Assembly (NCBI GenBank): GCA_963422205.2
Contig: CAXMWX010000011.1
Coordinates: 69,673-133,672, forward strand
DNA length: 64,000 nucleotides
Reading direction: 5' to 3'
From: Gammaproteobacteria bacterium
GTDB lineage: Bacteria; Pseudomonadota; Gammaproteobacteria; Eutrophobiales; Eutrophobiaceae
The notes under the pieces: generated by a model
Told to the model about the DNA's origin: nothing
Seen by the model: only the letters and a program-made list of their open reading frames with translations
Database searches by the model: none
Shown: positions 1-64,000 of the stretch, in pieces
Numbering within the stretch: position 1 is the first letter of the stretch
Layout of the letters: each line of letters opens with the position of its first letter
Position numbers and translations under genes: made by a program

Positions 1-1934
1 ATGCCTGACTGCAAAGGCCCGGGGCGAAATAAGGCCACCAGGGCGATCAGATCATCAAACGCATCTGGCTTCAGGCGCCTTAACAGCTTCTTTATCCCTT
101 CCGATTCCAGCTGAAATACCGCCGTGGTATCCATACGCTGCACCAGTTCATAGGTGGCGGCATCGTCTAACGGGATCTGCCGAATATCCAGTTGCTCGGC
201 AGAGTCTGCCAACAACAGCCGATTGACATCACGCACTGCCCAATCGATGATGGTTAAGGTACGCAGGCCAAGAAAATCAAATTTTACCAGGCCGACAGAT
301 TCAACATCGCCCATGTCAAATTGGGTTGAGGTCACTCTTGACCCTTGCTCAGCATACAGCGGCATGTATCTGGTCAGTGCATGAGGGGCGATCACAAGAC
401 CGCCGGCATGTTTGCCGGCATTACGGGATATGCCTTCAATTTTTTTTGCCAGATCGATCAGCATCCTGACCTCTTCCTCATCCTGATAGCGCTGTTTGAG
501 CAGCTCCTCTTCAGACAGCGCCTTATCCAGCGTCATATTCAAATCAAACGGAATAAGCCGGGCGATCTGATCGACAAACCCATACGGATGTCCCAGCACA
601 CGGCCAATATCCCGGACGACCGCTTTTGCCTTCATGCGATCAAAGGTGATGATCTGGGAGACATGATCATGGCCGTATTTTCGTGCGACATAGTCGATGA
701 CCTCATCCCGCCTCTCCATGCAGAAGTCGATATCAAAGTCCGGCAGCGAGACTCGTTCGGGATTTAAAAACCGTTCAAATAGCAACTCATAAGCCAGCGG
801 ATCAGGATCGGTGATCCCAAGGGCATAGGCGACCAGAGAACCAGCCCCTGAGCCTCTGCCGGGACCAACCGGTATATCCTGCTGCTTCGCCCAATTAATA
901 AAATCAGCCACGATGAGAAAATAGCCGGAGAAACCCATTGCGGTAATGACATCCAGCTCATGTTGCAATCGCTCTTCGTAGGACTCACGACTGATCTGTG
1001 GTTGCTTGTGCATATCAGCCTCTACAAGCACCTGCAAACCGGCCTTGGCCTCGGCAACAAGCCAGCTATTCTGATCATGGGAGTCCGGCACCGGAAAATC
1101 AGGCAGATAATACTCACCCAGAGTCAATTCAAGACTGCAACGCTGGGCGATAAGATAGCTGTTCTGTATCGCCTCCGGTATATCCTGAAACAGCGCAGTC
1201 ATCTGTTCAGCCGATTTAAAATACTGTTCGGGGCTGTAATGATGTGGCCGCCTCGGATCATTGAGTGTATATCCCTGGTGAATACACACCCTGGCCTCAT
1301 GGGCCTGGAAATCCTCTGCATGGAGAAAACGTACATCGTTACTGGCGATAACAGGCAGTTGAAATTCAGCGGCAAAGCGCACGGCCTGTTCGGTATGGAT
1401 ATCTTCGTGCTGACGCCCTGTGCGCTGCAACTCAAGGTAGAGCCGGTCAGGGAAAAGGTTGGTCAGTTTATCCATCCATGATCTTGCTGTATCAATATTA
1501 TGATCGATCAATGCCTTGCCGATAGGGCCAGTGCGGGCGATGGATAATGCAATCAAGCCATCGGTTCGCCCGTCAAGCCAGGCCATATCGATAACAGGCT
1601 CATCCTGCACCTGCCCTTCCAGATAGCTTTTGGTAATCAGCGCAGACAGATTTTTATACCCGGCCTCATCCTGACACAAAAGAATCAGAGCAGTCGTTTC
1701 CTTGTCCTGCAAGCTGCTGACCAGATTGATCTCCGCCCCGATAACCGGCTTGATGCCAGCCGCAACACAGCATTGATAGAACTTGACCATGGCGAATAGA
1801 TTGCTTTTATCGGTCATGGCCAGTGCCGGCATGTTCAATTCAGCCGCCCGACTGACCAGCTCATCAATACGCACTATCCCATCCACCAACGCGTATTCAG
1901 TGTGCAGGTGCAGATGAATAAAGCGCTGGGTCAT
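1..1934 (-). CDS. dnaE: DNA polymerase III alpha subunit, N-terminal ~644 codons; gene runs off the left edge of the window
   Basis: Absent from the supplied ORF track because there is no stop in the window. My own minus-strand translation from the ATG at 1934..1932 reads MTQRFIHLHLHTEYALVDG...GPGRGSGAGSLVAYALGITDPDP...LPDFDIDF...VKFDFLGLRTLT with no stop down to position 1. Canonical lpxB-rnhB-dnaE order. Confidence 0.9.
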   Translation of the reverse strand, partial: MTQRFIHLHLHTEYALVDGIVRIDELVSRAAELNMPALAMTDKSNLFAMVKFYQCCVAAGIKPVIGAEINLVSSLQDKETTALILLCQDEAGYKNLSALITKSYLEGQVQDEPVIDMAWLDGRTDGLIALSIARTGPIGKALIDHNIDTARSWMDKLTNLFPDRLYLELQRTGRQHEDIHTEQAVRFAAEFQLPVIASNDVRFLHAEDFQAHEARVCIHQGYTLNDPRRPHHYSPEQYFKSAEQMTALFQDIPEAIQNSYLIAQRCSLELTLGEYYLPDFPVPDSHDQNSWLVAEAKAGLQVLVEADMHKQPQISRESYEERLQHELDVITAMGFSGYFLIVADFINWAKQQDIPVGPGRGSGAGSLVAYALGITDPDPLAYELLFERFLNPERVSLPDFDIDFCMERRDEVIDYVARKYGHDHVSQIITFDRMKAKAVVRDIGRVLGHPYGFVDQIARLIPFDLNMTLDKALSEEELLKQRYQDEEEVRMLIDLAKKIEGISRNAGKHAGGLVIAPHALTRYMPLYAEQGSRVTSTQFDMGDVESVGLVKFDFLGLRTLTIIDWAVRDVNRLLLADSAEQLDIRQIPLDDAATYELVQRMDTTAVFQLESEGIKKLLRRLKPDAFDDLIALVALFRPGPLQSG

Positions 1935-1937
1935 GGC

Positions 1938-2525
1938 TTAACGCAGGTACTGCTTGACCGGTGCAAAGCTCTGCCGGTGTATTGGTGAGATGCCCATCTC
2001 TCGCAAAGCCGACAGGTGTTGTCGGGTCGGATACCCCTTATGCCTGGCAAAGCCATAGCCGGGAAATTGCTCATCCAGCATGACCATCTCCTCATCACGA
2101 GTAACCTTCGCGATGATGGAGGCGGCGCTGATGCAGGGTATTGTCTGATCGCCCTTGATAATTGTCTCAACCGGGATGGGCAGGTCCGGTGCCTGATTGC
2201 CATCAACCAGCACCTGCCTGGGTTGCACGATGAGCCCGGCAACGGCTCTTTGCATCGCCAGCAAGGTGGCATTAAGGATGTTATACTCATCTATCTCATG
2301 AGGCTCTGCCCGGCCAATGGCATAGCTCAACGCATGATCAAAAACAGCCTCTGCCATTATCCGACGCCTTGCCGGTGACAGTGTTTTAGAATCCGCCAGC
2401 CCGGCCACTGCAAAGCTTTTCCCCAAGATCACGGCGGCCGCTATGACAGGCCCGGCGAGCGGCCCGCGGCCGGCCTCATCAACGCCTGCACTTTGCTCCA
2501 TGCCGTGATGCTGTTCGGTTTTCAT
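1938..2525 (-). CDS. rnhB: Ribonuclease HII
   Basis: 195-aa ORF with a [14 protein letters not shown] active-site region. ATGA overlap with the lpxB stop. Conserved position between lpxB and dnaE. Confidence 0.9.
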
Positions 2526-3673
2526 AGCGCAGGGGATTGATCCAGCAGGTTCAGCACCGAGGCGGCAGCCAGGTCATGGCTTGTCGTCAACAGCGAACGA
2601 TGCAGCACGGTAAACTCCTGTCTCATGTTATCGCCCGGGCCGCTTCGTGACAGTAAGGGATGGATCGCATCAGCCAGCTTGTCCGCCTTGCAGTCGGCCT
2701 GAATATATTCCTCAACCAACCGCCTGCTGGCAAGAATATTGGGCAAGGCGATATATGGTATGTGGCTCATGGCCTTGATGATATGGTAACTCAGCGGATT
2801 GATTCTGTAAGCGACAACCATCGGACATTTGTATAACATGGCCTCCAGCGTGACGGTGCCGGATGCCAGTAAGGCCACATCCGCCGCCTGCAAGACAGCC
2901 GACATCTTCTGCTCATACAGATGCACAGTCAGCGTGTTATCCGCTGCCTCATCTATCTGCTGTGAGAACCTGGCACGGCTTCTTTTATCCAGCAGGCTGC
3001 TGATGAACTGGATAGTGCCATGACGCCTTTGTAATAACATGGCCGCCTCAATAAAGGGGACACTCAATGTGGCTATTTCACTGTCTCTGCTGCCCGGCAA
3101 CAGTGCCACGGTGGGCAGGCTGTGATCCAGGCCCAGCGCATCCCGGGCGGCCTGCCGGTCAGGCTGAAGTGCTATCCGGTTCGCCAGCGGATGACCGACA
3201 TAGGCTGAGGGGATCCCCGCCTGCTGATAATAGTCCTGTTCAAACGGAAATAAGGTCAGCATGAAATCCACCGCTTTTTTGATCTTGTGTATTCTGTTTT
3301 TTCGCCATGCCCATACTGACGGGCTGACATAGTGCACGGTCTTGATACCGTGCCGGCGTAACGCCTGCTCCAGACCGATATTAAAATCAGGCGCATCAAT
3401 GCCGATGAAGATGGCCGGCGGGTCATGCAGAAAATAATTCAGGAGGCGGTTTCTTAATTTCAGCATGCCAATGTATTTGCCCGCCACCTCGATCAGGCCG
3501 ATAACAGCAAGGCGCTCCATCGGTGCCAGGATCTTACACCCCACCGCCTGCAACTGCTCGCCACCAATACCGGCCACAACCATATCAGGATGCCGTTCTC
3601 GTAACTGCCGGATTAAGTCTGCCCCCAGCAAGTCGCCCGATGCCTCACCCGCCACAATACCAACACGCAGCAT
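2522..3673 (-). CDS. lpxB: Lipid-A-disaccharide synthase
   Basis: 383-aa ORF. N-terminus [18 protein letters not shown] is typical of LpxB. Synteny lpxA-lpxB-rnhB. Confidence 0.9.
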
Positions 3674-3706
3674 ATAACCGTCACGTCGTCCTATGGCTAA
3701 CCGGGG

Positions 3707-4486
3707 CTAACGCACGATGCCACGGGATGAGGCGGCGATGAAGTCGTGAAAATACTGTATTGCCGGTGAGGTTGCAGTCATGGGCTTGATCCTGGCCAGG
3801 GCATCTTTGAGTAATAAGCCCTGCCGGTAAACACACTTGTAACCCAGCTTGATGTCCTCGATTTTTTCAGCAGAGAAACCATGCCGTCTGAAGCCTTCTT
3901 TATTCAGGCCGTTCGGTTTGGCCGTGTTACCGGATACCCTCAAATACGGCGGCACATCTTTGATGATGACCGAGGCGATAGCCGAGATCACATAAGCACC
4001 GATGCGGCAGAATTGATGCACGCCAGTGAAGCCGCCCAGGATCACATGATCATCAATCGTAACATGACCGGCCAGCGTGGCATTATTGGCAAACACCGTG
4101 TGACTGCCTACCATGCAGTCGTGTGCGATATGGACATAGGCCATGATCCAGTTATCATCACCGATCACCGTTTGCCCTCCCCCCCGCTCTGTCCCCCGGT
4201 GGATTGTGCAAAACTCACGTATGACATTGCCAGCACCAATCACCAGACGGGATTCATCATTCGGATGGTACTTCTTGTCCTGCGGATCATCGCCGATAGA
4301 AGCAAACTGAAATATCCGGTTATCCTTCCCGATTCTGGCAGGCCCCTTAATCACGACATGGGATCCAATCTGGCTGCCGGAGGCAATCGCTACATCAGCT
4401 CCGATGATTGAATAGGGACCGATGTCCACATCCTCATCAATGTCAGCCTTGGGATCAATGATGGCCCTGGCATCAATCACGCTCAC
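3707..4486 (-). CDS. lpxA: UDP-N-acetylglucosamine O-acyltransferase
   Basis: 259-aa ORF with hexapeptide-repeat acyltransferase sequence. Lies between fabZ and lpxB and overlaps the fabZ stop by 4 nt. Confidence 0.92.
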   Translation of the reverse strand: MSVIDARAIIDPKADIDEDVDIGPYSIIGADVAIASGSQIGSHVVIKGPARIGKDNRIFQFASIGDDPQDKKYHPNDESRLVIGAGNVIREFCTIHRGTERGGGQTVIGDDNWIMAYVHIAHDCMVGSHTVFANNATLAGHVTIDDHVILGGFTGVHQFCRIGAYVISAIASVIIKDVPPYLRVSGNTAKPNGLNKEGFRRHGFSAEKIEDIKLGYKCVYRQGLLLKDALARIKPMTATSPAIQYFHDFIAASSRGIVR

Positions 4487-4926
4487 GGGTCGGCTATCGT
4501 GGTCAATAAATCCGTATCAGCAACCCGCCTGCCATCGACTTCTGCAATACAGGCAAACTTCCAGATATTACGTCTTGCCGTGACGAACCTTGAGGTGATG
4601 ATAAGCTGATCACCCGGCTCGACGGTCTTTCTGAAACGGGATTTATCGGCACCGACCAGGTAGTATAATTTTCCTTTCTGCTCGGTATCCGCACCGGAAA
4701 GCAAGCCCAACATCGCCGATGCCTGCGCCATCGCTTCAATAATCAATACCCCGGGCATCACCGGTTTTTCCGGGAAATGTCCCTGAAAAAAAGGCTCATT
4801 GGCCGTGATATTTTTCACAGCAATGAGTTTGTCATTTGCTTTGACCGAGATCACTTTATCAAGTAACAGAAAAGGATACCGATGAGGAAGATAATTTTTT
4901 ATTTGATGGGTATTGAGCTCAGTCAT
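4483..4926 (-). CDS. fabZ: 3-hydroxyacyl-ACP dehydratase FabZ
   Basis: 147-aa ORF with LPHRYPFLLLDKV and GHFP...PVMPGVLIIEAMAQ hot-dog motifs. Confidence 0.92.
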   Translation of the reverse strand: MTELNTHQIKNYLPHRYPFLLLDKVISVKANDKLIAVKNITANEPFFQGHFPEKPVMPGVLIIEAMAQASAMLGLLSGADTEQKGKLYYLVGADKSRFRKTVEPGDQLIITSRFVTARRNIWKFACIAEVDGRRVADTDLLTTIADP

Positions 4927-4934
4927 AGCGTGGC

Positions 4935-5966
4935 TTAATCCTGTACTTTATGCCCGGTCATGGCCGCTTCAAGCAGGATCAGTTTTCTCGCCAGTTTATC
5001 AAGCTGCTTGAAGCGCACAATATTCTTCCTCCAGAGCGTATTATCAGTCGCCACCAGCCCGGCCGAGTATACCCCGGCGGTTTTGATCGAATTGGACACG
5101 CCCGACATACCCGTGATGATGACGTTATCGGCGATCTGAATATGACCGCTGATGGCCGAGGCACCGCCAATCATGCAGTATTTGCCGATGCGCGCACTGC
5201 CCGCAATACCCACCTGAGCGGCTATGGCCGTGTGCGCGCCAATGGTCACATTATGACCGATCTGCACCTGATTATCGATCTTGACGCCATCGCCGATTCG
5301 GGTATTTTCCAAAGTCCCCCGGTCAATCGTGGTGTTGGCGCCCACCTCCACATCATCACCCACTATCACAGCCCCTAGCGATGGCAGCTTCAACCAGGCG
5401 CCCGCCTCATTTGCCATGCCAAAACCATCGGCACCGATGACCGCCCCCGGGTGTATGATAGTGCGCTCGCCGAGCACCACCCCCTGTGCTATGACAACAT
5501 GGGCAAGCAGGCGGGTAGCCGTGCCAATCGTGACATGCGGATCAATACAACAGCCCGGCCCGATATACACCTGGGGGGACAGGCTCACACCGGCCGCCAG
5601 GATGCTGCCCGGGCCGATATAACAATCCTCCGGCACACGGACTGACGGATCAATCACGGCCGCTGGATGCACCCCGGGCGTGAAGTCCGGCCCAGGGGTG
5701 AGGTATCTGACCGCTTTGACAAATCCCAGATAAGGATCGCCGATGACAAGCGCCGCACTGGGGCAATGTGGTGCATCTTGTGCGCTGAGGATGACAGCCG
5801 AGGCAGAGGTGCTGGCCAGATGGGGATAATACCGCCGGTTGGCTAAAAAGGTTAAGTGGCCTTTTGCGGCATTCTGCAAGGTGGCCACACCTTCTATCAG
5901 TAACTCAGCATCACCGATGACTTCTGCTGTGATTGCCGCTGCAATTTCTCCGAGTGTAGCTGACAT
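4935..5966 (-). CDS. lpxD: UDP-3-O-(3-hydroxyacyl)glucosamine N-acyltransferase
   Basis: 343-aa ORF with a long run of hexapeptide repeats. Position skp-lpxD-fabZ. Confidence 0.9.
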   Translation of the reverse strand: MSATLGEIAAAITAEVIGDAELLIEGVATLQNAAKGHLTFLANRRYYPHLASTSASAVILSAQDAPHCPSAALVIGDPYLGFVKAVRYLTPGPDFTPGVHPAAVIDPSVRVPEDCYIGPGSILAAGVSLSPQVYIGPGCCIDPHVTIGTATRLLAHVVIAQGVVLGERTIIHPGAVIGADGFGMANEAGAWLKLPSLGAVIVGDDVEVGANTTIDRGTLENTRIGDGVKIDNQVQIGHNVTIGAHTAIAAQVGIAGSARIGKYCMIGGASAISGHIQIADNVIITGMSGVSNSIKTAGVYSAGLVATDNTLWRKNIVRFKQLDKLARKLILLEAAMTGHKVQD

Positions 5967-6012
5967 AGGCGCACAACATGATTAGATGGAAGTCAAGCAG
6001 GAGAGGCGAATA

Positions 6013-6540
6013 CTACTCGCCCCCAGCCCCTCCACTGCTGGATTTGAGCTGCTCAATCACCAGGTTGGAGATATCGACCTTGGGGCTGGCATAGATCACG
6101 CCTTCGTTAAGGATCATGTCGAATTTATGTTTTTTTGCGATGGCGTTGATAGCCGTCACGATCTCTTTTTGAATTTTGGTGATCTCTTCGTTGCGGCGAA
6201 AGGTCAGATCTTCCCGGAACTCATCCTGGCTGCGCTTCAGATCACGCCGCTGGTTGATGATGTCTCTCTCCAGCCGGCTTCTCTCCGACTCACTCATAAT
6301 GGCGGCATCTTTCTGCAATCTGTCTTCGAGTTCTTTTAATGCCTTCTGGGCGCTCACCAGCTTCCTGTCACGGGGGGCAAACTCTTTCTCTATCAGGCTA
6401 CGCATCTTTTCAGCCTGTGGTGACTGTTCCAGTATTCTGATCGCATTCACTGCGCCAATTTTATAATCCTCAGCCGGTGAAATACTGGCCTGTAACAGGA
6501 AAAACATGCCCGTGAGCACGGATAAAAAATTGATTTTCAA
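6013..6540 (-). CDS. skp: Periplasmic chaperone Skp (OmpH family)
   Basis: Charged coiled-coil-like body (EKEFAPRDRKL...RLERDIINQRRDLKRSQDEF) between bamA and lpxD. Start trimmed to the TTG at 6540, which follows GAGGAG by 7 nt and gives signal peptide LKINFLSVLTGMFFLLQASISPA. The longer track ORF overlaps bamA. Confidence 0.75.
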   Translation of the reverse strand: MKINFLSVLTGMFFLLQASISPAEDYKIGAVNAIRILEQSPQAEKMRSLIEKEFAPRDRKLVSAQKALKELEDRLQKDAAIMSESERSRLERDIINQRRDLKRSQDEFREDLTFRRNEEITKIQKEIVTAINAIAKKHKFDMILNEGVIYASPKVDISNLVIEQLKSSSGGAGGE

Positions 6541-6565
6541 CGCTCTACTCCTCAAATCAAAATGA

Positions 6566-8878
6566 TTAAAATGATGAACCGAAGGTAAACTGGAACGGTT
6601 GGGTCTCATCGCCCAACTGCTCGCCTATGGGCCTGGCAATACTGATACTGACCAGCCCGAATGGTGATACCCAGATAGCACTGATACCCGCGGAATGCCG
6701 CAAACTGCCAAGACTGAAAGAATCGCCTTCGCCATACACATTGCCGGTATCAAAAAATGCAGCAAACCTGACCTGCTTGAACTCTCGCAGGAATGGTACT
6801 GGAAAAATCAATTCCGCACCACCGATAACCCTGATATTACCCCCCAGCGGCCGGCGGAACGAATCCCGTGGCCCCAAGGTATTCTCTTCATAACCCCGCA
6901 CCGAACGCGGACCGCCGGCATAGAAGTGTTCGAAAAACGGCAGTCGGTCAGCACCAAACAACCCATCGCCATAGCCGAAATCGCCCTTCAGCGAGAAGAT
7001 AAAATCACTGAACAGCGGATAGAACCACTGCGTCCGGTAGCCTATTTTGAAAAACTCCAGCGAATCGCCAACCGCGGGCAGGGCAAACTCCGCACTGAGC
7101 CTGTGCTGTATGCCCCGATCTGGCAGGATGGCCCGATTGCGGGTATCGTATGTATAAGCGGCTGTCAATCTGAAAATATCAAATTCGCTGCCTTCCCGGT
7201 CAATAAAATCCCTGACCTCTCGGGCAAAGCGGCCGTCCTCGGACAGCCTGGTATTCTCATACCCCAGAGAGACAAAGACCGAGTTATATTCCGATATGGG
7301 AATGCCATAATTGACCGATGCCCCAAGCACCCGGCTGTCAAAGGCCGTGACGTTGGCATTAAATGCCCGGGTCTCCTGGTAGTTAAAATTAAACCCCCGG
7401 CTGATGCCGTCAGTAGTGTAGTAAGGGTTCAGATAACCGACCGAAAACCGCCTGTTGACCTCGCTATTGTTGAATGCAAATTGAATCCGCTTGCCTGAGC
7501 CTAAAAAGTTATCCTGCGTGATGCTGGTTTGTATTATCAGGCCCTGGCTTTGCGAGAAACCCAAACCGGCCAGAAAATTGCCAAACGCCCGCTCGCTGAC
7601 GGTGTAGTTGACATCCACCAGATCAGCCGAGCCGGGCACGGCGGGTGTTTCCACATCCACCTCTTCGAAATACCCCAATCTTTGCAGCCTGATCTTGCCG
7701 CGCTCTACCTGCGGTGTGGCTATCCAGCCGCTTTCCTGTTGGCGCATCTCGCGCCGTAACACCTCATCACGGGTACGTTTATTCCCGGAAAAATTCACCC
7801 GGCGCACATACACCCGCTTGCCCGGATCAACAAAGAAGGTCAATGTCACTGTCTTCTCCTCCTCATTGATATCAGGAATGGAATTGACGTTCGCAAACGC
7901 ATAGCCCTCATTGCCCAGCCGATCGGTCATCCAAGTGCTGCTGTCGGTGATCTGCTTGCGGGAGAACAGGCTGCCCTGCCTGACGCTGACCAGCCTGAAC
8001 AAGTCCTCTTCCGGGACGATAAGCTCACCGGCGAGCCGGACTGCAGCGATGGTGTACTGCTCGCCCTCGGTAATATTTATCGTGACATAAATGTCTTTTT
8101 TATCGGGCGTAATAGAGACCTGGGTGGAATCAATGCTGAAATTAATAAACCCGTTATCCAGATAAAACGACCGCAGGGTTTCAAGATCGCCGGACAGTTT
8201 TTGCCGTGAGTATTGATCCTTCTTGGAGAAAAACGAGAATAAGGTCGGCCCGGATAATTCAAAATCTTTCAACAGACGTTTTTCGGGATAGGCTTTATTG
8301 CCGACGATGTTTATCTGTTTGATCTTTGCCGCTTTGCCCTCAGAGACCTCGATAAAAACAGACACCCGATTATTCGCCAGCGGCGTGATTTCTGATGTTA
8401 TCTTGACCGCATACTTGCCCGCCGAGAAATACTGCCTTTGCAATTCTCGCTCCAGCCGGTCAAGCTGGGATTGATCGAACACTCGGCCGACAGCAAAGCC
8501 CACCTGCTTCAGCCCGTCCAGCAGGTCATCGGTTTTGATGTCCTTATTGCCGGTGATTTCAATCCCGCCGATGGCCGCACGCTCTTTCAGCACAACCACC
8601 AGGATATTGCCATCCCGCTCCAGCCGAACATCATCAAAAAACCCGGTCTTGAACAAGGCGCTGACCGATTCTGTGGATAATTTATCGGAAAACCTGTCCC
8701 CGACTTCAACCGGCAGGTAGTTAAATACGGTGCCGGGCGTTAGCCTCTGCAAGCCCTCCACACGGATGTCTTCGATAATAAATCCCTGAACAGAGCCTTG
8801 ATCTGCAAATGACGGCAATGCCGATGAGAGGAGAAGTATATAGAGTGACTTATGAAGAATGCGTTTTAAGCTCGTCAT
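6566..8878 (-). CDS. bamA: Outer membrane protein assembly factor BamA
   Basis: 770-aa ORF with a signal peptide, POTRA-type N-terminal repeats and a C-terminal beta-barrel ending FQFTFGSSF. Synteny rseP-bamA-skp. Confidence 0.92.
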   Translation of the reverse strand: MTSLKRILHKSLYILLLSSALPSFADQGSVQGFIIEDIRVEGLQRLTPGTVFNYLPVEVGDRFSDKLSTESVSALFKTGFFDDVRLERDGNILVVVLKERAAIGGIEITGNKDIKTDDLLDGLKQVGFAVGRVFDQSQLDRLERELQRQYFSAGKYAVKITSEITPLANNRVSVFIEVSEGKAAKIKQINIVGNKAYPEKRLLKDFELSGPTLFSFFSKKDQYSRQKLSGDLETLRSFYLDNGFINFSIDSTQVSITPDKKDIYVTINITEGEQYTIAAVRLAGELIVPEEDLFRLVSVRQGSLFSRKQITDSSTWMTDRLGNEGYAFANVNSIPDINEEEKTVTLTFFVDPGKRVYVRRVNFSGNKRTRDEVLRREMRQQESGWIATPQVERGKIRLQRLGYFEEVDVETPAVPGSADLVDVNYTVSERAFGNFLAGLGFSQSQGLIIQTSITQDNFLGSGKRIQFAFNNSEVNRRFSVGYLNPYYTTDGISRGFNFNYQETRAFNANVTAFDSRVLGASVNYGIPISEYNSVFVSLGYENTRLSEDGRFAREVRDFIDREGSEFDIFRLTAAYTYDTRNRAILPDRGIQHRLSAEFALPAVGDSLEFFKIGYRTQWFYPLFSDFIFSLKGDFGYGDGLFGADRLPFFEHFYAGGPRSVRGYEENTLGPRDSFRRPLGGNIRVIGGAELIFPVPFLREFKQVRFAAFFDTGNVYGEGDSFSLGSLRHSAGISAIWVSPFGLVSISIARPIGEQLGDETQPFQFTFGSSF

Positions 8879-8904
8879 TATAATGCAATTATAGCTGATT
8901 TTCT

Positions 8905-10281
8905 TTATTCAACCAAGCGCAAAATGTCATTATAAAATGCCAGGCTCATCAAGCCGAACAACACCACGATGCCGACCTGCTGTCCGATCAACTGCACATC
9001 ATCTGAGACCGGGCTGCCTTTGACAAACTCAATCGCATAGTAAAACAAATGCCCGCCATCCAGGAGCGGAATGGGCAGCAGGTTCAACACGCCCAGGCCG
9101 ATGCTGATGATGGCGAGAAAACCAAGGAAGGCAACCAGCCCAAGCTGGGCGGTTTTACCGGCATAGTGTGCGATGCTGATCGGCCCGCTCAAATTTTTAA
9201 CCGAGGCCTGGCCGGTCAGTATCTTGCCTAAAATTCGCAGCGTCATCATCGACATCTCACCGGTCTTGACCACCCCCCGCTTCAGCGCCGGCAACAGGGC
9301 ATAAGACTCGGTCGCCACCAGGCTGGCATCCAGCGTGAATGGCGCAGGAGCAACACCGGCAAAGCCCTTGACTGCCCCATTCTCCAGCCGCCGCTCAGCC
9401 GGCGTGATCGTGATATCGAGATACGCCTGATCGCGTTTGATCGTCATGGCAACTGGCTGCCTGGCCGCCCCTTGAATCACCTCGACAAACTCCGCCCAGT
9501 CGCCAACAGGACGACCGGCGACCGCCACAATCTCATCACCCGGCTGCAAGCCCGCAGCCTCAGCCGCCTGACCGGGCACCAGTTTGCCGATGATGGCCGG
9601 AACCGGCGCTCGCAGCGGTTGCAGACCAAGGCGGCCTAACAGATCACCGTCCGCCATGGCATCAATGCTGATCTGGCTTAATGCAAGCGAAGCCTGTCGG
9701 CTCACCCCCCCCACGCTCCGTGCATCCTGCAATTCAAGCTCGACCGGCGCGCCGGCGATGATCTTGCCGATGAGTATGTCAACCACACTGTTCCAGGTGG
9801 CGGTTTTAACGCCGTCAATGCCGATGATCTGCTCACCGGCGATGATACCGGCCGCCGCTGCTGGCGTATTCCCTGGCACAGCACCGATGATCGGCTTCAT
9901 GCCGGTCACACCGAGCATAAAGGCCAGCCAGTACGCCACGATTGCAAAGATGAAGTTGAACAGAGGCCCGGCCGAGACAATAGCCACTCGCTGGGCCAAG
10001 GATTTGTTATTGAATGCCCGGGGTAACTCATCGGCATCCACAGACCCCTCTCGCTCATCCAGCATCTTGACATACCCGCCCAGAGGGATGGCGGCCAGGA
10101 CAAATTCGGTGTTATCAGGGCCGGAGACCCTGCGCCACAGCGGCCTGCCAAAGCCGATTGAGAACCGCAGAATTTTTACCCCGCATCTCTTTGCAACCCA
10201 GTAATGGCCGAACTCATGGAAGGTGATCAACACCCCCAGGGCAACCGTAAATGCCAGGATACTTTGCAAAATATCACCCAT
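8905..10281 (-). CDS. rseP: Sigma-E protease RseP (site-2 zinc metalloprotease)
   Basis: [13 protein letters not shown] HExxH site in the first TM segment, PDZ-like middle region, C-terminal [13 protein letters not shown] motif. Start trimmed to the ATG at 10281 ([11 protein letters not shown]). The 517-aa track ORF would run deep into dxr. Confidence 0.88.
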
Positions 10282-11455
10282 GGCTGTACTCCCCGACCCG
10301 CTGTTTGGCATAGTCACGTGCGGCCGCATCAGCCGCCAGCACACCTGCCAGTGAATCCGCCTCGCTGCTTTGCACGGCCTCCAGGGTGCGCTCAACCAGC
10401 ACCGGAATATCGGTAAATTTAAGGTGATTTTCCAGGAAATGCTGCACCGCCACTTCATTGGCGGCGTTCAATATCGCAGTGGCTGTACCGCCGGCATTCA
10501 TGGCCTGCCTTGCCAGATCAAGACAAGGGAAGCGGTTGGGATCAACCTGCTCAAAATCCAGCCGCCCAACGGCAGGCAATGCCAGCCCGCTCACCCCCGA
10601 TGTCATCCTCGCCGGCCAGGCCAAGGCGTATGCTATCGGTGTACGCATATCCGGGTTACCCAACTGTGCCAGGACCGAACCATCGGCATACTCTACCAGA
10701 GAATGCACCAGGCTTTGCGGATGAATAACCACTTCGATGTGTTCTGTGCTGGTGTTGAACAACCAGCAGGCTTCTATTAACTCCAGCCCCTTGTTCATCA
10801 TCGTTGCCGAATCAACGGATATTTTTCTGCCCATCTCCCAGTTAGGATGGGCGCAGGCCTCAGCCGGCGTTACCGTCCCCAACTCGGCCACCGGCCGGCA
10901 TCTGAATGGCCCACCGGAGGCCGTCAGCACGATGCGTCTGACACCATTTTGCTGCAAATTGCCCGAAAAATCAGGCGGCAGACATTGAAAAATCGCATTA
11001 TGTTCACTGTCTATCGGCAGCAACTCGGCCTGATTCTCCTTAACGGCATCCATGAACAGCCTGCCGGACATCACCAGTGCCTCTTTGTTAGCCAGCAACA
11101 CCCGTTTACCCGCCTTGACAGCCGCCAGCGTGGGCAACAAACCCGCCGCCCCGACAATGGCGGCCATCACATAATCCGATGCGGCATGAATCGCCACCTG
11201 TTCCAACCCCTCCCGACCGGCCAGCACCTCAACATTGACCGCCGCCGCAAGGCGTTGCTGTAGCCTCTCGGCACAGTCTGCATCGGCCATGACCGCCATC
11301 CTCGGCTGCCATTGAAGACACTGCTGATACAGGCCCTCGACATTGGTGTTGGCCGTCAGGGCGATCACATCAAATCGCTCCGGGTGTCTGGCGATAACGT
11401 CCAGCGTGCTGCGGCCAATACTGCCCGTAGCGCCTAAAATGGTGACCCCGGTCAT
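10274..11455 (-). CDS. dxr: 1-deoxy-D-xylulose 5-phosphate reductoisomerase
   Basis: [20 protein letters not shown]-binding N-terminus and LANKEALV motif. Start at the ATG 11455, forming a TGATG junction with the cdsA stop. Confidence 0.9.
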
Positions 11456-12267
11456 CAGGTATAACCTATTAACATTAACCAGGCCCCGCAAAAAAACACC
11501 GGGGCGGCGGCCAGCAGGCTGTCCAGCCGGTCAAGCAGACCCCCATGCCCGGGCAACAGGCGGCCACTGTCCTTGATGCCGGCATGGCGCTTGAGCAGGC
11601 TGACTGTCAAGTCGCCGACAACCGACATGCCGGTGGTGATGAGCGTGAGCATGAGCAATAGCAGCAGTTGCTGTCTTTCCAGATGCAGATAGCCGCCGCA
11701 GGCCAGGGCCAGGATGGTGGTCATGACCAGCGAACCATACACCCCTTCCCGGGTCTTCCCCGGGCTGATCCTGCTGGCCAGTGCCCGCTTCCCCCATCGC
11801 CTGCCACAAAAATACGCCGCAATGTCCGCCGTCCACACCACCAGCAGCAGATATAACAGGATGGTAGGCCAAACCGCATGTAATAACACCAGACTGAGCC
11901 AGGCGGCGTGTAACAGGATCAAACCCGCCAGCAGCTGCACCGCCCGCCGGCCTAAAAACCGCCGCCATGGTGCCGGAAAAGCCAACCCAATCGTAGCCGC
12001 CAGCCAGAAGCCCACCGCCGCCAGCACGATGGGCTTTCGTATCTCCATGACAGGTAATAAACTGGCCAGCATCAGCAGCAGCAATGTACATAGATAGGCA
12101 CTTTTTTTATATCCATCGTGCAACCCAATCAAGCCCTGCCATTCCCACAGGGCCAGTAGCATAATCAGGCCGGCAGCAACGGCAAAGACCGGCAAGGGGG
12201 CATACAGCACGGTCAGCACCGTGACCGGCATCAACACCATGGCTGTTAGCACCCGTTGCCTTAGCAT
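11455..12267 (-). CDS. cdsA: Phosphatidate cytidylyltransferase
   Basis: Polytopic membrane protein with the C-terminal CdsA signature [28 protein letters not shown]. Start trimmed to [12 protein letters not shown], just after the uppS stop. Confidence 0.85.
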
Positions 12268-12274
12268 ACCCTCA

Positions 12275-13030
12275 TCATCCCTGCTTGCACAGGCGGCCAA
12301 AGCGCCTGTTCCGACCGGCATACCAGGCCAATGCCTTATCCAGCGCCTGCTCGTTGAAATCCGGCCAGAACAGATCGGTAAAATACAATTCGCTGTACGC
12401 TAACTGCCAGAGCAGGAAGTTACTGATCCGCTGCTCGCCGCCGGTTCGGATGAACAGATCGGGAGCACGGGTGAAGCGGTTTTTTATCCGACTATCTATC
12501 AGCATCTCCGTGATGGCGTCCGGTTGCAGGCCGCCCGTGTGAACCTCCTCGGCAAGCTCCCGGCAAATGCGACTGATCTCCCAGCGACCGCCGTAATTCA
12601 CCGCAACAACAAGATGCAGCCCGTCATTATTTTTTGTCTTATTCTCGGCGGCAGCAATCGATTGTTGCAGCTTGTCGGGGAAGGCGGCGGTATCGCCGAT
12701 AAAGCCCAGATGCACGTTGTTATCATCCAGACGATCGACCTCCTCATCCAGCGCGGTCAGAAACAAGCCCAGCAGAAAATCCACTTCCGTGCTGGGTCTT
12801 TGCCAGTTCTCCCGGCTGAAGGCATAGACTGTCAGGGTGGCAATCTCCTTTTTCACGCAGTGCATCACGGTATCGCGCAAGGCCGTGACCCCGGCCTTAT
12901 GCCCCACCGATCGTGGCAACCCTTTGGCTTTGGCCCAGCGACCATTGCCGTCCATGATAATGGCAATGTGGCCGGGACGTGGCTGCCCGCCCGTGTGATT
13001 TACACCATCCACAGTATGCTGTCTGTACAC
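12275..13030 (-). CDS. uppS: Undecaprenyl diphosphate synthase
   Basis: HIAIIMDGNGRWAK and FSRENWQRP cis-prenyltransferase motifs. There is no in-frame ATG between the frr stop and the conserved core, so I place the start at the GTG at 13030. The start is uncertain; the track ORF start at 13177 lies inside frr. Confidence 0.82.
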   Translation of the reverse strand: MYRQHTVDGVNHTGGQPRPGHIAIIMDGNGRWAKAKGLPRSVGHKAGVTALRDTVMHCVKKEIATLTVYAFSRENWQRPSTEVDFLLGLFLTALDEEVDRLDDNNVHLGFIGDTAAFPDKLQQSIAAAENKTKNNDGLHLVVAVNYGGRWEISRICRELAEEVHTGGLQPDAITEMLIDSRIKNRFTRAPDLFIRTGGEQRISNFLLWQLAYSELYFTDLFWPDFNEQALDKALAWYAGRNRRFGRLCKQG

Positions 13031-13070
13031 GCTGCTGCCGTACTGCGCCGCCGTTTGCCAACCGACCGGC

Positions 13071-13628
13071 TCAAATCTCCATGAGCTCTTTTTCTTTATC
13101 CGCCAGAATCTGCTCCACGGCTTTGATGCGTGCATCCGTGATGGCCTGGATCTGCTCTTCGTTGCGGCGTGCATCATCCTCGGTCATCCGCTTCGCCTTG
13201 ATCTCTTCCTTCAAATGGCTGTTGGCATCACGGCGTATATTCCTGATGGCCACCCTGGCCTTCTCGGCCTCAGCACGCACGATTCGGGTCAACGCTTTCC
13301 TTCGCTCTTCGGTAAGCGGCGGTAAGGGGATTCGGATACTCTCGCCCGACGTCACCGGGTTGAAGCCCAGATCAGCATGTAAAATCGCCTTCTCAATCGC
13401 TGGGATCATGCTTTTATCCCACGGGCTGATGCTGAGCGTACGGGCATCTGCCGCATGAATATTGGCCGCCTGATTGAGCGGTACATCGCTGCCGTAATAG
13501 TTCACCTGAACTGATTCCAGCAAGGCCGGATGAGCGCGTCCGGTACGCACCCTGGCTAATTCCGCCCGCAATGAATCAATCGATTTTCCCATTCGCCGGT
13601 CGGCATCATCAATCACATCCCGGGACAT
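13071..13628 (-). CDS. frr: Ribosome recycling factor
   Basis: Length and sequence fit Frr (RVRTGRAHPALLESVQVNYYG). Start at the ATG 13628, preceded by AAAGGAG. Confidence 0.9.
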   Translation of the reverse strand: MSRDVIDDADRRMGKSIDSLRAELARVRTGRAHPALLESVQVNYYGSDVPLNQAANIHAADARTLSISPWDKSMIPAIEKAILHADLGFNPVTSGESIRIPLPPLTEERRKALTRIVRAEAEKARVAIRNIRRDANSHLKEEIKAKRMTEDDARRNEEQIQAITDARIKAVEQILADKEKELMEI

Positions 13629-13641
13629 CTCATCATCTCCT

Positions 13642-14367
13642 TTACGCATTCACCAGCGTACCCTCATCATAACCGAGGGCAACCCGCAGCAAGGCGCCCG
13701 GCTGCATCATGTCCAGCACCCGGAGCGGCATCTGATTATCACGACACAAGACAACGGCTGTGGTATCCATCACCGCCAGTTTTCTTTCAATCACCTCATC
13801 ATAGCCCAGCTTCTCATAACGCCTGGCGTACGGATCGCTGATCGGATCAGAGGAGTATATGCCATCCACCTTGGTGGCCTTGATCAACACTTCCGCATTG
13901 ATCTCCACAGCACGCAGGCTGGCGGCAGAGTCCGTGGTAAAAAACGGATTACCGGTGCCGGCGGCAAATATCACCACCCGGCCTTTTTCCAGGTGCCGGA
14001 CAGCCCGCCGGCGGATATAATCTTCGCAGATCTCGTTCACCTTGATGGCCGACATCACCCGGGCAAAAGCACCGCATTGCTCCAGGGCATCCTGCAGGGC
14101 CAGGGCGTTCATGATGGTGCCCAGCATACCGATATGATCTGCCGTGACCCGCTCAACCCCGGCCGCCGCCAGGCCGGTGCCACGAAAGAAATTGCCCGCC
14201 CCGATGACCAGGGCGACTTCGGCGCCCTGTTTGTTCAGGTTGTATATCTCGCTGGCCAGGCGCTTGATCACAGCTGGCTCTATGCCAAACTCCGCCTCAT
14301 CCACCAGGGCCTCGCCGCTCAGCTTAATCAGGATGCGTTTGTATTGTAATGCCGGCTGTTCTGACAA
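13642..14367 (-). CDS. pyrH: UMP kinase
   Basis: 241-aa ORF with [13 protein letters not shown] and the amino-acid-kinase fold. Synteny tsf-pyrH-frr. Confidence 0.92.
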
Positions 14368-14378
14368 GGCCCTGCCTC

Positions 14379-15281
14379 TTAGCTAATCCCGGCCTGCTGC
14401 ATGACCTGTTCGGCAAAATTCTCTTCCCGCCTCTCAAGGCCCTCGCCCACTTCAAATCGGGTAAACGATGTTACGCCGGCGGCATGGCGTTGCAGCAACT
14501 CGGCGATGCGAATATCCGGGTCTTTGACAAAGGGCTGGCCTGACAAGGTGATCTCCCCGATAAATTTATTAAGACGCCCGGCCACCATTTTTTCAATAAT
14601 CGCCGCTGGCTTGCCGGATTCTGTCGCCTGTGCTGTCAGTATCTCCCGCTCTTTCGCCAACAAGGCCGCCGGCACATCGTCTGCTGTCAGGTACAAGGGC
14701 CTGCTGGCGGCAATGTGCATGGCCAGGTCTTTTGCCAACTCCGCATTGTCTGTCGTCAACTCAACCACCACCCCGATACGCCCGGCATGAAGATACGTGC
14801 CGAGCACACCGGAGGACGCTGCGCTCATCACAGCAAAGCGCCGAATGCTGATGTTCTCACCCACCCGGGCCACCAGCACCTGCCGGGTTTGCTCGATGGT
14901 TTTATCTATCTCCTCATCCGGGGCAGTGACCACGGCCAGGGCGGACAGGGCTGTCGGATCAGCCGGGGATTCGGCCATGATGGTGGCGGCCACCTGCTCA
15001 ACAAAGGTACGGAAGTGATCATCGTTTGCGACAAAATCGGTCTCGGAGTTCACCTCCAGCAGCAGGGCCCGGCGGCCACCCTCAGCCACTTTCAAGGCAA
15101 TAACCCCTTCGGCGGCCAGCCGCCCGGCTTTCTTTGCCGCCCTGGCAGTGCCGGATTTTCTCATCGCCTCAATGGCCGCCTCAATATCGCCATCGGTCTC
15201 CTGCAAGGCGTTTTTGCAATCCATCATGCCGGCGCCCGTGCGCTCCCGTAGCACCTTGACCAGGGCCGCACTTATTGCCAT
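14379..15281 (-). CDS. tsf: Elongation factor Ts
   Basis: 300-aa ORF. N-terminal UBA-like [20 protein letters not shown]. Lies directly after rpsB. Confidence 0.92.
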
Positions 15282-15291
15282 GGTTCTCTCC

Positions 15292-16269
15292 TCACTTGGT
15301 CTCCTCCTTGCCGGGGGCCTGCCTATCCTCGGCCATCTGTTTCTCTACGGCTGCTTTTTGGTCTGCCTCTGGCGGGCTGGTGCTTGCCGCTTTGGGGGGG
15401 ATGGCAGCAGGGGGATCTTCTGCAGGAGCTGATGCTGCGGTTTTAGCGGCTCTCCCCGCCGGGCCGGTGGGTTTTTTCGTCCGCTTCCGGGTGCTGGCAG
15501 GCTTGTTATCGTTATCAACCACCAGATGCCCCGCTGTATCCATCTCAATAAAATCATCTTTGTGCTTGACATCGGCCAGGTGTGCCACAGAATCACGGCC
15601 AGTGAGGATGGCATCGGCAACAGCGGTCACATACAAGCGTATGGAGCGTATGGCATCATCGTTGCCTGGAATAACATAATCCACGCCCTTCGTGCTGTTA
15701 TTGCTGTCCACCACGCCGATGACCGGGATATTCAGCTTGTTCGCTTCGCTGACGGCAATATTTTCATAACCCACGTCAATAACAAACAAGGCATCGGGCG
15801 CACCTTGCATGTCTTTGATGCCCGATAGGCTGCGTTCAAGTTTCTCCAGCTCGCGCTTGAACGTCAGCGCTTCTTTTTTGCTCATGCGCTCCATGCTGCC
15901 ATCGGTCTGCATCTCCTCCAATTCCCGCAGCCGGTTAATCGACTGCTTGACCGTCTTGTAGTTCGTCAGCAAACCGCCCAGCCAGCGGCGATTGACATAA
16001 GGCATCTCACAGCGCTCGGCCTCTTCCCTGATGATCTGCTGGGCAGCGCGTTTGGTGCCGACCAGCAGGATGGTGCTGCGCTTTGCCGACAGCTTGCTGA
16101 TGAAGTTCAGCGCCTCTTCAAATAACGGCAGGGTCTGCTCAAGATTAATGATGTGAATTTTATTGCGCTGGCCGAACAGATAATTGGCCATCATGGGGTT
16201 CCAATAACGGGTCTGGTGGCCAAAATGGACACCAGCTTCCAGCATATCTCGCATGCTGATCCTGGACAT
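15292..16269 (-). CDS. rpsB: 30S ribosomal protein S2 with an ~80-aa low-complexity C-terminal extension
   Basis: [25 protein letters not shown] matches the S2 N-terminus. Start at the ATG 16269, preceded by GAGGAG. The tail after ...DDFIEMD is Ala/Pro/Lys-rich. Confidence 0.9.
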
Positions 16270-16548
16270 GGTGATGCTCCTCATCGGGTTAAGCCTCCGC
16301 ATACCCCGACCATTGACCGTTTATGCACAGCGGCGACCGGTGTGTCAGCCGCCTGCCCTGCACCAGGCACCCTGATGGCCGGGATGGTGATTCGTATGCG
16401 TGTGTATTTTGTTGGGTTAAAAAAATCCAGCGACAAAACCAGTCATTGGAATTGCCATAAATGCGGGCGCTTTATACCATAGTTAGCCTGAACCACCAAA
16501 TTTTTCCTAATTTCTTCATTGGCAAACAACAACAGAGCAAACACAAGT

Positions 16549-17316
16549 ATGGCGATTTCCATTAAATCGGCGGCTGACATTGAAAAAATGCGCCAGGCCG
16601 GGCGCCTGGCATCTCAGGTGTTAGGCATGATCGAACCTTATGTACAGGCCGGATGCAGCACAGACGAACTTGACCGGCTCTGTCATCAGTACATCACGAT
16701 GGAACTGGAGGCCATCCCGGCACCACTGAACTACCGAGGCTTCCCCAAATCTATCTGCACCTCGATCAATCATGTGGTATGCCATGGCATTCCGGGCAGC
16801 AGAAAACTGAAAAACGGCGACATCATCAATATTGACATTACCGTGATCAAGGACGGGTATCATGGCGATACCAGCAAGATGTTCTTTGTGGGTGAGCCGT
16901 CAATTCGTGCCAGGCGTCTGGTCAATACGGCCTATGAATGTATGCAGCTTGGCATTGGCATGGTCAGGCCGGGCAACCGGCTGGGGGATATTGGTCAGGC
17001 CATACAAACCCATGCTGAGCAGAATCAGTTCTCCATCGTCCGGGAATATTGCGGGCATGGCATAGGCCGGGAATTTCATGAAGACCCGCAAGTCCTGCAT
17101 TATGGCGAGAGCAACACCGGGGTGGTGCTGGAGGAGGGCATGACGTTTACCATTGAGCCGATGATCAATGCGGGCAAACGGCATGTCAAACTGTTGCCGG
17201 ATGACTGGACAGTGGTCACCAAAGACCGATCCTTGTCGGCACAGTGGGAACACACGATCCTGGTCACCGCCGATGGCCATGAGGTGCTGACCATGAGGCC
17301 GGAAGAGGACGTTTGA
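16549..17316 (+). CDS. map: Methionine aminopeptidase type I
   Basis: Pita-bread fold motifs (VCHGIPG, NIDITV, GHGIGREFHE, EPM). Start trimmed to the ATG 16549 (MAISIKSAADIEKMR). Confidence 0.9.
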   Translation: MAISIKSAADIEKMRQAGRLASQVLGMIEPYVQAGCSTDELDRLCHQYITMELEAIPAPLNYRGFPKSICTSINHVVCHGIPGSRKLKNGDIINIDITVIKDGYHGDTSKMFFVGEPSIRARRLVNTAYECMQLGIGMVRPGNRLGDIGQAIQTHAEQNQFSIVREYCGHGIGREFHEDPQVLHYGESNTGVVLEEGMTFTIEPMINAGKRHVKLLPDDWTVVTKDRSLSAQWEHTILVTADGHEVLTMRPEEDV

Positions 17317-19976
17317 TGTTTCAGTGGGATGCCGCCATTGCCGATACCGATCTGTTCGATCATGCCATTTATAACAGAACCGCCAGCGGTATGGCTGACA
17401 TACCGCACTTTAAACACCTGCTTGCCAGAGGCGATGCTTATCTGGCCGAGCAGTTCAGCGCCGGACATGCGATCAAAACGCTGGTATACAGACGTGCCTG
17501 GTTTATCGATCAACTGCTCATCTCTGCCTGGAACCGCCATGTCACGCTGGCCGATACGGCGCTCATCGCCGTTGGTGGTTACGGGCGTGGCGAGCTGCAC
17601 CCCGGCTCGGATATCGATTTGATGGTGTTGATCAAGTCCCGCCGACGGGACTCCATCACCTCACAGATCACCGCCTTTCTCACCTTCCTGTGGGATACCG
17701 GCCTTGAAGTCGGCCAGAGTGTACGCACCATCCGGGAGTGTGTTGCCGAGGCAAAAGCCGACATCACCGTGGCGACCAGCATGATGGAATCCCGGCGGCT
17801 CACCGGCAGCAGCGGGCTCTATCACACCATGCTGCATCAAACCGCCCCGGCAAAGATCTGGCCTTCGAGAAAATTTTTCGAGGCCAAGCGGCATGAGCAG
17901 ATTGAAAGACACAAAAAGTTTGCCAACACCGAGAATAACCTTGAGCCTAACCTGAAAGAGGGGCCGGGCGGCCTGCGTGATATTCAGGTGATTGCCTGGG
18001 TGGCAAAGCGTCATTTCAGTGCGATGAATTTAGCCGAACTGGTCACGCATCACTTCTTGACAGCTAAAGAATATGAGGTGCTGGATGGCGGCATGCAGTT
18101 TCTCTGGCGAGTGCGTTATGCCCTGCATCTGACTGCCGGACGGCGGGAAGATCGGCTGTTGTTTGATCATCAACGGGCCGTGGCAAAGCGCTTTGGCTAT
18201 GCAACTGAAGATAACACCGGCGTTGAGCAGTTCATGAAGATGTACTACCTGACGGTAAAAGAGCTGAACCTGCTGAACGAGGTGCTGCTGCAACACTTCC
18301 AGGAAGAGATCATCCATGCCCGGCGGCGGGAGAGGTTAAGGCCCATCAATAAACGTTTTCAAATCAGGAATAACTTTATCGAAGCCTGTCATGTGCATGT
18401 CTTTGAACGTTACCCGGCCGCCCTGCTGGAAATTTTTCTACAGATGCAACTCAACACCGGCATAGCCGGTGTACGTGCCAGCACCATCCGGTTGATTCGC
18501 CATTCCCTGCATTTGATAGATGCGGCCTATCGTGCCGATATCAAACACCAAAGCCTGTTTCTGGAGATCATTCGCCAGCCGCATCGGGTCGGACATGAGC
18601 TTCGGCGGATGCACAAATACGGCGTGCTGGGGGCGTATTTACCAGCGTTTGCCAGGATTGAGGGCCTGATGCAGTTTGATCTCTTTCATGTCTATACCGT
18701 GGATGAGCATATCCTGGCAGTCGTTCGGTATATGCGCTATTTTGGCCTGCCGGAATATCAGCAGCAGTTTCCCCTGTGCGGTCAATTATTGCAGCAGATC
18801 CCTAAGCTGGAGCTGCTCTATCTGGCCGGCGTTTTTCATGATATCGCCAAGGGCCGGGGGGGCGATCACTCCATGCTGGGCAGCCGGGATGCGCTGGCAT
18901 TTTGCCGGGCACATGCCTTCAGTGAGTTCGATGCAAAGCTGGTGGCCTGGCTGGTGGAGAGACACCTGCTGATGTCAATGACAGCCCAACGGCAGGATTT
19001 AAATGATCCCGATGTCATCAATGCGTTTGCCGAGAAAATCGGCGATGTCATCCACTTGAATTATCTGTATTTATTAACCGTTGCCGATATCAATGGCACC
19101 AACCCATCGCTCTGGAGCAGTTGGAAAGATGCCTTGCTGCTGGATTTATATCACAAGACACGGCATGCCCTGCGCCGGGGGCTGGAGCACCCGATCGACA
19201 AAGAAGAGCGCATAGCAGAAGTTAAACGTGATGCGGTGACAATCATGCACACAAAACCAGGCCGGCAGAGCGTGGATGCAGAATCCACCTGGTCGCACAT
19301 GAGCGATGATTATTTTCTGCGCTATTCAGCCGATGAGATTGCCTGGCATACCCGTGCCATCAGCAAAATTAATACAGCCAGACTACCGCTGATCCTCATC
19401 CGGGAAAAACCCGGCACACAAACGACTGAGATATTTATCTACATGCTTGATAATGATAATATTTTCTCCCATATCGCCAGCACGCTCGATAAGCTGAACC
19501 TTAATATCCTGGATGCCCGGATCATCACATCAACCCATGGCTACACCCTGGATACCTTTATTTTTGTTGAACATGATGGCAGCCGGGTCACAGGCCAGGT
19601 ACGTAAAAAACACATCAAATCCGAGCTGAGAGCGGGCTTGCTGGCCCTTGATGAGCCGGTCAGGAACATCAGCCGCATGACGTCAAGGCGGCTGAAAAAC
19701 TTCCGGCATCCGGTCAGGGTAGACTTCTCGGTCGATGAGTCAAACGGGCGGAATATCATGGAGGTCAGCGCCACCGAGATGCCCGGCTTTCTGTCGGTCA
19801 TCGGCATGGCGCTGGAGTGCTGCGGTGCCCGCCTGCAAAATGCCAAGATAGCCACTTACGGCGAACGGGTTGAAGATATTTTTTTTATCACGGACCGAAA
19901 AAACCAACTCATAGACGACCCGCTGAAACTGGAATGCCTGAAAAACAGCATCACGCAGGCCCTCGCCAAGGGATGA
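17313..19976 (+). CDS. glnD: Bifunctional uridylyltransferase/uridylyl-removing enzyme (PII regulator)
   Basis: 887-aa ORF with a nucleotidyltransferase GGYGRGELHPGSDIDL motif, an HD domain (FHDIAKG) and two C-terminal ACT-like regions. 4-nt overlap with the map stop, the classic map-glnD pair. Confidence 0.9.
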   Translation: MMFQWDAAIADTDLFDHAIYNRTASGMADIPHFKHLLARGDAYLAEQFSAGHAIKTLVYRRAWFIDQLLISAWNRHVTLADTALIAVGGYGRGELHPGSDIDLMVLIKSRRRDSITSQITAFLTFLWDTGLEVGQSVRTIRECVAEAKADITVATSMMESRRLTGSSGLYHTMLHQTAPAKIWPSRKFFEAKRHEQIERHKKFANTENNLEPNLKEGPGGLRDIQVIAWVAKRHFSAMNLAELVTHHFLTAKEYEVLDGGMQFLWRVRYALHLTAGRREDRLLFDHQRAVAKRFGYATEDNTGVEQFMKMYYLTVKELNLLNEVLLQHFQEEIIHARRRERLRPINKRFQIRNNFIEACHVHVFERYPAALLEIFLQMQLNTGIAGVRASTIRLIRHSLHLIDAAYRADIKHQSLFLEIIRQPHRVGHELRRMHKYGVLGAYLPAFARIEGLMQFDLFHVYTVDEHILAVVRYMRYFGLPEYQQQFPLCGQLLQQIPKLELLYLAGVFHDIAKGRGGDHSMLGSRDALAFCRAHAFSEFDAKLVAWLVERHLLMSMTAQRQDLNDPDVINAFAEKIGDVIHLNYLYLLTVADINGTNPSLWSSWKDALLLDLYHKTRHALRRGLEHPIDKEERIAEVKRDAVTIMHTKPGRQSVDAESTWSHMSDDYFLRYSADEIAWHTRAISKINTARLPLILIREKPGTQTTEIFIYMLDNDNIFSHIASTLDKLNLNILDARIITSTHGYTLDTFIFVEHDGSRVTGQVRKKHIKSELRAGLLALDEPVRNISRMTSRRLKNFRHPVRVDFSVDESNGRNIMEVSATEMPGFLSVIGMALECCGARLQNAKIATYGERVEDIFFITDRKNQLIDDPLKLECLKNSITQALAKG

Positions 19977-19991
19977 TTCCAGAGAATCACC

Positions 19992-20663
19992 ATGACCATG
20001 TCGAGAACACCGGCAACCGAGGCGGAATTGTTAGAGCAGGCCGCCTTGCTGGCCGGCAGGTCACTGGCCGAGTTGGCCGCTATGCTGGCTGTCGAGCTGC
20101 CCGGCTCGGCAAAAGCGGCCAAGGGCTGGGCGGGACAGGCGATTGAACAATTCCTTGGCGCCACTGCCGGTTCTCATGCGGCACCGGACTTTCAGCATCT
20201 CGGCATTGAGCTTAAAACCCTGCCTGTTGATGACAAGCGCAAGCCTAAGGAATCCACCTTTATCTCGGTTGTGCCACACCATGCTGCCCTGGCAGGGCAA
20301 TGGCATGAGTCCGCCGTATATAAAAAATTGCAGCGCGTGCTGTGGATACCAGTCGAAGCGGGCAGCGGGATACGCCTGGGTAACAGGCGCATAGGCAGCG
20401 GTTTTCTGTGGAGCCCGGATGCTGAACAAGCAGAGATATTGCAAAACGACTGGGAAGAGTTAATGGAATTCGTCCATTTTGGTGAATATGACAAGATCAG
20501 CTCACGTCAGGGCCAGTATTTACAAATACGACCGAAGGCCGCCAACGCCAGCAGCCGGGTGCAGGTCGCCGATGCCGATGGACTCCTGGCCGCCACCCTT
20601 CCCCGGGGGTTCTACCTTCGTACCGCATTCACGCATCAGTTGCTCATGCAGTTTGCCGGGTAG
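19992..20663 (+). CDS. mutH: DNA mismatch repair endonuclease MutH
   Basis: 223 aa. By-eye colinearity with E. coli MutH: KGWAGQAIEQFLGA, DFQHLGIELKTLPV, VLWIPVE, DWEELM, YLQIRPKAAN, LPRGFYLR. Confidence 0.85.
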   Translation: MTMSRTPATEAELLEQAALLAGRSLAELAAMLAVELPGSAKAAKGWAGQAIEQFLGATAGSHAAPDFQHLGIELKTLPVDDKRKPKESTFISVVPHHAALAGQWHESAVYKKLQRVLWIPVEAGSGIRLGNRRIGSGFLWSPDAEQAEILQNDWEELMEFVHFGEYDKISSRQGQYLQIRPKAANASSRVQVADADGLLAATLPRGFYLRTAFTHQLLMQFAG

Positions 20664-20673
20664 CCGTTGAACG

Positions 20674-21681
20674 ATGACGATACAATCCATCGACAGAAGG
20701 CTCAGCATCGCCCCGATGATGGCGCATACCGACCGGCATTTTCGTTATTTGATACGCCTGATTTCAAAACGTGTGCTGCTCTATACAGAAATGATCACCA
20801 GCGGTGCTATCCTTAACGGCGATGCACACAAACACTTGCAATTCAATGCCGCCGAGCATCCGGTGGCGATTCAGCTTGGTGGCAGCAACCCGGCGGCACT
20901 GGCCCGGTGTGCCCGCCAGGCGGAGGATTATGGCTATGATGAGATTAACCTCAATGTCGGTTGTCCCAGCCACCGAGTCCGCTCAGGCCGGTTTGGCGCC
21001 TGCCTGATGCTGCAACCCGACACAGTGGCGAGTTGCATTCAAGCCATGCAGGAAAACTGCGCCCTGCCCGTGACCGTCAAGAGCCGCACAGGCGTGGATG
21101 AGCAGGACAGTTACGATGTGCTGCACCAATTCATAGAGACAGTTGCCGCCGCCGGCTGTCGCACATTCATCATCCATGCACGCAAGGCTTACTTATCAGG
21201 TCTCAGCCCCAGGGCAAACCGCACCATCCCGGCACTGGAATATGATAAAGTCTATCGGCTTAAAAAAGATTTTCCGGCCCTGGAGATCATCATTAACGGC
21301 GGCATCAGGGGCTTGCAGCAAACCAAAGCGCATCTACAGCAGGTGGACGGAGTCATGATAGGACGGGCTGTCTGTGACAACCCCTGGCTGCTGGCGGAGG
21401 CCGATCAGGCGATCTTTGCCCATACCTCGCTTCCCCAAACATCACCAATAACATCACCAACAGTGCAGCGCTCGCAGGTGATAGCGGAGTATATGCAGTA
21501 CATGCAGGCCAGGTTAGACCAGGGCGAACGGCTGCCCGCTATGTCCCGACATCTGGCCGGCCTCTACCAGGGCCAGCCGGGCGCCAGGGCCTTTCGCCGT
21601 TACCTTGGTGAACATGCCAACAGGCGCAACTCCAGCATGGAGGCCGTGGGAAAAGCGATGGCCTTTGTGCAGGCGATCTGA
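20674..21681 (+). CDS. dusA: tRNA-dihydrouridine synthase A
   Basis: 335 aa with LSIAPMMAHTDRHFRY, INLNVGCPS and the TIM-barrel Dus pattern. Confidence 0.85.
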   Translation: MTIQSIDRRLSIAPMMAHTDRHFRYLIRLISKRVLLYTEMITSGAILNGDAHKHLQFNAAEHPVAIQLGGSNPAALARCARQAEDYGYDEINLNVGCPSHRVRSGRFGACLMLQPDTVASCIQAMQENCALPVTVKSRTGVDEQDSYDVLHQFIETVAAAGCRTFIIHARKAYLSGLSPRANRTIPALEYDKVYRLKKDFPALEIIINGGIRGLQQTKAHLQQVDGVMIGRAVCDNPWLLAEADQAIFAHTSLPQTSPITSPTVQRSQVIAEYMQYMQARLDQGERLPAMSRHLAGLYQGQPGARAFRRYLGEHANRRNSSMEAVGKAMAFVQAI

Positions 21682-21707
21682 CCACCAGGCAGCAGCGAAA
21701 ATCACAG

Positions 21708-22328
21708 GTGAACATGCCCATAAAACCGCTGTTTTATTGCCACGTGCTGACCTTGGCAGCGCTGTTAGCCGCTTGTGGTCAACCGCCAGAGCTGCCCGCA
21801 CTTGCCCCCGGCGATGTCGTGTTAGCCTTTGGCGACAGCCTGACGTATGGCACCGGGGCCGGGCAGCAGCAAGCCTATCCGGCGGTGTTAGCATCGCTGT
21901 CCGGCTTGCAGATCATCAATGCCGGCGTGCCGGGGGAAGTCTCAGCAGCCGGGCTGCGGCGTCTGCCAGCGCTGCTGGATACCCACAAGCCCAAATTGCT
22001 GATCCTGTGCCACGGCGGCAACGATATCCTGCGTAAGCAGAGCCTGGATACCGCGGCCCAAAACATCACCCGTATGATTGACCTTGCCCGGGAACGTGAT
22101 ATTCCGGTCATCCTGCTGGGCGTACCGAAAATCGGCCTGCTGCTCTCCCCCGCCGATATCTATGAACAGATAGCCGAGCAAACCGATGTGGTTTATGTCG
22201 CTGATCTCATCTCCGATGTGCTGTCTGACAAGCGCCTGAAGTCCGATACCGTGCATCCCAACGCCGAGGGTTATCGGGTTATGGCAGAGACGCTGCATGA
22301 ACTTCTGCTGGATGCCGATGTCATTTGA
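21708..22328 (+). CDS. SGNH/GDSL hydrolase lipoprotein (TesA/arylesterase-like)
   Basis: Lipobox LLAACG, block I VLAFGDSLTYG, block III GGND, block V DTVHPN. The start could be the GTG 21708 or the ATG 21714. Confidence 0.7.
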   Translation: MNMPIKPLFYCHVLTLAALLAACGQPPELPALAPGDVVLAFGDSLTYGTGAGQQQAYPAVLASLSGLQIINAGVPGEVSAAGLRRLPALLDTHKPKLLILCHGGNDILRKQSLDTAAQNITRMIDLARERDIPVILLGVPKIGLLLSPADIYEQIAEQTDVVYVADLISDVLSDKRLKSDTVHPNAEGYRVMAETLHELLLDADVI

Positions 22329-22380
22329 TGGATACAACACCAGCCGCTACGCTACCCACCCACCGAACCAGGACACCGCT

Positions 22381-23061
22381 ATGCACAAAATGACCCATCT
22401 CATCTTACCCGGCCTTGTGTTATCCGGCCTCATCACCACCACCCCGGCGTTGGCACAGGCCGAGATGAGCGATGAGGAAAAACTGAGTTATGCCCTTGGC
22501 GTGTTTTTCAGCCAGAACATTATGCAGCAGGATCTGGTGCTGGATAAAGACGCCTTTCTGCTGGCGGTGAGCGATATGCTGAACGGCCAACAGCCCAAAC
22601 TCAGCCCCGAGGAAATCAAGACGGTCTTCACCCGCTTTCGAGAACAACAGGCACAAAAGCAAAATGCGATCGCGACTAAAAATCTGGAGGCCGGGAAAAA
22701 ATTCTTGGCCGAGAACGGAAAAAAAACCGGGGTCGTGACAACCCCCAGCGGTCTGCAATATAAAATCATCCGTGCTGGCGAAGGCGAGCCGCCGGCAACT
22801 GACGCCACCTACACAGTGCATTACCGCGGCACGCTGATGGACGGGCATGAGTTTGACAGCTCCTATGCACGCCAGCAGCCCTTGACGTTCACATTAAACG
22901 GCGTCATTGCCGGCTGGCAGGAAGCCCTGCCGATGATGCGCCCTGGCGCAAAATGGCAGTTATTTATTCCGCCGGAGTTGGCCTACGGCGCCCAGGGACA
23001 AGGAGAAATTCAGCCGCAATCCACCCTGCTGTTCGATATAGAACTGTTGTCCGCAAAATAA
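22381..23061 (+). CDS. FKBP-type peptidyl-prolyl cis-trans isomerase (FkpA/Mip-like), exported
   Basis: Signal peptide ending ALAQA, a helical dimerisation region, and a C-terminal FKBP domain (YTVHYRGTLMDGHEFDSS...LFDIELL). Start trimmed to the ATG 22381. Confidence 0.8.
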   Translation: MHKMTHLILPGLVLSGLITTTPALAQAEMSDEEKLSYALGVFFSQNIMQQDLVLDKDAFLLAVSDMLNGQQPKLSPEEIKTVFTRFREQQAQKQNAIATKNLEAGKKFLAENGKKTGVVTTPSGLQYKIIRAGEGEPPATDATYTVHYRGTLMDGHEFDSSYARQQPLTFTLNGVIAGWQEALPMMRPGAKWQLFIPPELAYGAQGQGEIQPQSTLLFDIELLSAK

Positions 23062-23092
23062 CCCGCGCGCTCACCCTGGCACAGCGATACTT

Positions 23093-24400
23093 CTATTGGC
23101 GATAGTGAATACGCCAGATCCGCCCGCTGACCGAATCCGACACATAGAGCGCCCCCTGCTTATCCTCGGCCAGCCCGGTTGGTCGGTATTCCGCATCTTG
23201 CGGGCTGTTGACCGGCCCCGCACCCGCAAACCCATCGGCAAACACCTCCCAGCCGGGGCCTAACCGGCCTTCACGGTAAGGAATAAAGATCACCTGATAG
23301 CCGACCTGCTGATACGGCCCGCGGTTATATGAGCCATGAAAGGCAACAAAGGCACCGTAGCGGTAGCTGTCGGGAAACTGCTCGCCTTCGTAGAACAGCA
23401 TATCATTGGGGCTGTAGTGGGCGGGAAACGCAATGCGTGGTGCTGGATAATGGCGACACCGATCCCGCCTCTCCCCATCCCCGCCGTATTCCGGTGCGGT
23501 GATCCAGGCCATCTTCACCGGGTCAAAGTAGCAATACGGCCACGGATAAACGGCATCTGGTTCAACTTCCAGCATGACCTCGGCGGGTAACTCGGCACCT
23601 GCATTGGCATCATAGAACCCCGGCCAGAGTTCATGCAGGCCATCACGACCATGTTGCACCACAAACAAACGCTGTATCTTCGGATGCCAGTCCAGGGCAT
23701 AGGCGTTGCGGATCCCGCTGGCGTAGCGCCTGGCCGAGGCAAAATGCTGTCCGGGCGCTGAGGTGAACTGCCAGATCCCCGCCGCCGTTGCCAGTTCCTG
23801 GCAGGGATCATCACCCACCCCCCCGACTTCACCCTCGCTTAACTGACAGGCATTGCTCGGCGCCCCCATGTTCATATAAATATTACCCTGGGTATCAAAC
23901 GCAAATGGCTTACCGGCATGGCGCGCCTGGCGGGGCAGATCCGCCACCACCACCTCCTCTGAAGCGGCGATCAGCGACAGCGGCGGCGCCAGATCATACC
24001 GGTACAACGCCGTTTCGCTGGAGAAATAGAGCCGTCCCTGCCAGATGCCAATCCCCATGCCCGGCATGGTATTAATCTGCTCAAACGTATCCAGATAGCC
24101 ATCCCCATCCCCATCACGGGCAGCCAGCAGACCGCCCAGGCCAAGCCGCCGGTTACGCTGGGTGATATACAACTCGCCCGGCGTCTTGACCACAAAATGG
24201 CGGATAAACCCAAGGTTATCGGCGATCACCCGGGCGCAAAAACCGGTCGGTAACACCAGCCCGCCGTTATCAGGATCACAGGCCGGATTCCGGCTGTCTG
24301 TTGTTTGCACATCACTGGCCTGGTCTGCTTGCTGGCTGCGCTCACAGGCCGCCATACAGAGCAGCAGGACAGGCAGCAGTAAAATCAACTTGCGCCTCAT
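23093..24400 (-). CDS. PQQ-dependent sugar (sorbosone/glucose) dehydrogenase-family lipoprotein
   Basis: Start trimmed to MRRKLILLLPVLLLCMAAC (lipobox). Beta-propeller-type repeats with GIRNAYALDWHP and HGRDGL motifs resemble the YliI/sorbosone dehydrogenase family. Confidence 0.55.
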   Translation of the reverse strand: MRRKLILLLPVLLLCMAACERSQQADQASDVQTTDSRNPACDPDNGGLVLPTGFCARVIADNLGFIRHFVVKTPGELYITQRNRRLGLGGLLAARDGDGDGYLDTFEQINTMPGMGIGIWQGRLYFSSETALYRYDLAPPLSLIAASEEVVVADLPRQARHAGKPFAFDTQGNIYMNMGAPSNACQLSEGEVGGVGDDPCQELATAAGIWQFTSAPGQHFASARRYASGIRNAYALDWHPKIQRLFVVQHGRDGLHELWPGFYDANAGAELPAEVMLEVEPDAVYPWPYCYFDPVKMAWITAPEYGGDGERRDRCRHYPAPRIAFPAHYSPNDMLFYEGEQFPDSYRYGAFVAFHGSYNRGPYQQVGYQVIFIPYREGRLGPGWEVFADGFAGAGPVNSPQDAEYRPTGLAEDKQGALYVSDSVSGRIWRIHYRQ

Positions 24401-24510
24401 CAGCCCCTTAAATATCAGCGATACTAATCTGCATGTCAGCATAATAGCTGAACATTGGCCGTGGCGCATTGTCTGATAGACTGGTGGCTGTCTCATTGCC
24501 CCGCAGGAAC

Positions 24511-25017
24511 ATGAAAAACAGTGTAACCATGACAAGCGGTATTTTTCTGCTCTTTCTTTTGCTCATCAGTGGGGGGCTGCCCGTGTGGGGCGACGAGGCG
24601 GTGTGGAGCAATGAGCCAACAGCAAATATATCTCTGGCACACCGCTTATATGAGGCCGCCCGGTACGAGGCCGCCGTGCAGCAACTCAGGTATCTTATCC
24701 GGCAGCAACCTGACAATGCAAAAGCCCATCATCTGCTCGGCAAATGCTACGGCAGGCTGGCGGAGAGCGCAGGCGGGTTCAAGGCGATGGGGTTCGCTAG
24801 AAAAACCCGGAAGGCATTTGAAAAAGCGGTCGCCCTGGATGAGACCAACAGGGCAGCGATTGCCGACCTCATCACCTATTTCAAAGAGGCCCCGGGGTTT
24901 TTGGGCGGCAGTCGAAAAAAAGCAGCGGACTGGCAGAGGCGGCTCAAGGCGCTGCAAAATCACCGGCCACCCGAAGGCGCCGAACAAACCACGGCGGGCA
25001 AAGCCGCACAGCTCTAG
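24511..25017 (+). CDS. Exported TPR-like repeat protein
   Basis: Hydrophobic N-terminus plus TPR-like helices (AHRLYEAARYEAAVQQLRYLIRQQPDNAKAHHLLGKCY). Start uncertain. Confidence 0.4.
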   Translation: MKNSVTMTSGIFLLFLLLISGGLPVWGDEAVWSNEPTANISLAHRLYEAARYEAAVQQLRYLIRQQPDNAKAHHLLGKCYGRLAESAGGFKAMGFARKTRKAFEKAVALDETNRAAIADLITYFKEAPGFLGGSRKKAADWQRRLKALQNHRPPEGAEQTTAGKAAQL

Positions 25018-25106
25018 GCAGACACCGACCGATTGCCCGCCAGGTATTTCAGATTAGGCGGCAGACGTTATATAATCACCCAGGCAACCTCAACAACACT
25101 GAACAC

Positions 25107-27233
25107 ATGCAAGGAATTAGACTCTTTCTCTCCGGTTTGCCCGTCTTTTTGCCAGCAGCACTGCTCATCCTGCACACCACCGCCCATGCTGTCGTGCAGA
25201 CCGTGCCGTTAGAGCAACTGGTACCGACAAAAAAACATGCACGAGTCACCGAGATCATTCTGCATGTTATCGATACCTACCACTACAAAAACAGACCGCT
25301 GGATGATGCGTTATCCAGCCAAATCCTCGACAACTATCTGGACAGTCTCGACGGTAATAAAAGTTACTTCCTGAGAAGTGATATTGCCCGGTTTGAACAA
25401 CACCGCTATCAATTCGATGAGGCGCTGCTGCACGCCAGGCTTCAGCTTGCCTTTGATATATTCAAAGTCTACCGACAAAGAGTCATTGACCGGTCGGACT
25501 ATGCCCGGCACCTGCTCAAGCAGCCGTTTGATTTCAGCCAGGATGAGGACTATCAGTTTGACCGTCGGGAAACAGACTGGGCAGCCGATAAAACGGTGCT
25601 GGATGAGTGGTGGCGGAAACGGGTTAAAAATGATTTCCTTGGCCTTAAATTGGCTGGCAAGGAAGATGCTGACATCATCAGCACATTGGACAAACGTTAC
25701 GCCCGGCTGGCAGACAGCACAGTGCAGCTAACTGCCGATGATATCTTTCAAACCTTTATCAACGCCTATACCACTGCGATAGAGCCACATACCGCCTACT
25801 TCTCACCACGTTCATCGGAAAATTTCGATATCAGTATGCGCCTGTCCCTGGAGGGCATAGGGGCGGTGCTGCGCTCCGATAACGACTATACGGTGGTGCA
25901 GAAAGTCATCCCGGGTGGGCCGGCTGATCTCAACGGCCAATTACAATCGGAGGATAAAATCATCGGTGTCGGTCAGGAGGCCGCCGGCGAGATGCTGGAT
26001 GTTATCGGCTGGCGGCTGGACGATGTGGTTGATTTGATTCGCGGCCCGAAAGACTCCATCGTGCGCCTGGAGGTGATGGCGAAGGACTCAGGCCTTGAAG
26101 GGCCGACCCGCATCATCCAGATAACCCGTGATGAGATTAAGCTGGAAGAGCAGGCAGCCAAATCCGATATTCTGGAGCTTGAAAACGGCGGCAGGATCGG
26201 GGTCATTGATGTACCGACATTCTACAGTGATTTTGCCGCCCAGGCGCGGGGCGAAAAAACATTCAAAAGCACCAGCCGTGATACCCGCCAGATCATCGCC
26301 GATCTGAAACAGCAGAATATTGATGGACTGATCATCGATCTGCGCGGCAATGGTGGCGGTTCTTTATCGGAGGCACTGGAATTTACTGGCCTGTTCATAG
26401 AAAAAGGGCCGATCGTACAAACCAGGGATGCCGCCGGACGCATTGATGTCAATCATGATCCCGACCCCGGCATCGCCTACGGCGGGCCACTTGCCGTTCT
26501 GGTCGACAGAAACAGTGCCTCGGCCTCGGAAATTTTCTCCGGGGCGATCCAGGATTACAAGCGCGGCATTATCGTCGGCGAGCCGACCTTCGGCAAAGGC
26601 ACGGTGCAGAATATCGTTGATCTCAACACAGTACAGAATATCGTCGACCTCAGTCGCCTCTCGCGCCAGCCGGATGGGGATTACGGTCGGCTGAAGACAA
26701 CGATCGCACAATTTTTTCGCATCAGCGGCGGCAGTAATCAATTTACCGGCGTGATCCCCGACATCATCATGCCGACAGCGGCATACGGCGATGAACATGG
26801 CGAGCGCGCACTGGATCATGCCTTGCCCTGGGCGCAGATAAAGCCCGCCCGGTACCTCATCGCCAGCGCACCGGTCGACAGTTTCAGCCGCATTAAAAAA
26901 CGGCACGAAGCGCGTATTGAAAACCATGCACTGTTTCAGCAACTGCTGGCGGATTTGGCGAACAGCTACCAGCGTGGCAACAGAAAAACCATCTCGCTGC
27001 TAAAGAGCAAACGGCAACAGGAAAGAGAAACCTTACTGGCTGAAAAGCATCGGCTAAGAAAGGCATTTCGGCGGGCGCAGGGCCTGCCTCCCCTGCCCGA
27101 AGATGCCGAGCTTGACGACAAACCCGCAGAGCAAGAGCAGGAAAAACCTTTGGATCTGGTACTGCAAGAGGCCGCACAGATACTCGCAGATCTGCTTACG
27201 CCGCCATCACACACCGCCAGCACAGGCCCGTAG
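25107..27233 (+). CDS. prc: Tail-specific (C-terminal processing) protease
   Basis: 708 aa with a signal peptide, a PDZ region, the S41 catalytic region (RGNGGGSL, SASASEIF, GEPTFGKGTVQ) and a long C-terminal domain. Confidence 0.88.
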   Translation: MQGIRLFLSGLPVFLPAALLILHTTAHAVVQTVPLEQLVPTKKHARVTEIILHVIDTYHYKNRPLDDALSSQILDNYLDSLDGNKSYFLRSDIARFEQHRYQFDEALLHARLQLAFDIFKVYRQRVIDRSDYARHLLKQPFDFSQDEDYQFDRRETDWAADKTVLDEWWRKRVKNDFLGLKLAGKEDADIISTLDKRYARLADSTVQLTADDIFQTFINAYTTAIEPHTAYFSPRSSENFDISMRLSLEGIGAVLRSDNDYTVVQKVIPGGPADLNGQLQSEDKIIGVGQEAAGEMLDVIGWRLDDVVDLIRGPKDSIVRLEVMAKDSGLEGPTRIIQITRDEIKLEEQAAKSDILELENGGRIGVIDVPTFYSDFAAQARGEKTFKSTSRDTRQIIADLKQQNIDGLIIDLRGNGGGSLSEALEFTGLFIEKGPIVQTRDAAGRIDVNHDPDPGIAYGGPLAVLVDRNSASASEIFSGAIQDYKRGIIVGEPTFGKGTVQNIVDLNTVQNIVDLSRLSRQPDGDYGRLKTTIAQFFRISGGSNQFTGVIPDIIMPTAAYGDEHGERALDHALPWAQIKPARYLIASAPVDSFSRIKKRHEARIENHALFQQLLADLANSYQRGNRKTISLLKSKRQQERETLLAEKHRLRKAFRRAQGLPPLPEDAELDDKPAEQEQEKPLDLVLQEAAQILADLLTPPSHTASTGP

Positions 27234-27287
27234 TGCCTTGCCTCACGCGCCCTTTATCATGGGGGGATAAGTACAATCCGGCAGCGG

Positions 27288-28745
27288 TTACGCTCGGCCG
27301 AAATCATCATCGAAACGCACGATATCATCCTCGCCCAAATAACCGCCTATCTGCACCTCAATGACTTCCAAATCCTGTTTGGCGTTATTGGCCAGGCGAT
27401 GTTTGGTGCCGACCTCAATATAAATCGATTCATTCACGCCCAATTCATGCACCTCATCGCCACACGTGACCGTAGCATGGCCCTTCACGATGACCCAATG
27501 CTCTGTGCGCTGGTGGTGCAGTTGCAGTGAGATTTTTTTCCCCGGCTTCACCAGCAGGCGTTTGACCTGATAGCCGGGCGCCGATTGTATGGATTCATAA
27601 CCGCCCCAGGGACGATGCGTAAAAGCGCTGCTGCGTAACTCCTCACGATTTTGCTGCTGCAGGATACCGATCAGGTGCGTCATCTGCTGTGAGCCCCGTC
27701 GATCCATCACCATAACCGCATCTGCGGTTTCTATCACCGCCAGATTATCACAGCCAAGCGCCGCCACCAGGCGGGACTCCGCCTGTACCAGCGTATTACT
27801 GCACCCATGCAACACCACATCGCCAGCCATGACATTCTTGTTCTCATCACATCGAGCCGGATCACCCTGGCCCTGTGACCATACGGCATCCCAGGAACCG
27901 ACATCAGACCAGGCAACATCGGCAGGGATCACATACGCTGATATCGCCTGTAGTTCTTGCAGACGTTCCAGCACCGCATAATCCACCGAATCGGCTGGGC
28001 ATTTTTCAAATTCATCGTTATCAAGATGGTAGAAAACACCCTCGGCCCTGCCACCCGTCCAGGCCGCCTGGCATGCAGCAGATATGTCCGGCGCCAGTTG
28101 CCGTACAGACTCCCGCCAGAGAGAAGTACGCAACATAAACATACCGCTATTCCAAAGATAATCCCTTGTCGCACAATAGCGCTCTGCTGTTTGCTGGTCA
28201 GGCTTCTCCGCAAAACGTTCAATCAGAAACACATCAACACCGCCAGCAGACGGGGCTTTTCTCTGGCCTTTTTTAATGTAGCCATAGGCCGTATTCGCCG
28301 CCGTCGGCCTGATGCCAAAGGTCACAATGTGCCCGGCCTCAGCATACGCCATGCCAGCGGCCAGGGTCTGTTCGAATTTTTCAACATCAGCGATGCTGTG
28401 ATCGGCGGGCAGCATCAGCAGGACAGTATCTTTCTCTTGCGCCAATGCAGCGAGGGTCAAGGCCGGGGCCGTGTTACGCCCCACCGGTTCCAGGATAATC
28501 GACTGAACAGCCTCGTCAATGGCCGCCGCCTGTTCCTGCACAACAAAGCGATGTACCTCATTACAGACCAGCAGGGTCGGCAACACATCAAGCCGCTCAT
28601 GCAGGCCACGTATTCTCAGCAGGGTAGCCTGCAACAGAGAATGCTCGCCAAACAAGCGCAAAAACTGCTTGGGATAATGCTGCCTTGATAACGGCCACAG
28701 ACGTGTACCTGAACCACCAGCCAGAATAACGGGGCATAGCTTCAT
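27288..28745 (-). CDS. manC: Bifunctional mannose-1-phosphate guanylyltransferase / mannose-6-phosphate isomerase (type II PMI)
   Basis: 485 aa. N-terminal ILAGGSGTRLWPLSR nucleotidyltransferase motif and a C-terminal cupin with RPWGGYE...HHQRTEHWVIVKG. Confidence 0.88.
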   Translation of the reverse strand: MKLCPVILAGGSGTRLWPLSRQHYPKQFLRLFGEHSLLQATLLRIRGLHERLDVLPTLLVCNEVHRFVVQEQAAAIDEAVQSIILEPVGRNTAPALTLAALAQEKDTVLLMLPADHSIADVEKFEQTLAAGMAYAEAGHIVTFGIRPTAANTAYGYIKKGQRKAPSAGGVDVFLIERFAEKPDQQTAERYCATRDYLWNSGMFMLRTSLWRESVRQLAPDISAACQAAWTGGRAEGVFYHLDNDEFEKCPADSVDYAVLERLQELQAISAYVIPADVAWSDVGSWDAVWSQGQGDPARCDENKNVMAGDVVLHGCSNTLVQAESRLVAALGCDNLAVIETADAVMVMDRRGSQQMTHLIGILQQQNREELRSSAFTHRPWGGYESIQSAPGYQVKRLLVKPGKKISLQLHHQRTEHWVIVKGHATVTCGDEVHELGVNESIYIEVGTKHRLANNAKQDLEVIEVQIGGYLGEDDIVRFDDDFGRA

Positions 28746-28902
28746 CGTGTTCTCAGATTGGTCATATCATGCTATGCCAGTTTAGAGGATAAGGCATATC
28801 TAACTTAACTAAGGCAACATCAGCGCTGCGCCTCATTTTTCAACAATACTTCTGGCATCTGTCAGGTCGGTTACTATAGACTATTATTTTCCCCATTCAA
28901 CC

Positions 28903-29859
28903 TTGAGATCAGTGACCACTGGCTTTATCTACAGCGACAGTTTTCTGGCACACGACACCGGCAGTGGCCATCCAGAGTGCCCGGCGCGCTTGCAGGCGGT
29001 GATGTCGTATTTATCCGCACAGCCGCTATACCAGAAACTGCGATCATACGATGTACGCCCGGCGGATCTGGCCTTGATACACAGCAACCACGACAGCGAT
29101 TATATCGGCCGTGCCAGGCAGACCTGCCTGGCAGGTGCGCCCTTTCTGGACTGCATGGATGTCGCCGTTTCTCAGCAATCCTATGACATTGCCCTGCTGG
29201 CGACTGGCGCCGCGCTGACCCTGGCCGACCGCATGATGACCGGAGAGATCAGTAACGGCTTCGCCCTGGTGCGCCCGCCAGGCCACCATGCCGAGCGTAA
29301 CCAGGCGCTGGGGTTTTGCCTGTTCAACAATGTCGCCATCCTGGCCCGGTATCTGCAGGCTGAGTATGCGCTGGAGAAGATCGCCATCATCGATTGGGAT
29401 GTGCATCATGGCAATGGCACACAGCATGCCTTCGAATCCGACCCGTCGGTGTTGTACATCAGTACGCATCAATACCCCTATTATCCCGGCACGGGCGCTT
29501 ACTCGGAGACGGGCATCGGCCAGGGCCGGGGCGCCACGCTGAACTGCCCCATGCCGGCTGGCAGCGGCGATGCCGATTATGAACGCGCCTTCACCGAACA
29601 GATACTGCCGACCATCAGCCGCTTCCGGCCGGAGTGTCTGCTCATCTCGGCGGGTTTTGATGCCCACAAAGATGATCCGCTCGGTCAAATTGAATTGAGC
29701 ACGCCGTTCTTTGGCTGGATGACCCGGCGCCTGCTGGAGGTGGCCGATCAGCATTGCCAGGGACGGATGATCTCTGTGCTGGAAGGCGGCTATGATCTGA
29801 CCGCCCTGCCGCTGTGTGTTGTCAAGCACCTGCAAGTGATGGCCGGTGCGCCCGCATGA
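28903..29859 (+). CDS. Histone deacetylase-family (class II HDAC / acetylpolyamine amidohydrolase-like) protein
   Basis: RPPGHHA, IIDWDVHHGNGTQ and SAGFDAH...DPLG zinc-site motifs. The start is the TTG 28903 or the GTG 28912. Confidence 0.8.
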   Translation: MRSVTTGFIYSDSFLAHDTGSGHPECPARLQAVMSYLSAQPLYQKLRSYDVRPADLALIHSNHDSDYIGRARQTCLAGAPFLDCMDVAVSQQSYDIALLATGAALTLADRMMTGEISNGFALVRPPGHHAERNQALGFCLFNNVAILARYLQAEYALEKIAIIDWDVHHGNGTQHAFESDPSVLYISTHQYPYYPGTGAYSETGIGQGRGATLNCPMPAGSGDADYERAFTEQILPTISRFRPECLLISAGFDAHKDDPLGQIELSTPFFGWMTRRLLEVADQHCQGRMISVLEGGYDLTALPLCVVKHLQVMAGAPA

Positions 29860-31241
29860 TACAGGTGGCGCTGAAGGCCCTGGGTTGCCGACTGAACGAG
29901 GCCGAGCTGGAAGCCTGGGCGCAGCAATTCAAACACTACGGCTATGGCATAACCGGCGATGTTGCACAGGCGGATCTGCTGGTGATCAACACCTGCGCCG
30001 TCACCCGGGAAGCGGTAAAAAAATCGCGGCAGCTCATCAGACGAAGCCAACGCCGCAACCCCAACGCCAGGCTGGTGGTCAGCGGCTGTTATGCCAGCCT
30101 TGCCCGCACGGCTGACGATAGGCCGCCGCTTGCCCCTGCCAGCGACCTGGCAGGCATCGATCTGCTGATCCCCAATCAGGATAAAGAGACGCTGGTGGCG
30201 CATGTACATCGGCAACTGGGCGCACGGCTCAAACCGCCGCCTGCCGGTGAAGCTGATACCAGAACCCATGCCGATGCCGATGCCCCTGCCGACGACCAGA
30301 CTCAACACAGGCGTAACCGCGCCTTTATCAAGGTGCAGGATGGCTGTCGTTATCAATGCACTTTCTGCATCGTCACCGTTGCCCGCGGCGATGAGCGCAG
30401 CAAGCCCGTCAGGCAGGTGGTTGATGAGATCAATGCAGCGCAGGCACAAGGCATCAAAGAGATCGTACTGACCGGTGTGCATATTGGCGGTTACGGCAGC
30501 GATGCGGACACCAGCCTGGTTACACTCATCCAGACCATCATCAAAGAGACGGATATCCCCCGCATACGCCTAGGCTCGGTTGAGCCGTGGAATTTGGGTG
30601 AGGACTTCCTGGCCCTGTTTACCCACGCCAGGATGATGCCGCATCTGCACCTGCCCATGCAGAGCGGTGCAGATACTGTGCTGAGACGCATGGCCAGGCG
30701 CTGTAAAACCGCTGCGTTTATCGACTGGCTGGTCGTGGCCAGAGAGCAGGTTCAGGACCTGAATATCACCACGGATATGATCGTCGGTTTCCCCGGTGAG
30801 ACTGACAGCGAATGGCAGCAAACCCTGGCCTTCGTGCGGGCTTGTCGGTTCTCCCATATCCATATCTTCCCCTACTCGGCAAGACCGGGTACGTACGCCG
30901 CTTCGCTGCCCGGGCAGGTGGACGCCGCCACCAAAAAACAGCGCTGTCGGGCGCTGCGATCACTCGCCGAGGCGATGAAGCTGGCGTATATGCAAACCTT
31001 CATCGGCCGGGAATGTGAGGTATTGATCGAACATGCCCGGGATGTGCATGACGGCGAGGCGGCATATTCAGGGTACGCACCGAACTACCTCAGAGTCGCC
31101 ATCCCGGCACAACAAGGCAAGCCATACATCAACCGCATCGTACCCGTGCAAATAACCGGCTACAGCCAGGCACAACAACGATTGCAAGGCCAACTGCGGC
31201 CTCATCGCCCCGGCCCGAGGAGATCGCCAGCGAGATCATAA
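29856..31241 (+). CDS. mtaB: Radical-SAM methylthiotransferase, MtaB-like
   Basis: N-terminal MTTase domain (LGCRLNEAE), a radical-SAM CRYQCTFC cluster motif and a TRAM-like C-terminus. The ATG at 29856 overlaps the HDAC stop (ATGA). Confidence 0.7.
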   Translation: MIQVALKALGCRLNEAELEAWAQQFKHYGYGITGDVAQADLLVINTCAVTREAVKKSRQLIRRSQRRNPNARLVVSGCYASLARTADDRPPLAPASDLAGIDLLIPNQDKETLVAHVHRQLGARLKPPPAGEADTRTHADADAPADDQTQHRRNRAFIKVQDGCRYQCTFCIVTVARGDERSKPVRQVVDEINAAQAQGIKEIVLTGVHIGGYGSDADTSLVTLIQTIIKETDIPRIRLGSVEPWNLGEDFLALFTHARMMPHLHLPMQSGADTVLRRMARRCKTAAFIDWLVVAREQVQDLNITTDMIVGFPGETDSEWQQTLAFVRACRFSHIHIFPYSARPGTYAASLPGQVDAATKKQRCRALRSLAEAMKLAYMQTFIGRECEVLIEHARDVHDGEAAYSGYAPNYLRVAIPAQQGKPYINRIVPVQITGYSQAQQRLQGQLRPHRPGPRRSPARS

Positions 31242-31474
31242 GCATGGCAGGCTCAATCAGGCAAGCCAGCGTGCGCGGTGACATACAGGAACAGCTCGCT
31301 TGACCTTCAGGGCGTGCATGGCGCAATCCACCAATACTGCCGGGATGCTGCCGACCTCTCCGGGCGGTGGCATCGGCCTGTTTGCCCAGTGGGCAATGCC
31401 TTATTTAACCGCCCATCATAGTCATCACGATATAAGCAAGTCATCCACATAACCGCCCGTGGCCCCAGGCGCCC

Positions 31475-31906
31475 TCACTTTATCTGTGTACCTTGCAGAG
31501 ACTGTCGGATACCTGCAATCGCAGCGAGGCTGTAATTGACACGCTGGTATTCACGTTCGATCGCCGCCAGGTCATGAAATGCCCCCAGCATGGGCGGATT
31601 TTTCAGCACGGCATGCGCCTCTGCCATCGCATGACTCATCTCTCTTGCCCGTACTGGTGGCAGCTTCACACCCCATAACTCGGCTTTTAATTGACCTAGC
31701 TGTCTGCGTAACTCGCCCCTGGCCTGCTTGAGAAGGTCATAGTGTTGCCGCATCTCAGTGACACGCTGTTCAGCAACATAGGGGTCAACAGGTGCAGCTT
31801 GCGCTGGTTCACTGACCGGTCGGCTTGCCACTGGCGCCCTGTTCATGAAGACAAAAACAGCGAGCACGATGATGAGCGCCAGGGAAAAAAGAAGAAAGAT
31901 TTTCAT
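31475..31906 (-). CDS. Hypothetical membrane-anchored coiled-coil protein
   Basis: 143-aa ORF with an N-terminal TM helix (IFLLFSLALIIVLAVFVF) and a helical charged remainder. I recognise no family. Confidence 0.4.
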   Translation of the reverse strand: MKIFLLFSLALIIVLAVFVFMNRAPVASRPVSEPAQAAPVDPYVAEQRVTEMRQHYDLLKQARGELRRQLGQLKAELWGVKLPPVRAREMSHAMAEAHAVLKNPPMLGAFHDLAAIEREYQRVNYSLAAIAGIRQSLQGTQIK

Positions 31907-32225
31907 GGATTGGGCTTGATGCGGCCTGGTACAGCAGACGATTCATAGAAATCATCAGTATATTCAGAAAATAAAATTTATTTATCAATATGTTATATTA
32001 ATTTTCACAGAATTAATATGTAAAGTTAAATATCATAAACATTATTTAAAATACTATTATTTAAAGATTTTTCTTGATCTAACTCGTAATTTATTCTACA
32101 ACTGTTTCTCTGTATTTTCCCCGTACAGTTTGGATAATTTAATGATAACTCAACGATTTAAGAGATTTAGTAAAAAAATATCTCAACACAGGACGACATG
32201 TCTTCACCTGAGTGCATTGTACAAC

Positions 32226-32660
32226 ATGCCGATCACCGACCAGCAGACCGGTTTTATTTATCATCCCCACGGTTTTCCGTTGGAATACAAACGCATCTGG
32301 TTTGCCTGGCGACAGCAAACCCAGGATCCATCCGAGACCAGCGATATGGGCTTGATCTTCCGCGCTGAGAAATATTTTCGCCCCGGCGCTACCCTGGAGT
32401 TGACCATTCCATTGCATAACGAAACCGAAAAATTTCGCGGTAAAGTCGTCATGGTACGCAACATGGGCGAGCATTTCGAGATTGGCCTGTGGTTACAACG
32501 CCGGGCCGATGCCAGCCGCGTGCGTATTGTCGAGCAAATCTGCCATATTGAGGTCTACCTGAAAGAGAAGAAATACCGCGAGGGGCCCTATGCCCTCAAT
32601 CGTGACAGGGCGGCCGCTGAGTGGATCACCAAATACGCCAGCACTGTGCCCTCGCTGTAG
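32226..32660 (+). CDS. Hypothetical protein, possibly PilZ-like beta-barrel
   Basis: Start trimmed to the ATG 32226, because the first 32 codons of the track ORF lie in an AT-rich promoter-like tract. The segment GATLELTIPL...FRGKVVMVRNMGEHFEIGLWL resembles PilZ-domain strands, but I see no RxxxR motif. Confidence 0.35.
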   Translation: MPITDQQTGFIYHPHGFPLEYKRIWFAWRQQTQDPSETSDMGLIFRAEKYFRPGATLELTIPLHNETEKFRGKVVMVRNMGEHFEIGLWLQRRADASRVRIVEQICHIEVYLKEKKYREGPYALNRDRAAAEWITKYASTVPSL

Positions 32661-32681
32661 ATGATCGCTGGTCTCGCCAGA

Positions 32682-33317
32682 CTACGGCACACAGCGAACA
32701 CCGGTACCGCCCAGACCACAATAGCCATCAGGATTCCTGGCCAGGTATTGCTGATGATAATCCTCAGCATAATAGAACGCACCGGCGGGCAGGATCTCGG
32801 TGCTGATTGCGCCATAACCTGCCGCTGACAGGGCCTGCTGATACCGCGCTCGGCTGGCCTCGGCGGCCTGATGCTGCTGCTCGGAATAGACATAAATACC
32901 GGAGCGATACTGCGTGCCGCAATCATTGCCCTGACGCATGCCCTGGGTCGGATCATGGGCTTCCCAGAAGACCGTCAGCAACTCATCAAAACCCAGCTGT
33001 TCAGGTTGAAAGACCACCAGCACCACTTCGTTATGCCCGGTTCTGCCCGTGCATACCTCTTCATAGCTTGGGTTCGGCGTGTAACCGGCACTGTAACCCA
33101 CAGCGGTGGTATACACCCCCGGTAACTGCCAGAATTTACGCTCAGCCCCCCAGAAACATCCCAGACCGAAGATGATCTGCTGCATGATCCCGGGGAAAGG
33201 CGGCGTCAGCGGATGACCGTTGACATAGTGCCGGGCAGGCACTGGCAGGGGCTGTTCACGCCCGGGCAGGGCTTGAGATAAGGATGGCATCTCAGTTCTC
33301 CGGAAAAGCAACGACAT
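32682..33317 (-). CDS. msrA: Peptide methionine (S)-sulfoxide reductase MsrA (cytoplasmic type)
   Basis: GLGCFWGAE catalytic motif, colinear by eye with E. coli MsrA down to the C-terminal [10 protein letters not shown]. Start trimmed to MSLLFRR. Confidence 0.9.
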
Positions 33318-33462
33318 ATCATCTCCCATCGCAACGCAGGCGAGCTTGTCCCCACCCGGCGCTGTCTTTAACGAAACTATTATACAGGAACGCTATCAAA
33401 GACGATAACAAACCCATACCATCCACCTGCCAGGCCACAGATAGACCAGGGACAGCGCCACC

Positions 33463-34110
33463 ATGAAGACGGCAAAATCCATCATCAGCACCCTCTCTGT
33501 GCTGGCGGTCATCAGCATACTCTGGCTTGAGCAGATGCCAACAGCCCACGCCGAGAAAGACCCGACCACACCGAACTCGTATGCCAGGGCGGTTTTCGCT
33601 GGCGGCTGTTTCTGGTGTATGGAACCGCCTTATGATGCACTTGATGGGGTCATCAGCACCATCTCAGGCTATACCGGCGGGCGGGTTAAAAACCCAAGCT
33701 ACAAACAGGTCTCCTCCGGGACTACCGGCCATATTGAAGCGATTGAAGTCACCTATGATTCCAGCCAGGTAGATTATGAGACCCTACTGGATGTGTTCTG
33801 GCACAATGTGGATCCCACCCGTGATGATGGTCAGTTTTGCGATCAGGGCGCACATTACCGGCCGGCTATCTTCTTCAAAGATGCGCTGCAAAAACAGCTG
33901 ATTGACGAATCATGGCAGCGGATAGAAGCCACCAAACCTTTCCCTGAGGCGCTCAAAGTGGACATTTTGCCGGAGACAGTCTTCTATCCGGCTGAGGAGT
34001 ACCATCAGGATTATTATCAAAAGAACCCCATCCGCTATAAATTCTATCGTTATTCCTGCGGGCGGGATCAACGGCTGGAACAACTCTGGGGCAAACAACG
34101 CAAGCAATAA
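33463..34110 (+). CDS. msrA: Exported MsrA-family methionine sulfoxide reductase
   Basis: Signal peptide MKTAKSIISTLSVLAVISILWLEQMPTAHA, then a GGCFWCME catalytic motif and EYHQDYY. Confidence 0.85.
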   Translation: MKTAKSIISTLSVLAVISILWLEQMPTAHAEKDPTTPNSYARAVFAGGCFWCMEPPYDALDGVISTISGYTGGRVKNPSYKQVSSGTTGHIEAIEVTYDSSQVDYETLLDVFWHNVDPTRDDGQFCDQGAHYRPAIFFKDALQKQLIDESWQRIEATKPFPEALKVDILPETVFYPAEEYHQDYYQKNPIRYKFYRYSCGRDQRLEQLWGKQRKQ

Positions 34111-34215
34111 GATCAACCCCGGCAAGGCGACAGCGCTCATCGTGGCAGATAAAACATACGGCTTCGATTTGGACAGAGTGCCTTTGATTGGCTTTCCTAA
34201 AAGTGCCTTTAAGAG

Positions 34216-34728
34216 TCAACGGCGTTCATGCAGCTGCTTGAACAAGCTAGATTCACGCTTGAAGAAGCCTTCCGTGTGAAAAGAATCCGCCAGTTTTAAC
34301 ACTTCATAATCCAGGTGGTGACACAGCTCGTGCAGCAAGGTGCGAAAAAACGTCCTGTAGGCCACCACCTGCCGGTTTCTGGCGGTACGCATCCAGACGG
34401 TGATACACGCCAGCCGGCCCTGCTCGACCGGCTCATACAGACCATGCAACTCCCCACCGCCATCAGACGGCCTGACGCTCAAGACCTGCACCGTCAATGC
34501 AGGCGCATTTAACTCGACTGCCAGTCGATTGATGAGGGTATGCGCCCGGGTTTGGATAGCCGGTTGATTCTCCTTGGCAAGGCTCGTCTGTAATTGCCGA
34601 ATCATGTCACGATACTGTGTCGGCTCACGAACCGGCACCCGCTGCACACGGTCACTGGCACGATAAACCGCCTGCTCACGCTTGCTCAACTGGTAGTAAT
34701 AATCAAATACCATAAGCCAAACATCCAC
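34216..34728 (-). CDS. Hypothetical protein with an HExxH zinc-metallopeptidase-like motif (DUF45/SprT-like?)
   Basis: 170-aa ORF. The only recognisable element is LLHELCHHLDYE near the C-terminus. Confidence 0.35.
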   Translation of the reverse strand: MDVWLMVFDYYYQLSKREQAVYRASDRVQRVPVREPTQYRDMIRQLQTSLAKENQPAIQTRAHTLINRLAVELNAPALTVQVLSVRPSDGGGELHGLYEPVEQGRLACITVWMRTARNRQVVAYRTFFRTLLHELCHHLDYEVLKLADSFHTEGFFKRESSLFKQLHERR

Positions 34729-34820
34729 CAGTATCAGCGCCCGTTTCAGACTCAGCCTGGTTTTTATTCAGGCCAAGGCGCTTGTCACCTTGCCAGCCTG
34801 CTAAAGACGGCGGCTAAAAA

Positions 34821-35345
34821 CTACTGTTGCAGAAGCCGGTTGATGGTCGTCCTGACGGCAGCCTCTGCCTCGGTATCCTTGATGCCACTGGCACGTACAT
34901 ATTGAATCTGGTGTTGATCATCAACCACCATCAGGCCGGGCGTGCCCTTTACGTCATACGCCTCGGCAACATCATCGGCATCCATCAGCAAGGTCAGCGT
35001 GAAGTCGCCATCCTGCATGTATTGTACGGAGTCCCCCTCTTCCCATACATTCAAGGCATAGAAATCCACGGGTTGGCCTTTGAACTCATCCACCAGCGTC
35101 TGGAGATGCGGCAGCAGTTTCCGGCAGTACGGACACCAGGTAGCCCAGAACATCAGCACGGCTATGCGGTCCTGGCTGTTTTGGTAAAAGTTGACCTGTT
35201 TGCCATTTTTATCCATCAGCGTCCAGTCTGGTGCTATCTCCGCTGCCTGTGCGGATACGGACACCATGACCGCCAGAGCGGCTGCCGCGACGACCTGCTG
35301 TGTCAGTTTGACCATACTCTTCAGTGTTTTCATTGTCGTTACCAT
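34821..35345 (-). CDS. Exported TlpA/ResA-like thiol:disulfide oxidoreductase
   Basis: Signal peptide ending SAQAAE, a thioredoxin-fold FWATWCPYCRK active site, and a GTPGLMVVD cis-Pro loop region. Confidence 0.75.
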   Translation of the reverse strand: MVTTMKTLKSMVKLTQQVVAAAALAVMVSVSAQAAEIAPDWTLMDKNGKQVNFYQNSQDRIAVLMFWATWCPYCRKLLPHLQTLVDEFKGQPVDFYALNVWEEGDSVQYMQDGDFTLTLLMDADDVAEAYDVKGTPGLMVVDDQHQIQYVRASGIKDTEAEAAVRTTINRLLQQ

Positions 35346-35717
35346 CCGTTAAGTTAAGCTGCCTGAATGCAGGTTTCGACACCCCACCCGGGATAAGGTT
35401 CGATACACAGGCAGTCACCCTGTCGGCCTGTTTCGCTGTCCCAAATCGCTGTTAAGTACACCGAAGTTCGCTGCCTCTACAGCAAGAGCTAAGCTGGCCG
35501 GCTTGTCCGGCTGCACGAGTGCAAACAGCGTCAACGAGCGGCCAGGATGCTCATCAATACATACCCCTGCCCATGAATGAGGGACTGTTTGCCGTATTCA
35601 AGGCAGGCCAGGTACATATTTTCAGCATGATTCTGGCGGCAATCGGTACGTATACCAGTCTTATCTGATTGTTTTTATTGGATTTTTAAATTATTTAAAA
35701 AATAATACAAAAATATG

Positions 35718-35746
35718 TTGCATCGCACAATTTCATGGTTTATGAT
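35718..35746 (+). promoter_or_regulatory. Sigma-70-type promoter of the phasin gene (TTGCAT-N17-TATGAT) with an A/T-rich UP-like tract upstream
   Basis: TTGCAT at 35718..35723, a 17-nt spacer, TATGAT at 35741..35746, 38 nt upstream of the phasin ATG. Preceded by ~60 nt of almost pure A/T. Confidence 0.45.
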
Positions 35747-35783
35747 GCGGCGCAACAATTAACCCAACATCGGAGAAGCAAAG

Positions 35784-36098
35784 ATGAATGCCACAGTAGA
35801 AAAATACTTGGAGCCTGTTCAGCAATTAAATGCACTGGCTATCACCAACATTGAAAAGCTGGTCAAGCAGCAGGTCAAATTCTTAAATGAGACCAGCGAG
35901 ATCGGCCTCGGCCAACTGAGAAGTGCGACCGAAATCAAAGATATAGAAGGTCTGCAAAGCTACATTCAAGGGCAGGCTGAAGCGGCCAAGACCATGAGTG
36001 AGCGTCTGCTGGCAGAGAGCAAATATATCACTGAACTCGGCACAGAATACAGTAACGAGGTACAGAAAATCTTCAAAGAGGCTGCCGCCACGAAGTAA
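35784..36098 (+). CDS. phaP: Phasin-family PHA granule-associated protein
   Basis: 104-aa helical protein. MNATVEKYLEPVQQLNALAITNIEKLVKQQVKFLNE resembles the phasin_2 family. GGAGAAG lies 7 nt upstream of the ATG. phaC is in the same window. Confidence 0.7.
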   Translation: MNATVEKYLEPVQQLNALAITNIEKLVKQQVKFLNETSEIGLGQLRSATEIKDIEGLQSYIQGQAEAAKTMSERLLAESKYITELGTEYSNEVQKIFKEAAATK

Positions 36099-36158
36099 GG
36101 TTTTACCTCACCCCCCATCCGTCACTCCTCCTCATCTGCAAGTCGACGGAATGTACTG

Positions 36159-36185
36159 AGCCGCCCGCCTGGGCGGCTTTTTTAT
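36159..36185 (+). terminator. Rho-independent terminator after the phasin gene
   Basis: AGCCGCCC / GGGCGGCT 8-bp GC stem with a GCCT loop, followed by TTTTTTAT. Confidence 0.65.
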
Positions 36186-36262
36186 GCAACTCAACCCGCC
36201 AGCACAGCCTGGCACCGGATCGTGGCAGGGATGCACCCGGCAAACAAACACGGCATGGCAAC

Positions 36263-37216
36263 TTAAAAAATCTCCATGCTGGCAAAGACGAACAGCAGAA
36301 TCGTGATGGATATAATAGAGAGCAGGGAAGAGAGAAAGATGGTCGTCGTTGCCAAGGCACGGCCGGCTGTATAGCGCTGTGCAAACAGATACACTGTCAC
36401 GCCCGCCGGTTGTGCCGCCATAACAGTCAGCACCGCCGCCCAGAAAATATTCAGCATAAACACACTGGTTGCCAGGCTCCAGACCAGCAGGGGAAACAGG
36501 ATATTTTTCACAAATACGATGAAAGCCGCTTCCGTGACATGCCCTGCTATTTTGTATCTGGTTAATGAGGCGCCCAGTGAGAATAAGGCACAAGGCACCA
36601 CGGCCGCCTGCATGTAGGCGGTGATGGCGTCTATTGCTGCCGGGAGTTTTGTATCCGTCTGGTTTAGCAATACGCCAATACACATGGCAATGATAAAGGG
36701 GTTTTTAATCAGCCCGGCCAGTATTTTTTGTGGTACACGCACAAGCGTTTCATGACGATTTTTACCGTATTCAAACAACACCGTGGTCAGTGCAAAAAAA
36801 CTCAAACCATGCACGGAGAGAATCATGAAATAAGGCACGGTGCCTGCTTCGCCAAAAGTGCGGGTTATCACCGGCAGACCCACCAGCACCATATTACCAA
36901 AGGCACAGGCAAACCCGGTGATCACCGAGGTCATGAACTGGCGGGCAAACAACTTCGAAGCGACCAGTATGCCGAGCAGATAGCAAGCAGAGCCAGCAAT
37001 ATAAAAGCTGCCAAACAAGGCCCAGGGGATCTGCTCCGGTAACACCGTGTTGGCGAAAATTCTCACCAGCATGATCGGCACCGCATAATCAAATACAAAC
37101 AGCGCCAGGCCCTCTGCCGCCCGGTCTGAAAACCAGCCGAGCCGGGCGGCCAGATAACCGATGAATGCGATGCCGTATACCGGCAGAATAATATTGATAA
37201 TTGCGTATAGATGCAT
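36263..37216 (-). CDS. AEC (auxin efflux carrier) family transporter
   Basis: 317-aa polytopic membrane protein. The N-terminus MHLYAIINIILPVYGIAFIGYLAAR and the two-lobe hydrophobic layout are typical of the AEC/membrane transport family. Confidence 0.75.
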   Translation of the reverse strand: MHLYAIINIILPVYGIAFIGYLAARLGWFSDRAAEGLALFVFDYAVPIMLVRIFANTVLPEQIPWALFGSFYIAGSACYLLGILVASKLFARQFMTSVITGFACAFGNMVLVGLPVITRTFGEAGTVPYFMILSVHGLSFFALTTVLFEYGKNRHETLVRVPQKILAGLIKNPFIIAMCIGVLLNQTDTKLPAAIDAITAYMQAAVVPCALFSLGASLTRYKIAGHVTEAAFIVFVKNILFPLLVWSLATSVFMLNIFWAAVLTVMAAQPAGVTVYLFAQRYTAGRALATTTIFLSSLLSIISITILLFVFASMEIF

Positions 37217-37341
37217 TCGGTGTCTGTCAGCCTGCAGGCTGGTGGGCGTGATACGCCAGGATCAGCCGGCTTCAGCAAAGCCCGGGCGCGGTGTTAATAT
37301 AAGCCGCCATCAGGATAACTCATCATCATAACCATCCAGTC

Positions 37342-38154
37342 ATGCTCGCACAATTTCTACAGAAGTATAAGCCGGTTTTCGTGCTGACCGGTGCGGGCGC
37401 CAGCACCGCCTCGGGGATCCCGGATTACCGCGATAAAAACGGCGCCTGGAAGCATACGCAACCCATTCGGTATCAGGATTTTTTAAGGCACGAAAACATG
37501 CGTAAACGCTACTGGGCGCGCAGTATGAACGGCTGGCCGCATATACAAGCTGCACGCCCGAATGATGCCCATATCGCGCTCCGGCAGATGGAGGATATGG
37601 GGCTGATCAGTGCGGTGGTGACGCAAAACGTCGATGGCCTGCATCAGCAGGCGGGCAGCCGGGCGGTGATCGACCTGCATGGCACGATCCACAAGGTGCG
37701 CTGTCTGGACTGCCACAGCCTCTACCCGCGGCATGATATTCAACACGAGCTGGAGGCAAAGAACCCTGGCTTTATCAACACCAACGGCGACATCAAACCC
37801 GATGGCGATGCCGCTGTTGTACGCCATAATCTGGCCGAGTTTCGGCTGCCGTATTGTCCGTGCTGTCATGGCACAGTCAAACCGGACGTGGTATTTTTCG
37901 GCGAGAACGTACCCAGGGAGCGGAAAGACAGCGCAACCCAACGGCTGATCATATCCAGAGGCATGCTGGTGGCCGGTTCTTCCTTGATGGTCTATTCGGG
38001 CTATCGTTTCTGCCAGATCGCACAGCAATATGGCATCCCGATCGTATCCGTCAACCAGGGCGTGACCCGCGCTGATGATGAGTTTTTATTCAAACTTGAT
38101 GCAGAATGCGGCAGCACATTAAGAGAGACCATAAAAACGCTCAGACAAGGCTGA
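37342..38154 (+). CDS. cobB: NAD-dependent protein deacylase (Sir2 family)
   Basis: VLTGAGASTASGIPDYR, TQNVDGLH and a Cys4 zinc ribbon (CLDC...CPCC), with the catalytic His in LHGT. Confidence 0.85.
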   Translation: MLAQFLQKYKPVFVLTGAGASTASGIPDYRDKNGAWKHTQPIRYQDFLRHENMRKRYWARSMNGWPHIQAARPNDAHIALRQMEDMGLISAVVTQNVDGLHQQAGSRAVIDLHGTIHKVRCLDCHSLYPRHDIQHELEAKNPGFINTNGDIKPDGDAAVVRHNLAEFRLPYCPCCHGTVKPDVVFFGENVPRERKDSATQRLIISRGMLVAGSSLMVYSGYRFCQIAQQYGIPIVSVNQGVTRADDEFLFKLDAECGSTLRETIKTLRQG

Positions 38155-38334
38155 ACATTGCCCTGTATCAGGGGGAAGATATCGATATAAAGATGCCACA
38201 CATACACAGCAACAATGCATTATCATGGGCAGGACTGGCAACAGTCTGGTCGGCTCTCAAGAGAACAACCATGCACACTGCCGATAACCGACCCGGTCAG
38301 TGAACCAACACGGGCTATCCATCATCACATCAAT

Positions 38335-38961
38335 ATGCCAATGAAAAACGCTGCCCCGACCCCACGCCGGCTGGGCGCCTACCTGGCCTGCTCTGATGCC
38401 GTCCTGGAAAATGCTGTGAATAAACAGCAGCAGGCGGCCAGGGCCGGGCAGAGGGCCAAACGTATCGGCCAACTGCTGCTGAATAACAGCGACATCACGA
38501 CCGATGAACTGTCTGCTGCCATCAACAGGCAACGTGTGGCCCGCCTGGGCGCATGTCCTGTTTTTCACACCTTGAGCAGCACCGAATTAACCGCGTTGAG
38601 TCGCTGCTTTGATGAGGTATCCGTTGCCAGCGGCAAACAATTTATCATTCAGGATCAGCCTGATCCGACCTTGTTTATTCTATGCAGTGGCGCAGTTGAG
38701 GTATACCGCACCACACTGGCAGGCGAGCATCTTCATATCACGCACGTAACCGCACCTGAGCCGATCGGCGAGATGGGGTATTTCTCCGATGGTATCAGGG
38801 CGGCCTCGGTCAAGGCCGTGGAGGCAGTCGAGTTGTTATGTGCAGAATACAGCGCACTGACCACGTATTTCGAACATGTCCCCAGGGTGGCATTGGCATT
38901 TCTCTCCTTGGTTGAGCAGCGGCGCAAGGCGATGGCCGCCATCACAACGCCACCAACCTAG
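38335..38961 (+). CDS. Cyclic-nucleotide-binding-domain protein with an N-terminal T2SSE_N/MshEN-like motif pair
   Basis: The C-terminal half has a cNMP-binding beta-roll pattern (FIIQDQPDPTLFILCSGAVEVYR...IGEMGYF...RAASVKA). The N-terminal part has RLGAYLACSDAVLENAVNKQ and RIGQLLLNNSDITTDELSAAINRQ. The start, ATG 38335 or 38341, is uncertain. Confidence 0.55.
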   Translation: MPMKNAAPTPRRLGAYLACSDAVLENAVNKQQQAARAGQRAKRIGQLLLNNSDITTDELSAAINRQRVARLGACPVFHTLSSTELTALSRCFDEVSVASGKQFIIQDQPDPTLFILCSGAVEVYRTTLAGEHLHITHVTAPEPIGEMGYFSDGIRAASVKAVEAVELLCAEYSALTTYFEHVPRVALAFLSLVEQRRKAMAAITTPPT

Positions 38962-38962
38962 C

Positions 38963-40447
38963 TCACCTGTTTTCGGCCTGGTACGAATACGTCGGCAACA
39001 GCTTGTGTTCAATCAAATCAAATACACCCTGCACCGACAAAGCCAGCACCGCCGCCGGGATTGCCCCATCCAGAATCAAGGCCGTATCATCAAGCCGAAT
39101 CCCGGTCAATATGGGCTGACCATAGCCACCGGCACCGATCAATGCGCCCAGCGTGGCCAGCCCCACATTCATCACCGCTGCGGTTTTGATACCCGACATA
39201 ATCGATCGCAAGGCCAGCGGCAGTTCAATACGTTGTAACCTCTCAGCCGCAGGCAGGCCCAGCGCGATGGCCGATTCGATCACGTCAGGCTGAATATCCT
39301 TAATGCCACTCGCTGTATTGCGTATGATCGGTAACAGGCTGTAGAGAAACAAGGCCACGATGGCGGGCAGCGTGCCGATGCCCAGCAAGGGAATGAGAAA
39401 GACAAACAGCGCCAATGCCGGGACAGTCTGCAACACACCGCTGCCGGCCAGCAGCACCTGCCCCAGGCGTGCCTGTTTTGCTGCCACAATCCCAGCAGGT
39501 ACGGCGATGAGGATCGCACAACTGAGCGAGACAATCACCAGATATAAATGACTCAAGGTATTTTTATACAGCCTGCCGACCCAACTCACGCCAGCAGGGG
39601 CGGCTTGTATGGATAATGCTGAACGCAGAAAATCCGCCACCACCTGCTGACTGTCCTGCCGGGCAATTTTCACCTGCCGGTTCAGGGCCGTCATGGTGTG
39701 TTCGTTCAAGTGATTATTGACCAGCGCCAACCTTTCGGACAAGCCGGGATAAGCCGCCAGGGCCTGCTCCCGGTACAGATAGATGGCCTGGTATTCAGTA
39801 AAAAACTGCTTATCATCGCGCAATCGCTGGATTTTATAATAGTCAATCTCGGCATCTGTTGCATACAGATCAATGACATCGATATGCCGGCTGACCAAAC
39901 CACGGTAGGCCAGATCATGATCCAGACCGGTCACATGCGTATGTGGCAGTCCGTAGTGCTGGCGCAGGGCTGACCAGCCATCACCTCGTGAGATAAACTC
40001 ATTGCTGAGTCCGAAACGCAACTGAGGCCAGCGATGCAAATCGGTTATTTCCTTAATCTGCAGGGCGGCCGCCCTGGCCTGCAACATGCCCAGCACATAA
40101 CTGTTGTTAAAACCCAGGGGCGCCGTCATCAAGATCCCCTCGTGCTTTAACTGCCGTGACAGGGCCTCATCATTCGGCAGCGGGACACCGGCAAAAATTT
40201 CCTGGCGCAGCGTGCCGGTATACTCTGGATAAATATCTATTTTCCCGGCCAGCAGCGCATTCCATAAAATGCGTGTCCCGCCCAACTCCTGTCTGTGTTC
40301 TACCCCGATACCATCAGCGGCAAGTAATTGCATTGCTATCTCCGCCAGGATCACGTTCTCGGTAAATTTCTTCGAAGCCACCGTCAAGCCCGGACTGGCA
40401 TGCACCGAGGCCGCACTCAACACCAGCAGGAGGCACAAAGCACGCAT
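38963..40447 (-). CDS. Fused substrate-binding protein + permease of a glycine betaine/choline-type (OpuB/OpuC-like) ABC importer
   Basis: 494 aa. A signal peptide, then ~290 aa of periplasmic binding domain (FTENVILAEI...YPEYTGT), then a 5-6 TM permease with an EAA-like loop (IESAIALGLPAAERLQRIELPLA). Confidence 0.78.
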   Translation of the reverse strand: MRALCLLLVLSAASVHASPGLTVASKKFTENVILAEIAMQLLAADGIGVEHRQELGGTRILWNALLAGKIDIYPEYTGTLRQEIFAGVPLPNDEALSRQLKHEGILMTAPLGFNNSYVLGMLQARAAALQIKEITDLHRWPQLRFGLSNEFISRGDGWSALRQHYGLPHTHVTGLDHDLAYRGLVSRHIDVIDLYATDAEIDYYKIQRLRDDKQFFTEYQAIYLYREQALAAYPGLSERLALVNNHLNEHTMTALNRQVKIARQDSQQVVADFLRSALSIQAAPAGVSWVGRLYKNTLSHLYLVIVSLSCAILIAVPAGIVAAKQARLGQVLLAGSGVLQTVPALALFVFLIPLLGIGTLPAIVALFLYSLLPIIRNTASGIKDIQPDVIESAIALGLPAAERLQRIELPLALRSIMSGIKTAAVMNVGLATLGALIGAGGYGQPILTGIRLDDTALILDGAIPAAVLALSVQGVFDLIEHKLLPTYSYQAENR

Positions 40448-41199
40448 TATGTCTGCAACGCAGATAAGGTCTGCAAGGGCTGTCTTTGCGCCTGCACAAA
40501 GTCATGCACAAAGCGGTTGACGGGAGACTGTATCAATGCCCTGGCCGTGCCCTGCTGGACGATGCTGCCATGGTGTAATAACACAATCCAGTCAGCAAAA
40601 TACACCGCTTCGCTCATATCATGCGTCACCATGACAACCGTCTTCGCCAGTTCCTGAAAAATGTCCCGTAGCTGCTGCTGTAGCTGATAACGGATCAGCG
40701 GATCAAGCGCCGCCAGCGGCTCATCCAGGAGCAATATTTTCGGATCAAGCATCAAGGCGCGCATCAGGCTGACACGCTGACGCTGACCGCCTGACAGGTG
40801 TATCGGGTAACGAGTCAGTGCGTTACTACTGATCTGCACCAGATCAGCAAGCTGCTGCACTCGCTGTTGCAGTCGCTTATCAGACCAGCCAAGATAGCGC
40901 GGCATCAGGGCGAGGTTTTCAAAGGCATTCAGATGAGGGAACAGCCCGCCTTCCTGGATCACATACCCCATGGCCTGGCGTTGTTTCAGCAGCTTATCCT
41001 GACACAATCTCTCATCATCAATCTGTATGCGGCCCGTATCACAGGCAACCAGCCCGTTTATCAGCCGCATGAGGGTGGACTTGCCACTGCCGCTGGGGCC
41101 GATCAAGGCCGTGGTGGTGTTGGCCTTGAAGTGCAACGTGATGTTATCGATGGCAACCTGCCCTGCATACCGCTTGCCTACCTTGTCAAGCGTAATCAT
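40447..41199 (-). CDS. ABC transporter ATP-binding protein of the betaine-type importer
   Basis: Walker A GPSGSGKST, signature LSGGQRQR, Walker B ILLLDEP. Its stop abuts the downstream fused permease gene. Confidence 0.85.
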   Translation of the reverse strand: MITLDKVGKRYAGQVAIDNITLHFKANTTTALIGPSGSGKSTLMRLINGLVACDTGRIQIDDERLCQDKLLKQRQAMGYVIQEGGLFPHLNAFENLALMPRYLGWSDKRLQQRVQQLADLVQISSNALTRYPIHLSGGQRQRVSLMRALMLDPKILLLDEPLAALDPLIRYQLQQQLRDIFQELAKTVVMVTHDMSEAVYFADWIVLLHHGSIVQQGTARALIQSPVNRFVHDFVQAQRQPLQTLSALQT

Positions 41200-41321
41200 G
41201 ACCGTTTGCCTCAGTGCTGATTCATGATCGATGCGGGTGGGCTGTGCGCCGATGACAGACTGCCAGCCCAGCCGTTCGGCAGGTGCAGAGGCAAAACACA
41301 GGATGCCATCATCGCCGCCGG

Positions 41322-42002
41322 TCAGGCGAATAAATGATCAGCGACAAAGGGATTGGTCTGCCGTTCCTGGCCGAAAGTCGAGCGAGGGCCATGACCGGGC
41401 ACGAATTCTACATCATCGCCCCGGTGATCTGCCTGGGGAGCTGTCTCATGCGTTGCGAGGGGCCATAGCTTGCCACGGATGGAATCGATCAAATCGGCAT
41501 AATTACCACGGGGAAAATCCGTCCGGCCAATCGCCCCCTGGAATAACACATCGCCGACGAGCGCCAGCCTGTGTTGCGGCTGAAAAAAAACGACATGGCC
41601 GGGCGTGTGACCAGGACAATGTTTCACCAACCACGTCAAATTACCTACGCTGACGATATCGTCATCTTCCAGCCAGCGATCCGGCACAAAGGCTTCAGAG
41701 GCGGGGAAGTCAAACATGCGCGCCTGTTCGGCCAGCATATCAATCCAGAACTGATCCGCCTTATGCGGCCCTTCTATGGGTAAACGCAAGCGCCTTGCCA
41801 ACTCGGCAACGCCACCGGCATGATCAATATGGGCATGCGTGACCAGGATTTTCTCCAGCACCGCCTGCTCCGCCTCAACGGCATCGAGCAGCCGGTCCAA
41901 CTCGCCGCCCGGATCGACCACAGCCGCCTTGCCCGTCTCATCACAAATGATGATGGAGGCGTTTTGTTGTAACGGCGTGACCGGCACCACAGTGATTCGC
42001 AT
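41322..42002 (-). CDS. MBL-fold metallo-hydrolase (YcbL/glyoxalase II-like)
   Basis: THAHIDHAGG metal motif, CPGHTPGH and a later PGHGP. Confidence 0.75.
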   Translation of the reverse strand: MRITVVPVTPLQQNASIIICDETGKAAVVDPGGELDRLLDAVEAEQAVLEKILVTHAHIDHAGGVAELARRLRLPIEGPHKADQFWIDMLAEQARMFDFPASEAFVPDRWLEDDDIVSVGNLTWLVKHCPGHTPGHVVFFQPQHRLALVGDVLFQGAIGRTDFPRGNYADLIDSIRGKLWPLATHETAPQADHRGDDVEFVPGHGPRSTFGQERQTNPFVADHLFA

Positions 42003-42111
42003 ACTCTCATACTCCTGTTATGGCATGGACGCATGGCAGGCATGATAACCCCATATCATGCAAGTCGCCGTTGCCCTGCTCATCAGCAGAAGGGACGTAA
42101 AGCGGAGGGCA

Positions 42112-43932
42112 TCACACCCGGACTTTGACATAAGCGCCCGGGGCATCTTCCAGTGCGGGCAGGTCCGCAGCACCGGGGATGCGGGCAGGGACTTTGTTAC
42201 CGCTGAACTCCAGCAACCACTGATTCCAGTCAGGCCACCATGAACCGGCATGTTTTTCCGCTTGCCGCCGCCAATTAGCTGCTGCCACCGCCACTGAACC
42301 GCCGGTGTAGTACGCATACTTGCCAGCATCTGGATGGTTGATGATACCGGCAATATGGCCTGAGGTGCCCAGAACAAAACGCACCGGGCTGGCAAAGAGC
42401 TGGGCGCCCTTATAGGTCGTCTTCCAGGGGGCAATATGATCCTCTTCGGTGGAGATAAAATAAGCCGGGGTATCAACAGAGCGTAAATCAATCGGCACAT
42501 CGGCGATGCTGATCCCGCCCGGCTCTTTGAATTTATTCTCAAGATACATGGTACGCAGATAGGTGCTGTGCATTTTCGCCGGCATACGCGTGCAATCGGC
42601 ATTCCAGTACAACAAATCAAACGGAAAAGGATCTTTACCCAGCAGGTAGTTACGCACGTAAAAAGACCAGATCAAATCATTGGCACGCAGCATGTTAAAG
42701 GTCTTCGACATCTCTGCCCCATCATGATAGCCCTTCTCATTCATGCACGCCTCCAGGCGGCTGAGTTGCTCCTCATCAATGAACACCCCCAGATCACCCG
42801 GCTCGGAGAAATCCAGCAGGGCCGCAAAAAATGTGGCCGACTTGATACGCATATCCTGTTTGGCCTTGAGATACGCCAGCACCGCACCTAACAAGGTGCC
42901 GCCGATGCAGTAGCCGGTGACATTGACCTGTTGCTCCCCGGTGCATAAGGTCACGGCGTCCAGGGCAGCCAGAGGCCCCTGGAACACATAGTCGGCAAAA
43001 TCCTTATCACCCAGAGCAGCATCCGGGTTGACCCAGGAAATCACGAACACGGTGTGACCTTGCCCCGTCAGCCACTTGATCAGGGAATTCCTGGCTTGCA
43101 GATCGAGAATATAAAATTTATTGATCCAGGGAGGCACAATCAGCAACGGCGTCTGGTAGACTTCTTCGGTGGTCGGGGCGTACTGCAACAACTGCATCAT
43201 CTCATTCTGAAATATCACCTTGCCGGGCGTGGTGGCCACATCCTTGCCTAACTCAAAGGCATCCATGTCGGTCATTTTAATCTTGAGCTGGCCTTGTTCA
43301 GGATCAAAATCATCAATGAAATTCTGCAAGCCCTTGAGCAGATTGTCGCCCTTGCTGTCAATAGTCGCCTGCATCACCTCAGGATTAGTCATGGCAAAAT
43401 TGGAAGGCGACATGGCATCAACAAATTGCTTGGTATAAAAACGCGCCTTGTGGGCGGTCTTCTCATCCAGCCCGTCAATCTCTTCCGCCATGCCCTGTAT
43501 GGTGTTGGCCGTCAGCAGATAAGACTGCTTGATAAAATCAAAAAACGGATGGCTGTCCCAGGCATCATGCTTAAAACGAGAGTCGCCCCTGTCCGGTGCC
43601 AGCTGCGCCTTGACCTCGGTCCCCATAAAACGCCGGGTCGCATCCAGCCACAGATCAGCATAGGACTGCCACAGCTGCATCTGCACCTCGGCCAGTCGTT
43701 CAGGGCGCTGCATCAAGGCGGCGGTCATCTCCAGAAAAGTCTGCCCCACACCGAGGGGATCCAGGCCGCCCCCCTGCTGACCCTGCACCTGTTGACATTG
43801 AGCATGCAGAAACTGGCTCAACATGCCATGATAGCTCTCGGCAATACTGGCCAGGGCCTTCACTAACTCCTCATTGATTGCCGCCTGCTCTGTCTGGCTG
43901 TTCTCTGCTGATGTGGTGTCTGCTGGGTTCAT
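42112..43932 (-). CDS. phaC: Class I poly(R)-hydroxyalkanoate synthase
   Basis: 606 aa with the lipase-box-like GYCIGG nucleophile motif and an N-terminal PhaC_N-type region. Length fits class I. Confidence 0.9.
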   Translation of the reverse strand: MNPADTTSAENSQTEQAAINEELVKALASIAESYHGMLSQFLHAQCQQVQGQQGGGLDPLGVGQTFLEMTAALMQRPERLAEVQMQLWQSYADLWLDATRRFMGTEVKAQLAPDRGDSRFKHDAWDSHPFFDFIKQSYLLTANTIQGMAEEIDGLDEKTAHKARFYTKQFVDAMSPSNFAMTNPEVMQATIDSKGDNLLKGLQNFIDDFDPEQGQLKIKMTDMDAFELGKDVATTPGKVIFQNEMMQLLQYAPTTEEVYQTPLLIVPPWINKFYILDLQARNSLIKWLTGQGHTVFVISWVNPDAALGDKDFADYVFQGPLAALDAVTLCTGEQQVNVTGYCIGGTLLGAVLAYLKAKQDMRIKSATFFAALLDFSEPGDLGVFIDEEQLSRLEACMNEKGYHDGAEMSKTFNMLRANDLIWSFYVRNYLLGKDPFPFDLLYWNADCTRMPAKMHSTYLRTMYLENKFKEPGGISIADVPIDLRSVDTPAYFISTEEDHIAPWKTTYKGAQLFASPVRFVLGTSGHIAGIINHPDAGKYAYYTGGSVAVAAANWRRQAEKHAGSWWPDWNQWLLEFSGNKVPARIPGAADLPALEDAPGAYVKVRV

Positions 43933-43965
43933 ATTCAGTTGATTTCATTCATTTTGTTGCGATGC

Positions 43966-43994
43966 AGCATAATGTTGTACAGAGACATTGTCAA
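43966..43994 (-). promoter_or_regulatory. Sigma-70-type promoter of phaC (TTGACA-N17-TATGCT)
   Basis: Minus-strand reading of 43994..43966 gives TTGACA, a 17-nt spacer and TATGCT, 33 nt upstream of the phaC ATG, in the 86-bp leuD-phaC gap. Confidence 0.45.
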
Positions 43995-44018
43995 CGCATT
44001 ATGCACACGGATAGACGC

Positions 44019-44657
44019 TCAGCTAAACAACCAGGGCGCTTGTCTTGCACGTTGGGCTTCATAGTCCTTGATCGCTGCGCTGTTTTGCAGCGTCAGGGCA
44101 ATATCATCCAGGCCGTTCAGCAGCCGGTGTTTTAATGCCGGGTCAATGGTAAATTCCATCGCCTCACCATCGGGCTGAACGAGGGTCTGGGCGGCCAGAT
44201 CGATGCTCAACTGATAGCCCTCATGGGCAAATACCCGGGCAAACAAGTCGTCCACTGTCTCCTCGGGGAGTTGAATGGCCAGCACGCCGTTCTTGCCACA
44301 GTTGCTGAAAAATATATCGGCAAAACTCGGGGCGATGAGGCAGCGAAAACCATACTCCCGCAAGGCCCACACCGCATGTTCTCTTGAGGAGCCGCAGCCA
44401 AAGTTTTTCCTGGCCAGCAGGACCTCCGCGCTCTGATAGCGCGGCAGGTTTAACACAAAGTCCGTCACCAAAGGGCGCTCGGCACACTCCTGCCCCGGCT
44501 CGCCCACGTCCTGATAACGCCATTCGTCAAACAGAAACTGCCCAAAGCCGCGGCGATGAATGGATTTCAAAAACTGTTTCGGGATGATGGCATCGGTGTC
44601 CACATTCGGCCGGTCTATCGGCGCCACTAAACCCACTAATGTTGTAAATGCCTGCAT
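44019..44657 (-). CDS. leuD: 3-isopropylmalate dehydratase small subunit
   Basis: 212 aa. The N-terminus ...[21 protein letters not shown] and [11 protein letters not shown] are typical of LeuD. Lies directly after leuC. Confidence 0.92.
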
Positions 44658-44690
44658 CTTAATCCCGTCTGCCAGTCAGCCGCAGCCCCT

Positions 44691-46094
44691 CTAGCCCTGC
44701 TCCCTGATGTCGACAAAATGGCCGGCAACAGCGGCAGCGGCGGCCATCGCCGGGCTGACCAGATGCGTCCGCCCGCCCGGCCCCTGTCGGCCCTCAAAGT
44801 TACGATTCGATGTAGAGGCGCACCGCTCGCCCTGGTTGAGCCGGTCTTCATTCATGCCCAGACACATGGAACAGCCCGGCTCACGCCATTCGAACCCGGC
44901 CTCCAGAAAGAGCGTGTCCAGCCCTTCCTGCTCGGCCTGTTTCTTGACCACACCGGAACCCGGCACGATTAGCGCTTCGGTAATGTTGGCGGCAATTTTT
45001 CTTCCCGCTACCCGCTCGGCCGCCGCCCGCAGGTCTTCAATCCGTGAGTTGGTGCAGGAGCCGATAAAGACCTTGTCCACTTTGATATCCGTGATGGCCG
45101 TCCCCGGTTGCAAATCCATATAGGCCAGGGCCTGCTGCATGCCCTCTCTTTTTACCGGGTCGGCTTCTTTTTCCGGGTCGGGCACTACGCCTGTCACTGG
45201 TACCACCATCTCCGGTGACGTACCCCAGGTGACAGCCGGGGCGACATCGGCGGCATCGATCTCAAGCACGGCATCGAATCGGGCATCAGGATCAGAGTGC
45301 AGTGTCCGCCAGCAGGCAACGGCCTGCTCCCATAGATCACCGGTTGGCGCAAAAGGCCGACCTTTGACATACTCAATGGTCTTCTCATCCACCGCCACCA
45401 TGCCGCTGCGGGCGCCCGCTTCAATCGCCATATTACACAGCGTCATGCGTGCCTCCATGCTCAATGCGGTGATGGCATCGCCAGCGAACTCGATGACAAA
45501 CCCGGTGCCGCCCGCCGTCCCTGTTTTGCCGATGATATGCAGGATCAGATCCTTGGCGCTGACATGCTCGGCCAACCTCTGGTTGACCTTGACCAGCATA
45601 TTCCTGGCCTTCTGCAACGGCAGGGTCTGGGTCGCCAGCACATGCTCTACCTCTGAAGTGCCGATACCGAAGGCCAGCGCGCCCAGGGCGCCGTTGGTCG
45701 TGGTGTGGGAATCGCCACAGACGATGGTCATGCCGGGCAGGCAAGCCCCCTGCTCCGGCCCCATCACATGCACAATGCCCTGACGTTCATCATGCAGTTC
45801 AATATGAGGAATGCGCCAGTGTTTTACATTCTTGTCCAGCGTCTGTAGCTGCAATTTCGACACCGGATCACCGATCACAGCCCGGTCCCTGGTCGGCACA
45901 TTATGATCCGGCACGGCGATGTTGGCAGACAAACGCCAGGGTTGCCGACCGGCCAGCCTCAGGCCCTCAAAGGCCTGCGGCGAGGTCACTTCATGGATGA
46001 TGTGTTTGTCAATGTAAATGAGACAGTTGCCATCGCCCGTATCCTGCACAAGATGATCGTCCCACAGCTTGTCGTAGAGTGTTCTGGCAGTCAT
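44691..46094 (-). CDS. leuC: 3-isopropylmalate dehydratase large subunit
   Basis: [17 protein letters not shown]-terminus and aconitase-family Fe-S Cys motifs ([22 protein letters not shown]). Start trimmed to the ATG 46094. Confidence 0.92.
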
Positions 46095-46146
46095 CGCCCT
46101 ATCATAACCCAATCACGGGAAAACACAGCATCCTGCCTGCTTTTAG

Positions 46147-48720
46147 CTAATTGAATTGATAGGAGACTTCCACCATCCAGCGACGTTCGTTGCCCGGATG
46201 GATAAAGGCCCCGCCAAATTCGGGCGCCGGAATGACCTCAGCCAGATAATCGGTATCCAGCAGATTTTTCACGACACCATGCAGCCCCCAGGTATCGCTT
46301 TCAAGGCCAGCACGCAGGTTCACCAGGCTGTAGGAATCACGGGTGGCGTTGGTCTGGTTGGCAAAGCCAAAATTCAGCCCGGTGAACAAGGTCGGTGTTC
46401 TGTCGCCCTCCTGGACTTCGGCAAAACGCGTTGGCCCGACTGCGGCATAATCAAACCGGCCGACAAACTCCACGCCATCAAGAAAACCGCTGGGCTTAAT
46501 CCACTCAGCCCCCAGATTAAAGGTGTATTCAGGCGCATAAGGCACCCGGTTGCCTGCCGTCTGCGGACGATTGCGGTTCTCATCAATGCGCGCATTGGTG
46601 GCGGCCACACCGCCGTAGATACGAAGGGCATCATTAAGCTGCACACTCAGCGCATATTCCGCCCCGGTGATGCTGACCTCATCAATATTCGATACCACAC
46701 GCAACAAGCCGAACGGGCCGACAAAGAAGTTGAATATCTGCATGTTATCAACCAGCGTGTGATAGATCGCCCCCTCCATGCTGACCCGGCCATCGGCAAA
46801 CGTGGATTTAAAGCCCACTTCAAACGCATTGGCTATCTCTTTCTCAAAGCTGTCGCTGATCGTCAGGCCCGCACCAGTTGCCGAGCCCGGATTAAATTCC
46901 GCGGCATTAAAGAATAGATTGACAGTCGCCTGACTGCCCTGATTGTTAAACCCGCCGCTCTTAAAGCCGACGCCCCAGCTCCCGAAAAAAGTCCAGTTCT
47001 CATTGGCATTCCAGCGCAGGCTGATCTTCGGTTGCAACTCCTTAAAGGTCTGCTGCCGGTCGGGGATGCTCTGACGGATCGTGCAGTTGTTGTTGGCATC
47101 AATGCTGAGAAAGGCCGGGTTCAGCGGCGAGCCCTGGCCATCGCCCAGGCCCTGGCAAGGCACCAGCCCCAGCGGAAAGAGCTGAAAGGCATCGGTGTAA
47201 TCGATAAAATCGGAGGTCTGCGTATCCGGTGCGGGCACCAATGATGTCACTTCGCGCTTTTCCCGGTCATAGCGAAGGGCAGCGGCGAGCTCAATCTCCT
47301 CAGTGACATCAAAAGCCACCTGACCAAACACGGCAAGGACTTCCGTGTCGAAACGATCGTACACCAGGGCCTCGGTGGCCGGCCCGATCAAGGCCCGCTG
47401 TAATTCAGCACCAGCGACAAAACCAACGCCGGGATCTTCTATGGTAGCCACACCCACCTCACGCTCCAGGTTCAGATAATACCCGCCCAACTGCCAGCGC
47501 AAGCGCTGCTCGCCCGGCGAGGTTAAGCGCAGTTCAAAGCTGATGTCTTCCTGGTTGCGCTCCTGCCATTGCCCTCCATCACAGGTGGTCGGTGTGTAGG
47601 GGCCAAGCAGGTTGAGCGGACTGTTGACGATGCCAGTGTTGTTCTGCGGCGATGGCAGCGGATCGGTCATGACTGTTGATGCCAGCGTTGCGATGCAGTT
47701 CGGCTCTGCATTAAAAAAACCAAAGGCGGCGCTGGTGCCATCGGCCAGGAAGGATTGATCGATGTCGCTGTACAGCAACCAGCCGGTGGCTGTTGCCCAG
47801 CCCATGTCATAATCTGTCTTGATGGACAGATCGAACGACTGCTGCTCATTTTCCGGACGGATGTTGGGCTGAAAGACAAATTCATGCGTGTTGACATCCT
47901 CATCCAGCAGCGAGTTGCCAAAGGCATTGGCCGCATCTTCCAAGTGAAATGCCACATTAAATGAAATGGAAGCCGCATCCACCTCGCCGTAATGGGCGCG
48001 CAAGTCCACGCTGAGATCCTCACTTGGCTGCCACAGCAAGCGGCCATTGATGTTGTAATTTTCAAAGTCATCGACGATGTCCCTGCCCGGACTGGCACCG
48101 ACATTGACGTTGTTATAAAAACCATCGGTCGTCCGGTAGTCGACATGCAAGCGGCCAGCCAGATCATCGGTCAGGCCACCGCCAGCTTGTGCTGACACAT
48201 AATAGCTGTTGTCGCTGCCGCCCGTGGCGCGGATACCTGCACTCGCCTCCTGCACCGGCTTTTTCGTGGTCACGATAACAGCACCGGCGGCGGCGCTGCG
48301 GCCATACACCGCCCCCTGCGGCCCTTTCAGAATTTCAATCTGCTGCAAGTCGGCAAACTCGCGGTTAAACGCACTGGGGTTGGTGTAGAGGATGCCATCG
48401 ACAATAAAGGCAAAGTTCGCTTCCGCATCTCGGGAGCCATTGATACCACGAATACTCACCTGTGCATCGCCTACCTCGGCGGTGTCGACAAAACTCACGC
48501 CTGGCGTCAGGGCAATAAAATCCTCGGCACGCTCGATGGCCGCACGTTCGATCTCACCGGAGGTAAACGCCGTGATTGTCGCCGGCACATCGGTCAGCAC
48601 CTCTTCACGCTGGCGGGCGGTCACGATAATCTCTTCAATCTGTGCCGATACCGGCAGGGTGATCAGGTAGCTGGCCGCACCGCTGGCAAGCAACAGGCAG
48701 TACGTGGTTAATGGTTTCAT
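46147..48720 (-). CDS. TonB-dependent outer-membrane receptor
   Basis: 857 aa with a signal peptide, a plug domain (EEIIVTARQREEVLTDVP...IEILKGPQGAVYGRSAAAG) and a long beta-barrel ending VEVSYQFN. Confidence 0.88.
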   Translation of the reverse strand: MKPLTTYCLLLASGAASYLITLPVSAQIEEIIVTARQREEVLTDVPATITAFTSGEIERAAIERAEDFIALTPGVSFVDTAEVGDAQVSIRGINGSRDAEANFAFIVDGILYTNPSAFNREFADLQQIEILKGPQGAVYGRSAAAGAVIVTTKKPVQEASAGIRATGGSDNSYYVSAQAGGGLTDDLAGRLHVDYRTTDGFYNNVNVGASPGRDIVDDFENYNINGRLLWQPSEDLSVDLRAHYGEVDAASISFNVAFHLEDAANAFGNSLLDEDVNTHEFVFQPNIRPENEQQSFDLSIKTDYDMGWATATGWLLYSDIDQSFLADGTSAAFGFFNAEPNCIATLASTVMTDPLPSPQNNTGIVNSPLNLLGPYTPTTCDGGQWQERNQEDISFELRLTSPGEQRLRWQLGGYYLNLEREVGVATIEDPGVGFVAGAELQRALIGPATEALVYDRFDTEVLAVFGQVAFDVTEEIELAAALRYDREKREVTSLVPAPDTQTSDFIDYTDAFQLFPLGLVPCQGLGDGQGSPLNPAFLSIDANNNCTIRQSIPDRQQTFKELQPKISLRWNANENWTFFGSWGVGFKSGGFNNQGSQATVNLFFNAAEFNPGSATGAGLTISDSFEKEIANAFEVGFKSTFADGRVSMEGAIYHTLVDNMQIFNFFVGPFGLLRVVSNIDEVSITGAEYALSVQLNDALRIYGGVAATNARIDENRNRPQTAGNRVPYAPEYTFNLGAEWIKPSGFLDGVEFVGRFDYAAVGPTRFAEVQEGDRTPTLFTGLNFGFANQTNATRDSYSLVNLRAGLESDTWGLHGVVKNLLDTDYLAEVIPAPEFGGAFIHPGNERRWMVEVSYQFN

Positions 48721-48831
48721 CGTTCATCTCCTCCAGTTAAGCGATGGCATGGCATTTTAAGTTGCTTATATACAACATATCGCATACGGGTTTTTAAAGT
48801 CGTTGTATTTATAACATAACCCGTCATTTTA

Positions 48832-48841
48832 ATGTATACAT
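48832..48841. promoter_or_regulatory. Candidate GntR/FadR-type operator, perfect palindrome ATGTATACAT
   Basis: 10-bp perfect palindrome in the divergent TonB-receptor/gntR gap. It has the same TGTATACA core as sites at 48965, 55344, 55397 and 58429. Confidence 0.4.
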
Positions 48842-48964
48842 TCGATGTTATCACCACTTTTCTGATCATCTCTCCCATATCGCTGATTTATTTATGAAAA
48901 TACCCTGTATGTTGAATCATGCTGACTGTTGCTCACGTTATCTGGCTGGAGAAATCGTGTTTTT

Positions 48965-48975
48965 ATGTATACGAT
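48965..48975. promoter_or_regulatory. Candidate GntR operator half-degenerate site ATGTATACGAT
   Basis: Lies 20 nt upstream of the trimmed gntR start and shares ATGTATAC with the other sites. Confidence 0.3.
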
Positions 48976-48994
48976 CAGCAGGGGAGGGGAGGCC

Positions 48995-49678
48995 ATGTCG
49001 AAAGCCGTTGAAAAAGCCTATCAACTGATCAGGGAGCGGATACTGTCCGGCGACTATGCGCCGGGCTCTCACTTAAAAGAGGAGGCCATCTCCGAGGAGG
49101 CGGCCGTCAGCCGTACGCCGGTGCGGGAAGCCCTGCGCCGATTGAGCAATGAGCAGTTGGTCAAGTTTATCCCCAACCAGGGGGCCTATGTCAATTCCTG
49201 GGATGAGGACGATGTGGATGTGATTTATGATCTGCGTATCATGCTGGAAGGCTATTCGGCCGCCCGGGCGGCACAGCGCATATCCAATGAAGAGATCGTC
49301 GAATTGGAGGAGTGCATCACAGAGATCGAAAAGCTGTGTGAACAACACTCAAAAGAAAACCACAGGCGCACGATTGAGCATAACCATCGCTTCCACAGCA
49401 TCATCATTGAGGCGGCCAGCAGTGAGCGGGTGCATAAAATGCTGGGCTGGCTGGTCGAGATCCCGATGCTGTTAAAGACAATCGAGCAATACAGTGATGC
49501 GGATGTGGAGAGAAGCAATAACCATCATCGCGAGATCGTCGCGGCGTTTAAGGCCAGAGACAGCGACTGGGCCCGCAGCGTCATGCAGACACATCTGCGT
49601 GCCGCTTACCAGATTTATACCCATGCCGCACCAAACCGCAAGGCCCATCAGACAATGCCATCTTACTCTGCGCCCTGA
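48995..49678 (+). CDS. GntR-family transcriptional regulator, FadR (FCD) subfamily
   Basis: Winged-HTH N-terminus (LKEEAISEEAAVSRTPVREALRRLSNEQLV) and a helical FCD-like C-terminus (HRFHSIIIEAA). Start trimmed to the ATG 48995, preceded by GGGGAGGGGAGG. Confidence 0.85.
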   Translation: MSKAVEKAYQLIRERILSGDYAPGSHLKEEAISEEAAVSRTPVREALRRLSNEQLVKFIPNQGAYVNSWDEDDVDVIYDLRIMLEGYSAARAAQRISNEEIVELEECITEIEKLCEQHSKENHRRTIEHNHRFHSIIIEAASSERVHKMLGWLVEIPMLLKTIEQYSDADVERSNNHHREIVAAFKARDSDWARSVMQTHLRAAYQIYTHAAPNRKAHQTMPSYSAP

Positions 49679-49726
49679 TCTGCTGTTGCCCCGTGTTACC
49701 CGGGCAAACAACCCCATAGCGATGCC

Positions 49727-50320
49727 TTATAATGATACGATATGTTCCAGGACGGCATGGCTATCCAGCACCTCGCCATACTTAGCCTGGATGTCAAACA
49801 GATTCGCCTCGTGTGCCTTGGGATTTCTATCCCCCACTGCCTGCCTTGGCACAAACACGGCAAAGTCGTGCTGCAACGCATCCACGGCGGTTGCACGCAC
49901 ACACCCACTGGTCGTCAAACCGGTGACAATCACAGTATCGGCCTGTTGTGTGCGTAGCTGTGCCGCCAAGTCGGTCTTAAAAAATGCGCTGGCCCAGTTT
50001 TTCTCGATGATTATCTCGTTATCCCGCCGCTGCAAGGCCGGATCGATTTGTACCCAATGGCTGTCAGGCTGAAGCACATTCAACGCAGGCAACTTTTGCC
50101 TGAACACCTTGGCCTGGGTCTCATGCCGGTAGATCACCGTGGTGAAAAATATCGGCAGGGATTTGTTCCGGGCGGCCTCAAGCAATGTTTGATTGGCCGC
50201 AACCACCGCCGGGCAGTCTGATCCCAAAGGACATTCAGGATCGGTAAACCCGTTGATCACATCAACAATCACCAGGCCCGGCCGACGGCCGAGATCAAGT
50301 GCGGTTTTTTCCAGATCCAT
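49727..50320 (-). CDS. Isochorismatase-family cysteine hydrolase (N-carbamoylsarcosine amidase / maleamate amidase-like)
   Basis: 197 aa. Asp (LVIVDVINGF), Lys (IIIEKNWASAFF) and Cys (VTGLTTSGCVRATAVDA) catalytic-triad context. Last gene of the hyu-like operon. Confidence 0.78.
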   Translation of the reverse strand: MDLEKTALDLGRRPGLVIVDVINGFTDPECPLGSDCPAVVAANQTLLEAARNKSLPIFFTTVIYRHETQAKVFRQKLPALNVLQPDSHWVQIDPALQRRDNEIIIEKNWASAFFKTDLAAQLRTQQADTVIVTGLTTSGCVRATAVDALQHDFAVFVPRQAVGDRNPKAHEANLFDIQAKYGEVLDSHAVLEHIVSL

Positions 50321-50353
50321 TCAGCCCGGAGCCAGCGAGCGATACAAATCGGT

Positions 50354-52207
50354 TCAAAAACGGGGGGAGGCAGGTGCAGGCAGATGTGTCTCATCCAGCG
50401 CCCTGGATTTTATCTCATCAATCGTGCCGCCGAAATCGAACAACGCCGGCTCGCCCCGCACACCACGCAACTCATCTCGCAAGGCCGTGGTGGCCGCCTC
50501 ATCCACCTCACCATCGGCATTGATCACAACACCATAACGCGCTGCCCCGTCCCGGGTGACAATGCCACGCAGCACATCCAGCCGGACAAGGGCCGGATCA
50601 CGGGCATAGGGATCACCCCAGCCGCCGCCGCCCCAAGTCGTAAACTCCAGCAGATCGCCCGCCTTGACTGCAATATCCTCACACTTCGATGGCAACCAGG
50701 TATCCGTACCATCAGCCCGGATAAGGTGCTTGCTTGAACGTTGCCCGGGCTGGCCGCCATTAACGCCCCAGGGATAGGTCAGCCAGCGATCATCATGAAT
50801 GGCGATCGTGCCATCGCAAAGAAACCGGTAGCCGACATTGAGCCCGTTACCGCCACGGTGCAGGCCCGCCCCGCCTGAATCAGGCACCGGCGCATAGTGT
50901 TCTATCCGCAAGGGAAAATAGGCTTCGATAAACTCATTTGGTACGTTGGTAAAACCGGGCCAGAGTGAATGACCATCCGGGCCATCGCCGGCAGGGCGAC
51001 CGGGAATGCCACCAAAGCCGATCTGAAATAACTGGAACCACTCGCCATGATCATCGTAGCCGGAGTAGAACAGATGCGGACTGTCGGAAAAACCGGCCGC
51101 ATTCAGCGCCTCTGGAGTACCCTGGCCTAATAACCCGCCCATCACGTCAAAAATTCTGCCCAGGGCATGGGTACGGCCGGACAAGGCCGCCGGATAATCC
51201 GGCTTTAACAAAGACCCTTTCGGTATGCGTACCTCCACCAGATCATAAAAACCATCATTGAACAGAATCTGCGGATCAAACAGATTAATCGTGAAGGCAC
51301 CGAAGAACATCTTGAACATGCGCTCGCTTAAATAAAAATTAATCGAACTCTTCGCCTGGGGGTCGGTGCCGTCAAAATCGAAGATGGCAGTCGCACCTTC
51401 CCGCCAGAGCGTGCATTTAATTTTGTACGGCCCCATGCCAACCCCATCATCACACAGATAATCTTCAAAGGTGCGCGGCTCCTCCGGCACGATCATCTCG
51501 ATGATCTGTTTCATGGCGGCATGGTTGCGTTCCAGCATGATATCCATCGTGCTGTGAAAAATATCATCACCAAAACGCTCCGCCAGCTCAACACAGCGCT
51601 TTGCCGCCGTATTACATGCTGCGACCAGGGCATTAAGGTCAAACCGGTTCCATTGCGGTGTGCGTACGTTATGCAGGATCAACTCCAGCAAATCCTGCTG
51701 CAACACCCCTTGTTTATACAGCTTCACCGGTTTGATACGAATGCCTTCCTGGAAAATCGTCGCCGCATTGATGGGAATACTGCCCGGCACCATGCCGCCG
51801 TTATCGGACATGTGGCCGAACATGGCCGACCAGGCGATGTGCCGTTGCTGCTTGAAGATCGGCACCAGCACGATCCAGTCGGGCAGATGCGATACCGCAC
51901 CATCACACATATACGGATCATTGGTCAGAATGACATCACCTTCTTCAATCTCCTCATCGTATGCCTGCATCAGGCCATGAATAAACGAGCCAAACTGGCC
52001 GACCACCATCTTCCCCTCACGGTTAGCCACCATGGGAAAGCAGTCGCCCTGCTCCCGTATCCCTGGCGACATCGCCGTACGAAACAACACCGCATCCATC
52101 TCAACCCGCACATTACGCAGGGCATTTTCGATGATATCCACCGTCACGGTATCGACTTCAACCCGTTGCAGCGGGGTTTGATTTGCTTCAATAATTTTCG
52201 CTGGCAT
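50354..52207 (-). CDS. Hydantoinase B / oxoprolinase-family protein (ATP-dependent ring-opening amidohydrolase, beta subunit)
   Basis: 617 aa. DTVTVDIIENALRNVRVEMDAVLFRTAMSPGIRE N-terminus and the length are typical of HyuB/OplB-type proteins. Lies 10 nt after the HyuA-like gene. Confidence 0.88.
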   Translation of the reverse strand: MPAKIIEANQTPLQRVEVDTVTVDIIENALRNVRVEMDAVLFRTAMSPGIREQGDCFPMVANREGKMVVGQFGSFIHGLMQAYDEEIEEGDVILTNDPYMCDGAVSHLPDWIVLVPIFKQQRHIAWSAMFGHMSDNGGMVPGSIPINAATIFQEGIRIKPVKLYKQGVLQQDLLELILHNVRTPQWNRFDLNALVAACNTAAKRCVELAERFGDDIFHSTMDIMLERNHAAMKQIIEMIVPEEPRTFEDYLCDDGVGMGPYKIKCTLWREGATAIFDFDGTDPQAKSSINFYLSERMFKMFFGAFTINLFDPQILFNDGFYDLVEVRIPKGSLLKPDYPAALSGRTHALGRIFDVMGGLLGQGTPEALNAAGFSDSPHLFYSGYDDHGEWFQLFQIGFGGIPGRPAGDGPDGHSLWPGFTNVPNEFIEAYFPLRIEHYAPVPDSGGAGLHRGGNGLNVGYRFLCDGTIAIHDDRWLTYPWGVNGGQPGQRSSKHLIRADGTDTWLPSKCEDIAVKAGDLLEFTTWGGGGWGDPYARDPALVRLDVLRGIVTRDGAARYGVVINADGEVDEAATTALRDELRGVRGEPALFDFGGTIDEIKSRALDETHLPAPASPRF

Positions 52208-52217
52208 CGGCTGCTCC

Positions 52218-54275
52218 TCACGGCATGGGCTTGATGATCAGATTGCCCTGGCTGTCGACTGTTGCATCATGAGCGGGTAACACCACCGTGGTTGAATCCA
52301 TTTCAACGATCACCGCCGGGCCGGGAATGACCAGCCCTTCATGCAGTTTCATTCGCTCATAAATCACGATATCGAGCCACTGGCCATCGTAGAAATACTG
52401 GCTGTCCTTGATTTTGCAATCCTCAAGGCGGGTGCCCGCCTCGCCGGTTTTAAGATCAGCCAGCGCTTTTGACCGGGCCTTGACGATAGCGCGAATCATG
52501 ACGATCTCATGGCCCTCGCCCAGGGCAAAGGTGAACAACTGCTCATGTTCGGCATCAAACCTGGCCGTCAGGCCAGCGATGCCATCCCGCTTCAGTTGCT
52601 CCTCGGTGAAATCCAGCGTGATCTGATACGCCTGGCCGGTATAACGCAGATCGGCCTGATAAAGCACTTCCCAGTCAGTCGCCGCAATACCATCGGCCTG
52701 CAAAGAGGCCGATGCTCTGTCTTTCAGCGCCTTTAGATCAGCAAGCAATGTGTCAGTGCCCGCCTCCCTGGCCATGGTGACAGAAGTACGGGCGGCCTCA
52801 TCCTGCACCTGTGTGGTCGCATCACCATAGGCACACAACACCCCCGGCCCGGGCGGCACGATCACCGGCCAGGCCCCGCTCAATACCCCCAGGGCATTGG
52901 CATGCAGGGGCCCAGCACCCCCAAAACCGACCAGGGAGAAATCACGCGGGTCATGCCCCTGCTCAACCGAGACCAGGCGCAGGGCGCCGAACATGGCCTC
53001 GTTGACGATCTTGATGATGCCCTCAGCCGCCGCCATCAGACCAATCTCCATGGCATCGGCCACTTTTTGCACGGCTTTCTCGGCGGCCTGTTTGTTGATC
53101 GCCATCGCACCGCCCAGTTGCACATCGGCAGGCAAATACCCCAGCACCACATTGGCATCACACACCGTCGGCTCCTGCCCGCCTTTCATATAGGCCGCCG
53201 GCCCCGGCACCGCACCTGCCGATGCCGGCCCGACCCGAAGCGCCCGGGTCAACTCCGGCACAAACGCAATCGAGCCGCCGCCCGCCCCGATGGTACGCAC
53301 ATCCATTGAAGGGGCACGTACCCGGACATCGCCAACGATGGTCTCACGCCTGACCTGTGCCTTGCCCTGCTGGATCAGGGCAACATCGGTGGATGTCCCT
53401 CCCATATCCAGCGTCATGATGTTCTCATAACCCGCCCGGCGACAGAAGTAGAGCGCACCCGCCACCCCGCCAGCCGGCCCGGACATGAGCAGATTCACCG
53501 GCGATTCAGCGGCGGCACGGCCAGATGCCAGGCCACCATCAGAGCGCAGGATAGATAACGCCACCTCACCCATCTTGTCCTGCAGGGCGGTTTGCAGATT
53601 GGTCACATAATTTGCCACTTCAGGGCGCACATAGGCATTGACGACTGTGGTCTCGGTGCGCTCGTATTCCTGCATCTCCGGCACCACGGCACTGGAGATG
53701 GAGACAGGGATGTCGGTGAAGATCTCGCGTGCGATTGCCGCGGCTCTGGTTTCATTCTCACCATTGATATATGCGTTGATAAAACAAATCGTCAGCGATT
53801 CCACTTCGTTACGGGCATGCAGAGCCTGCAAGGACTGGCGCAACGCCGCCTCATCCAGCGGCTTGATGATGGTGCCATCGGCCGCCATGCGCTCATCCGC
53901 CTCAACAGTGAGTTCCAGCGGGGCGAGCAAGGGTTTTTTGACATAGCTTACCCAGCCGCCGAGACCACCCGGACAGAATGAACGGGCAACCTGCAATATC
54001 TGCTTAAAACCCCTGGTTGTGACCAGACCGACCCGGGAACCGCGCCCGGTCAGCACGGCATTGGTGGCCACCGTGGTGCCGTGCATGACCCGAGAGATAG
54101 CCGATGGATCAATACCGGATTGCTCGCAGATCCGGGCAATACCACCGAGCACGCCGAGAGAGGGATCCTCCGGTGTAGACGGCACTTTTACCGTGCAGGT
54201 CTGGCCAGTCTGCTCATTGATAAGCAGCAGATCAGTGAACGTGCCGCCGACATCAACACCCAGTCTGTAAGACAT
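52218..54275 (-). CDS. Hydantoinase A / oxoprolinase-family protein (alpha subunit)
   Basis: 685 aa. The YRLGVDVGGTFTDLLL ASKHA-fold phosphate-1 motif and a second DMGGTSTDV motif are typical of HyuA/OplA. Confidence 0.88.
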   Translation of the reverse strand: MSYRLGVDVGGTFTDLLLINEQTGQTCTVKVPSTPEDPSLGVLGGIARICEQSGIDPSAISRVMHGTTVATNAVLTGRGSRVGLVTTRGFKQILQVARSFCPGGLGGWVSYVKKPLLAPLELTVEADERMAADGTIIKPLDEAALRQSLQALHARNEVESLTICFINAYINGENETRAAAIAREIFTDIPVSISSAVVPEMQEYERTETTVVNAYVRPEVANYVTNLQTALQDKMGEVALSILRSDGGLASGRAAAESPVNLLMSGPAGGVAGALYFCRRAGYENIMTLDMGGTSTDVALIQQGKAQVRRETIVGDVRVRAPSMDVRTIGAGGGSIAFVPELTRALRVGPASAGAVPGPAAYMKGGQEPTVCDANVVLGYLPADVQLGGAMAINKQAAEKAVQKVADAMEIGLMAAAEGIIKIVNEAMFGALRLVSVEQGHDPRDFSLVGFGGAGPLHANALGVLSGAWPVIVPPGPGVLCAYGDATTQVQDEAARTSVTMAREAGTDTLLADLKALKDRASASLQADGIAATDWEVLYQADLRYTGQAYQITLDFTEEQLKRDGIAGLTARFDAEHEQLFTFALGEGHEIVMIRAIVKARSKALADLKTGEAGTRLEDCKIKDSQYFYDGQWLDIVIYERMKLHEGLVIPGPAVIVEMDSTTVVLPAHDATVDSQGNLIIKPMP

Positions 54276-54295
54276 ACCATGCCCTCATTGTTATT

Positions 54296-55217
54296 TTACG
54301 TACAAGCCGCCGCCTGGACTGTATTCGGAAACACCCCTGCCCTGCTTACCATCGCCGGCATCGGGGTCGCCAGCGGCTGCTCCAGCCATTTTGCCGTGTC
54401 GATGATTTTTTCAATATCCACGCCCGTCTTTAACCCCATACGGTGAATCATATAGAGCAGGTCCTCGGTGCCGACATTGCCTGTGGCCGCCGGGGCAAAC
54501 GGGCAACCGCCCACACCCCCCGCAGCTGGCATCGAAGATGCTGACACCTTCCATGATAGCCGCATACACATTCGCCACGGCCGTGTTGCGGGTGTTGTGA
54601 AAATGACAGCGCAGAGCAACATCCGGCACCGCCCGTTGGGCCTGTTTGACCAGGCTGGCCACCTCGGCCGGCGTGGCCACACCGATGGTATCGGCCAGGG
54701 CGATCTCGGTAAATCCCATATCAGCCAGCCGCTGACACAGGCCGAGCACTTTGCCCGCCGGTATCTCTCCTTCGAATGGACAACCAAACGCCGCACTCAC
54801 CGTCACCGAGCTACGCAGGGGGGTTGTCTGTATTTCTCTGGCGATCTCGGCAATGACCTGCATGGTCTGCTCGGTTGTTGCGTTCTGGTTACGCTGATTG
54901 AAGGTGTCTGACGCCACCACAGCACAGTTGATTTCATTGATGCGGCTGGCGGCGGCGCGCTCAAACCCGCGCCTGTTCAATACCAGCCCGATGTAGGTGA
55001 CATCATCCCGTTCCGGCAGGCCGGCAATCACCGCCTCGGCATCGGCCATTTGCGGCACCCGTTTGGGATTGACAAAACTCACCACTTCCAGGCGCCGTAT
55101 GCCAGCATCGATCAGGCGGCTGATCAAGGTCAGTTTATGCGTTGTCTCCAGCAGCCTGGCCTGACTCTGCAAACCATCACGGGGAGCAACATCAATAATT
55201 TCGATAAAACCTGTCAT
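54296..55217 (-). pseudogene. HMG-CoA-lyase-like (HMGL/DRE-TIM family) gene interrupted by a +1 frameshift in a G6 run (C6 on the plus strand, 54516..54521)
   Basis: Track ORFs 54411..55304 (N-terminal part, IIDVAPRDGLQS..., HFHNTRN) and 54296..54796 (C-terminal part, GGVGGCPFAPAATGNVGTEDLLYM) are two frames of one gene. Removing one G from GGGGGG restores ...IFDASCGGVGGCPFAP... as a 306-codon ORF ending 20 nt before the HyuA-like start. The span of 922 nt is not divisible by 3. Confidence 0.75.
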
Positions 55218-55303
55218 GGCGTCTCTTAAGAACCCGCTTGCACTTGTTGAAGGCCAGATCATTTTAAGCCAAAGCCCTTGACAAGAGCTACTCGAACAAA
55301 TCA

Positions 55304-55338
55304 ACTTATAAAATCAACTTAAACTTATAAAATCAACT
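55304..55338. repeat. Two exact 16-bp direct repeats ACTTATAAAATCAACT spaced 19 bp apart, with a third partial AATCAACT just upstream
   Basis: Read directly at 55304..55319 and 55323..55338, with AAATCAACT also at 55298..55306. They lie in the 217-bp divergent promoter gap. Confidence 0.7.
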
Positions 55339-55343
55339 CATAA

Positions 55344-55353
55344 TTGTATACAA
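55344..55353. promoter_or_regulatory. Candidate GntR/FadR-type operator, perfect palindrome TTGTATACAA
   Basis: 10-bp perfect palindrome in the divergent lyase-operon/CoA-transferase gap, identical to the site at 58429..58438. Confidence 0.4.
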
Positions 55354-55365
55354 AGAAAAGATATT

Positions 55366-55389
55366 AAGGCATAATAATGCCTTTTTTTT
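55366..55389 (+). terminator. Terminator-like hairpin plus T8 run in the leader of the CoA-transferase gene (possible attenuator)
   Basis: AAGGCAT (55366..55372), AATA loop, ATGCCTT (55377..55383), running into TTTTTTTT (55382..55389). It sits 45 nt upstream of the ATG with no plus-strand gene upstream to terminate. Confidence 0.35.
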
Positions 55390-55396
55390 CCGATAA

Positions 55397-55407
55397 ATGT
55401 ATACAAT
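55397..55407. promoter_or_regulatory. Candidate GntR operator ATGTATACAAT
   Basis: Same TGTATACA core, 28 nt upstream of the CoA-transferase ATG. Confidence 0.35.
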
Positions 55408-55434
55408 AAATGACTCATCTACCTGCCAAACATC

Positions 55435-56649
55435 ATGAACCAGAGAGATGAATTACAACAGCGCGGCCCGCTGGCCGATGTCCGTGTCATTGAAATGGGT
55501 GTGCTTCTGGCCGGGCCGTTCTGTGGTCAGCTGCTGGGGGATTTCGGCGCCGAAGTCATCAAGATAGAACAGCCCGGGGTGGGCGATCCCATGCGTGAAT
55601 GGGGTCAGGAAAAAGCCCAGGGGCATTCGCTGTGGTGGCCGGTCGTGGCGCGGAATAAAAAATCCATCACCTTGAACGCACGGGAAACCGAAGGCCAGCA
55701 GATCATCAAGCAGCTCGTGGCCGAGGCGGATATTCTGATCGAGAACTTCCGTCCTGGCACGATGGAGCGCTGGAACTTGAGCTATGAGGAGTTGGCAGAG
55801 ATCAACCCGCGGCTGATCATGGTGCGTATAACCGGCTTCGGTCAGACCGGCCCTTATGCCAAACAAGCCGGCTATGGCTCGATTGGCGAGGCGATGGGCG
55901 GGCTGCGGTTTGTGGTGGGTGATCCGGACAAACCCCCCAGCCGCATGGGGATCAGCATTGGCGATGAGCTGGCCGCCACCTATGCCTGCCTGGGTGCCTT
56001 GAGTGCCTTGCATGTACGCCAGACCACCGGCCGGGGTCAGGTCGTTGATTCGGCGATTTATGAGGCCGTGTTTGCCATGATGGAGTCCTTGATCCCGGAA
56101 TACCAGATCGGCGGCTATGTGCGCCAGCGCACCGGTTCAATTTTACCTAATGTGGCCCCGGCGAATGCGTATCCTGTCAAAGATGGTGACTATCTGGTCG
56201 CCGCCAACCAGGATACCGTCTTCAAACGCTTTGCTGAGGCCATGGGGCGCCCGGAACTGGCCGAGGATTCGCGTTACGCCACGCACACCGCCCGCGGCAG
56301 ACACCAGCAGGAACTGGACGAGTTGATATCTGCCTGGACACAAACCATGACAGCCGCCGAGTTGCGCGAGAAGATGAACGAACATGGCGTCCCCAGTGGC
56401 AAGATTTATACCGCGGCCGATATGCTGGAGGATGAGCACTTCGCTGCACGCCAGGCCATCGTCTCGGTGCCGCATACGCTGTTTGGTGAGTTGAAGATGC
56501 AGAACGTGTTCCCCCGCATGTCTGACACGCAAGGCAAGGTGCGCTGGCCAGGCCCGGAGCTGGGCGAGCATAACAAGGAAATCTATCAGGACGTGCTGGG
56601 CATGGCGGATGAGCAGATAGCGCAGTTGAAAGAGAAAGGCGTTATCTAG
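55435..56649 (+). CDS. Family III CoA-transferase (CaiB/BaiF type)
   Basis: 404 aa. PLADVRVIEMGVLLAGPFCGQLLGDFGAEVIKIE N-terminus and the interlocked-dimer family pattern, including the catalytic Asp region (GYGSIGEAMGG). Confidence 0.88.
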   Translation: MNQRDELQQRGPLADVRVIEMGVLLAGPFCGQLLGDFGAEVIKIEQPGVGDPMREWGQEKAQGHSLWWPVVARNKKSITLNARETEGQQIIKQLVAEADILIENFRPGTMERWNLSYEELAEINPRLIMVRITGFGQTGPYAKQAGYGSIGEAMGGLRFVVGDPDKPPSRMGISIGDELAATYACLGALSALHVRQTTGRGQVVDSAIYEAVFAMMESLIPEYQIGGYVRQRTGSILPNVAPANAYPVKDGDYLVAANQDTVFKRFAEAMGRPELAEDSRYATHTARGRHQQELDELISAWTQTMTAAELREKMNEHGVPSGKIYTAADMLEDEHFAARQAIVSVPHTLFGELKMQNVFPRMSDTQGKVRWPGPELGEHNKEIYQDVLGMADEQIAQLKEKGVI

Positions 56650-56762
56650 CGTTATCTGGGCGAGCATAACAAGGAAATCTATCAGGACGTGCTGGGCATG
56701 GCGGATGAGCAGATAGCGCAGTTGAAAGAGAAAGGCGTTATCTAGCGTTATCTGGGCGAGCA
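56560..56762. repeat. Exact 96-bp tandem duplication (2 copies plus an 11-bp third start) covering the last 29 sense codons, the stop codon and 6 nt 3' of the CoA-transferase gene
   Basis: 56560..56655 and 56656..56751 are identical base for base on my reading. CTGGGCGAGCA recurs at 56752..56762 and then the sequence diverges. Confidence 0.9.
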
Positions 56763-56766
56763 GATG

Positions 56767-57165
56767 CTAAACCAGCACGTTTGACCCGCTCATATACACA
56801 TACACTTCTTGGAATTTCTCATCGCGAATACGCCAGAAATTGGTATTCTCCAGCCGGGTTTCGTTGCCATCCGTATCAACCAGCTCGGCCACAAAACTGG
56901 CGGCAATGCGACCATTGGCGGCATCTACCGTGCAGGTAAAATCACGATGAATAATGGTCTCGTATGCGCCCATGAAATCAACAAACATGCGCCTGATCTC
57001 TGCCTTGCCGACATGGGTGGTGAAGGCCGTCTGTACGGTCAGCATGGCATTGTCATGAAAACAATCCAACACGGCATCCAGTGCCTTTTTATCCACATTA
57101 CCGAAGTATTTGTGTATCGCCAGATCGATCAGGCCATCGCCATCCAAACGTGATGGATATTGCAT
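56767..57165 (-). CDS. NTF2/SnoaL-like fold protein (paralog 2)
   Basis: 132 aa, small alpha+beta cone-like pattern. Shares YF..VD...L..VLDCFH.DA.L and the C-terminal F..V.VYMSG.N.L with the upstream ORF. Confidence 0.55.
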   Translation of the reverse strand: MQYPSRLDGDGLIDLAIHKYFGNVDKKALDAVLDCFHDNAMLTVQTAFTTHVGKAEIRRMFVDFMGAYETIIHRDFTCTVDAANGRIAASFVAELVDTDGNETRLENTNFWRIRDEKFQEVYVYMSGSNVLV

Positions 57166-57180
57166 AATTATCTCCTCGCC

Positions 57181-57576
57181 TTACTTCAGCAGGTTCTCGC
57201 CGCTCATATAGACAAACACACGGCTGAATTTTCCCTCATGCAGATAGAAACGATTACAGTTTTCATAACGCTGTAGCTCACCGGTCGCCTTTGGCACGAC
57301 TTCAACGGAGAACTGCGAGCATATCGCCTGTGCCTGCGTGTCCACCGTATGGACAAAGTTGCCATGCCAGATCCGGCTGTGTGCATCAAACAGGCCAACG
57401 AACATCGCCTTGATCGCATCCATGCCATCGTGCAAGGTGTTGGAGGTCATCTCCCGTAACGTGGCATCGGCGTGAAAACAATCCAGCACCCGCCCCATGT
57501 CGTCATTATCCACCCCGTGAAAATAACGCTTGGTGACGATGTCCACATAGTAGTCGTAGTGATAGTCGCTCATCAT
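57181..57576 (-). CDS. NTF2/SnoaL-like fold protein (paralog 1)
   Basis: 131 aa, a paralog of 56767..57165 with a 15-nt gap between the two. Confidence 0.55.
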   Translation of the reverse strand: MMSDYHYDYYVDIVTKRYFHGVDNDDMGRVLDCFHADATLREMTSNTLHDGMDAIKAMFVGLFDAHSRIWHGNFVHTVDTQAQAICSQFSVEVVPKATGELQRYENCNRFYLHEGKFSRVFVYMSGENLLK

Positions 57577-57606
57577 GCTAACCTTAGGGTCTGTTGTATT
57601 GATCGA

Positions 57607-58362
57607 TCACGCTGGCTTTTGGATGCGAGAGAGAATCATCGCATCATTCGGTTTTTCAGGGCTGGGGAAGGCCCGCTTGCTGTGGCTGAGGTTGAGTTGC
57701 AGATACATCTCACACAGCTTGTAGGCCACCTGCCCCGGATTGATCACCGGCACGGGTAATCTCTCGGCCAGATAGCCGTGCGACTGGTGCATGGTGGTTG
57801 AGCCCAGCACGATCACACTGGCCGCATCCTCATTGATCGCCCGCAGGCTTTCCTGTTCCAGTTGCTTAAAAACCCCCTCTTCCTTGCCCTCCAGAAGTTC
57901 CTGCAGGTCCGGCCGGGTTTTGATCGAGCGCAACGAGGCACAGCGATGCTCAAGCCCGTACTCTTTCAGCGTCTTGGTGTACAGCGGAAACCATTCATCC
58001 CACATGGTGATCACGGAGAACCTGTGTCCCAGACAACAGGCGATATGGAAGGCCGCCTGCCCCGGCCCGACAACCGGTATCAAGAGCCTGGAACGCAGGG
58101 CATACATGCCGGAATCACTGACCGTATCAATGCACACAGCCGCATAGCCCTCTTCCTCCGCCTGGAGACCCGCTTCAAAGACGCTCATGTCCATAAGCAG
58201 CGTATCGTAGTAGCTGTCGCCCAGCGCCGCCCCCCAACTGACAGCGACAAAATCAACCTCCGCCCCTGGCATCAGCAGGTCTTTCGGTAATTGTGATGCC
58301 CGGTTATCAACACCTGCCTGATCCATGGGAACAGGCACGATAATCTTGATTTTTTTTGTCAT
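57607..58362 (-). CDS. Asp/Glu/hydantoin racemase-superfamily protein (atypical active site)
   Basis: KIKIIVPVP N-terminus, HRFSVITMW, and YGLEHRCASLRSI resembling hydantoin-racemase blocks. Start trimmed to the ATG 58362 (MTKKIKI). Confidence 0.7.
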   Translation of the reverse strand: MTKKIKIIVPVPMDQAGVDNRASQLPKDLLMPGAEVDFVAVSWGAALGDSYYDTLLMDMSVFEAGLQAEEEGYAAVCIDTVSDSGMYALRSRLLIPVVGPGQAAFHIACCLGHRFSVITMWDEWFPLYTKTLKEYGLEHRCASLRSIKTRPDLQELLEGKEEGVFKQLEQESLRAINEDAASVIVLGSTTMHQSHGYLAERLPVPVINPGQVAYKLCEMYLQLNLSHSKRAFPSPEKPNDAMILSRIQKPA

Positions 58363-58428
58363 AACCCAAGCCCTTGCGACTTGACTAATGCAGTAAGCTA
58401 AGAACGGCACTCTATCATCTTTGTTATA

Positions 58429-58438
58429 TTGTATACAA
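58429..58438. promoter_or_regulatory. Candidate GntR/FadR-type operator, perfect palindrome TTGTATACAA
   Basis: Lies 67 nt upstream of the racemase-like start. Identical 10-mer to 55344..55353. Confidence 0.4.
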
Positions 58439-58642
58439 AATTTAAGCGGAGATATTCATGCAAACCTGTGCATTCACCGATTTTGCGTGTTGTACTCGCC
58501 GTAGTATTGATTGATTTTCCGCACCAGAGGGCCGCCGTCACACATTTGAGGAGAGCATTGTGCCGGCGCAGAGACGCAAGGCGTCCGTGCAAAAAGCCGC
58601 TGCCGTGCTTGCCACCGTGCTTTCAGGGGGGAGTGCAGCTTG

Positions 58643-60376
58643 TCAAGCCTGCCAGCAATCTGCCCTCTGGTGGTTTTTGATCTGGCCTGTGTCCTCCTGC
58701 TTGCCCTCATCCCCACGCTCATCTTGAGGCAGGTAGAACCAGCGAATTTGCCTGGCGCTTTTCGACAGCGTGATGTTGCCAACGGGTCCGGGGGCCTCAA
58801 CGCCAGCCAAACGCCTTTCCGCTTCACCCAGATAAGGCGTCAGCCGCTTCGGCCGGTTTACTTCATTGGACGATGACCCTCTGCCCACCTCCTGAAAATC
58901 CCACTCACCAAGGCCGGCGTTCAGTGTACGCCTGTTTGCATGGTAGACCCAGATCCCGGTCGCCTCATCATAATCGTAATAAGACAACAGCTTCCAGCCT
59001 TGTTCGGCAATCAGTTCAATGGCACGAATGATATAGTCAGTTGTTTCCGTATCGAAAAAATAATTAAAACTCAATCGCACCCAGCCAGGCCGCATGATGC
59101 TGTTTCCCCGCAAGACCTGCTGTTCCAGTTGCAGGCTGTATTCGCTGTCCATACCCAATAAGTCGTGGGCATAGGGGCCGGCACAGGAGCAGCCGCCGCG
59201 CGCCTGAATACCAAATAAATCATTGAGCAATGCAACGATAAAGCCGTAGTGAAGATATTTATCAAGGCGCTTGATCTGAAAAGACAGTATTGCCAGCCGT
59301 TCAGCCTCCGGGTTGCCGAGAATTTCAATGCAGGGATGTGGAAGGAGTCGGGATATGGACTGTCGGATCAAGGATTGTTCGCGTTGCTCAATTTCCTCCA
59401 TGCCGACTGCCTGTTGTAATTTGAAGGCCAGGCCAGCACGAATGGCACCGATAATGTCAGGCGTACCCCCCTCTTCACGCTTTTCAGGATCATCATGATA
59501 GACATGGTGCCCGGGGCTGACATAGCGGACAGTACCGCCGCCGGGCACCACCGGCGTGGTATTTTTGATCAGCGATTTTTTGACCACCAGGATGCCAGAG
59601 CTGCCTGGCCCGCCAACGAATTTATGCGGCGAGATAAAAACCGCATCCTTGCCAGTATCGCCTTCCGGCCCCTGCCGACCCAGCATGTCTATGCGGGTAT
59701 ACGGTGCGGCGGCGGCATAGTCCCAGCAGGCATAGGCGCCATGTTTCTTTAAAAGGCGAGTGATCCGATCGGTGTCCGTTTTAATACCGGTGACGTTGGA
59801 TGCGGCCGAGAAGCTGCCTATCTTCACTGGCCGGTGTACTGAGGCGATCAACACCTGTTCCAGTTCAGCGATGTCAATATGTCCGTCTTTATTCAGTGAA
59901 ATCCTGACCAGTTCCACTTGGCTTTCCCGCCAGGGCAGCTCGTTGGAATGGTGCTCATAAGGGCCGATCAATACCAGCGGAGTCTCCGGATTGCCGGCAG
60001 GTTTTGAAGACATATACCCCTGCTCAGCGCGTGACAGACACAACAGACCAATCAGCTTGTGAACCGCCGCCGTTGCACCCGCACCGCAGAACAAGACGCA
60101 GTAATCCTGGCTGGCATTGACCGCCTGGCTGATGATTGCCCTGGCTTGTTCCATATAGGCCGTGGTCTGTGCGCCGCTGTAAGAGCTTTCTGTGTGCGTA
60201 TTCGCATAGCAAGGCAACACCTGCGCGCAAATAAAATCCTCAATGAAAGACAGCGCCCGACCCGAGGCCGTGTAGTCGGCATAGACCAGCGGCCTTGAGC
60301 CAAACGGTGTTTGAAACAAGGCGTGCTCACCTATCACCGAATGACGAATTTGATTAATCAGCTTCTGCTGGTGCAT
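58643..60376 (-). CDS. Class V aminotransferase-fold PLP-dependent enzyme (cysteine-desulfurase/lyase-like) with a ~100-aa C-terminal tail
   Basis: 577 aa. YADYTASGRAL...ANTHTESS N-terminal block and SPHKFVGGPGSSGILV (putative PLP-lysine). The tail after ~residue 480 is charged and low-complexity. Confidence 0.7.
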   Translation of the reverse strand: MHQQKLINQIRHSVIGEHALFQTPFGSRPLVYADYTASGRALSFIEDFICAQVLPCYANTHTESSYSGAQTTAYMEQARAIISQAVNASQDYCVLFCGAGATAAVHKLIGLLCLSRAEQGYMSSKPAGNPETPLVLIGPYEHHSNELPWRESQVELVRISLNKDGHIDIAELEQVLIASVHRPVKIGSFSAASNVTGIKTDTDRITRLLKKHGAYACWDYAAAAPYTRIDMLGRQGPEGDTGKDAVFISPHKFVGGPGSSGILVVKKSLIKNTTPVVPGGGTVRYVSPGHHVYHDDPEKREEGGTPDIIGAIRAGLAFKLQQAVGMEEIEQREQSLIRQSISRLLPHPCIEILGNPEAERLAILSFQIKRLDKYLHYGFIVALLNDLFGIQARGGCSCAGPYAHDLLGMDSEYSLQLEQQVLRGNSIMRPGWVRLSFNYFFDTETTDYIIRAIELIAEQGWKLLSYYDYDEATGIWVYHANRRTLNAGLGEWDFQEVGRGSSSNEVNRPKRLTPYLGEAERRLAGVEAPGPVGNITLSKSARQIRWFYLPQDERGDEGKQEDTGQIKNHQRADCWQA

Positions 60377-60523
60377 ACCATAGTCCTGATAAATAAAAAA
60401 ACACTATATTTTATTTACTGATAAATTATTTACTTTTTTTTAGCTTTTTTCGCTAAAATATCATAAATATTTCCATTAATAGACTAAAAATAGAAAAAAT
60501 ATTTCGATAACAAAGAGTATAAC

Positions 60524-60985
60524 GTGGACAAGTTCGATAAAGACATACTGAAGCTGTTGCAACAAGATGCCAGCCTGCCGCTGGCTGAGTTGGCCGAGTT
60601 GGTTTCCCTGTCAAAAACGGCCTGCTGGCGGCGGCTGCAAAAATTGCAGGCCAATGGCGTGATCACAGCACGCATCTGCCTCCTGGATGCAAAGAAACTG
60701 AATCTGTCATTGACGGTGTTTATTTCCGTGCGTACCAATCGGCATGATCGGGACTGGCTGGATAACTTCGCCGAAGTCGTCACCGCCCTTCCTGAAATCC
60801 AGGAGATCTACCGTATGAGTGGCGATCTGGATTATCTGCTGCGCGCCACCGTCACCGACATGGCAGGTTATGATGCGTTGTATAAAAAATTAATCCGGAA
60901 TGTTTCTCTGTATGATATCAGCGCCAGTTTCGTGATGGAGACCATCAAACGCACAACGCAACTGCCCCTGACTTACATGGATTAA
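60524..60985 (+). CDS. Lrp/AsnC-family transcriptional regulator
   Basis: 153 aa. LDKFDKDILKLLQQDASLPLAELAELVSLSKTACWRRLQKLQANGVI HTH and a C-terminal RAM-like domain. GTG start. Divergent from the PLP enzyme across a very AT-rich 147-bp gap. Confidence 0.85.
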   Translation: MDKFDKDILKLLQQDASLPLAELAELVSLSKTACWRRLQKLQANGVITARICLLDAKKLNLSLTVFISVRTNRHDRDWLDNFAEVVTALPEIQEIYRMSGDLDYLLRATVTDMAGYDALYKKLIRNVSLYDISASFVMETIKRTTQLPLTYMD

Positions 60986-61208
60986 ATGCAGGCATCAAGG
61001 ATAAACCCTGGGTATAACACAGCACGTCTGCAACGCTTTCTTATCCCGTGCTGACAGCGATTACAATGCGATAACCGAACAGATAAGGATGAGTAGATGA
61101 CGGCACAGCGATTTACCGCCACCGAGGATCTGATGCTGGCGGTGAAAGCGATTGCAACGCTTAAACAGCACGCCGCCCCATTGCCATCCTGAGAGGCATT
61201 AATCTGCC

Positions 61209-61523
61209 ATGAACATCATCGATATCTGGGTGAACTGCCCCTCCAGAGAGGTGGCTGAGAAAATCGCCGCGGTGTTGCTGCAAAAAAGACTCATCGCCTG
61301 TGCCAATATCTTCGCCAGCATAGACAGCGCATATCACTGGCAAGGCAACATGGAACGGGATACGGAAATACCCCTGCTGTTAAAAAGCAAAGCAGTGTTG
61401 TTTGCCGAAATAGCCGCCGAGATACAACGCATGCACCCCTATGAGATACCGCCGATTACGGGAGTCCCGGTGACACAAGTCAATGCAGCCTATAAAGACT
61501 GGGTGATCAGCGAAACGAAGTAA
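61209..61523 (+). CDS. cutA: Divalent-cation tolerance protein CutA
   Basis: 104 aa with a KRLIACANI...SAYHWQG...E core typical of CutA1. Confidence 0.85.
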   Translation: MNIIDIWVNCPSREVAEKIAAVLLQKRLIACANIFASIDSAYHWQGNMERDTEIPLLLKSKAVLFAEIAAEIQRMHPYEIPPITGVPVTQVNAAYKDWVISETK

Positions 61524-62003
61524 TCGGGCAGGTGGTGGGCTGGCTATGGCATCAGTTCTACGATAATCCTCATCGCCAGGTGCGGCAGCGCCTGTGGCAA
61601 GGCGAAAACAGATCGTCCCGGCCTATCTGCTTTGGTGGATTAACCGGCCATCATCGCAGCGCTATCTCAACTCAAGATCAAGGGCAACGATGCTGAAAAT
61701 GATGGACAGGCAATCTCTGGAAAACCGTGAAAAACCAACACCGGTAACAGCTAACGACTCACACTCACCGAAAGGCAAGCCGCACAACACTGGGAAAAGA
61801 ACATGACCAGTGAATCCATTAACCAGAAAGACGTGAATAGCACCGCCCAGGCGGCCTGCAATACCTTATCAAGGCATGATGGATGCGGCGGGTTACTAAG
61901 GATGATATTCTGGTGATGTTCCTCCTGGAAGATATCTCGGATGTATGGAGAAGCCACGATATGAGAAGTGCCGCAAACGATATGATCGTGTGTTTCAAGC
62001 GGC

Positions 62004-62095
62004 TGGCGGAGAGAGAGGGATTCGAACCCTCGATACGGGATGAACCGTATACACACTTTCCAGGCGTGCGCCTTCAACCACTCGGCCACCTCTCC
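62004..62095 (-). tRNA. tRNA-Ser (anticodon GGA), CCA encoded
   Basis: Hand-folded minus-strand sequence: GGAGAGG-TG-GCCGAGTGGTTGAAGGC-G-CACGC-CTGGAAA-GTGTG, a long variable arm TATACGGTTCATCCCGTATC, then GAGGG-TTCGAAT-CCCTC-TCTCTCC-GCCA. 92 nt, class II tRNA. Confidence 0.9.
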
Positions 62096-62155
62096 ACAAC
62101 CCTAAGCTGACAGAACGCCAAGGCGGGCAAGTAATACCTGATGGTGGCAGATGAG

Positions 62156-63892
62156 TCAATTAAATTGCAGCTTCGCCAGGCGGGCATACAGCCCCTGCCG
62201 GGCAACTAATACCTCGTGTTTGCCCTCATCCACGATCCTGCCCTGCTGCATCACAATAATCCGGTCGGCCTGTTTAACTGTGGCCAGCCGATGGGCGATG
62301 ACAATCACCGTACGCCCGCACATTAATCGTTGCAATGCCTGCTGTACCAGGTGCTCACTTTCCGCATCCAGTGAACTGGTGGCCTCATCTAACAATAACA
62401 CCGGCGGGTCTTTTAACAGCGCACGGGCGATGGCGATACGTTGTTGTTGCCCGGCGGATAATCCTGCCCCTTTCTCAGCCAGACGGGTTTGATAGGCCGC
62501 TGGCAGACTCTCGATAAACTCCCTGGCACAGGCCGCCTTCGCCGCCTGCCTCACCTGCTCATCTGTAGCCGCCGAATCGCCCATGCGAATATTCTCCATC
62601 ACACTGCTGGCAAACAACAGGGTCTGCTGCGGGACGAGACCGATCTGTCGGCGCAGGTCTTGCAGGCTGACCTGTCTGATATCACAATCGGATAACATGA
62701 TCCTGCCGGCCTCGGGATCATAAAAGCGCAACAATAATTGAAACACCGTGCTTTTGCCCGCCCCTGAGGGCCCGACCAGGGCGACTGTCTCCCCCGGTGC
62801 AACCTGCAAGCTGAAATCGCACAAGGTTCGTTGTTCTTTGCGGGCAGGATAACGGAAACTTACCTTATCGAATTGCAATTTCCCCGCCATCTGCACTGGT
62901 AAGGCGATGGGGCGTGTCGGTGTGGTGATTTCCGCCTGGCTTTGCAATAATTCGGTGAGCCTTTCCATGGCACCTGCCGCCCGCTGTACATCACCCCAGA
63001 CCTCGCCGAGTGCCGTGCTGCTGCCTGCAACAATCGTGGCATAGAGTAAAAACTGGCCGAGCGCACCGGGGGTGATTTCACCATCAATGACGGCCTGCGC
63101 CCCGGTCCACAAGACGATCACAATGGCACTGAAGGCAGTCAAGACGATAATGCCGGACAACACAGAACTGACCAGCAGGCGCTGCCGTGCTGCCTGAAAC
63201 GAGGCTTCGACAGACAAGGCAAAACGCCTCCCTTGCTGCCGCTCCTGCGTGAATGCCTGGATGATGTGAATGGCATTGAGGATCTCGCCGGCGATGCCGC
63301 TTGACTCGGCAATTTTATCCTGGGTAATCCTGGACAGGCGCCGCACTTTTCTGCCATACAGCCATAAAGGCACAACGACAACCGGCAGCAAGACAAACAA
63401 CAACAGGGTCAGGCGGCTGCTGGTGATAAACAACATGATCAACGCACCGGTCAACATGAACCCACTACGCAATGCGATTGACAAGCCCGCCCCTATCACT
63501 GACTGCACCAGAGTGGTGTCCGTGGTTAAACGTGACAACACCTCGCCAGTACGGGTATCCTCATAAAATGTCGGCCCCAGATTGAGGACATGCTGATAGA
63601 CAGCGGTGCGAATGTCTGCCACCACCCGCTCCCCAATCCACATCACACAGTAATAACGCAGCGAGGAGAATACAGCTAACGCCATGGCCAGAAGCAACAG
63701 GCTCAGAAAGTAGGCGTGTATGGTGCCCTCCCCTGTCCTGGAAAATCCATGATCGATGACATGGCGGATCGCCACCGGCATGGATAAAGCAGACAGGGCG
63801 GCCAGCGACAGACACAGAAAAGCCATCAGCAGGCGTAACCTGTACGGCCATAGAAAAGGCAGGCTTCGGGCTAAAGGGCGCAGTTTTTTCAC
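62156..63892 (-). CDS. ABC exporter, fused transmembrane + ATP-binding domains (MsbA/ABCB-like)
   Basis: 578 aa. A six-TM N-terminal half, then Walker A GPSGAGKST, signature LSAGQQQR and Walker B LLLDEATSSLD. Confidence 0.85.
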   Translation of the reverse strand: MKKLRPLARSLPFLWPYRLRLLMAFLCLSLAALSALSMPVAIRHVIDHGFSRTGEGTIHAYFLSLLLLAMALAVFSSLRYYCVMWIGERVVADIRTAVYQHVLNLGPTFYEDTRTGEVLSRLTTDTTLVQSVIGAGLSIALRSGFMLTGALIMLFITSSRLTLLLFVLLPVVVVPLWLYGRKVRRLSRITQDKIAESSGIAGEILNAIHIIQAFTQERQQGRRFALSVEASFQAARQRLLVSSVLSGIIVLTAFSAIVIVLWTGAQAVIDGEITPGALGQFLLYATIVAGSSTALGEVWGDVQRAAGAMERLTELLQSQAEITTPTRPIALPVQMAGKLQFDKVSFRYPARKEQRTLCDFSLQVAPGETVALVGPSGAGKSTVFQLLLRFYDPEAGRIMLSDCDIRQVSLQDLRRQIGLVPQQTLLFASSVMENIRMGDSAATDEQVRQAAKAACAREFIESLPAAYQTRLAEKGAGLSAGQQQRIAIARALLKDPPVLLLDEATSSLDAESEHLVQQALQRLMCGRTVIVIAHRLATVKQADRIIVMQQGRIVDEGKHEVLVARQGLYARLAKLQFN

Positions 63893-64000
63893 GTGGTGAA
63901 TCGGCCTGTCTGTACAATGGCTAACAAATGCAGGCTGTGTATTGTGGCTGAAACAGGCGGGCTGCCTTGTGTCAACCCGGCCCTGTCAACATAAACAGCA

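Follow-up and report, generated by a model that had tools for sequence, protein, structure and literature searches.

Among the closest described systems is the creatinine/N-methylhydantoin pathway, which, like the gene cluster described here from a 64,000-nucleotide window (the whole stretch of DNA analyzed), has a cysteine amidase of the isochorismatase fold acting after an ATP-dependent HyuA/HyuB ring opener. Unlike that pathway, the cluster has neither a creatinine deaminase nor a sarcosine-oxidizing enzyme, and it adds, as obligatorily attached partners, a CoA-transferase, an HMG-CoA-lyase-family enzyme, two NTF2 proteins, a cysteine-less racemase homolog, and a TonB-dependent receptor. 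The lower nicotinate/nicotine pathway (maleamate amidohydrolase NicF/Ami plus NicE) likewise combines a C4-amic-acid amidase of the isochorismatase fold with an Asp/Glu racemase superfamily protein, and the cluster hydrolase matches both Ami (4l07, 1e-37) and NicF (3ot4, 1e-31). There, however, the amic acid comes from ring-cleaving dioxygenase chemistry, whereas in the cluster it would come from ATP-dependent ring opening. The racemase-like protein also differs from the maleate isomerase NicE in being of the allantoin-racemase type; because it lacks the nucleophilic Cys, a maleate-isomerase-like mechanism is excluded for it. In the cyclic-imide metabolism of Blastobacter, an imidase and a half-amidase convert a cyclic imide via the amic acid to a dicarboxylate and ammonia, the same step logic as that proposed for the cluster, but the imidases are ATP-independent metal enzymes, the half-amidase is unrelated to the cluster hydrolase, and there is no CoA-transferase/lyase module. 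In the anaerobic indoleacetate cluster, ring opening by the hydantoinase-like IaaCE is linked to activation of a substituted succinate as its CoA ester. Like the caprolactamase CapAB and the lactamase OplAB, IaaCE is an ATP-dependent lactam opener of two subunits, and all share their metal tetrad with the cluster HyuAB (PMC8453981); the cluster differs from them in its partners and regulon. Finally, branched C5-dicarboxylate routes (itaconate/methylsuccinate; succinate-hydroxymethylglutarate CoA-transferase plus HMG-CoA lyase) also place a lyase, releasing acetyl-CoA and an oxo acid, after a family III CoA-transferase that activates a branched (hydroxy)dicarboxylate. The cluster lyase belongs to the HMGL family, not to HpcH/CitE, and the cluster lacks a MaoC hydratase or acyl-CoA dehydrogenase, hydration or isomerization being assigned to the racemase-like/NTF2 trio. 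A sequence-only reading of the window had named no described pathway with this composition; we found no match in the published literature and no curated NCBIfam equivalog that fits.

All 12 genes listed in that reading were found where it had placed them, and each of the Pfam families it predicted was recovered. Ten of the 12 make up one unit at 46147-58437, which stops short of 60985. It is supported by recurrence of the gene set in shuffled orders in other genomes and by an operator common to its promoters. Short intergenic gaps fit the proposed operons, with 10 to 33 bp between genes in the lyase-HyuA-HyuB-hydrolase operon and 15 to 30 bp in the racemase-like-NTF2-NTF2 operon.

HyuA (52218-54275, minus strand) is the ATP-binding half of the ring opener, with three Hydantoinase_A domains (PF05378, PF01968, and PF19278), and HyuB (50354-52207, minus strand) is the metal-dependent ring-opening half, with a full-length match to PF02538. 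PDB matches of HyuA included N-methylhydantoinase (3.5e-131), caprolactamase alpha (1.8e-116), and carboxylases (1e-64 to 9e-83), and the best for HyuB were N-methylhydantoinase (4.1e-73) and CapB (7e-51). In an alignment, HyuB keeps all of the CapB metal ligands, Asp41, His99, Asp102, and His124 (PMC8453981). The pair differs from CapAB in falling well below the NCBIfam caprolactamase equivalog cut-offs of 1000 (531 bits for HyuA and 191 bits against the second model). Based on these similarities, HyuA/HyuB is a predicted two-subunit ATP-dependent hydantoinase/lactamase, closer to hydrolases than to carboxylases.

The partner cysteine hydrolase (49727-50320, minus strand; PF00857) is placed by its sequence in the N-carbamoylsarcosine amidase/maleamate amidase clade of the isochorismatase fold, with PDB matches to 26st (7.7e-47), 4l07 (1.8e-37), 1nba (3.7e-37), and 3ot4 (3.1e-31). 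Its nucleophile Cys, in the motif TSGCVRA, aligns with the Cys-to-Ala site of 4l08, and the alignment columns for Asp, Lys, and Cys are conserved across 34 orthologs. The proposed resemblance to creatinine-pathway enzymes therefore holds for HyuAB and the hydrolase, which are closest to N-methylhydantoinase and N-carbamoylsarcosine amidase, with the hydrolase about equally similar to maleamate amidases.

The trio consists of a racemase-like protein (57607-58362, minus strand; PF01177; 251 aa from a start 16 codons downstream of the open reading frame start) and NTF2/SnoaL-like proteins a (57181-57576; 131 aa) and b (56767-57165; 132 aa), both PF12680 and on the minus strand. A model of the racemase-like protein (mean pLDDT, 80) superposes on allantoin racemases with a TM of 0.8. 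Where the Klebsiella enzyme has Cys79 and Cys184, the aligned residues are Thr80 and Ser188; the motifs that contain them, IDTVSDSG and LGSTTMHQS, persist in at least 95% of 79 homologs. Because both catalytic Cys residues are replaced, we rule out a two-thiol hydantoin racemase, which does not support the earlier suggestion that this protein fits hydantoin chemistry. Each NTF2 gene was found in 77 of the 80 related loci, and NTF2 b always adjoins its paralog and the racemase-like gene. Invariant in both paralogs are Tyr18, Phe19, Asp23, His49, His71, Asp79, and Asn106, and a two-paralog profile gives weak matches to an epoxide hydrolase and to ketosteroid isomerases (E, 2.6e-5 to 5e-4). By analogy with these fold relatives and from its neighbors, the trio may serve in hydration or isomerization.

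The family III CoA-transferase (55435-56649, plus strand) matches PF02515 (CaiB/Frc-type) over its full length, with PDB matches to 4ed9 (1e-73) and human succinate-hydroxymethylglutarate CoA-transferase (3.5e-66), and it met no NCBIfam equivalog cut-off; orthologs of 55 to 79% identity occur in type-1 loci. The HMGL-like lyase (about 54296-55217, minus strand; PF00682), whose gene comes first in the HyuAB operon at this locus and at most others, narrowly passes the HMG-CoA-lyase subfamily model NF004283 (261 bits; cut-off, 246). The gene is interrupted at 54516-54521, where a G6 run contains a +1 frameshift: in a tblastn search, the intact 305-aa L006 ortholog matched frame -3 at 64% identity (55217-54492) and frame -1 at 70% identity (54526-54305). 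A 297-aa HMGL open reading frame at 54411-55304 is thus an artifact of the frameshift; an intact gene would start at 55217 and end near 54296. The route may be broken at this locus unless sequencing error accounts for the frameshift. Uptake presumably falls to the TonB-dependent receptor (46147-48720, minus strand; 857 aa), which has Plug and beta-barrel domains (PF07715 and PF00593) and met no NCBIfam equivalog cut-off. Its orthologs (40 to 51% identity) are present in 41 of the 80 related loci, and in Sphingomonadales the receptor gene comes after the racemase-like and NTF2 genes, in the same orientation.

The regulator gene (48929-49678, plus strand; probably starting at an ATG later than 48929) encodes a GntR-family protein with an FCD domain (PF00392 and PF07729; FadR subfamily). 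The palindrome TGTATACA occurs four times in the 64 kb, always in the three promoter regions of the gene set (expected count, 0.51; four copies were reached in 0 of 100 shuffles). The copy at 48833-48840 lies in the receptor-regulator intergenic region and overlaps a minus-strand promoter-like site. Two operator palindromes lie in the divergent lyase/CoA-transferase promoter region (55345-55352 and 55398-55405), the former overlapping a promoter-like site for the CoA-transferase, and the operator palindrome TTGTATACAA lies at 58430-58437, 68 bp upstream of the racemase-like gene. The positions of TGTATACA are kept in about 40 related loci; about 40 loci from three proteobacterial classes carry the octamer upstream of the lyase gene, and most type-1 and some trio-only loci carry it 42 to 130 bp ahead of the racemase-like gene. 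Wherever the GntR gene is present (45 of 80 loci), TGTATACA sites accompany it. The best explanation, read from sequence, is that 46147-58437 is a single regulon under the putative control of the GntR/FCD protein, its probable repressor.

The ten-gene cluster occurs in hundreds of aquatic and soil bacteria. Both NTF2 genes flank the racemase-like gene in 77 of the 80 related loci. Its surroundings within 10 kb include the CoA-transferase in 55 loci, the lyase in 54, the regulator in 45, HyuA and HyuB in 45 and 44, the receptor in 41, and the hydrolase in 33. Gene order varies, with at least nine arrangements across alpha-, beta-, and gammaproteobacteria and variants from Sphingomonadales, Acidovorax, Halieaceae-like gammaproteobacteria, and Thiohalocapsa. 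Co-location in so many shuffled orders is no chance juxtaposition, the conserved operator supports co-regulation of the ten genes, and the CoA-transferase/lyase pair, which the sequence-only reading had attached to the HyuAB/hydrolase front end, proved to be its conserved partner.

The trio is also an independent module in at least 586 genome loci; it occurs without HyuAB, amidase, CoA-transferase, or lyase genes nearby and so does not depend on the rest of the cluster. Its neighbors elsewhere include MmgE/PrpD proteins, whose known substrates all have a C4 1,4-dicarboxylate backbone (PMC12290011), a LeuD-like gene, ene-reductases, and FAD_binding_2 dehydrogenases, and in Pseudomonas it lies directly beside an itaconate-type CoA-transferase/HpcH-lyase/TRAP cluster (PMC12290011). 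Other partners, in Pseudomonas and Rhodanobacter, are two OYE-type reductases, an esterase, and BNR/MMPL/DUF1302/DUF1329 genes. The association of HyuAB, hydrolase, and racemase-like proteins recurs independently in a Neorhizobium plasmid operon, where distant HyuAB (31 to 37% identity) and a cysteine hydrolase accompany cysteine-less racemase-like proteins and an NTF2-like (DUF4440) fusion, and MmgE/PrpD and an isocitrate-lyase-family lyase replace the CoA-transferase/HMGL pair.

We consider it likely that the cluster serves the catabolism of a small N-heterocyclic compound. After import by the receptor, HyuA/HyuB would open a five-membered cyclic amide at the expense of ATP, and the cysteine hydrolase would cleave the resulting amic acid, with a four-atom backbone, releasing ammonia. 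This would most probably yield an alkyl-substituted succinate or maleate, which the trio (the cysteine-less allantoin-racemase homolog and two ketosteroid-isomerase-like NTF2 proteins) would hydrate or isomerize. The CoA-transferase would then form the CoA thioester, and the HMG-CoA-lyase-family enzyme would split a 3-hydroxy-3-substituted acyl-CoA, e.g., a citramalyl-CoA or HMG-CoA analog, into an acyl-CoA and an oxo acid. Since the trio's neighbors elsewhere appear to act on substituted C4-dicarboxylates, an imide/ureide-to-branched-dicarboxylate route is favored.

The favored substrate class is an alkyl-substituted cyclic imide of the maleimide/succinimide type, although the imide-to-C4-dicarboxylate reading is tentative and falls short of an even chance. 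Cyclic imide hydrolysis is exergonic and, to our knowledge, known imidases do not require ATP, so an ATP-dependent opener argues for a stabler lactam or an N-substituted hydantoin; in addition, among PDB entries, HyuA, HyuB, and the hydrolase are most similar to the two creatinine-pathway enzymes, N-methylhydantoinase and N-carbamoylsarcosine amidohydrolase. The main alternative is a hydantoin-type ureide: opening of an N- or 5-substituted hydantoin by HyuAB would give an N-carbamoyl amino acid for the hydrolase to decarbamoylate, and the other genes would process the released amino acid or a side chain. The allantoin/hydantoin racemase fold of the third partner and an ATP dependence suited to rings with unfavorable opening speak for this route, which we nonetheless regard as unlikely. 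The racemase homolog lacks both catalytic Cys residues, the hydrolase resembles maleamate amidases about as closely as it does the Arthrobacter N-carbamoylsarcosine amidase, and no creatinine deaminase, sarcosine oxidase/dehydrogenase, aminotransferase, or ammonia-lyase is present in the window or conserved in related loci. Nor would an amino acid product explain the conserved dicarboxylate-type CoA-transferase and lyase or the isocitrate-lyase-family replacement in Neorhizobium. The evidence points to a ring that yields a substituted C4-dicarboxylate upon opening and deamidation more than to a creatinine-like ureide. The explanation as a whole, a GntR/FCD regulon for N-heterocycle breakdown, stands at about even odds, a compromise between the general scheme and the imide reading.

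The occurrence of the trio alone or with other partners, and of HyuAB families that function without such partners, would also fit two unrelated, co-traveling modules with different substrates, a lactam/ureide opener (HyuAB and hydrolase) and a branched-acid module (trio, CoA-transferase, and lyase). This is improbable given that a single operator type, conserved across classes, serves all three transcription units, that the lyase gene heads the HyuAB operon, that L005, L016, and L027 carry the genes of both modules on one strand, uninterrupted by an opposite-strand gene, and that the Neorhizobium HyuAB and hydrolase are independently joined to racemase-like proteins. Least plausible is an acetone/acetophenone carboxylase type of HyuAB, forming a beta-keto acid that is then CoA-activated. 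Carboxylases belong to the same superfamily and are among the PDB matches, but they score far lower than hydrolases against both HyuA (225 to 282 versus 393 to 442 bits) and HyuB (60 to 129 versus 177 to 250 bits). A gamma or epsilon subunit gene is absent, the conserved amidase has no role in such a route, and the gate residue is Asp, which the hydrolases share with acetophenone carboxylase, whereas acetone carboxylase has Glu (PMC8453981).

The sequence-only reading had drawn one locus of about 15 kb; this stood for the ten genes at 46147-58437 and failed for the two beyond them. Of the 80 related loci, 1 has the class V PLP enzyme gene (58643-60376, minus strand; PF00266) next to the cluster and none has the Lrp gene (60524-60985, plus strand) there, and both genes are without the operator. 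The remainder of the window holds housekeeping genes, namely, lpxBD, bamA, rseP, dxr, uppS, pyrH, tsf, rpsB, glnD, leuCD, and phaC.

Ten genes at 46147 to 58437, from a TonB-dependent receptor gene through a racemase-like gene and its upstream operator, form a conserved and putatively co-regulated cluster for an uncharacterized pathway, the general logic of which is as proposed in an earlier, sequence-only reading of this DNA. All twelve genes which that reading had assigned to a catabolic locus at 46147 to 60985 are present, and each Pfam family it predicted was recovered. Housekeeping genes make up the rest of the window (lpxB/D, bamA, rseP, dxr, cdsA, uppS, pyrH, tsf, rpsB, glnD, leuCD, phaC, cutA, and a gene for an MsbA-like exporter), so that the cluster stands as a separate insert within core chromosome. 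None of the ten cluster proteins reached an equivalog cutoff in NCBIfam and full-text literature searches found no description of the cluster, so we conclude that it is an uncharacterized combination of known enzyme families. It also holds one module of uncharacterized chemistry, the trio of a racemase-like protein and two NTF2/SnoaL proteins. In kind, it belongs with the catabolic clusters for N-heterocycles, and nothing in it contradicts current understanding.

The two peptides best conserved in the racemase-like protein served as probes for a scan of one genome per species. At least 586 loci were confirmed for this family, and the best 80 of these, with 10 kb on each side, were compared with all proteins of the window. 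Among these best 80 of at least 586 loci, the racemase-like protein was matched in all 80, each NTF2 protein in 77, the CoA-transferase in 55, the lyase in 54, HyuA and HyuB in 45 and 44, the GntR regulator in 45, the receptor in 41, and the hydrolase in 33. All ten genes occur together in many Sphingomonadales (Erythrobacter, Porphyrobacter, Altererythrobacter, Croceicoccus, Parasphingorhabdus, and Novosphingobium), as well as in Acidovorax delafieldii and several gammaproteobacterial genomes. The gene order takes at least nine forms, including those of three related loci (L005, L016, and L027) that have genes from both halves together on one strand. That order is shuffled while membership is kept argues for function rather than block inheritance. 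The proposed co-location thus holds for ten of the twelve genes across genomes.

The perfect palindrome TTGTATACAA or its core octamer TGTATACA is present at three promoter regions of the cluster: at 48833, between the genes for the receptor (46147 to 48720, minus strand; Pfam family found) and a GntR regulator (48929 to 49678, plus strand; Pfam GntR winged-helix and FCD domains); in two copies at 55345 and 55398, between the lyase and CoA-transferase genes; and at 58430, 68 bp upstream of the racemase-like gene. The octamer occurs four times in the 64-kb window, never outside these regions, against an expected count of 0.51, and four copies were reached in none of 100 shuffles. Among the 45 loci with both HyuA and the racemase-like gene (from the best 80 of at least 586), about 40 carry it upstream of the lyase gene and 42 to 130 bp upstream of the racemase-like gene, and the loci with these conserved positions span three proteobacterial classes. 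The five that lack it are all without an FCD-type GntR protein, and three of them have another regulator instead, PrpR-like or UTRA-type. Both the domains and the sites expected of a GntR/FadR regulon, namely, winged-helix plus FCD and a GT...AC-core palindrome repeated at target promoters, were found, and the conserved octamer is the phylogenetic footprint of a putative operator of this type. By this footprint, a single predicted regulon takes in the receptor and CoA-transferase genes together with the lyase-HyuAB-hydrolase and racemase-like/NTF2 operons, the octamer being common to all three transcription units and kept in related loci. Neither a lack of co-location nor a lack of co-regulation, named in the sequence-only reading as evidence that would speak against it, was observed. 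A promoter and terminator scan of the window gave counts near chance.

The two remaining genes, for a class V PLP enzyme (58643 to 60376, minus strand) and Lrp (60524 to 60985, plus strand), lie outside the conserved unit and were rejected as members: they were matched in one and none, respectively, of the best 80 of at least 586 loci and are without TGTATACA, both at the PLP gene itself and in the region between the two. The phaC, cutA, and ABC exporter genes were likewise matched in none of these 80. The PLP enzyme (577 amino acids) is SufS-like and scores far below SufS cutoffs. Its gene also adjoins the cluster in L006, the closest related locus, where it (19794 to 20735) lies downstream of the hydrolase gene, the end opposite to its place upstream of the racemase-like gene in the window, with 63% identity over the first 320 residues, at which point the locus ends; the enzyme may be a lineage-specific accessory. 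The PLP/Lrp intergenic region (60377 to 60523) is very AT rich with long A and T tracts, features typical of Lrp-bound promoters, and is distinct from the GntR-type operator regions. On the other flank, leuC and leuD (44019 to 46112) lie on the same strand as the receptor gene, 34 bp past its stop codon and followed by phaC, and transcription from the receptor promoter may extend into them. Citraconate is another compound that LeuCD can hydrate, and neither leuA nor leuB is nearby. As pathway members they were rejected: both pass the NCBIfam equivalog cutoffs for isopropylmalate isomerase, and matches adjoin the unit in few of the best 80 of at least 586 loci (leuD in 5 and leuC in 2).

The front end of the cluster consists of HyuA (52218 to 54275, minus strand; full-length Hydant_A_N, Hydantoinase_A, and C-terminal domain), HyuB (50354 to 52207, minus strand; full-length Hydantoinase_B match), and an isochorismatase-fold cysteine hydrolase (49727 to 50320, minus strand; Pfam family found). 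In PDB comparisons, HyuA scored 442 bits to N-methylhydantoinase versus 393 to caprolactamase and HyuB scored 250 versus 177, with E values to N-methylhydantoinase 7hk5 of 3.5e-131 and 4.1e-73. Scores to acetophenone and acetone carboxylases were clearly lower, and no extra carboxylase subunit was found in the cluster. The CapAB equivalogs NF050156 and NF050157 were not reached (531 and 191 bits against a cutoff of 1000). When HyuB is aligned to CapB (6yra_B), all metal ligands of the Asp-His-Asp-His site described for that protein (PMC8453981) are kept (Asp41, His99, Asp102, and His124). The hydrolase matches 26st (7.7e-47), Ami 4l07 (1.8e-37), 1nba (3.7e-37), and NicF 3ot4 (3.1e-31), and we assign it by homology to the N-carbamoylsarcosine amidase/maleamate amidase clade. 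Its nucleophilic Cys, within TSGCVRA, falls in the alignment where 4l08 has Cys changed to Ala, and the columns of the Asp20-Lys107-Cys140 triad are conserved in 34 orthologues. Substrates of the N-carbamoylsarcosine and maleamate types are isosteric, each having a carboxylate joined by a two-atom linker to a primary amide or ureido group, and both derive from five-membered rings. These shared features make opening of a five-membered cyclic amide, followed by removal of ammonia from the resulting amic acid, the most probable role of the front end.

The back end comprises a CoA-transferase and an HMGL-type lyase. The family III CoA-transferase (55435 to 56649, plus strand) matches PF02515 over profile positions 1 to 366 of 366 (3.8e-128) and resembles succinate-hydroxymethylglutarate CoA-transferase (3.5e-66) and dicarboxylate transferases generally. 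It scored below the cutoffs of the glutarate, mesaconate, oxalate, formyl-CoA, and carnitine equivalogs, the best score being 290 against 750 bits. Directly behind its stop codon, the final 30 codons of this gene and the stop are present again, in a perfect tandem duplication of 96 bp (2.1 copies; 56560 to 56762) that leaves the ORF undisrupted; this may be an assembly artifact or a recent duplication.

The lyase gene (about 54296 to 55217, minus strand) is present and of the HMGL family, as the sequence-only reading had it, and is frameshifted in the window sequence. A +1 frameshift in a G6 run (minus strand) at 54516 to 54521 interrupts the ORF, putting the N-terminal 242 residues, with motifs PRDGLQ and HFHNTR (HxH), in frame -3 and the C-terminal 74, with GGCPFAP (GGCP), in frame -1. 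A tblastn search with the intact 305-amino-acid lyase of the closest related locus gave 64% identity in frame -3 (55217 to 54492) and 70% in frame -1 (54526 to 54305); orthologues are intact at 305 amino acids, and a 297-amino-acid HMGL ORF is an artifact of the frameshift. A sequencing error in the homopolymer could account for the frameshift, as could a genuine inactivating mutation in a recent pseudogene. The lyase narrowly passes NF004283, the HMG-CoA-lyase subfamily (261 bits against a cutoff of 246), and its gene lies far from any leucine-catabolic gene; it is thus a divergent paralogue, which probably acts on a different 3-hydroxy-3-substituted acyl-CoA.

The Asp/Glu/hydantoin-racemase-family protein of the trio (57607 to 58362, minus strand; PF01177, 2.6e-28) has 251 amino acids, with its true start 16 codons inside the ORF. 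Its model (mean pLDDT, 80) has Foldseek TM scores of 0.77 to 0.81 to Klebsiella and Pseudomonas allantoin racemases. We took as diagnostic of racemases the catalytic Cys pair (Cys79/Cys184 in the Klebsiella enzyme), which is conserved across the superfamily and essential; here, Thr80 and Ser188 occupy these positions. The corresponding motifs, IDTVSDSG and LGSTTMHQS, are kept in at least 95% of 79 homologues, and the replacements also in relatives of about 50% identity. Given this substitution and the finding that the activity of OpaE drops to 5% or less in Cys-to-Ser mutants (PMC12661438), the protein is not a two-thiol racemase, a point on which we differ from the sequence-only reading. Selection on it is nonetheless strong, as members of three proteobacterial classes are 64 to 87% identical. 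The two NTF2/SnoaL_2 proteins (56767 to 57165 and 57181 to 57576, both minus strand) are paralogues sharing invariant Tyr18, Phe19, Asp23, His49, His71, Asp79, and Asn106. Singly, they found nothing significant in the PDB by sequence; their joint profile weakly matched ketosteroid isomerases and an epoxide hydrolase (E values of 2.6e-5 to 5e-4), with Tyr18 aligned to the oxyanion-hole Tyr14 of the Comamonas isomerase. Racemase and NTF2 folds both serve in nature to stabilize enolate-type intermediates, and we infer that the trio may isomerize or hydrate its substrate beside a carbonyl or carboxyl group.

In other genomes, the trio is found in further settings. A second architecture (L025, 7530 to 18904; also L023, L028, L029, L030, and L037; Pseudomonas and Xanthomonadales) has, in Pseudomonas, Rhodanobacter, and Dokdonella, the order trio, CoA-transferase, HMGL, and BNR/YCF48-like protein, with a pair of OYE-type FMN/FAD reductases (∼700 amino acids each) after the trio in most Pseudomonas loci and absent from the Rhodanobacter and Dokdonella loci. 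Its CoA-transferase is distant (25 to 29% identity) and its HMGL protein a paralogue (38 to 42%); in Rhodanobacter, MMPL, DUF1302, and DUF1329 genes then follow. Upstream in L025, from Pseudomonas sp. MYb185, are a 735-amino-acid carboxylesterase gene and an itaconate-type cluster of MmgE/PrpD, CoA-transferase, HpcH lyase, and TRAP genes. Several Halieaceae have the trio alone, by unrelated genes or an enoyl-CoA hydratase. Recurrent neighbors include MmgE/PrpD (L015 and L017), a LeuD-like subunit (L032), MDR-type reductases (L004, L008, L018, and L081), FAD_binding_2 and FAD_binding_4 flavoproteins, and a signature amidase. In the Pseudomonas itaconate cluster, MmgE/PrpD acts as an (S)-(R)-methylsuccinate isomerase, and all known substrates of its family have a C4 1,4-dicarboxylate backbone (PMC12290011). 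In loci without a receptor, transporters and other neighbors gave no clue to the substrate.

The most telling case is a plasmid operon of Neorhizobium petrolearium (L084, 339 to 10421), one of two loci with a third architecture. It begins with MmgE/PrpD, an isocitrate-lyase/PEP-mutase-family lyase, HyuB, HyuA (31 and 37% identical to the window proteins, respectively), and a cysteine hydrolase, followed by a tautomerase-DUF4440 (NTF2-like) fusion, an FAD_binding_2 oxidoreductase, and two cysteine-less racemase-like proteins, the second with even more degenerate catalytic positions. The other, on Tistrella mobilis pTM1 (L083, 7776 to 14800), has this set without HyuB/HyuA and the cysteine hydrolase. 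The Neorhizobium operon indicates that a ring opener, a cysteine amidase, a cysteine-less racemase homologue, an NTF2-like protein, and a 2-hydroxy-dicarboxylate lyase have been combined at least twice from different family members. There, the CoA-transferase and HMGL pair is replaced by the isocitrate-lyase/PEP-mutase-family lyase, from a family that acts on free alkylmalates.

Every named pathway that we compared fails at least one tested defining feature. The front end can be likened to two known steps, that of N-methylhydantoin in creatinine catabolism and that of maleamate in nicotinate catabolism, and the back end to citramalate and HMG routes. The adjacent hydantoinase-like and amidase-like genes of the creatinine/N-methylhydantoin cluster are matched here by homology; in contrast, its creatinine deaminase and sarcosine oxidase/dehydrogenase are absent from the window and from the families conserved in the best 80 of at least 586 loci, and the creatinine pathway was rejected on the absence of these flanking enzymes. 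Unlike the itaconate cluster (Ict/Ich/Ccl), the window cluster has neither a MaoC-type itaconyl-CoA hydratase nor an HpcH/CitE citramalyl-CoA lyase, and among the related loci compared, Pseudomonas alone has itaconate-cluster genes next to the trio. Caprolactamase, acetone/acetophenone carboxylase, formyl-CoA transferase, and mesaconate/glutarate CoA-transferase assignments were rejected, all falling below curated cutoffs.

We consider it likely that the cluster follows a general scheme of uptake, ring opening, deamidation, CoA activation, and cleavage. The substrate would enter through the receptor, and HyuAB would open its five-membered cyclic amide in an ATP-dependent step; the cysteine hydrolase would split the amic acid into ammonia and an alkyl-substituted succinate or maleate, which the trio would hydrate or isomerize, yielding a citramalate- or HMG-type 2-hydroxy-2-alkyl dicarboxylate. 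The CoA-transferase would then move CoA onto this hydroxy-dicarboxylate, for cleavage by the lyase into an acyl-CoA and an oxo acid. Citraconimide provides a coherent example, with one role per gene and no step missing: it would pass through citraconamate, citraconate, citramalate, and citramalyl-CoA to pyruvate and acetyl-CoA. A fitting precedent is Chloroflexus, in which an HMGL-family (R)-citramalyl-CoA lyase reportedly adjoins a family III citramalate CoA-transferase.

That the substrate is an imide yielding a C4-dicarboxylate is a tentative proposal, to which we give somewhat less than even weight. Two points speak against an imide: its hydrolysis requires no ATP, and the front end has its closest relatives of solved structure in the creatinine-pathway enzymes. 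A ureide (hydantoin) substrate would leave the back end unexplained, and the enzymes that usually flank such a front end are missing, making this version of the scheme unlikely. As a second precedent, Ogawa et al. reportedly found in 1995 that the N-methylhydantoinase of Pseudomonas putida 77 hydrolyzes succinimide and glutarimide; a full-text literature search gave no support for imide hydrolysis by N-methylhydantoinase. A bolder and quite improbable extension of the imide proposal joins two ideas, namely, that the cysteine-less racemase homologue and NTF2 pair are a cofactor-independent hydratase/isomerase of a new kind and that the regulon scavenges tetrapyrrole-derived fragments. Alkyl-substituted maleate/maleimide-type compounds would be hydrated or isomerized via an enolate lodged in the former oxyanion hole of the racemase. 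In aquatic bacteria, the TonB-dependent receptor would import monopyrrolic imide or lactam (maleimide or pyrrolinone) fragments of photo-oxidized chlorophylls, bacteriochlorophylls, heme, and bilins, such as methyl-vinyl-maleimide, methyl-ethyl-maleimide, and hematinic-acid-type compounds, and the products would be ammonia, acyl-CoA, and oxo acids.

The predicted regulon is widespread, well delimited, and tractable in experiments, as it has a regulator, an 8-bp putative operator, and three transcription units and its cultured hosts include Erythrobacter, Porphyrobacter, Altererythrobacter, Parasphingorhabdus marina, and Acidovorax delafieldii. The compound is evidently of enough value to many aquatic bacteria to be imported by an outer-membrane receptor, and knowing its identity would bring a further nitrogen- and carbon-yielding route into models of how dissolved organic matter turns over. 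Such knowledge would also give functions to the racemase-like family (at least 586 loci in species-representative genomes) and its NTF2 partners and enlarge the group of ATP-dependent cyclic-amide hydrolases, which is small and of interest for biocatalysis. A further gain would be an example of a racemase scaffold from which both catalytic cysteines have gone while purifying selection on it stays strong.

Elsewhere in the window, a 480-amino-acid ORF at 23093 to 24535 (minus strand) has no Pfam family at an E value of ≤1e-6. A betaine/choline-type ABC transporter unrelated to the cluster is encoded at 38963 to 41199 (minus strand), with its substrate-binding domain and permease fused (494 amino acids) and an adjoining ATPase gene.
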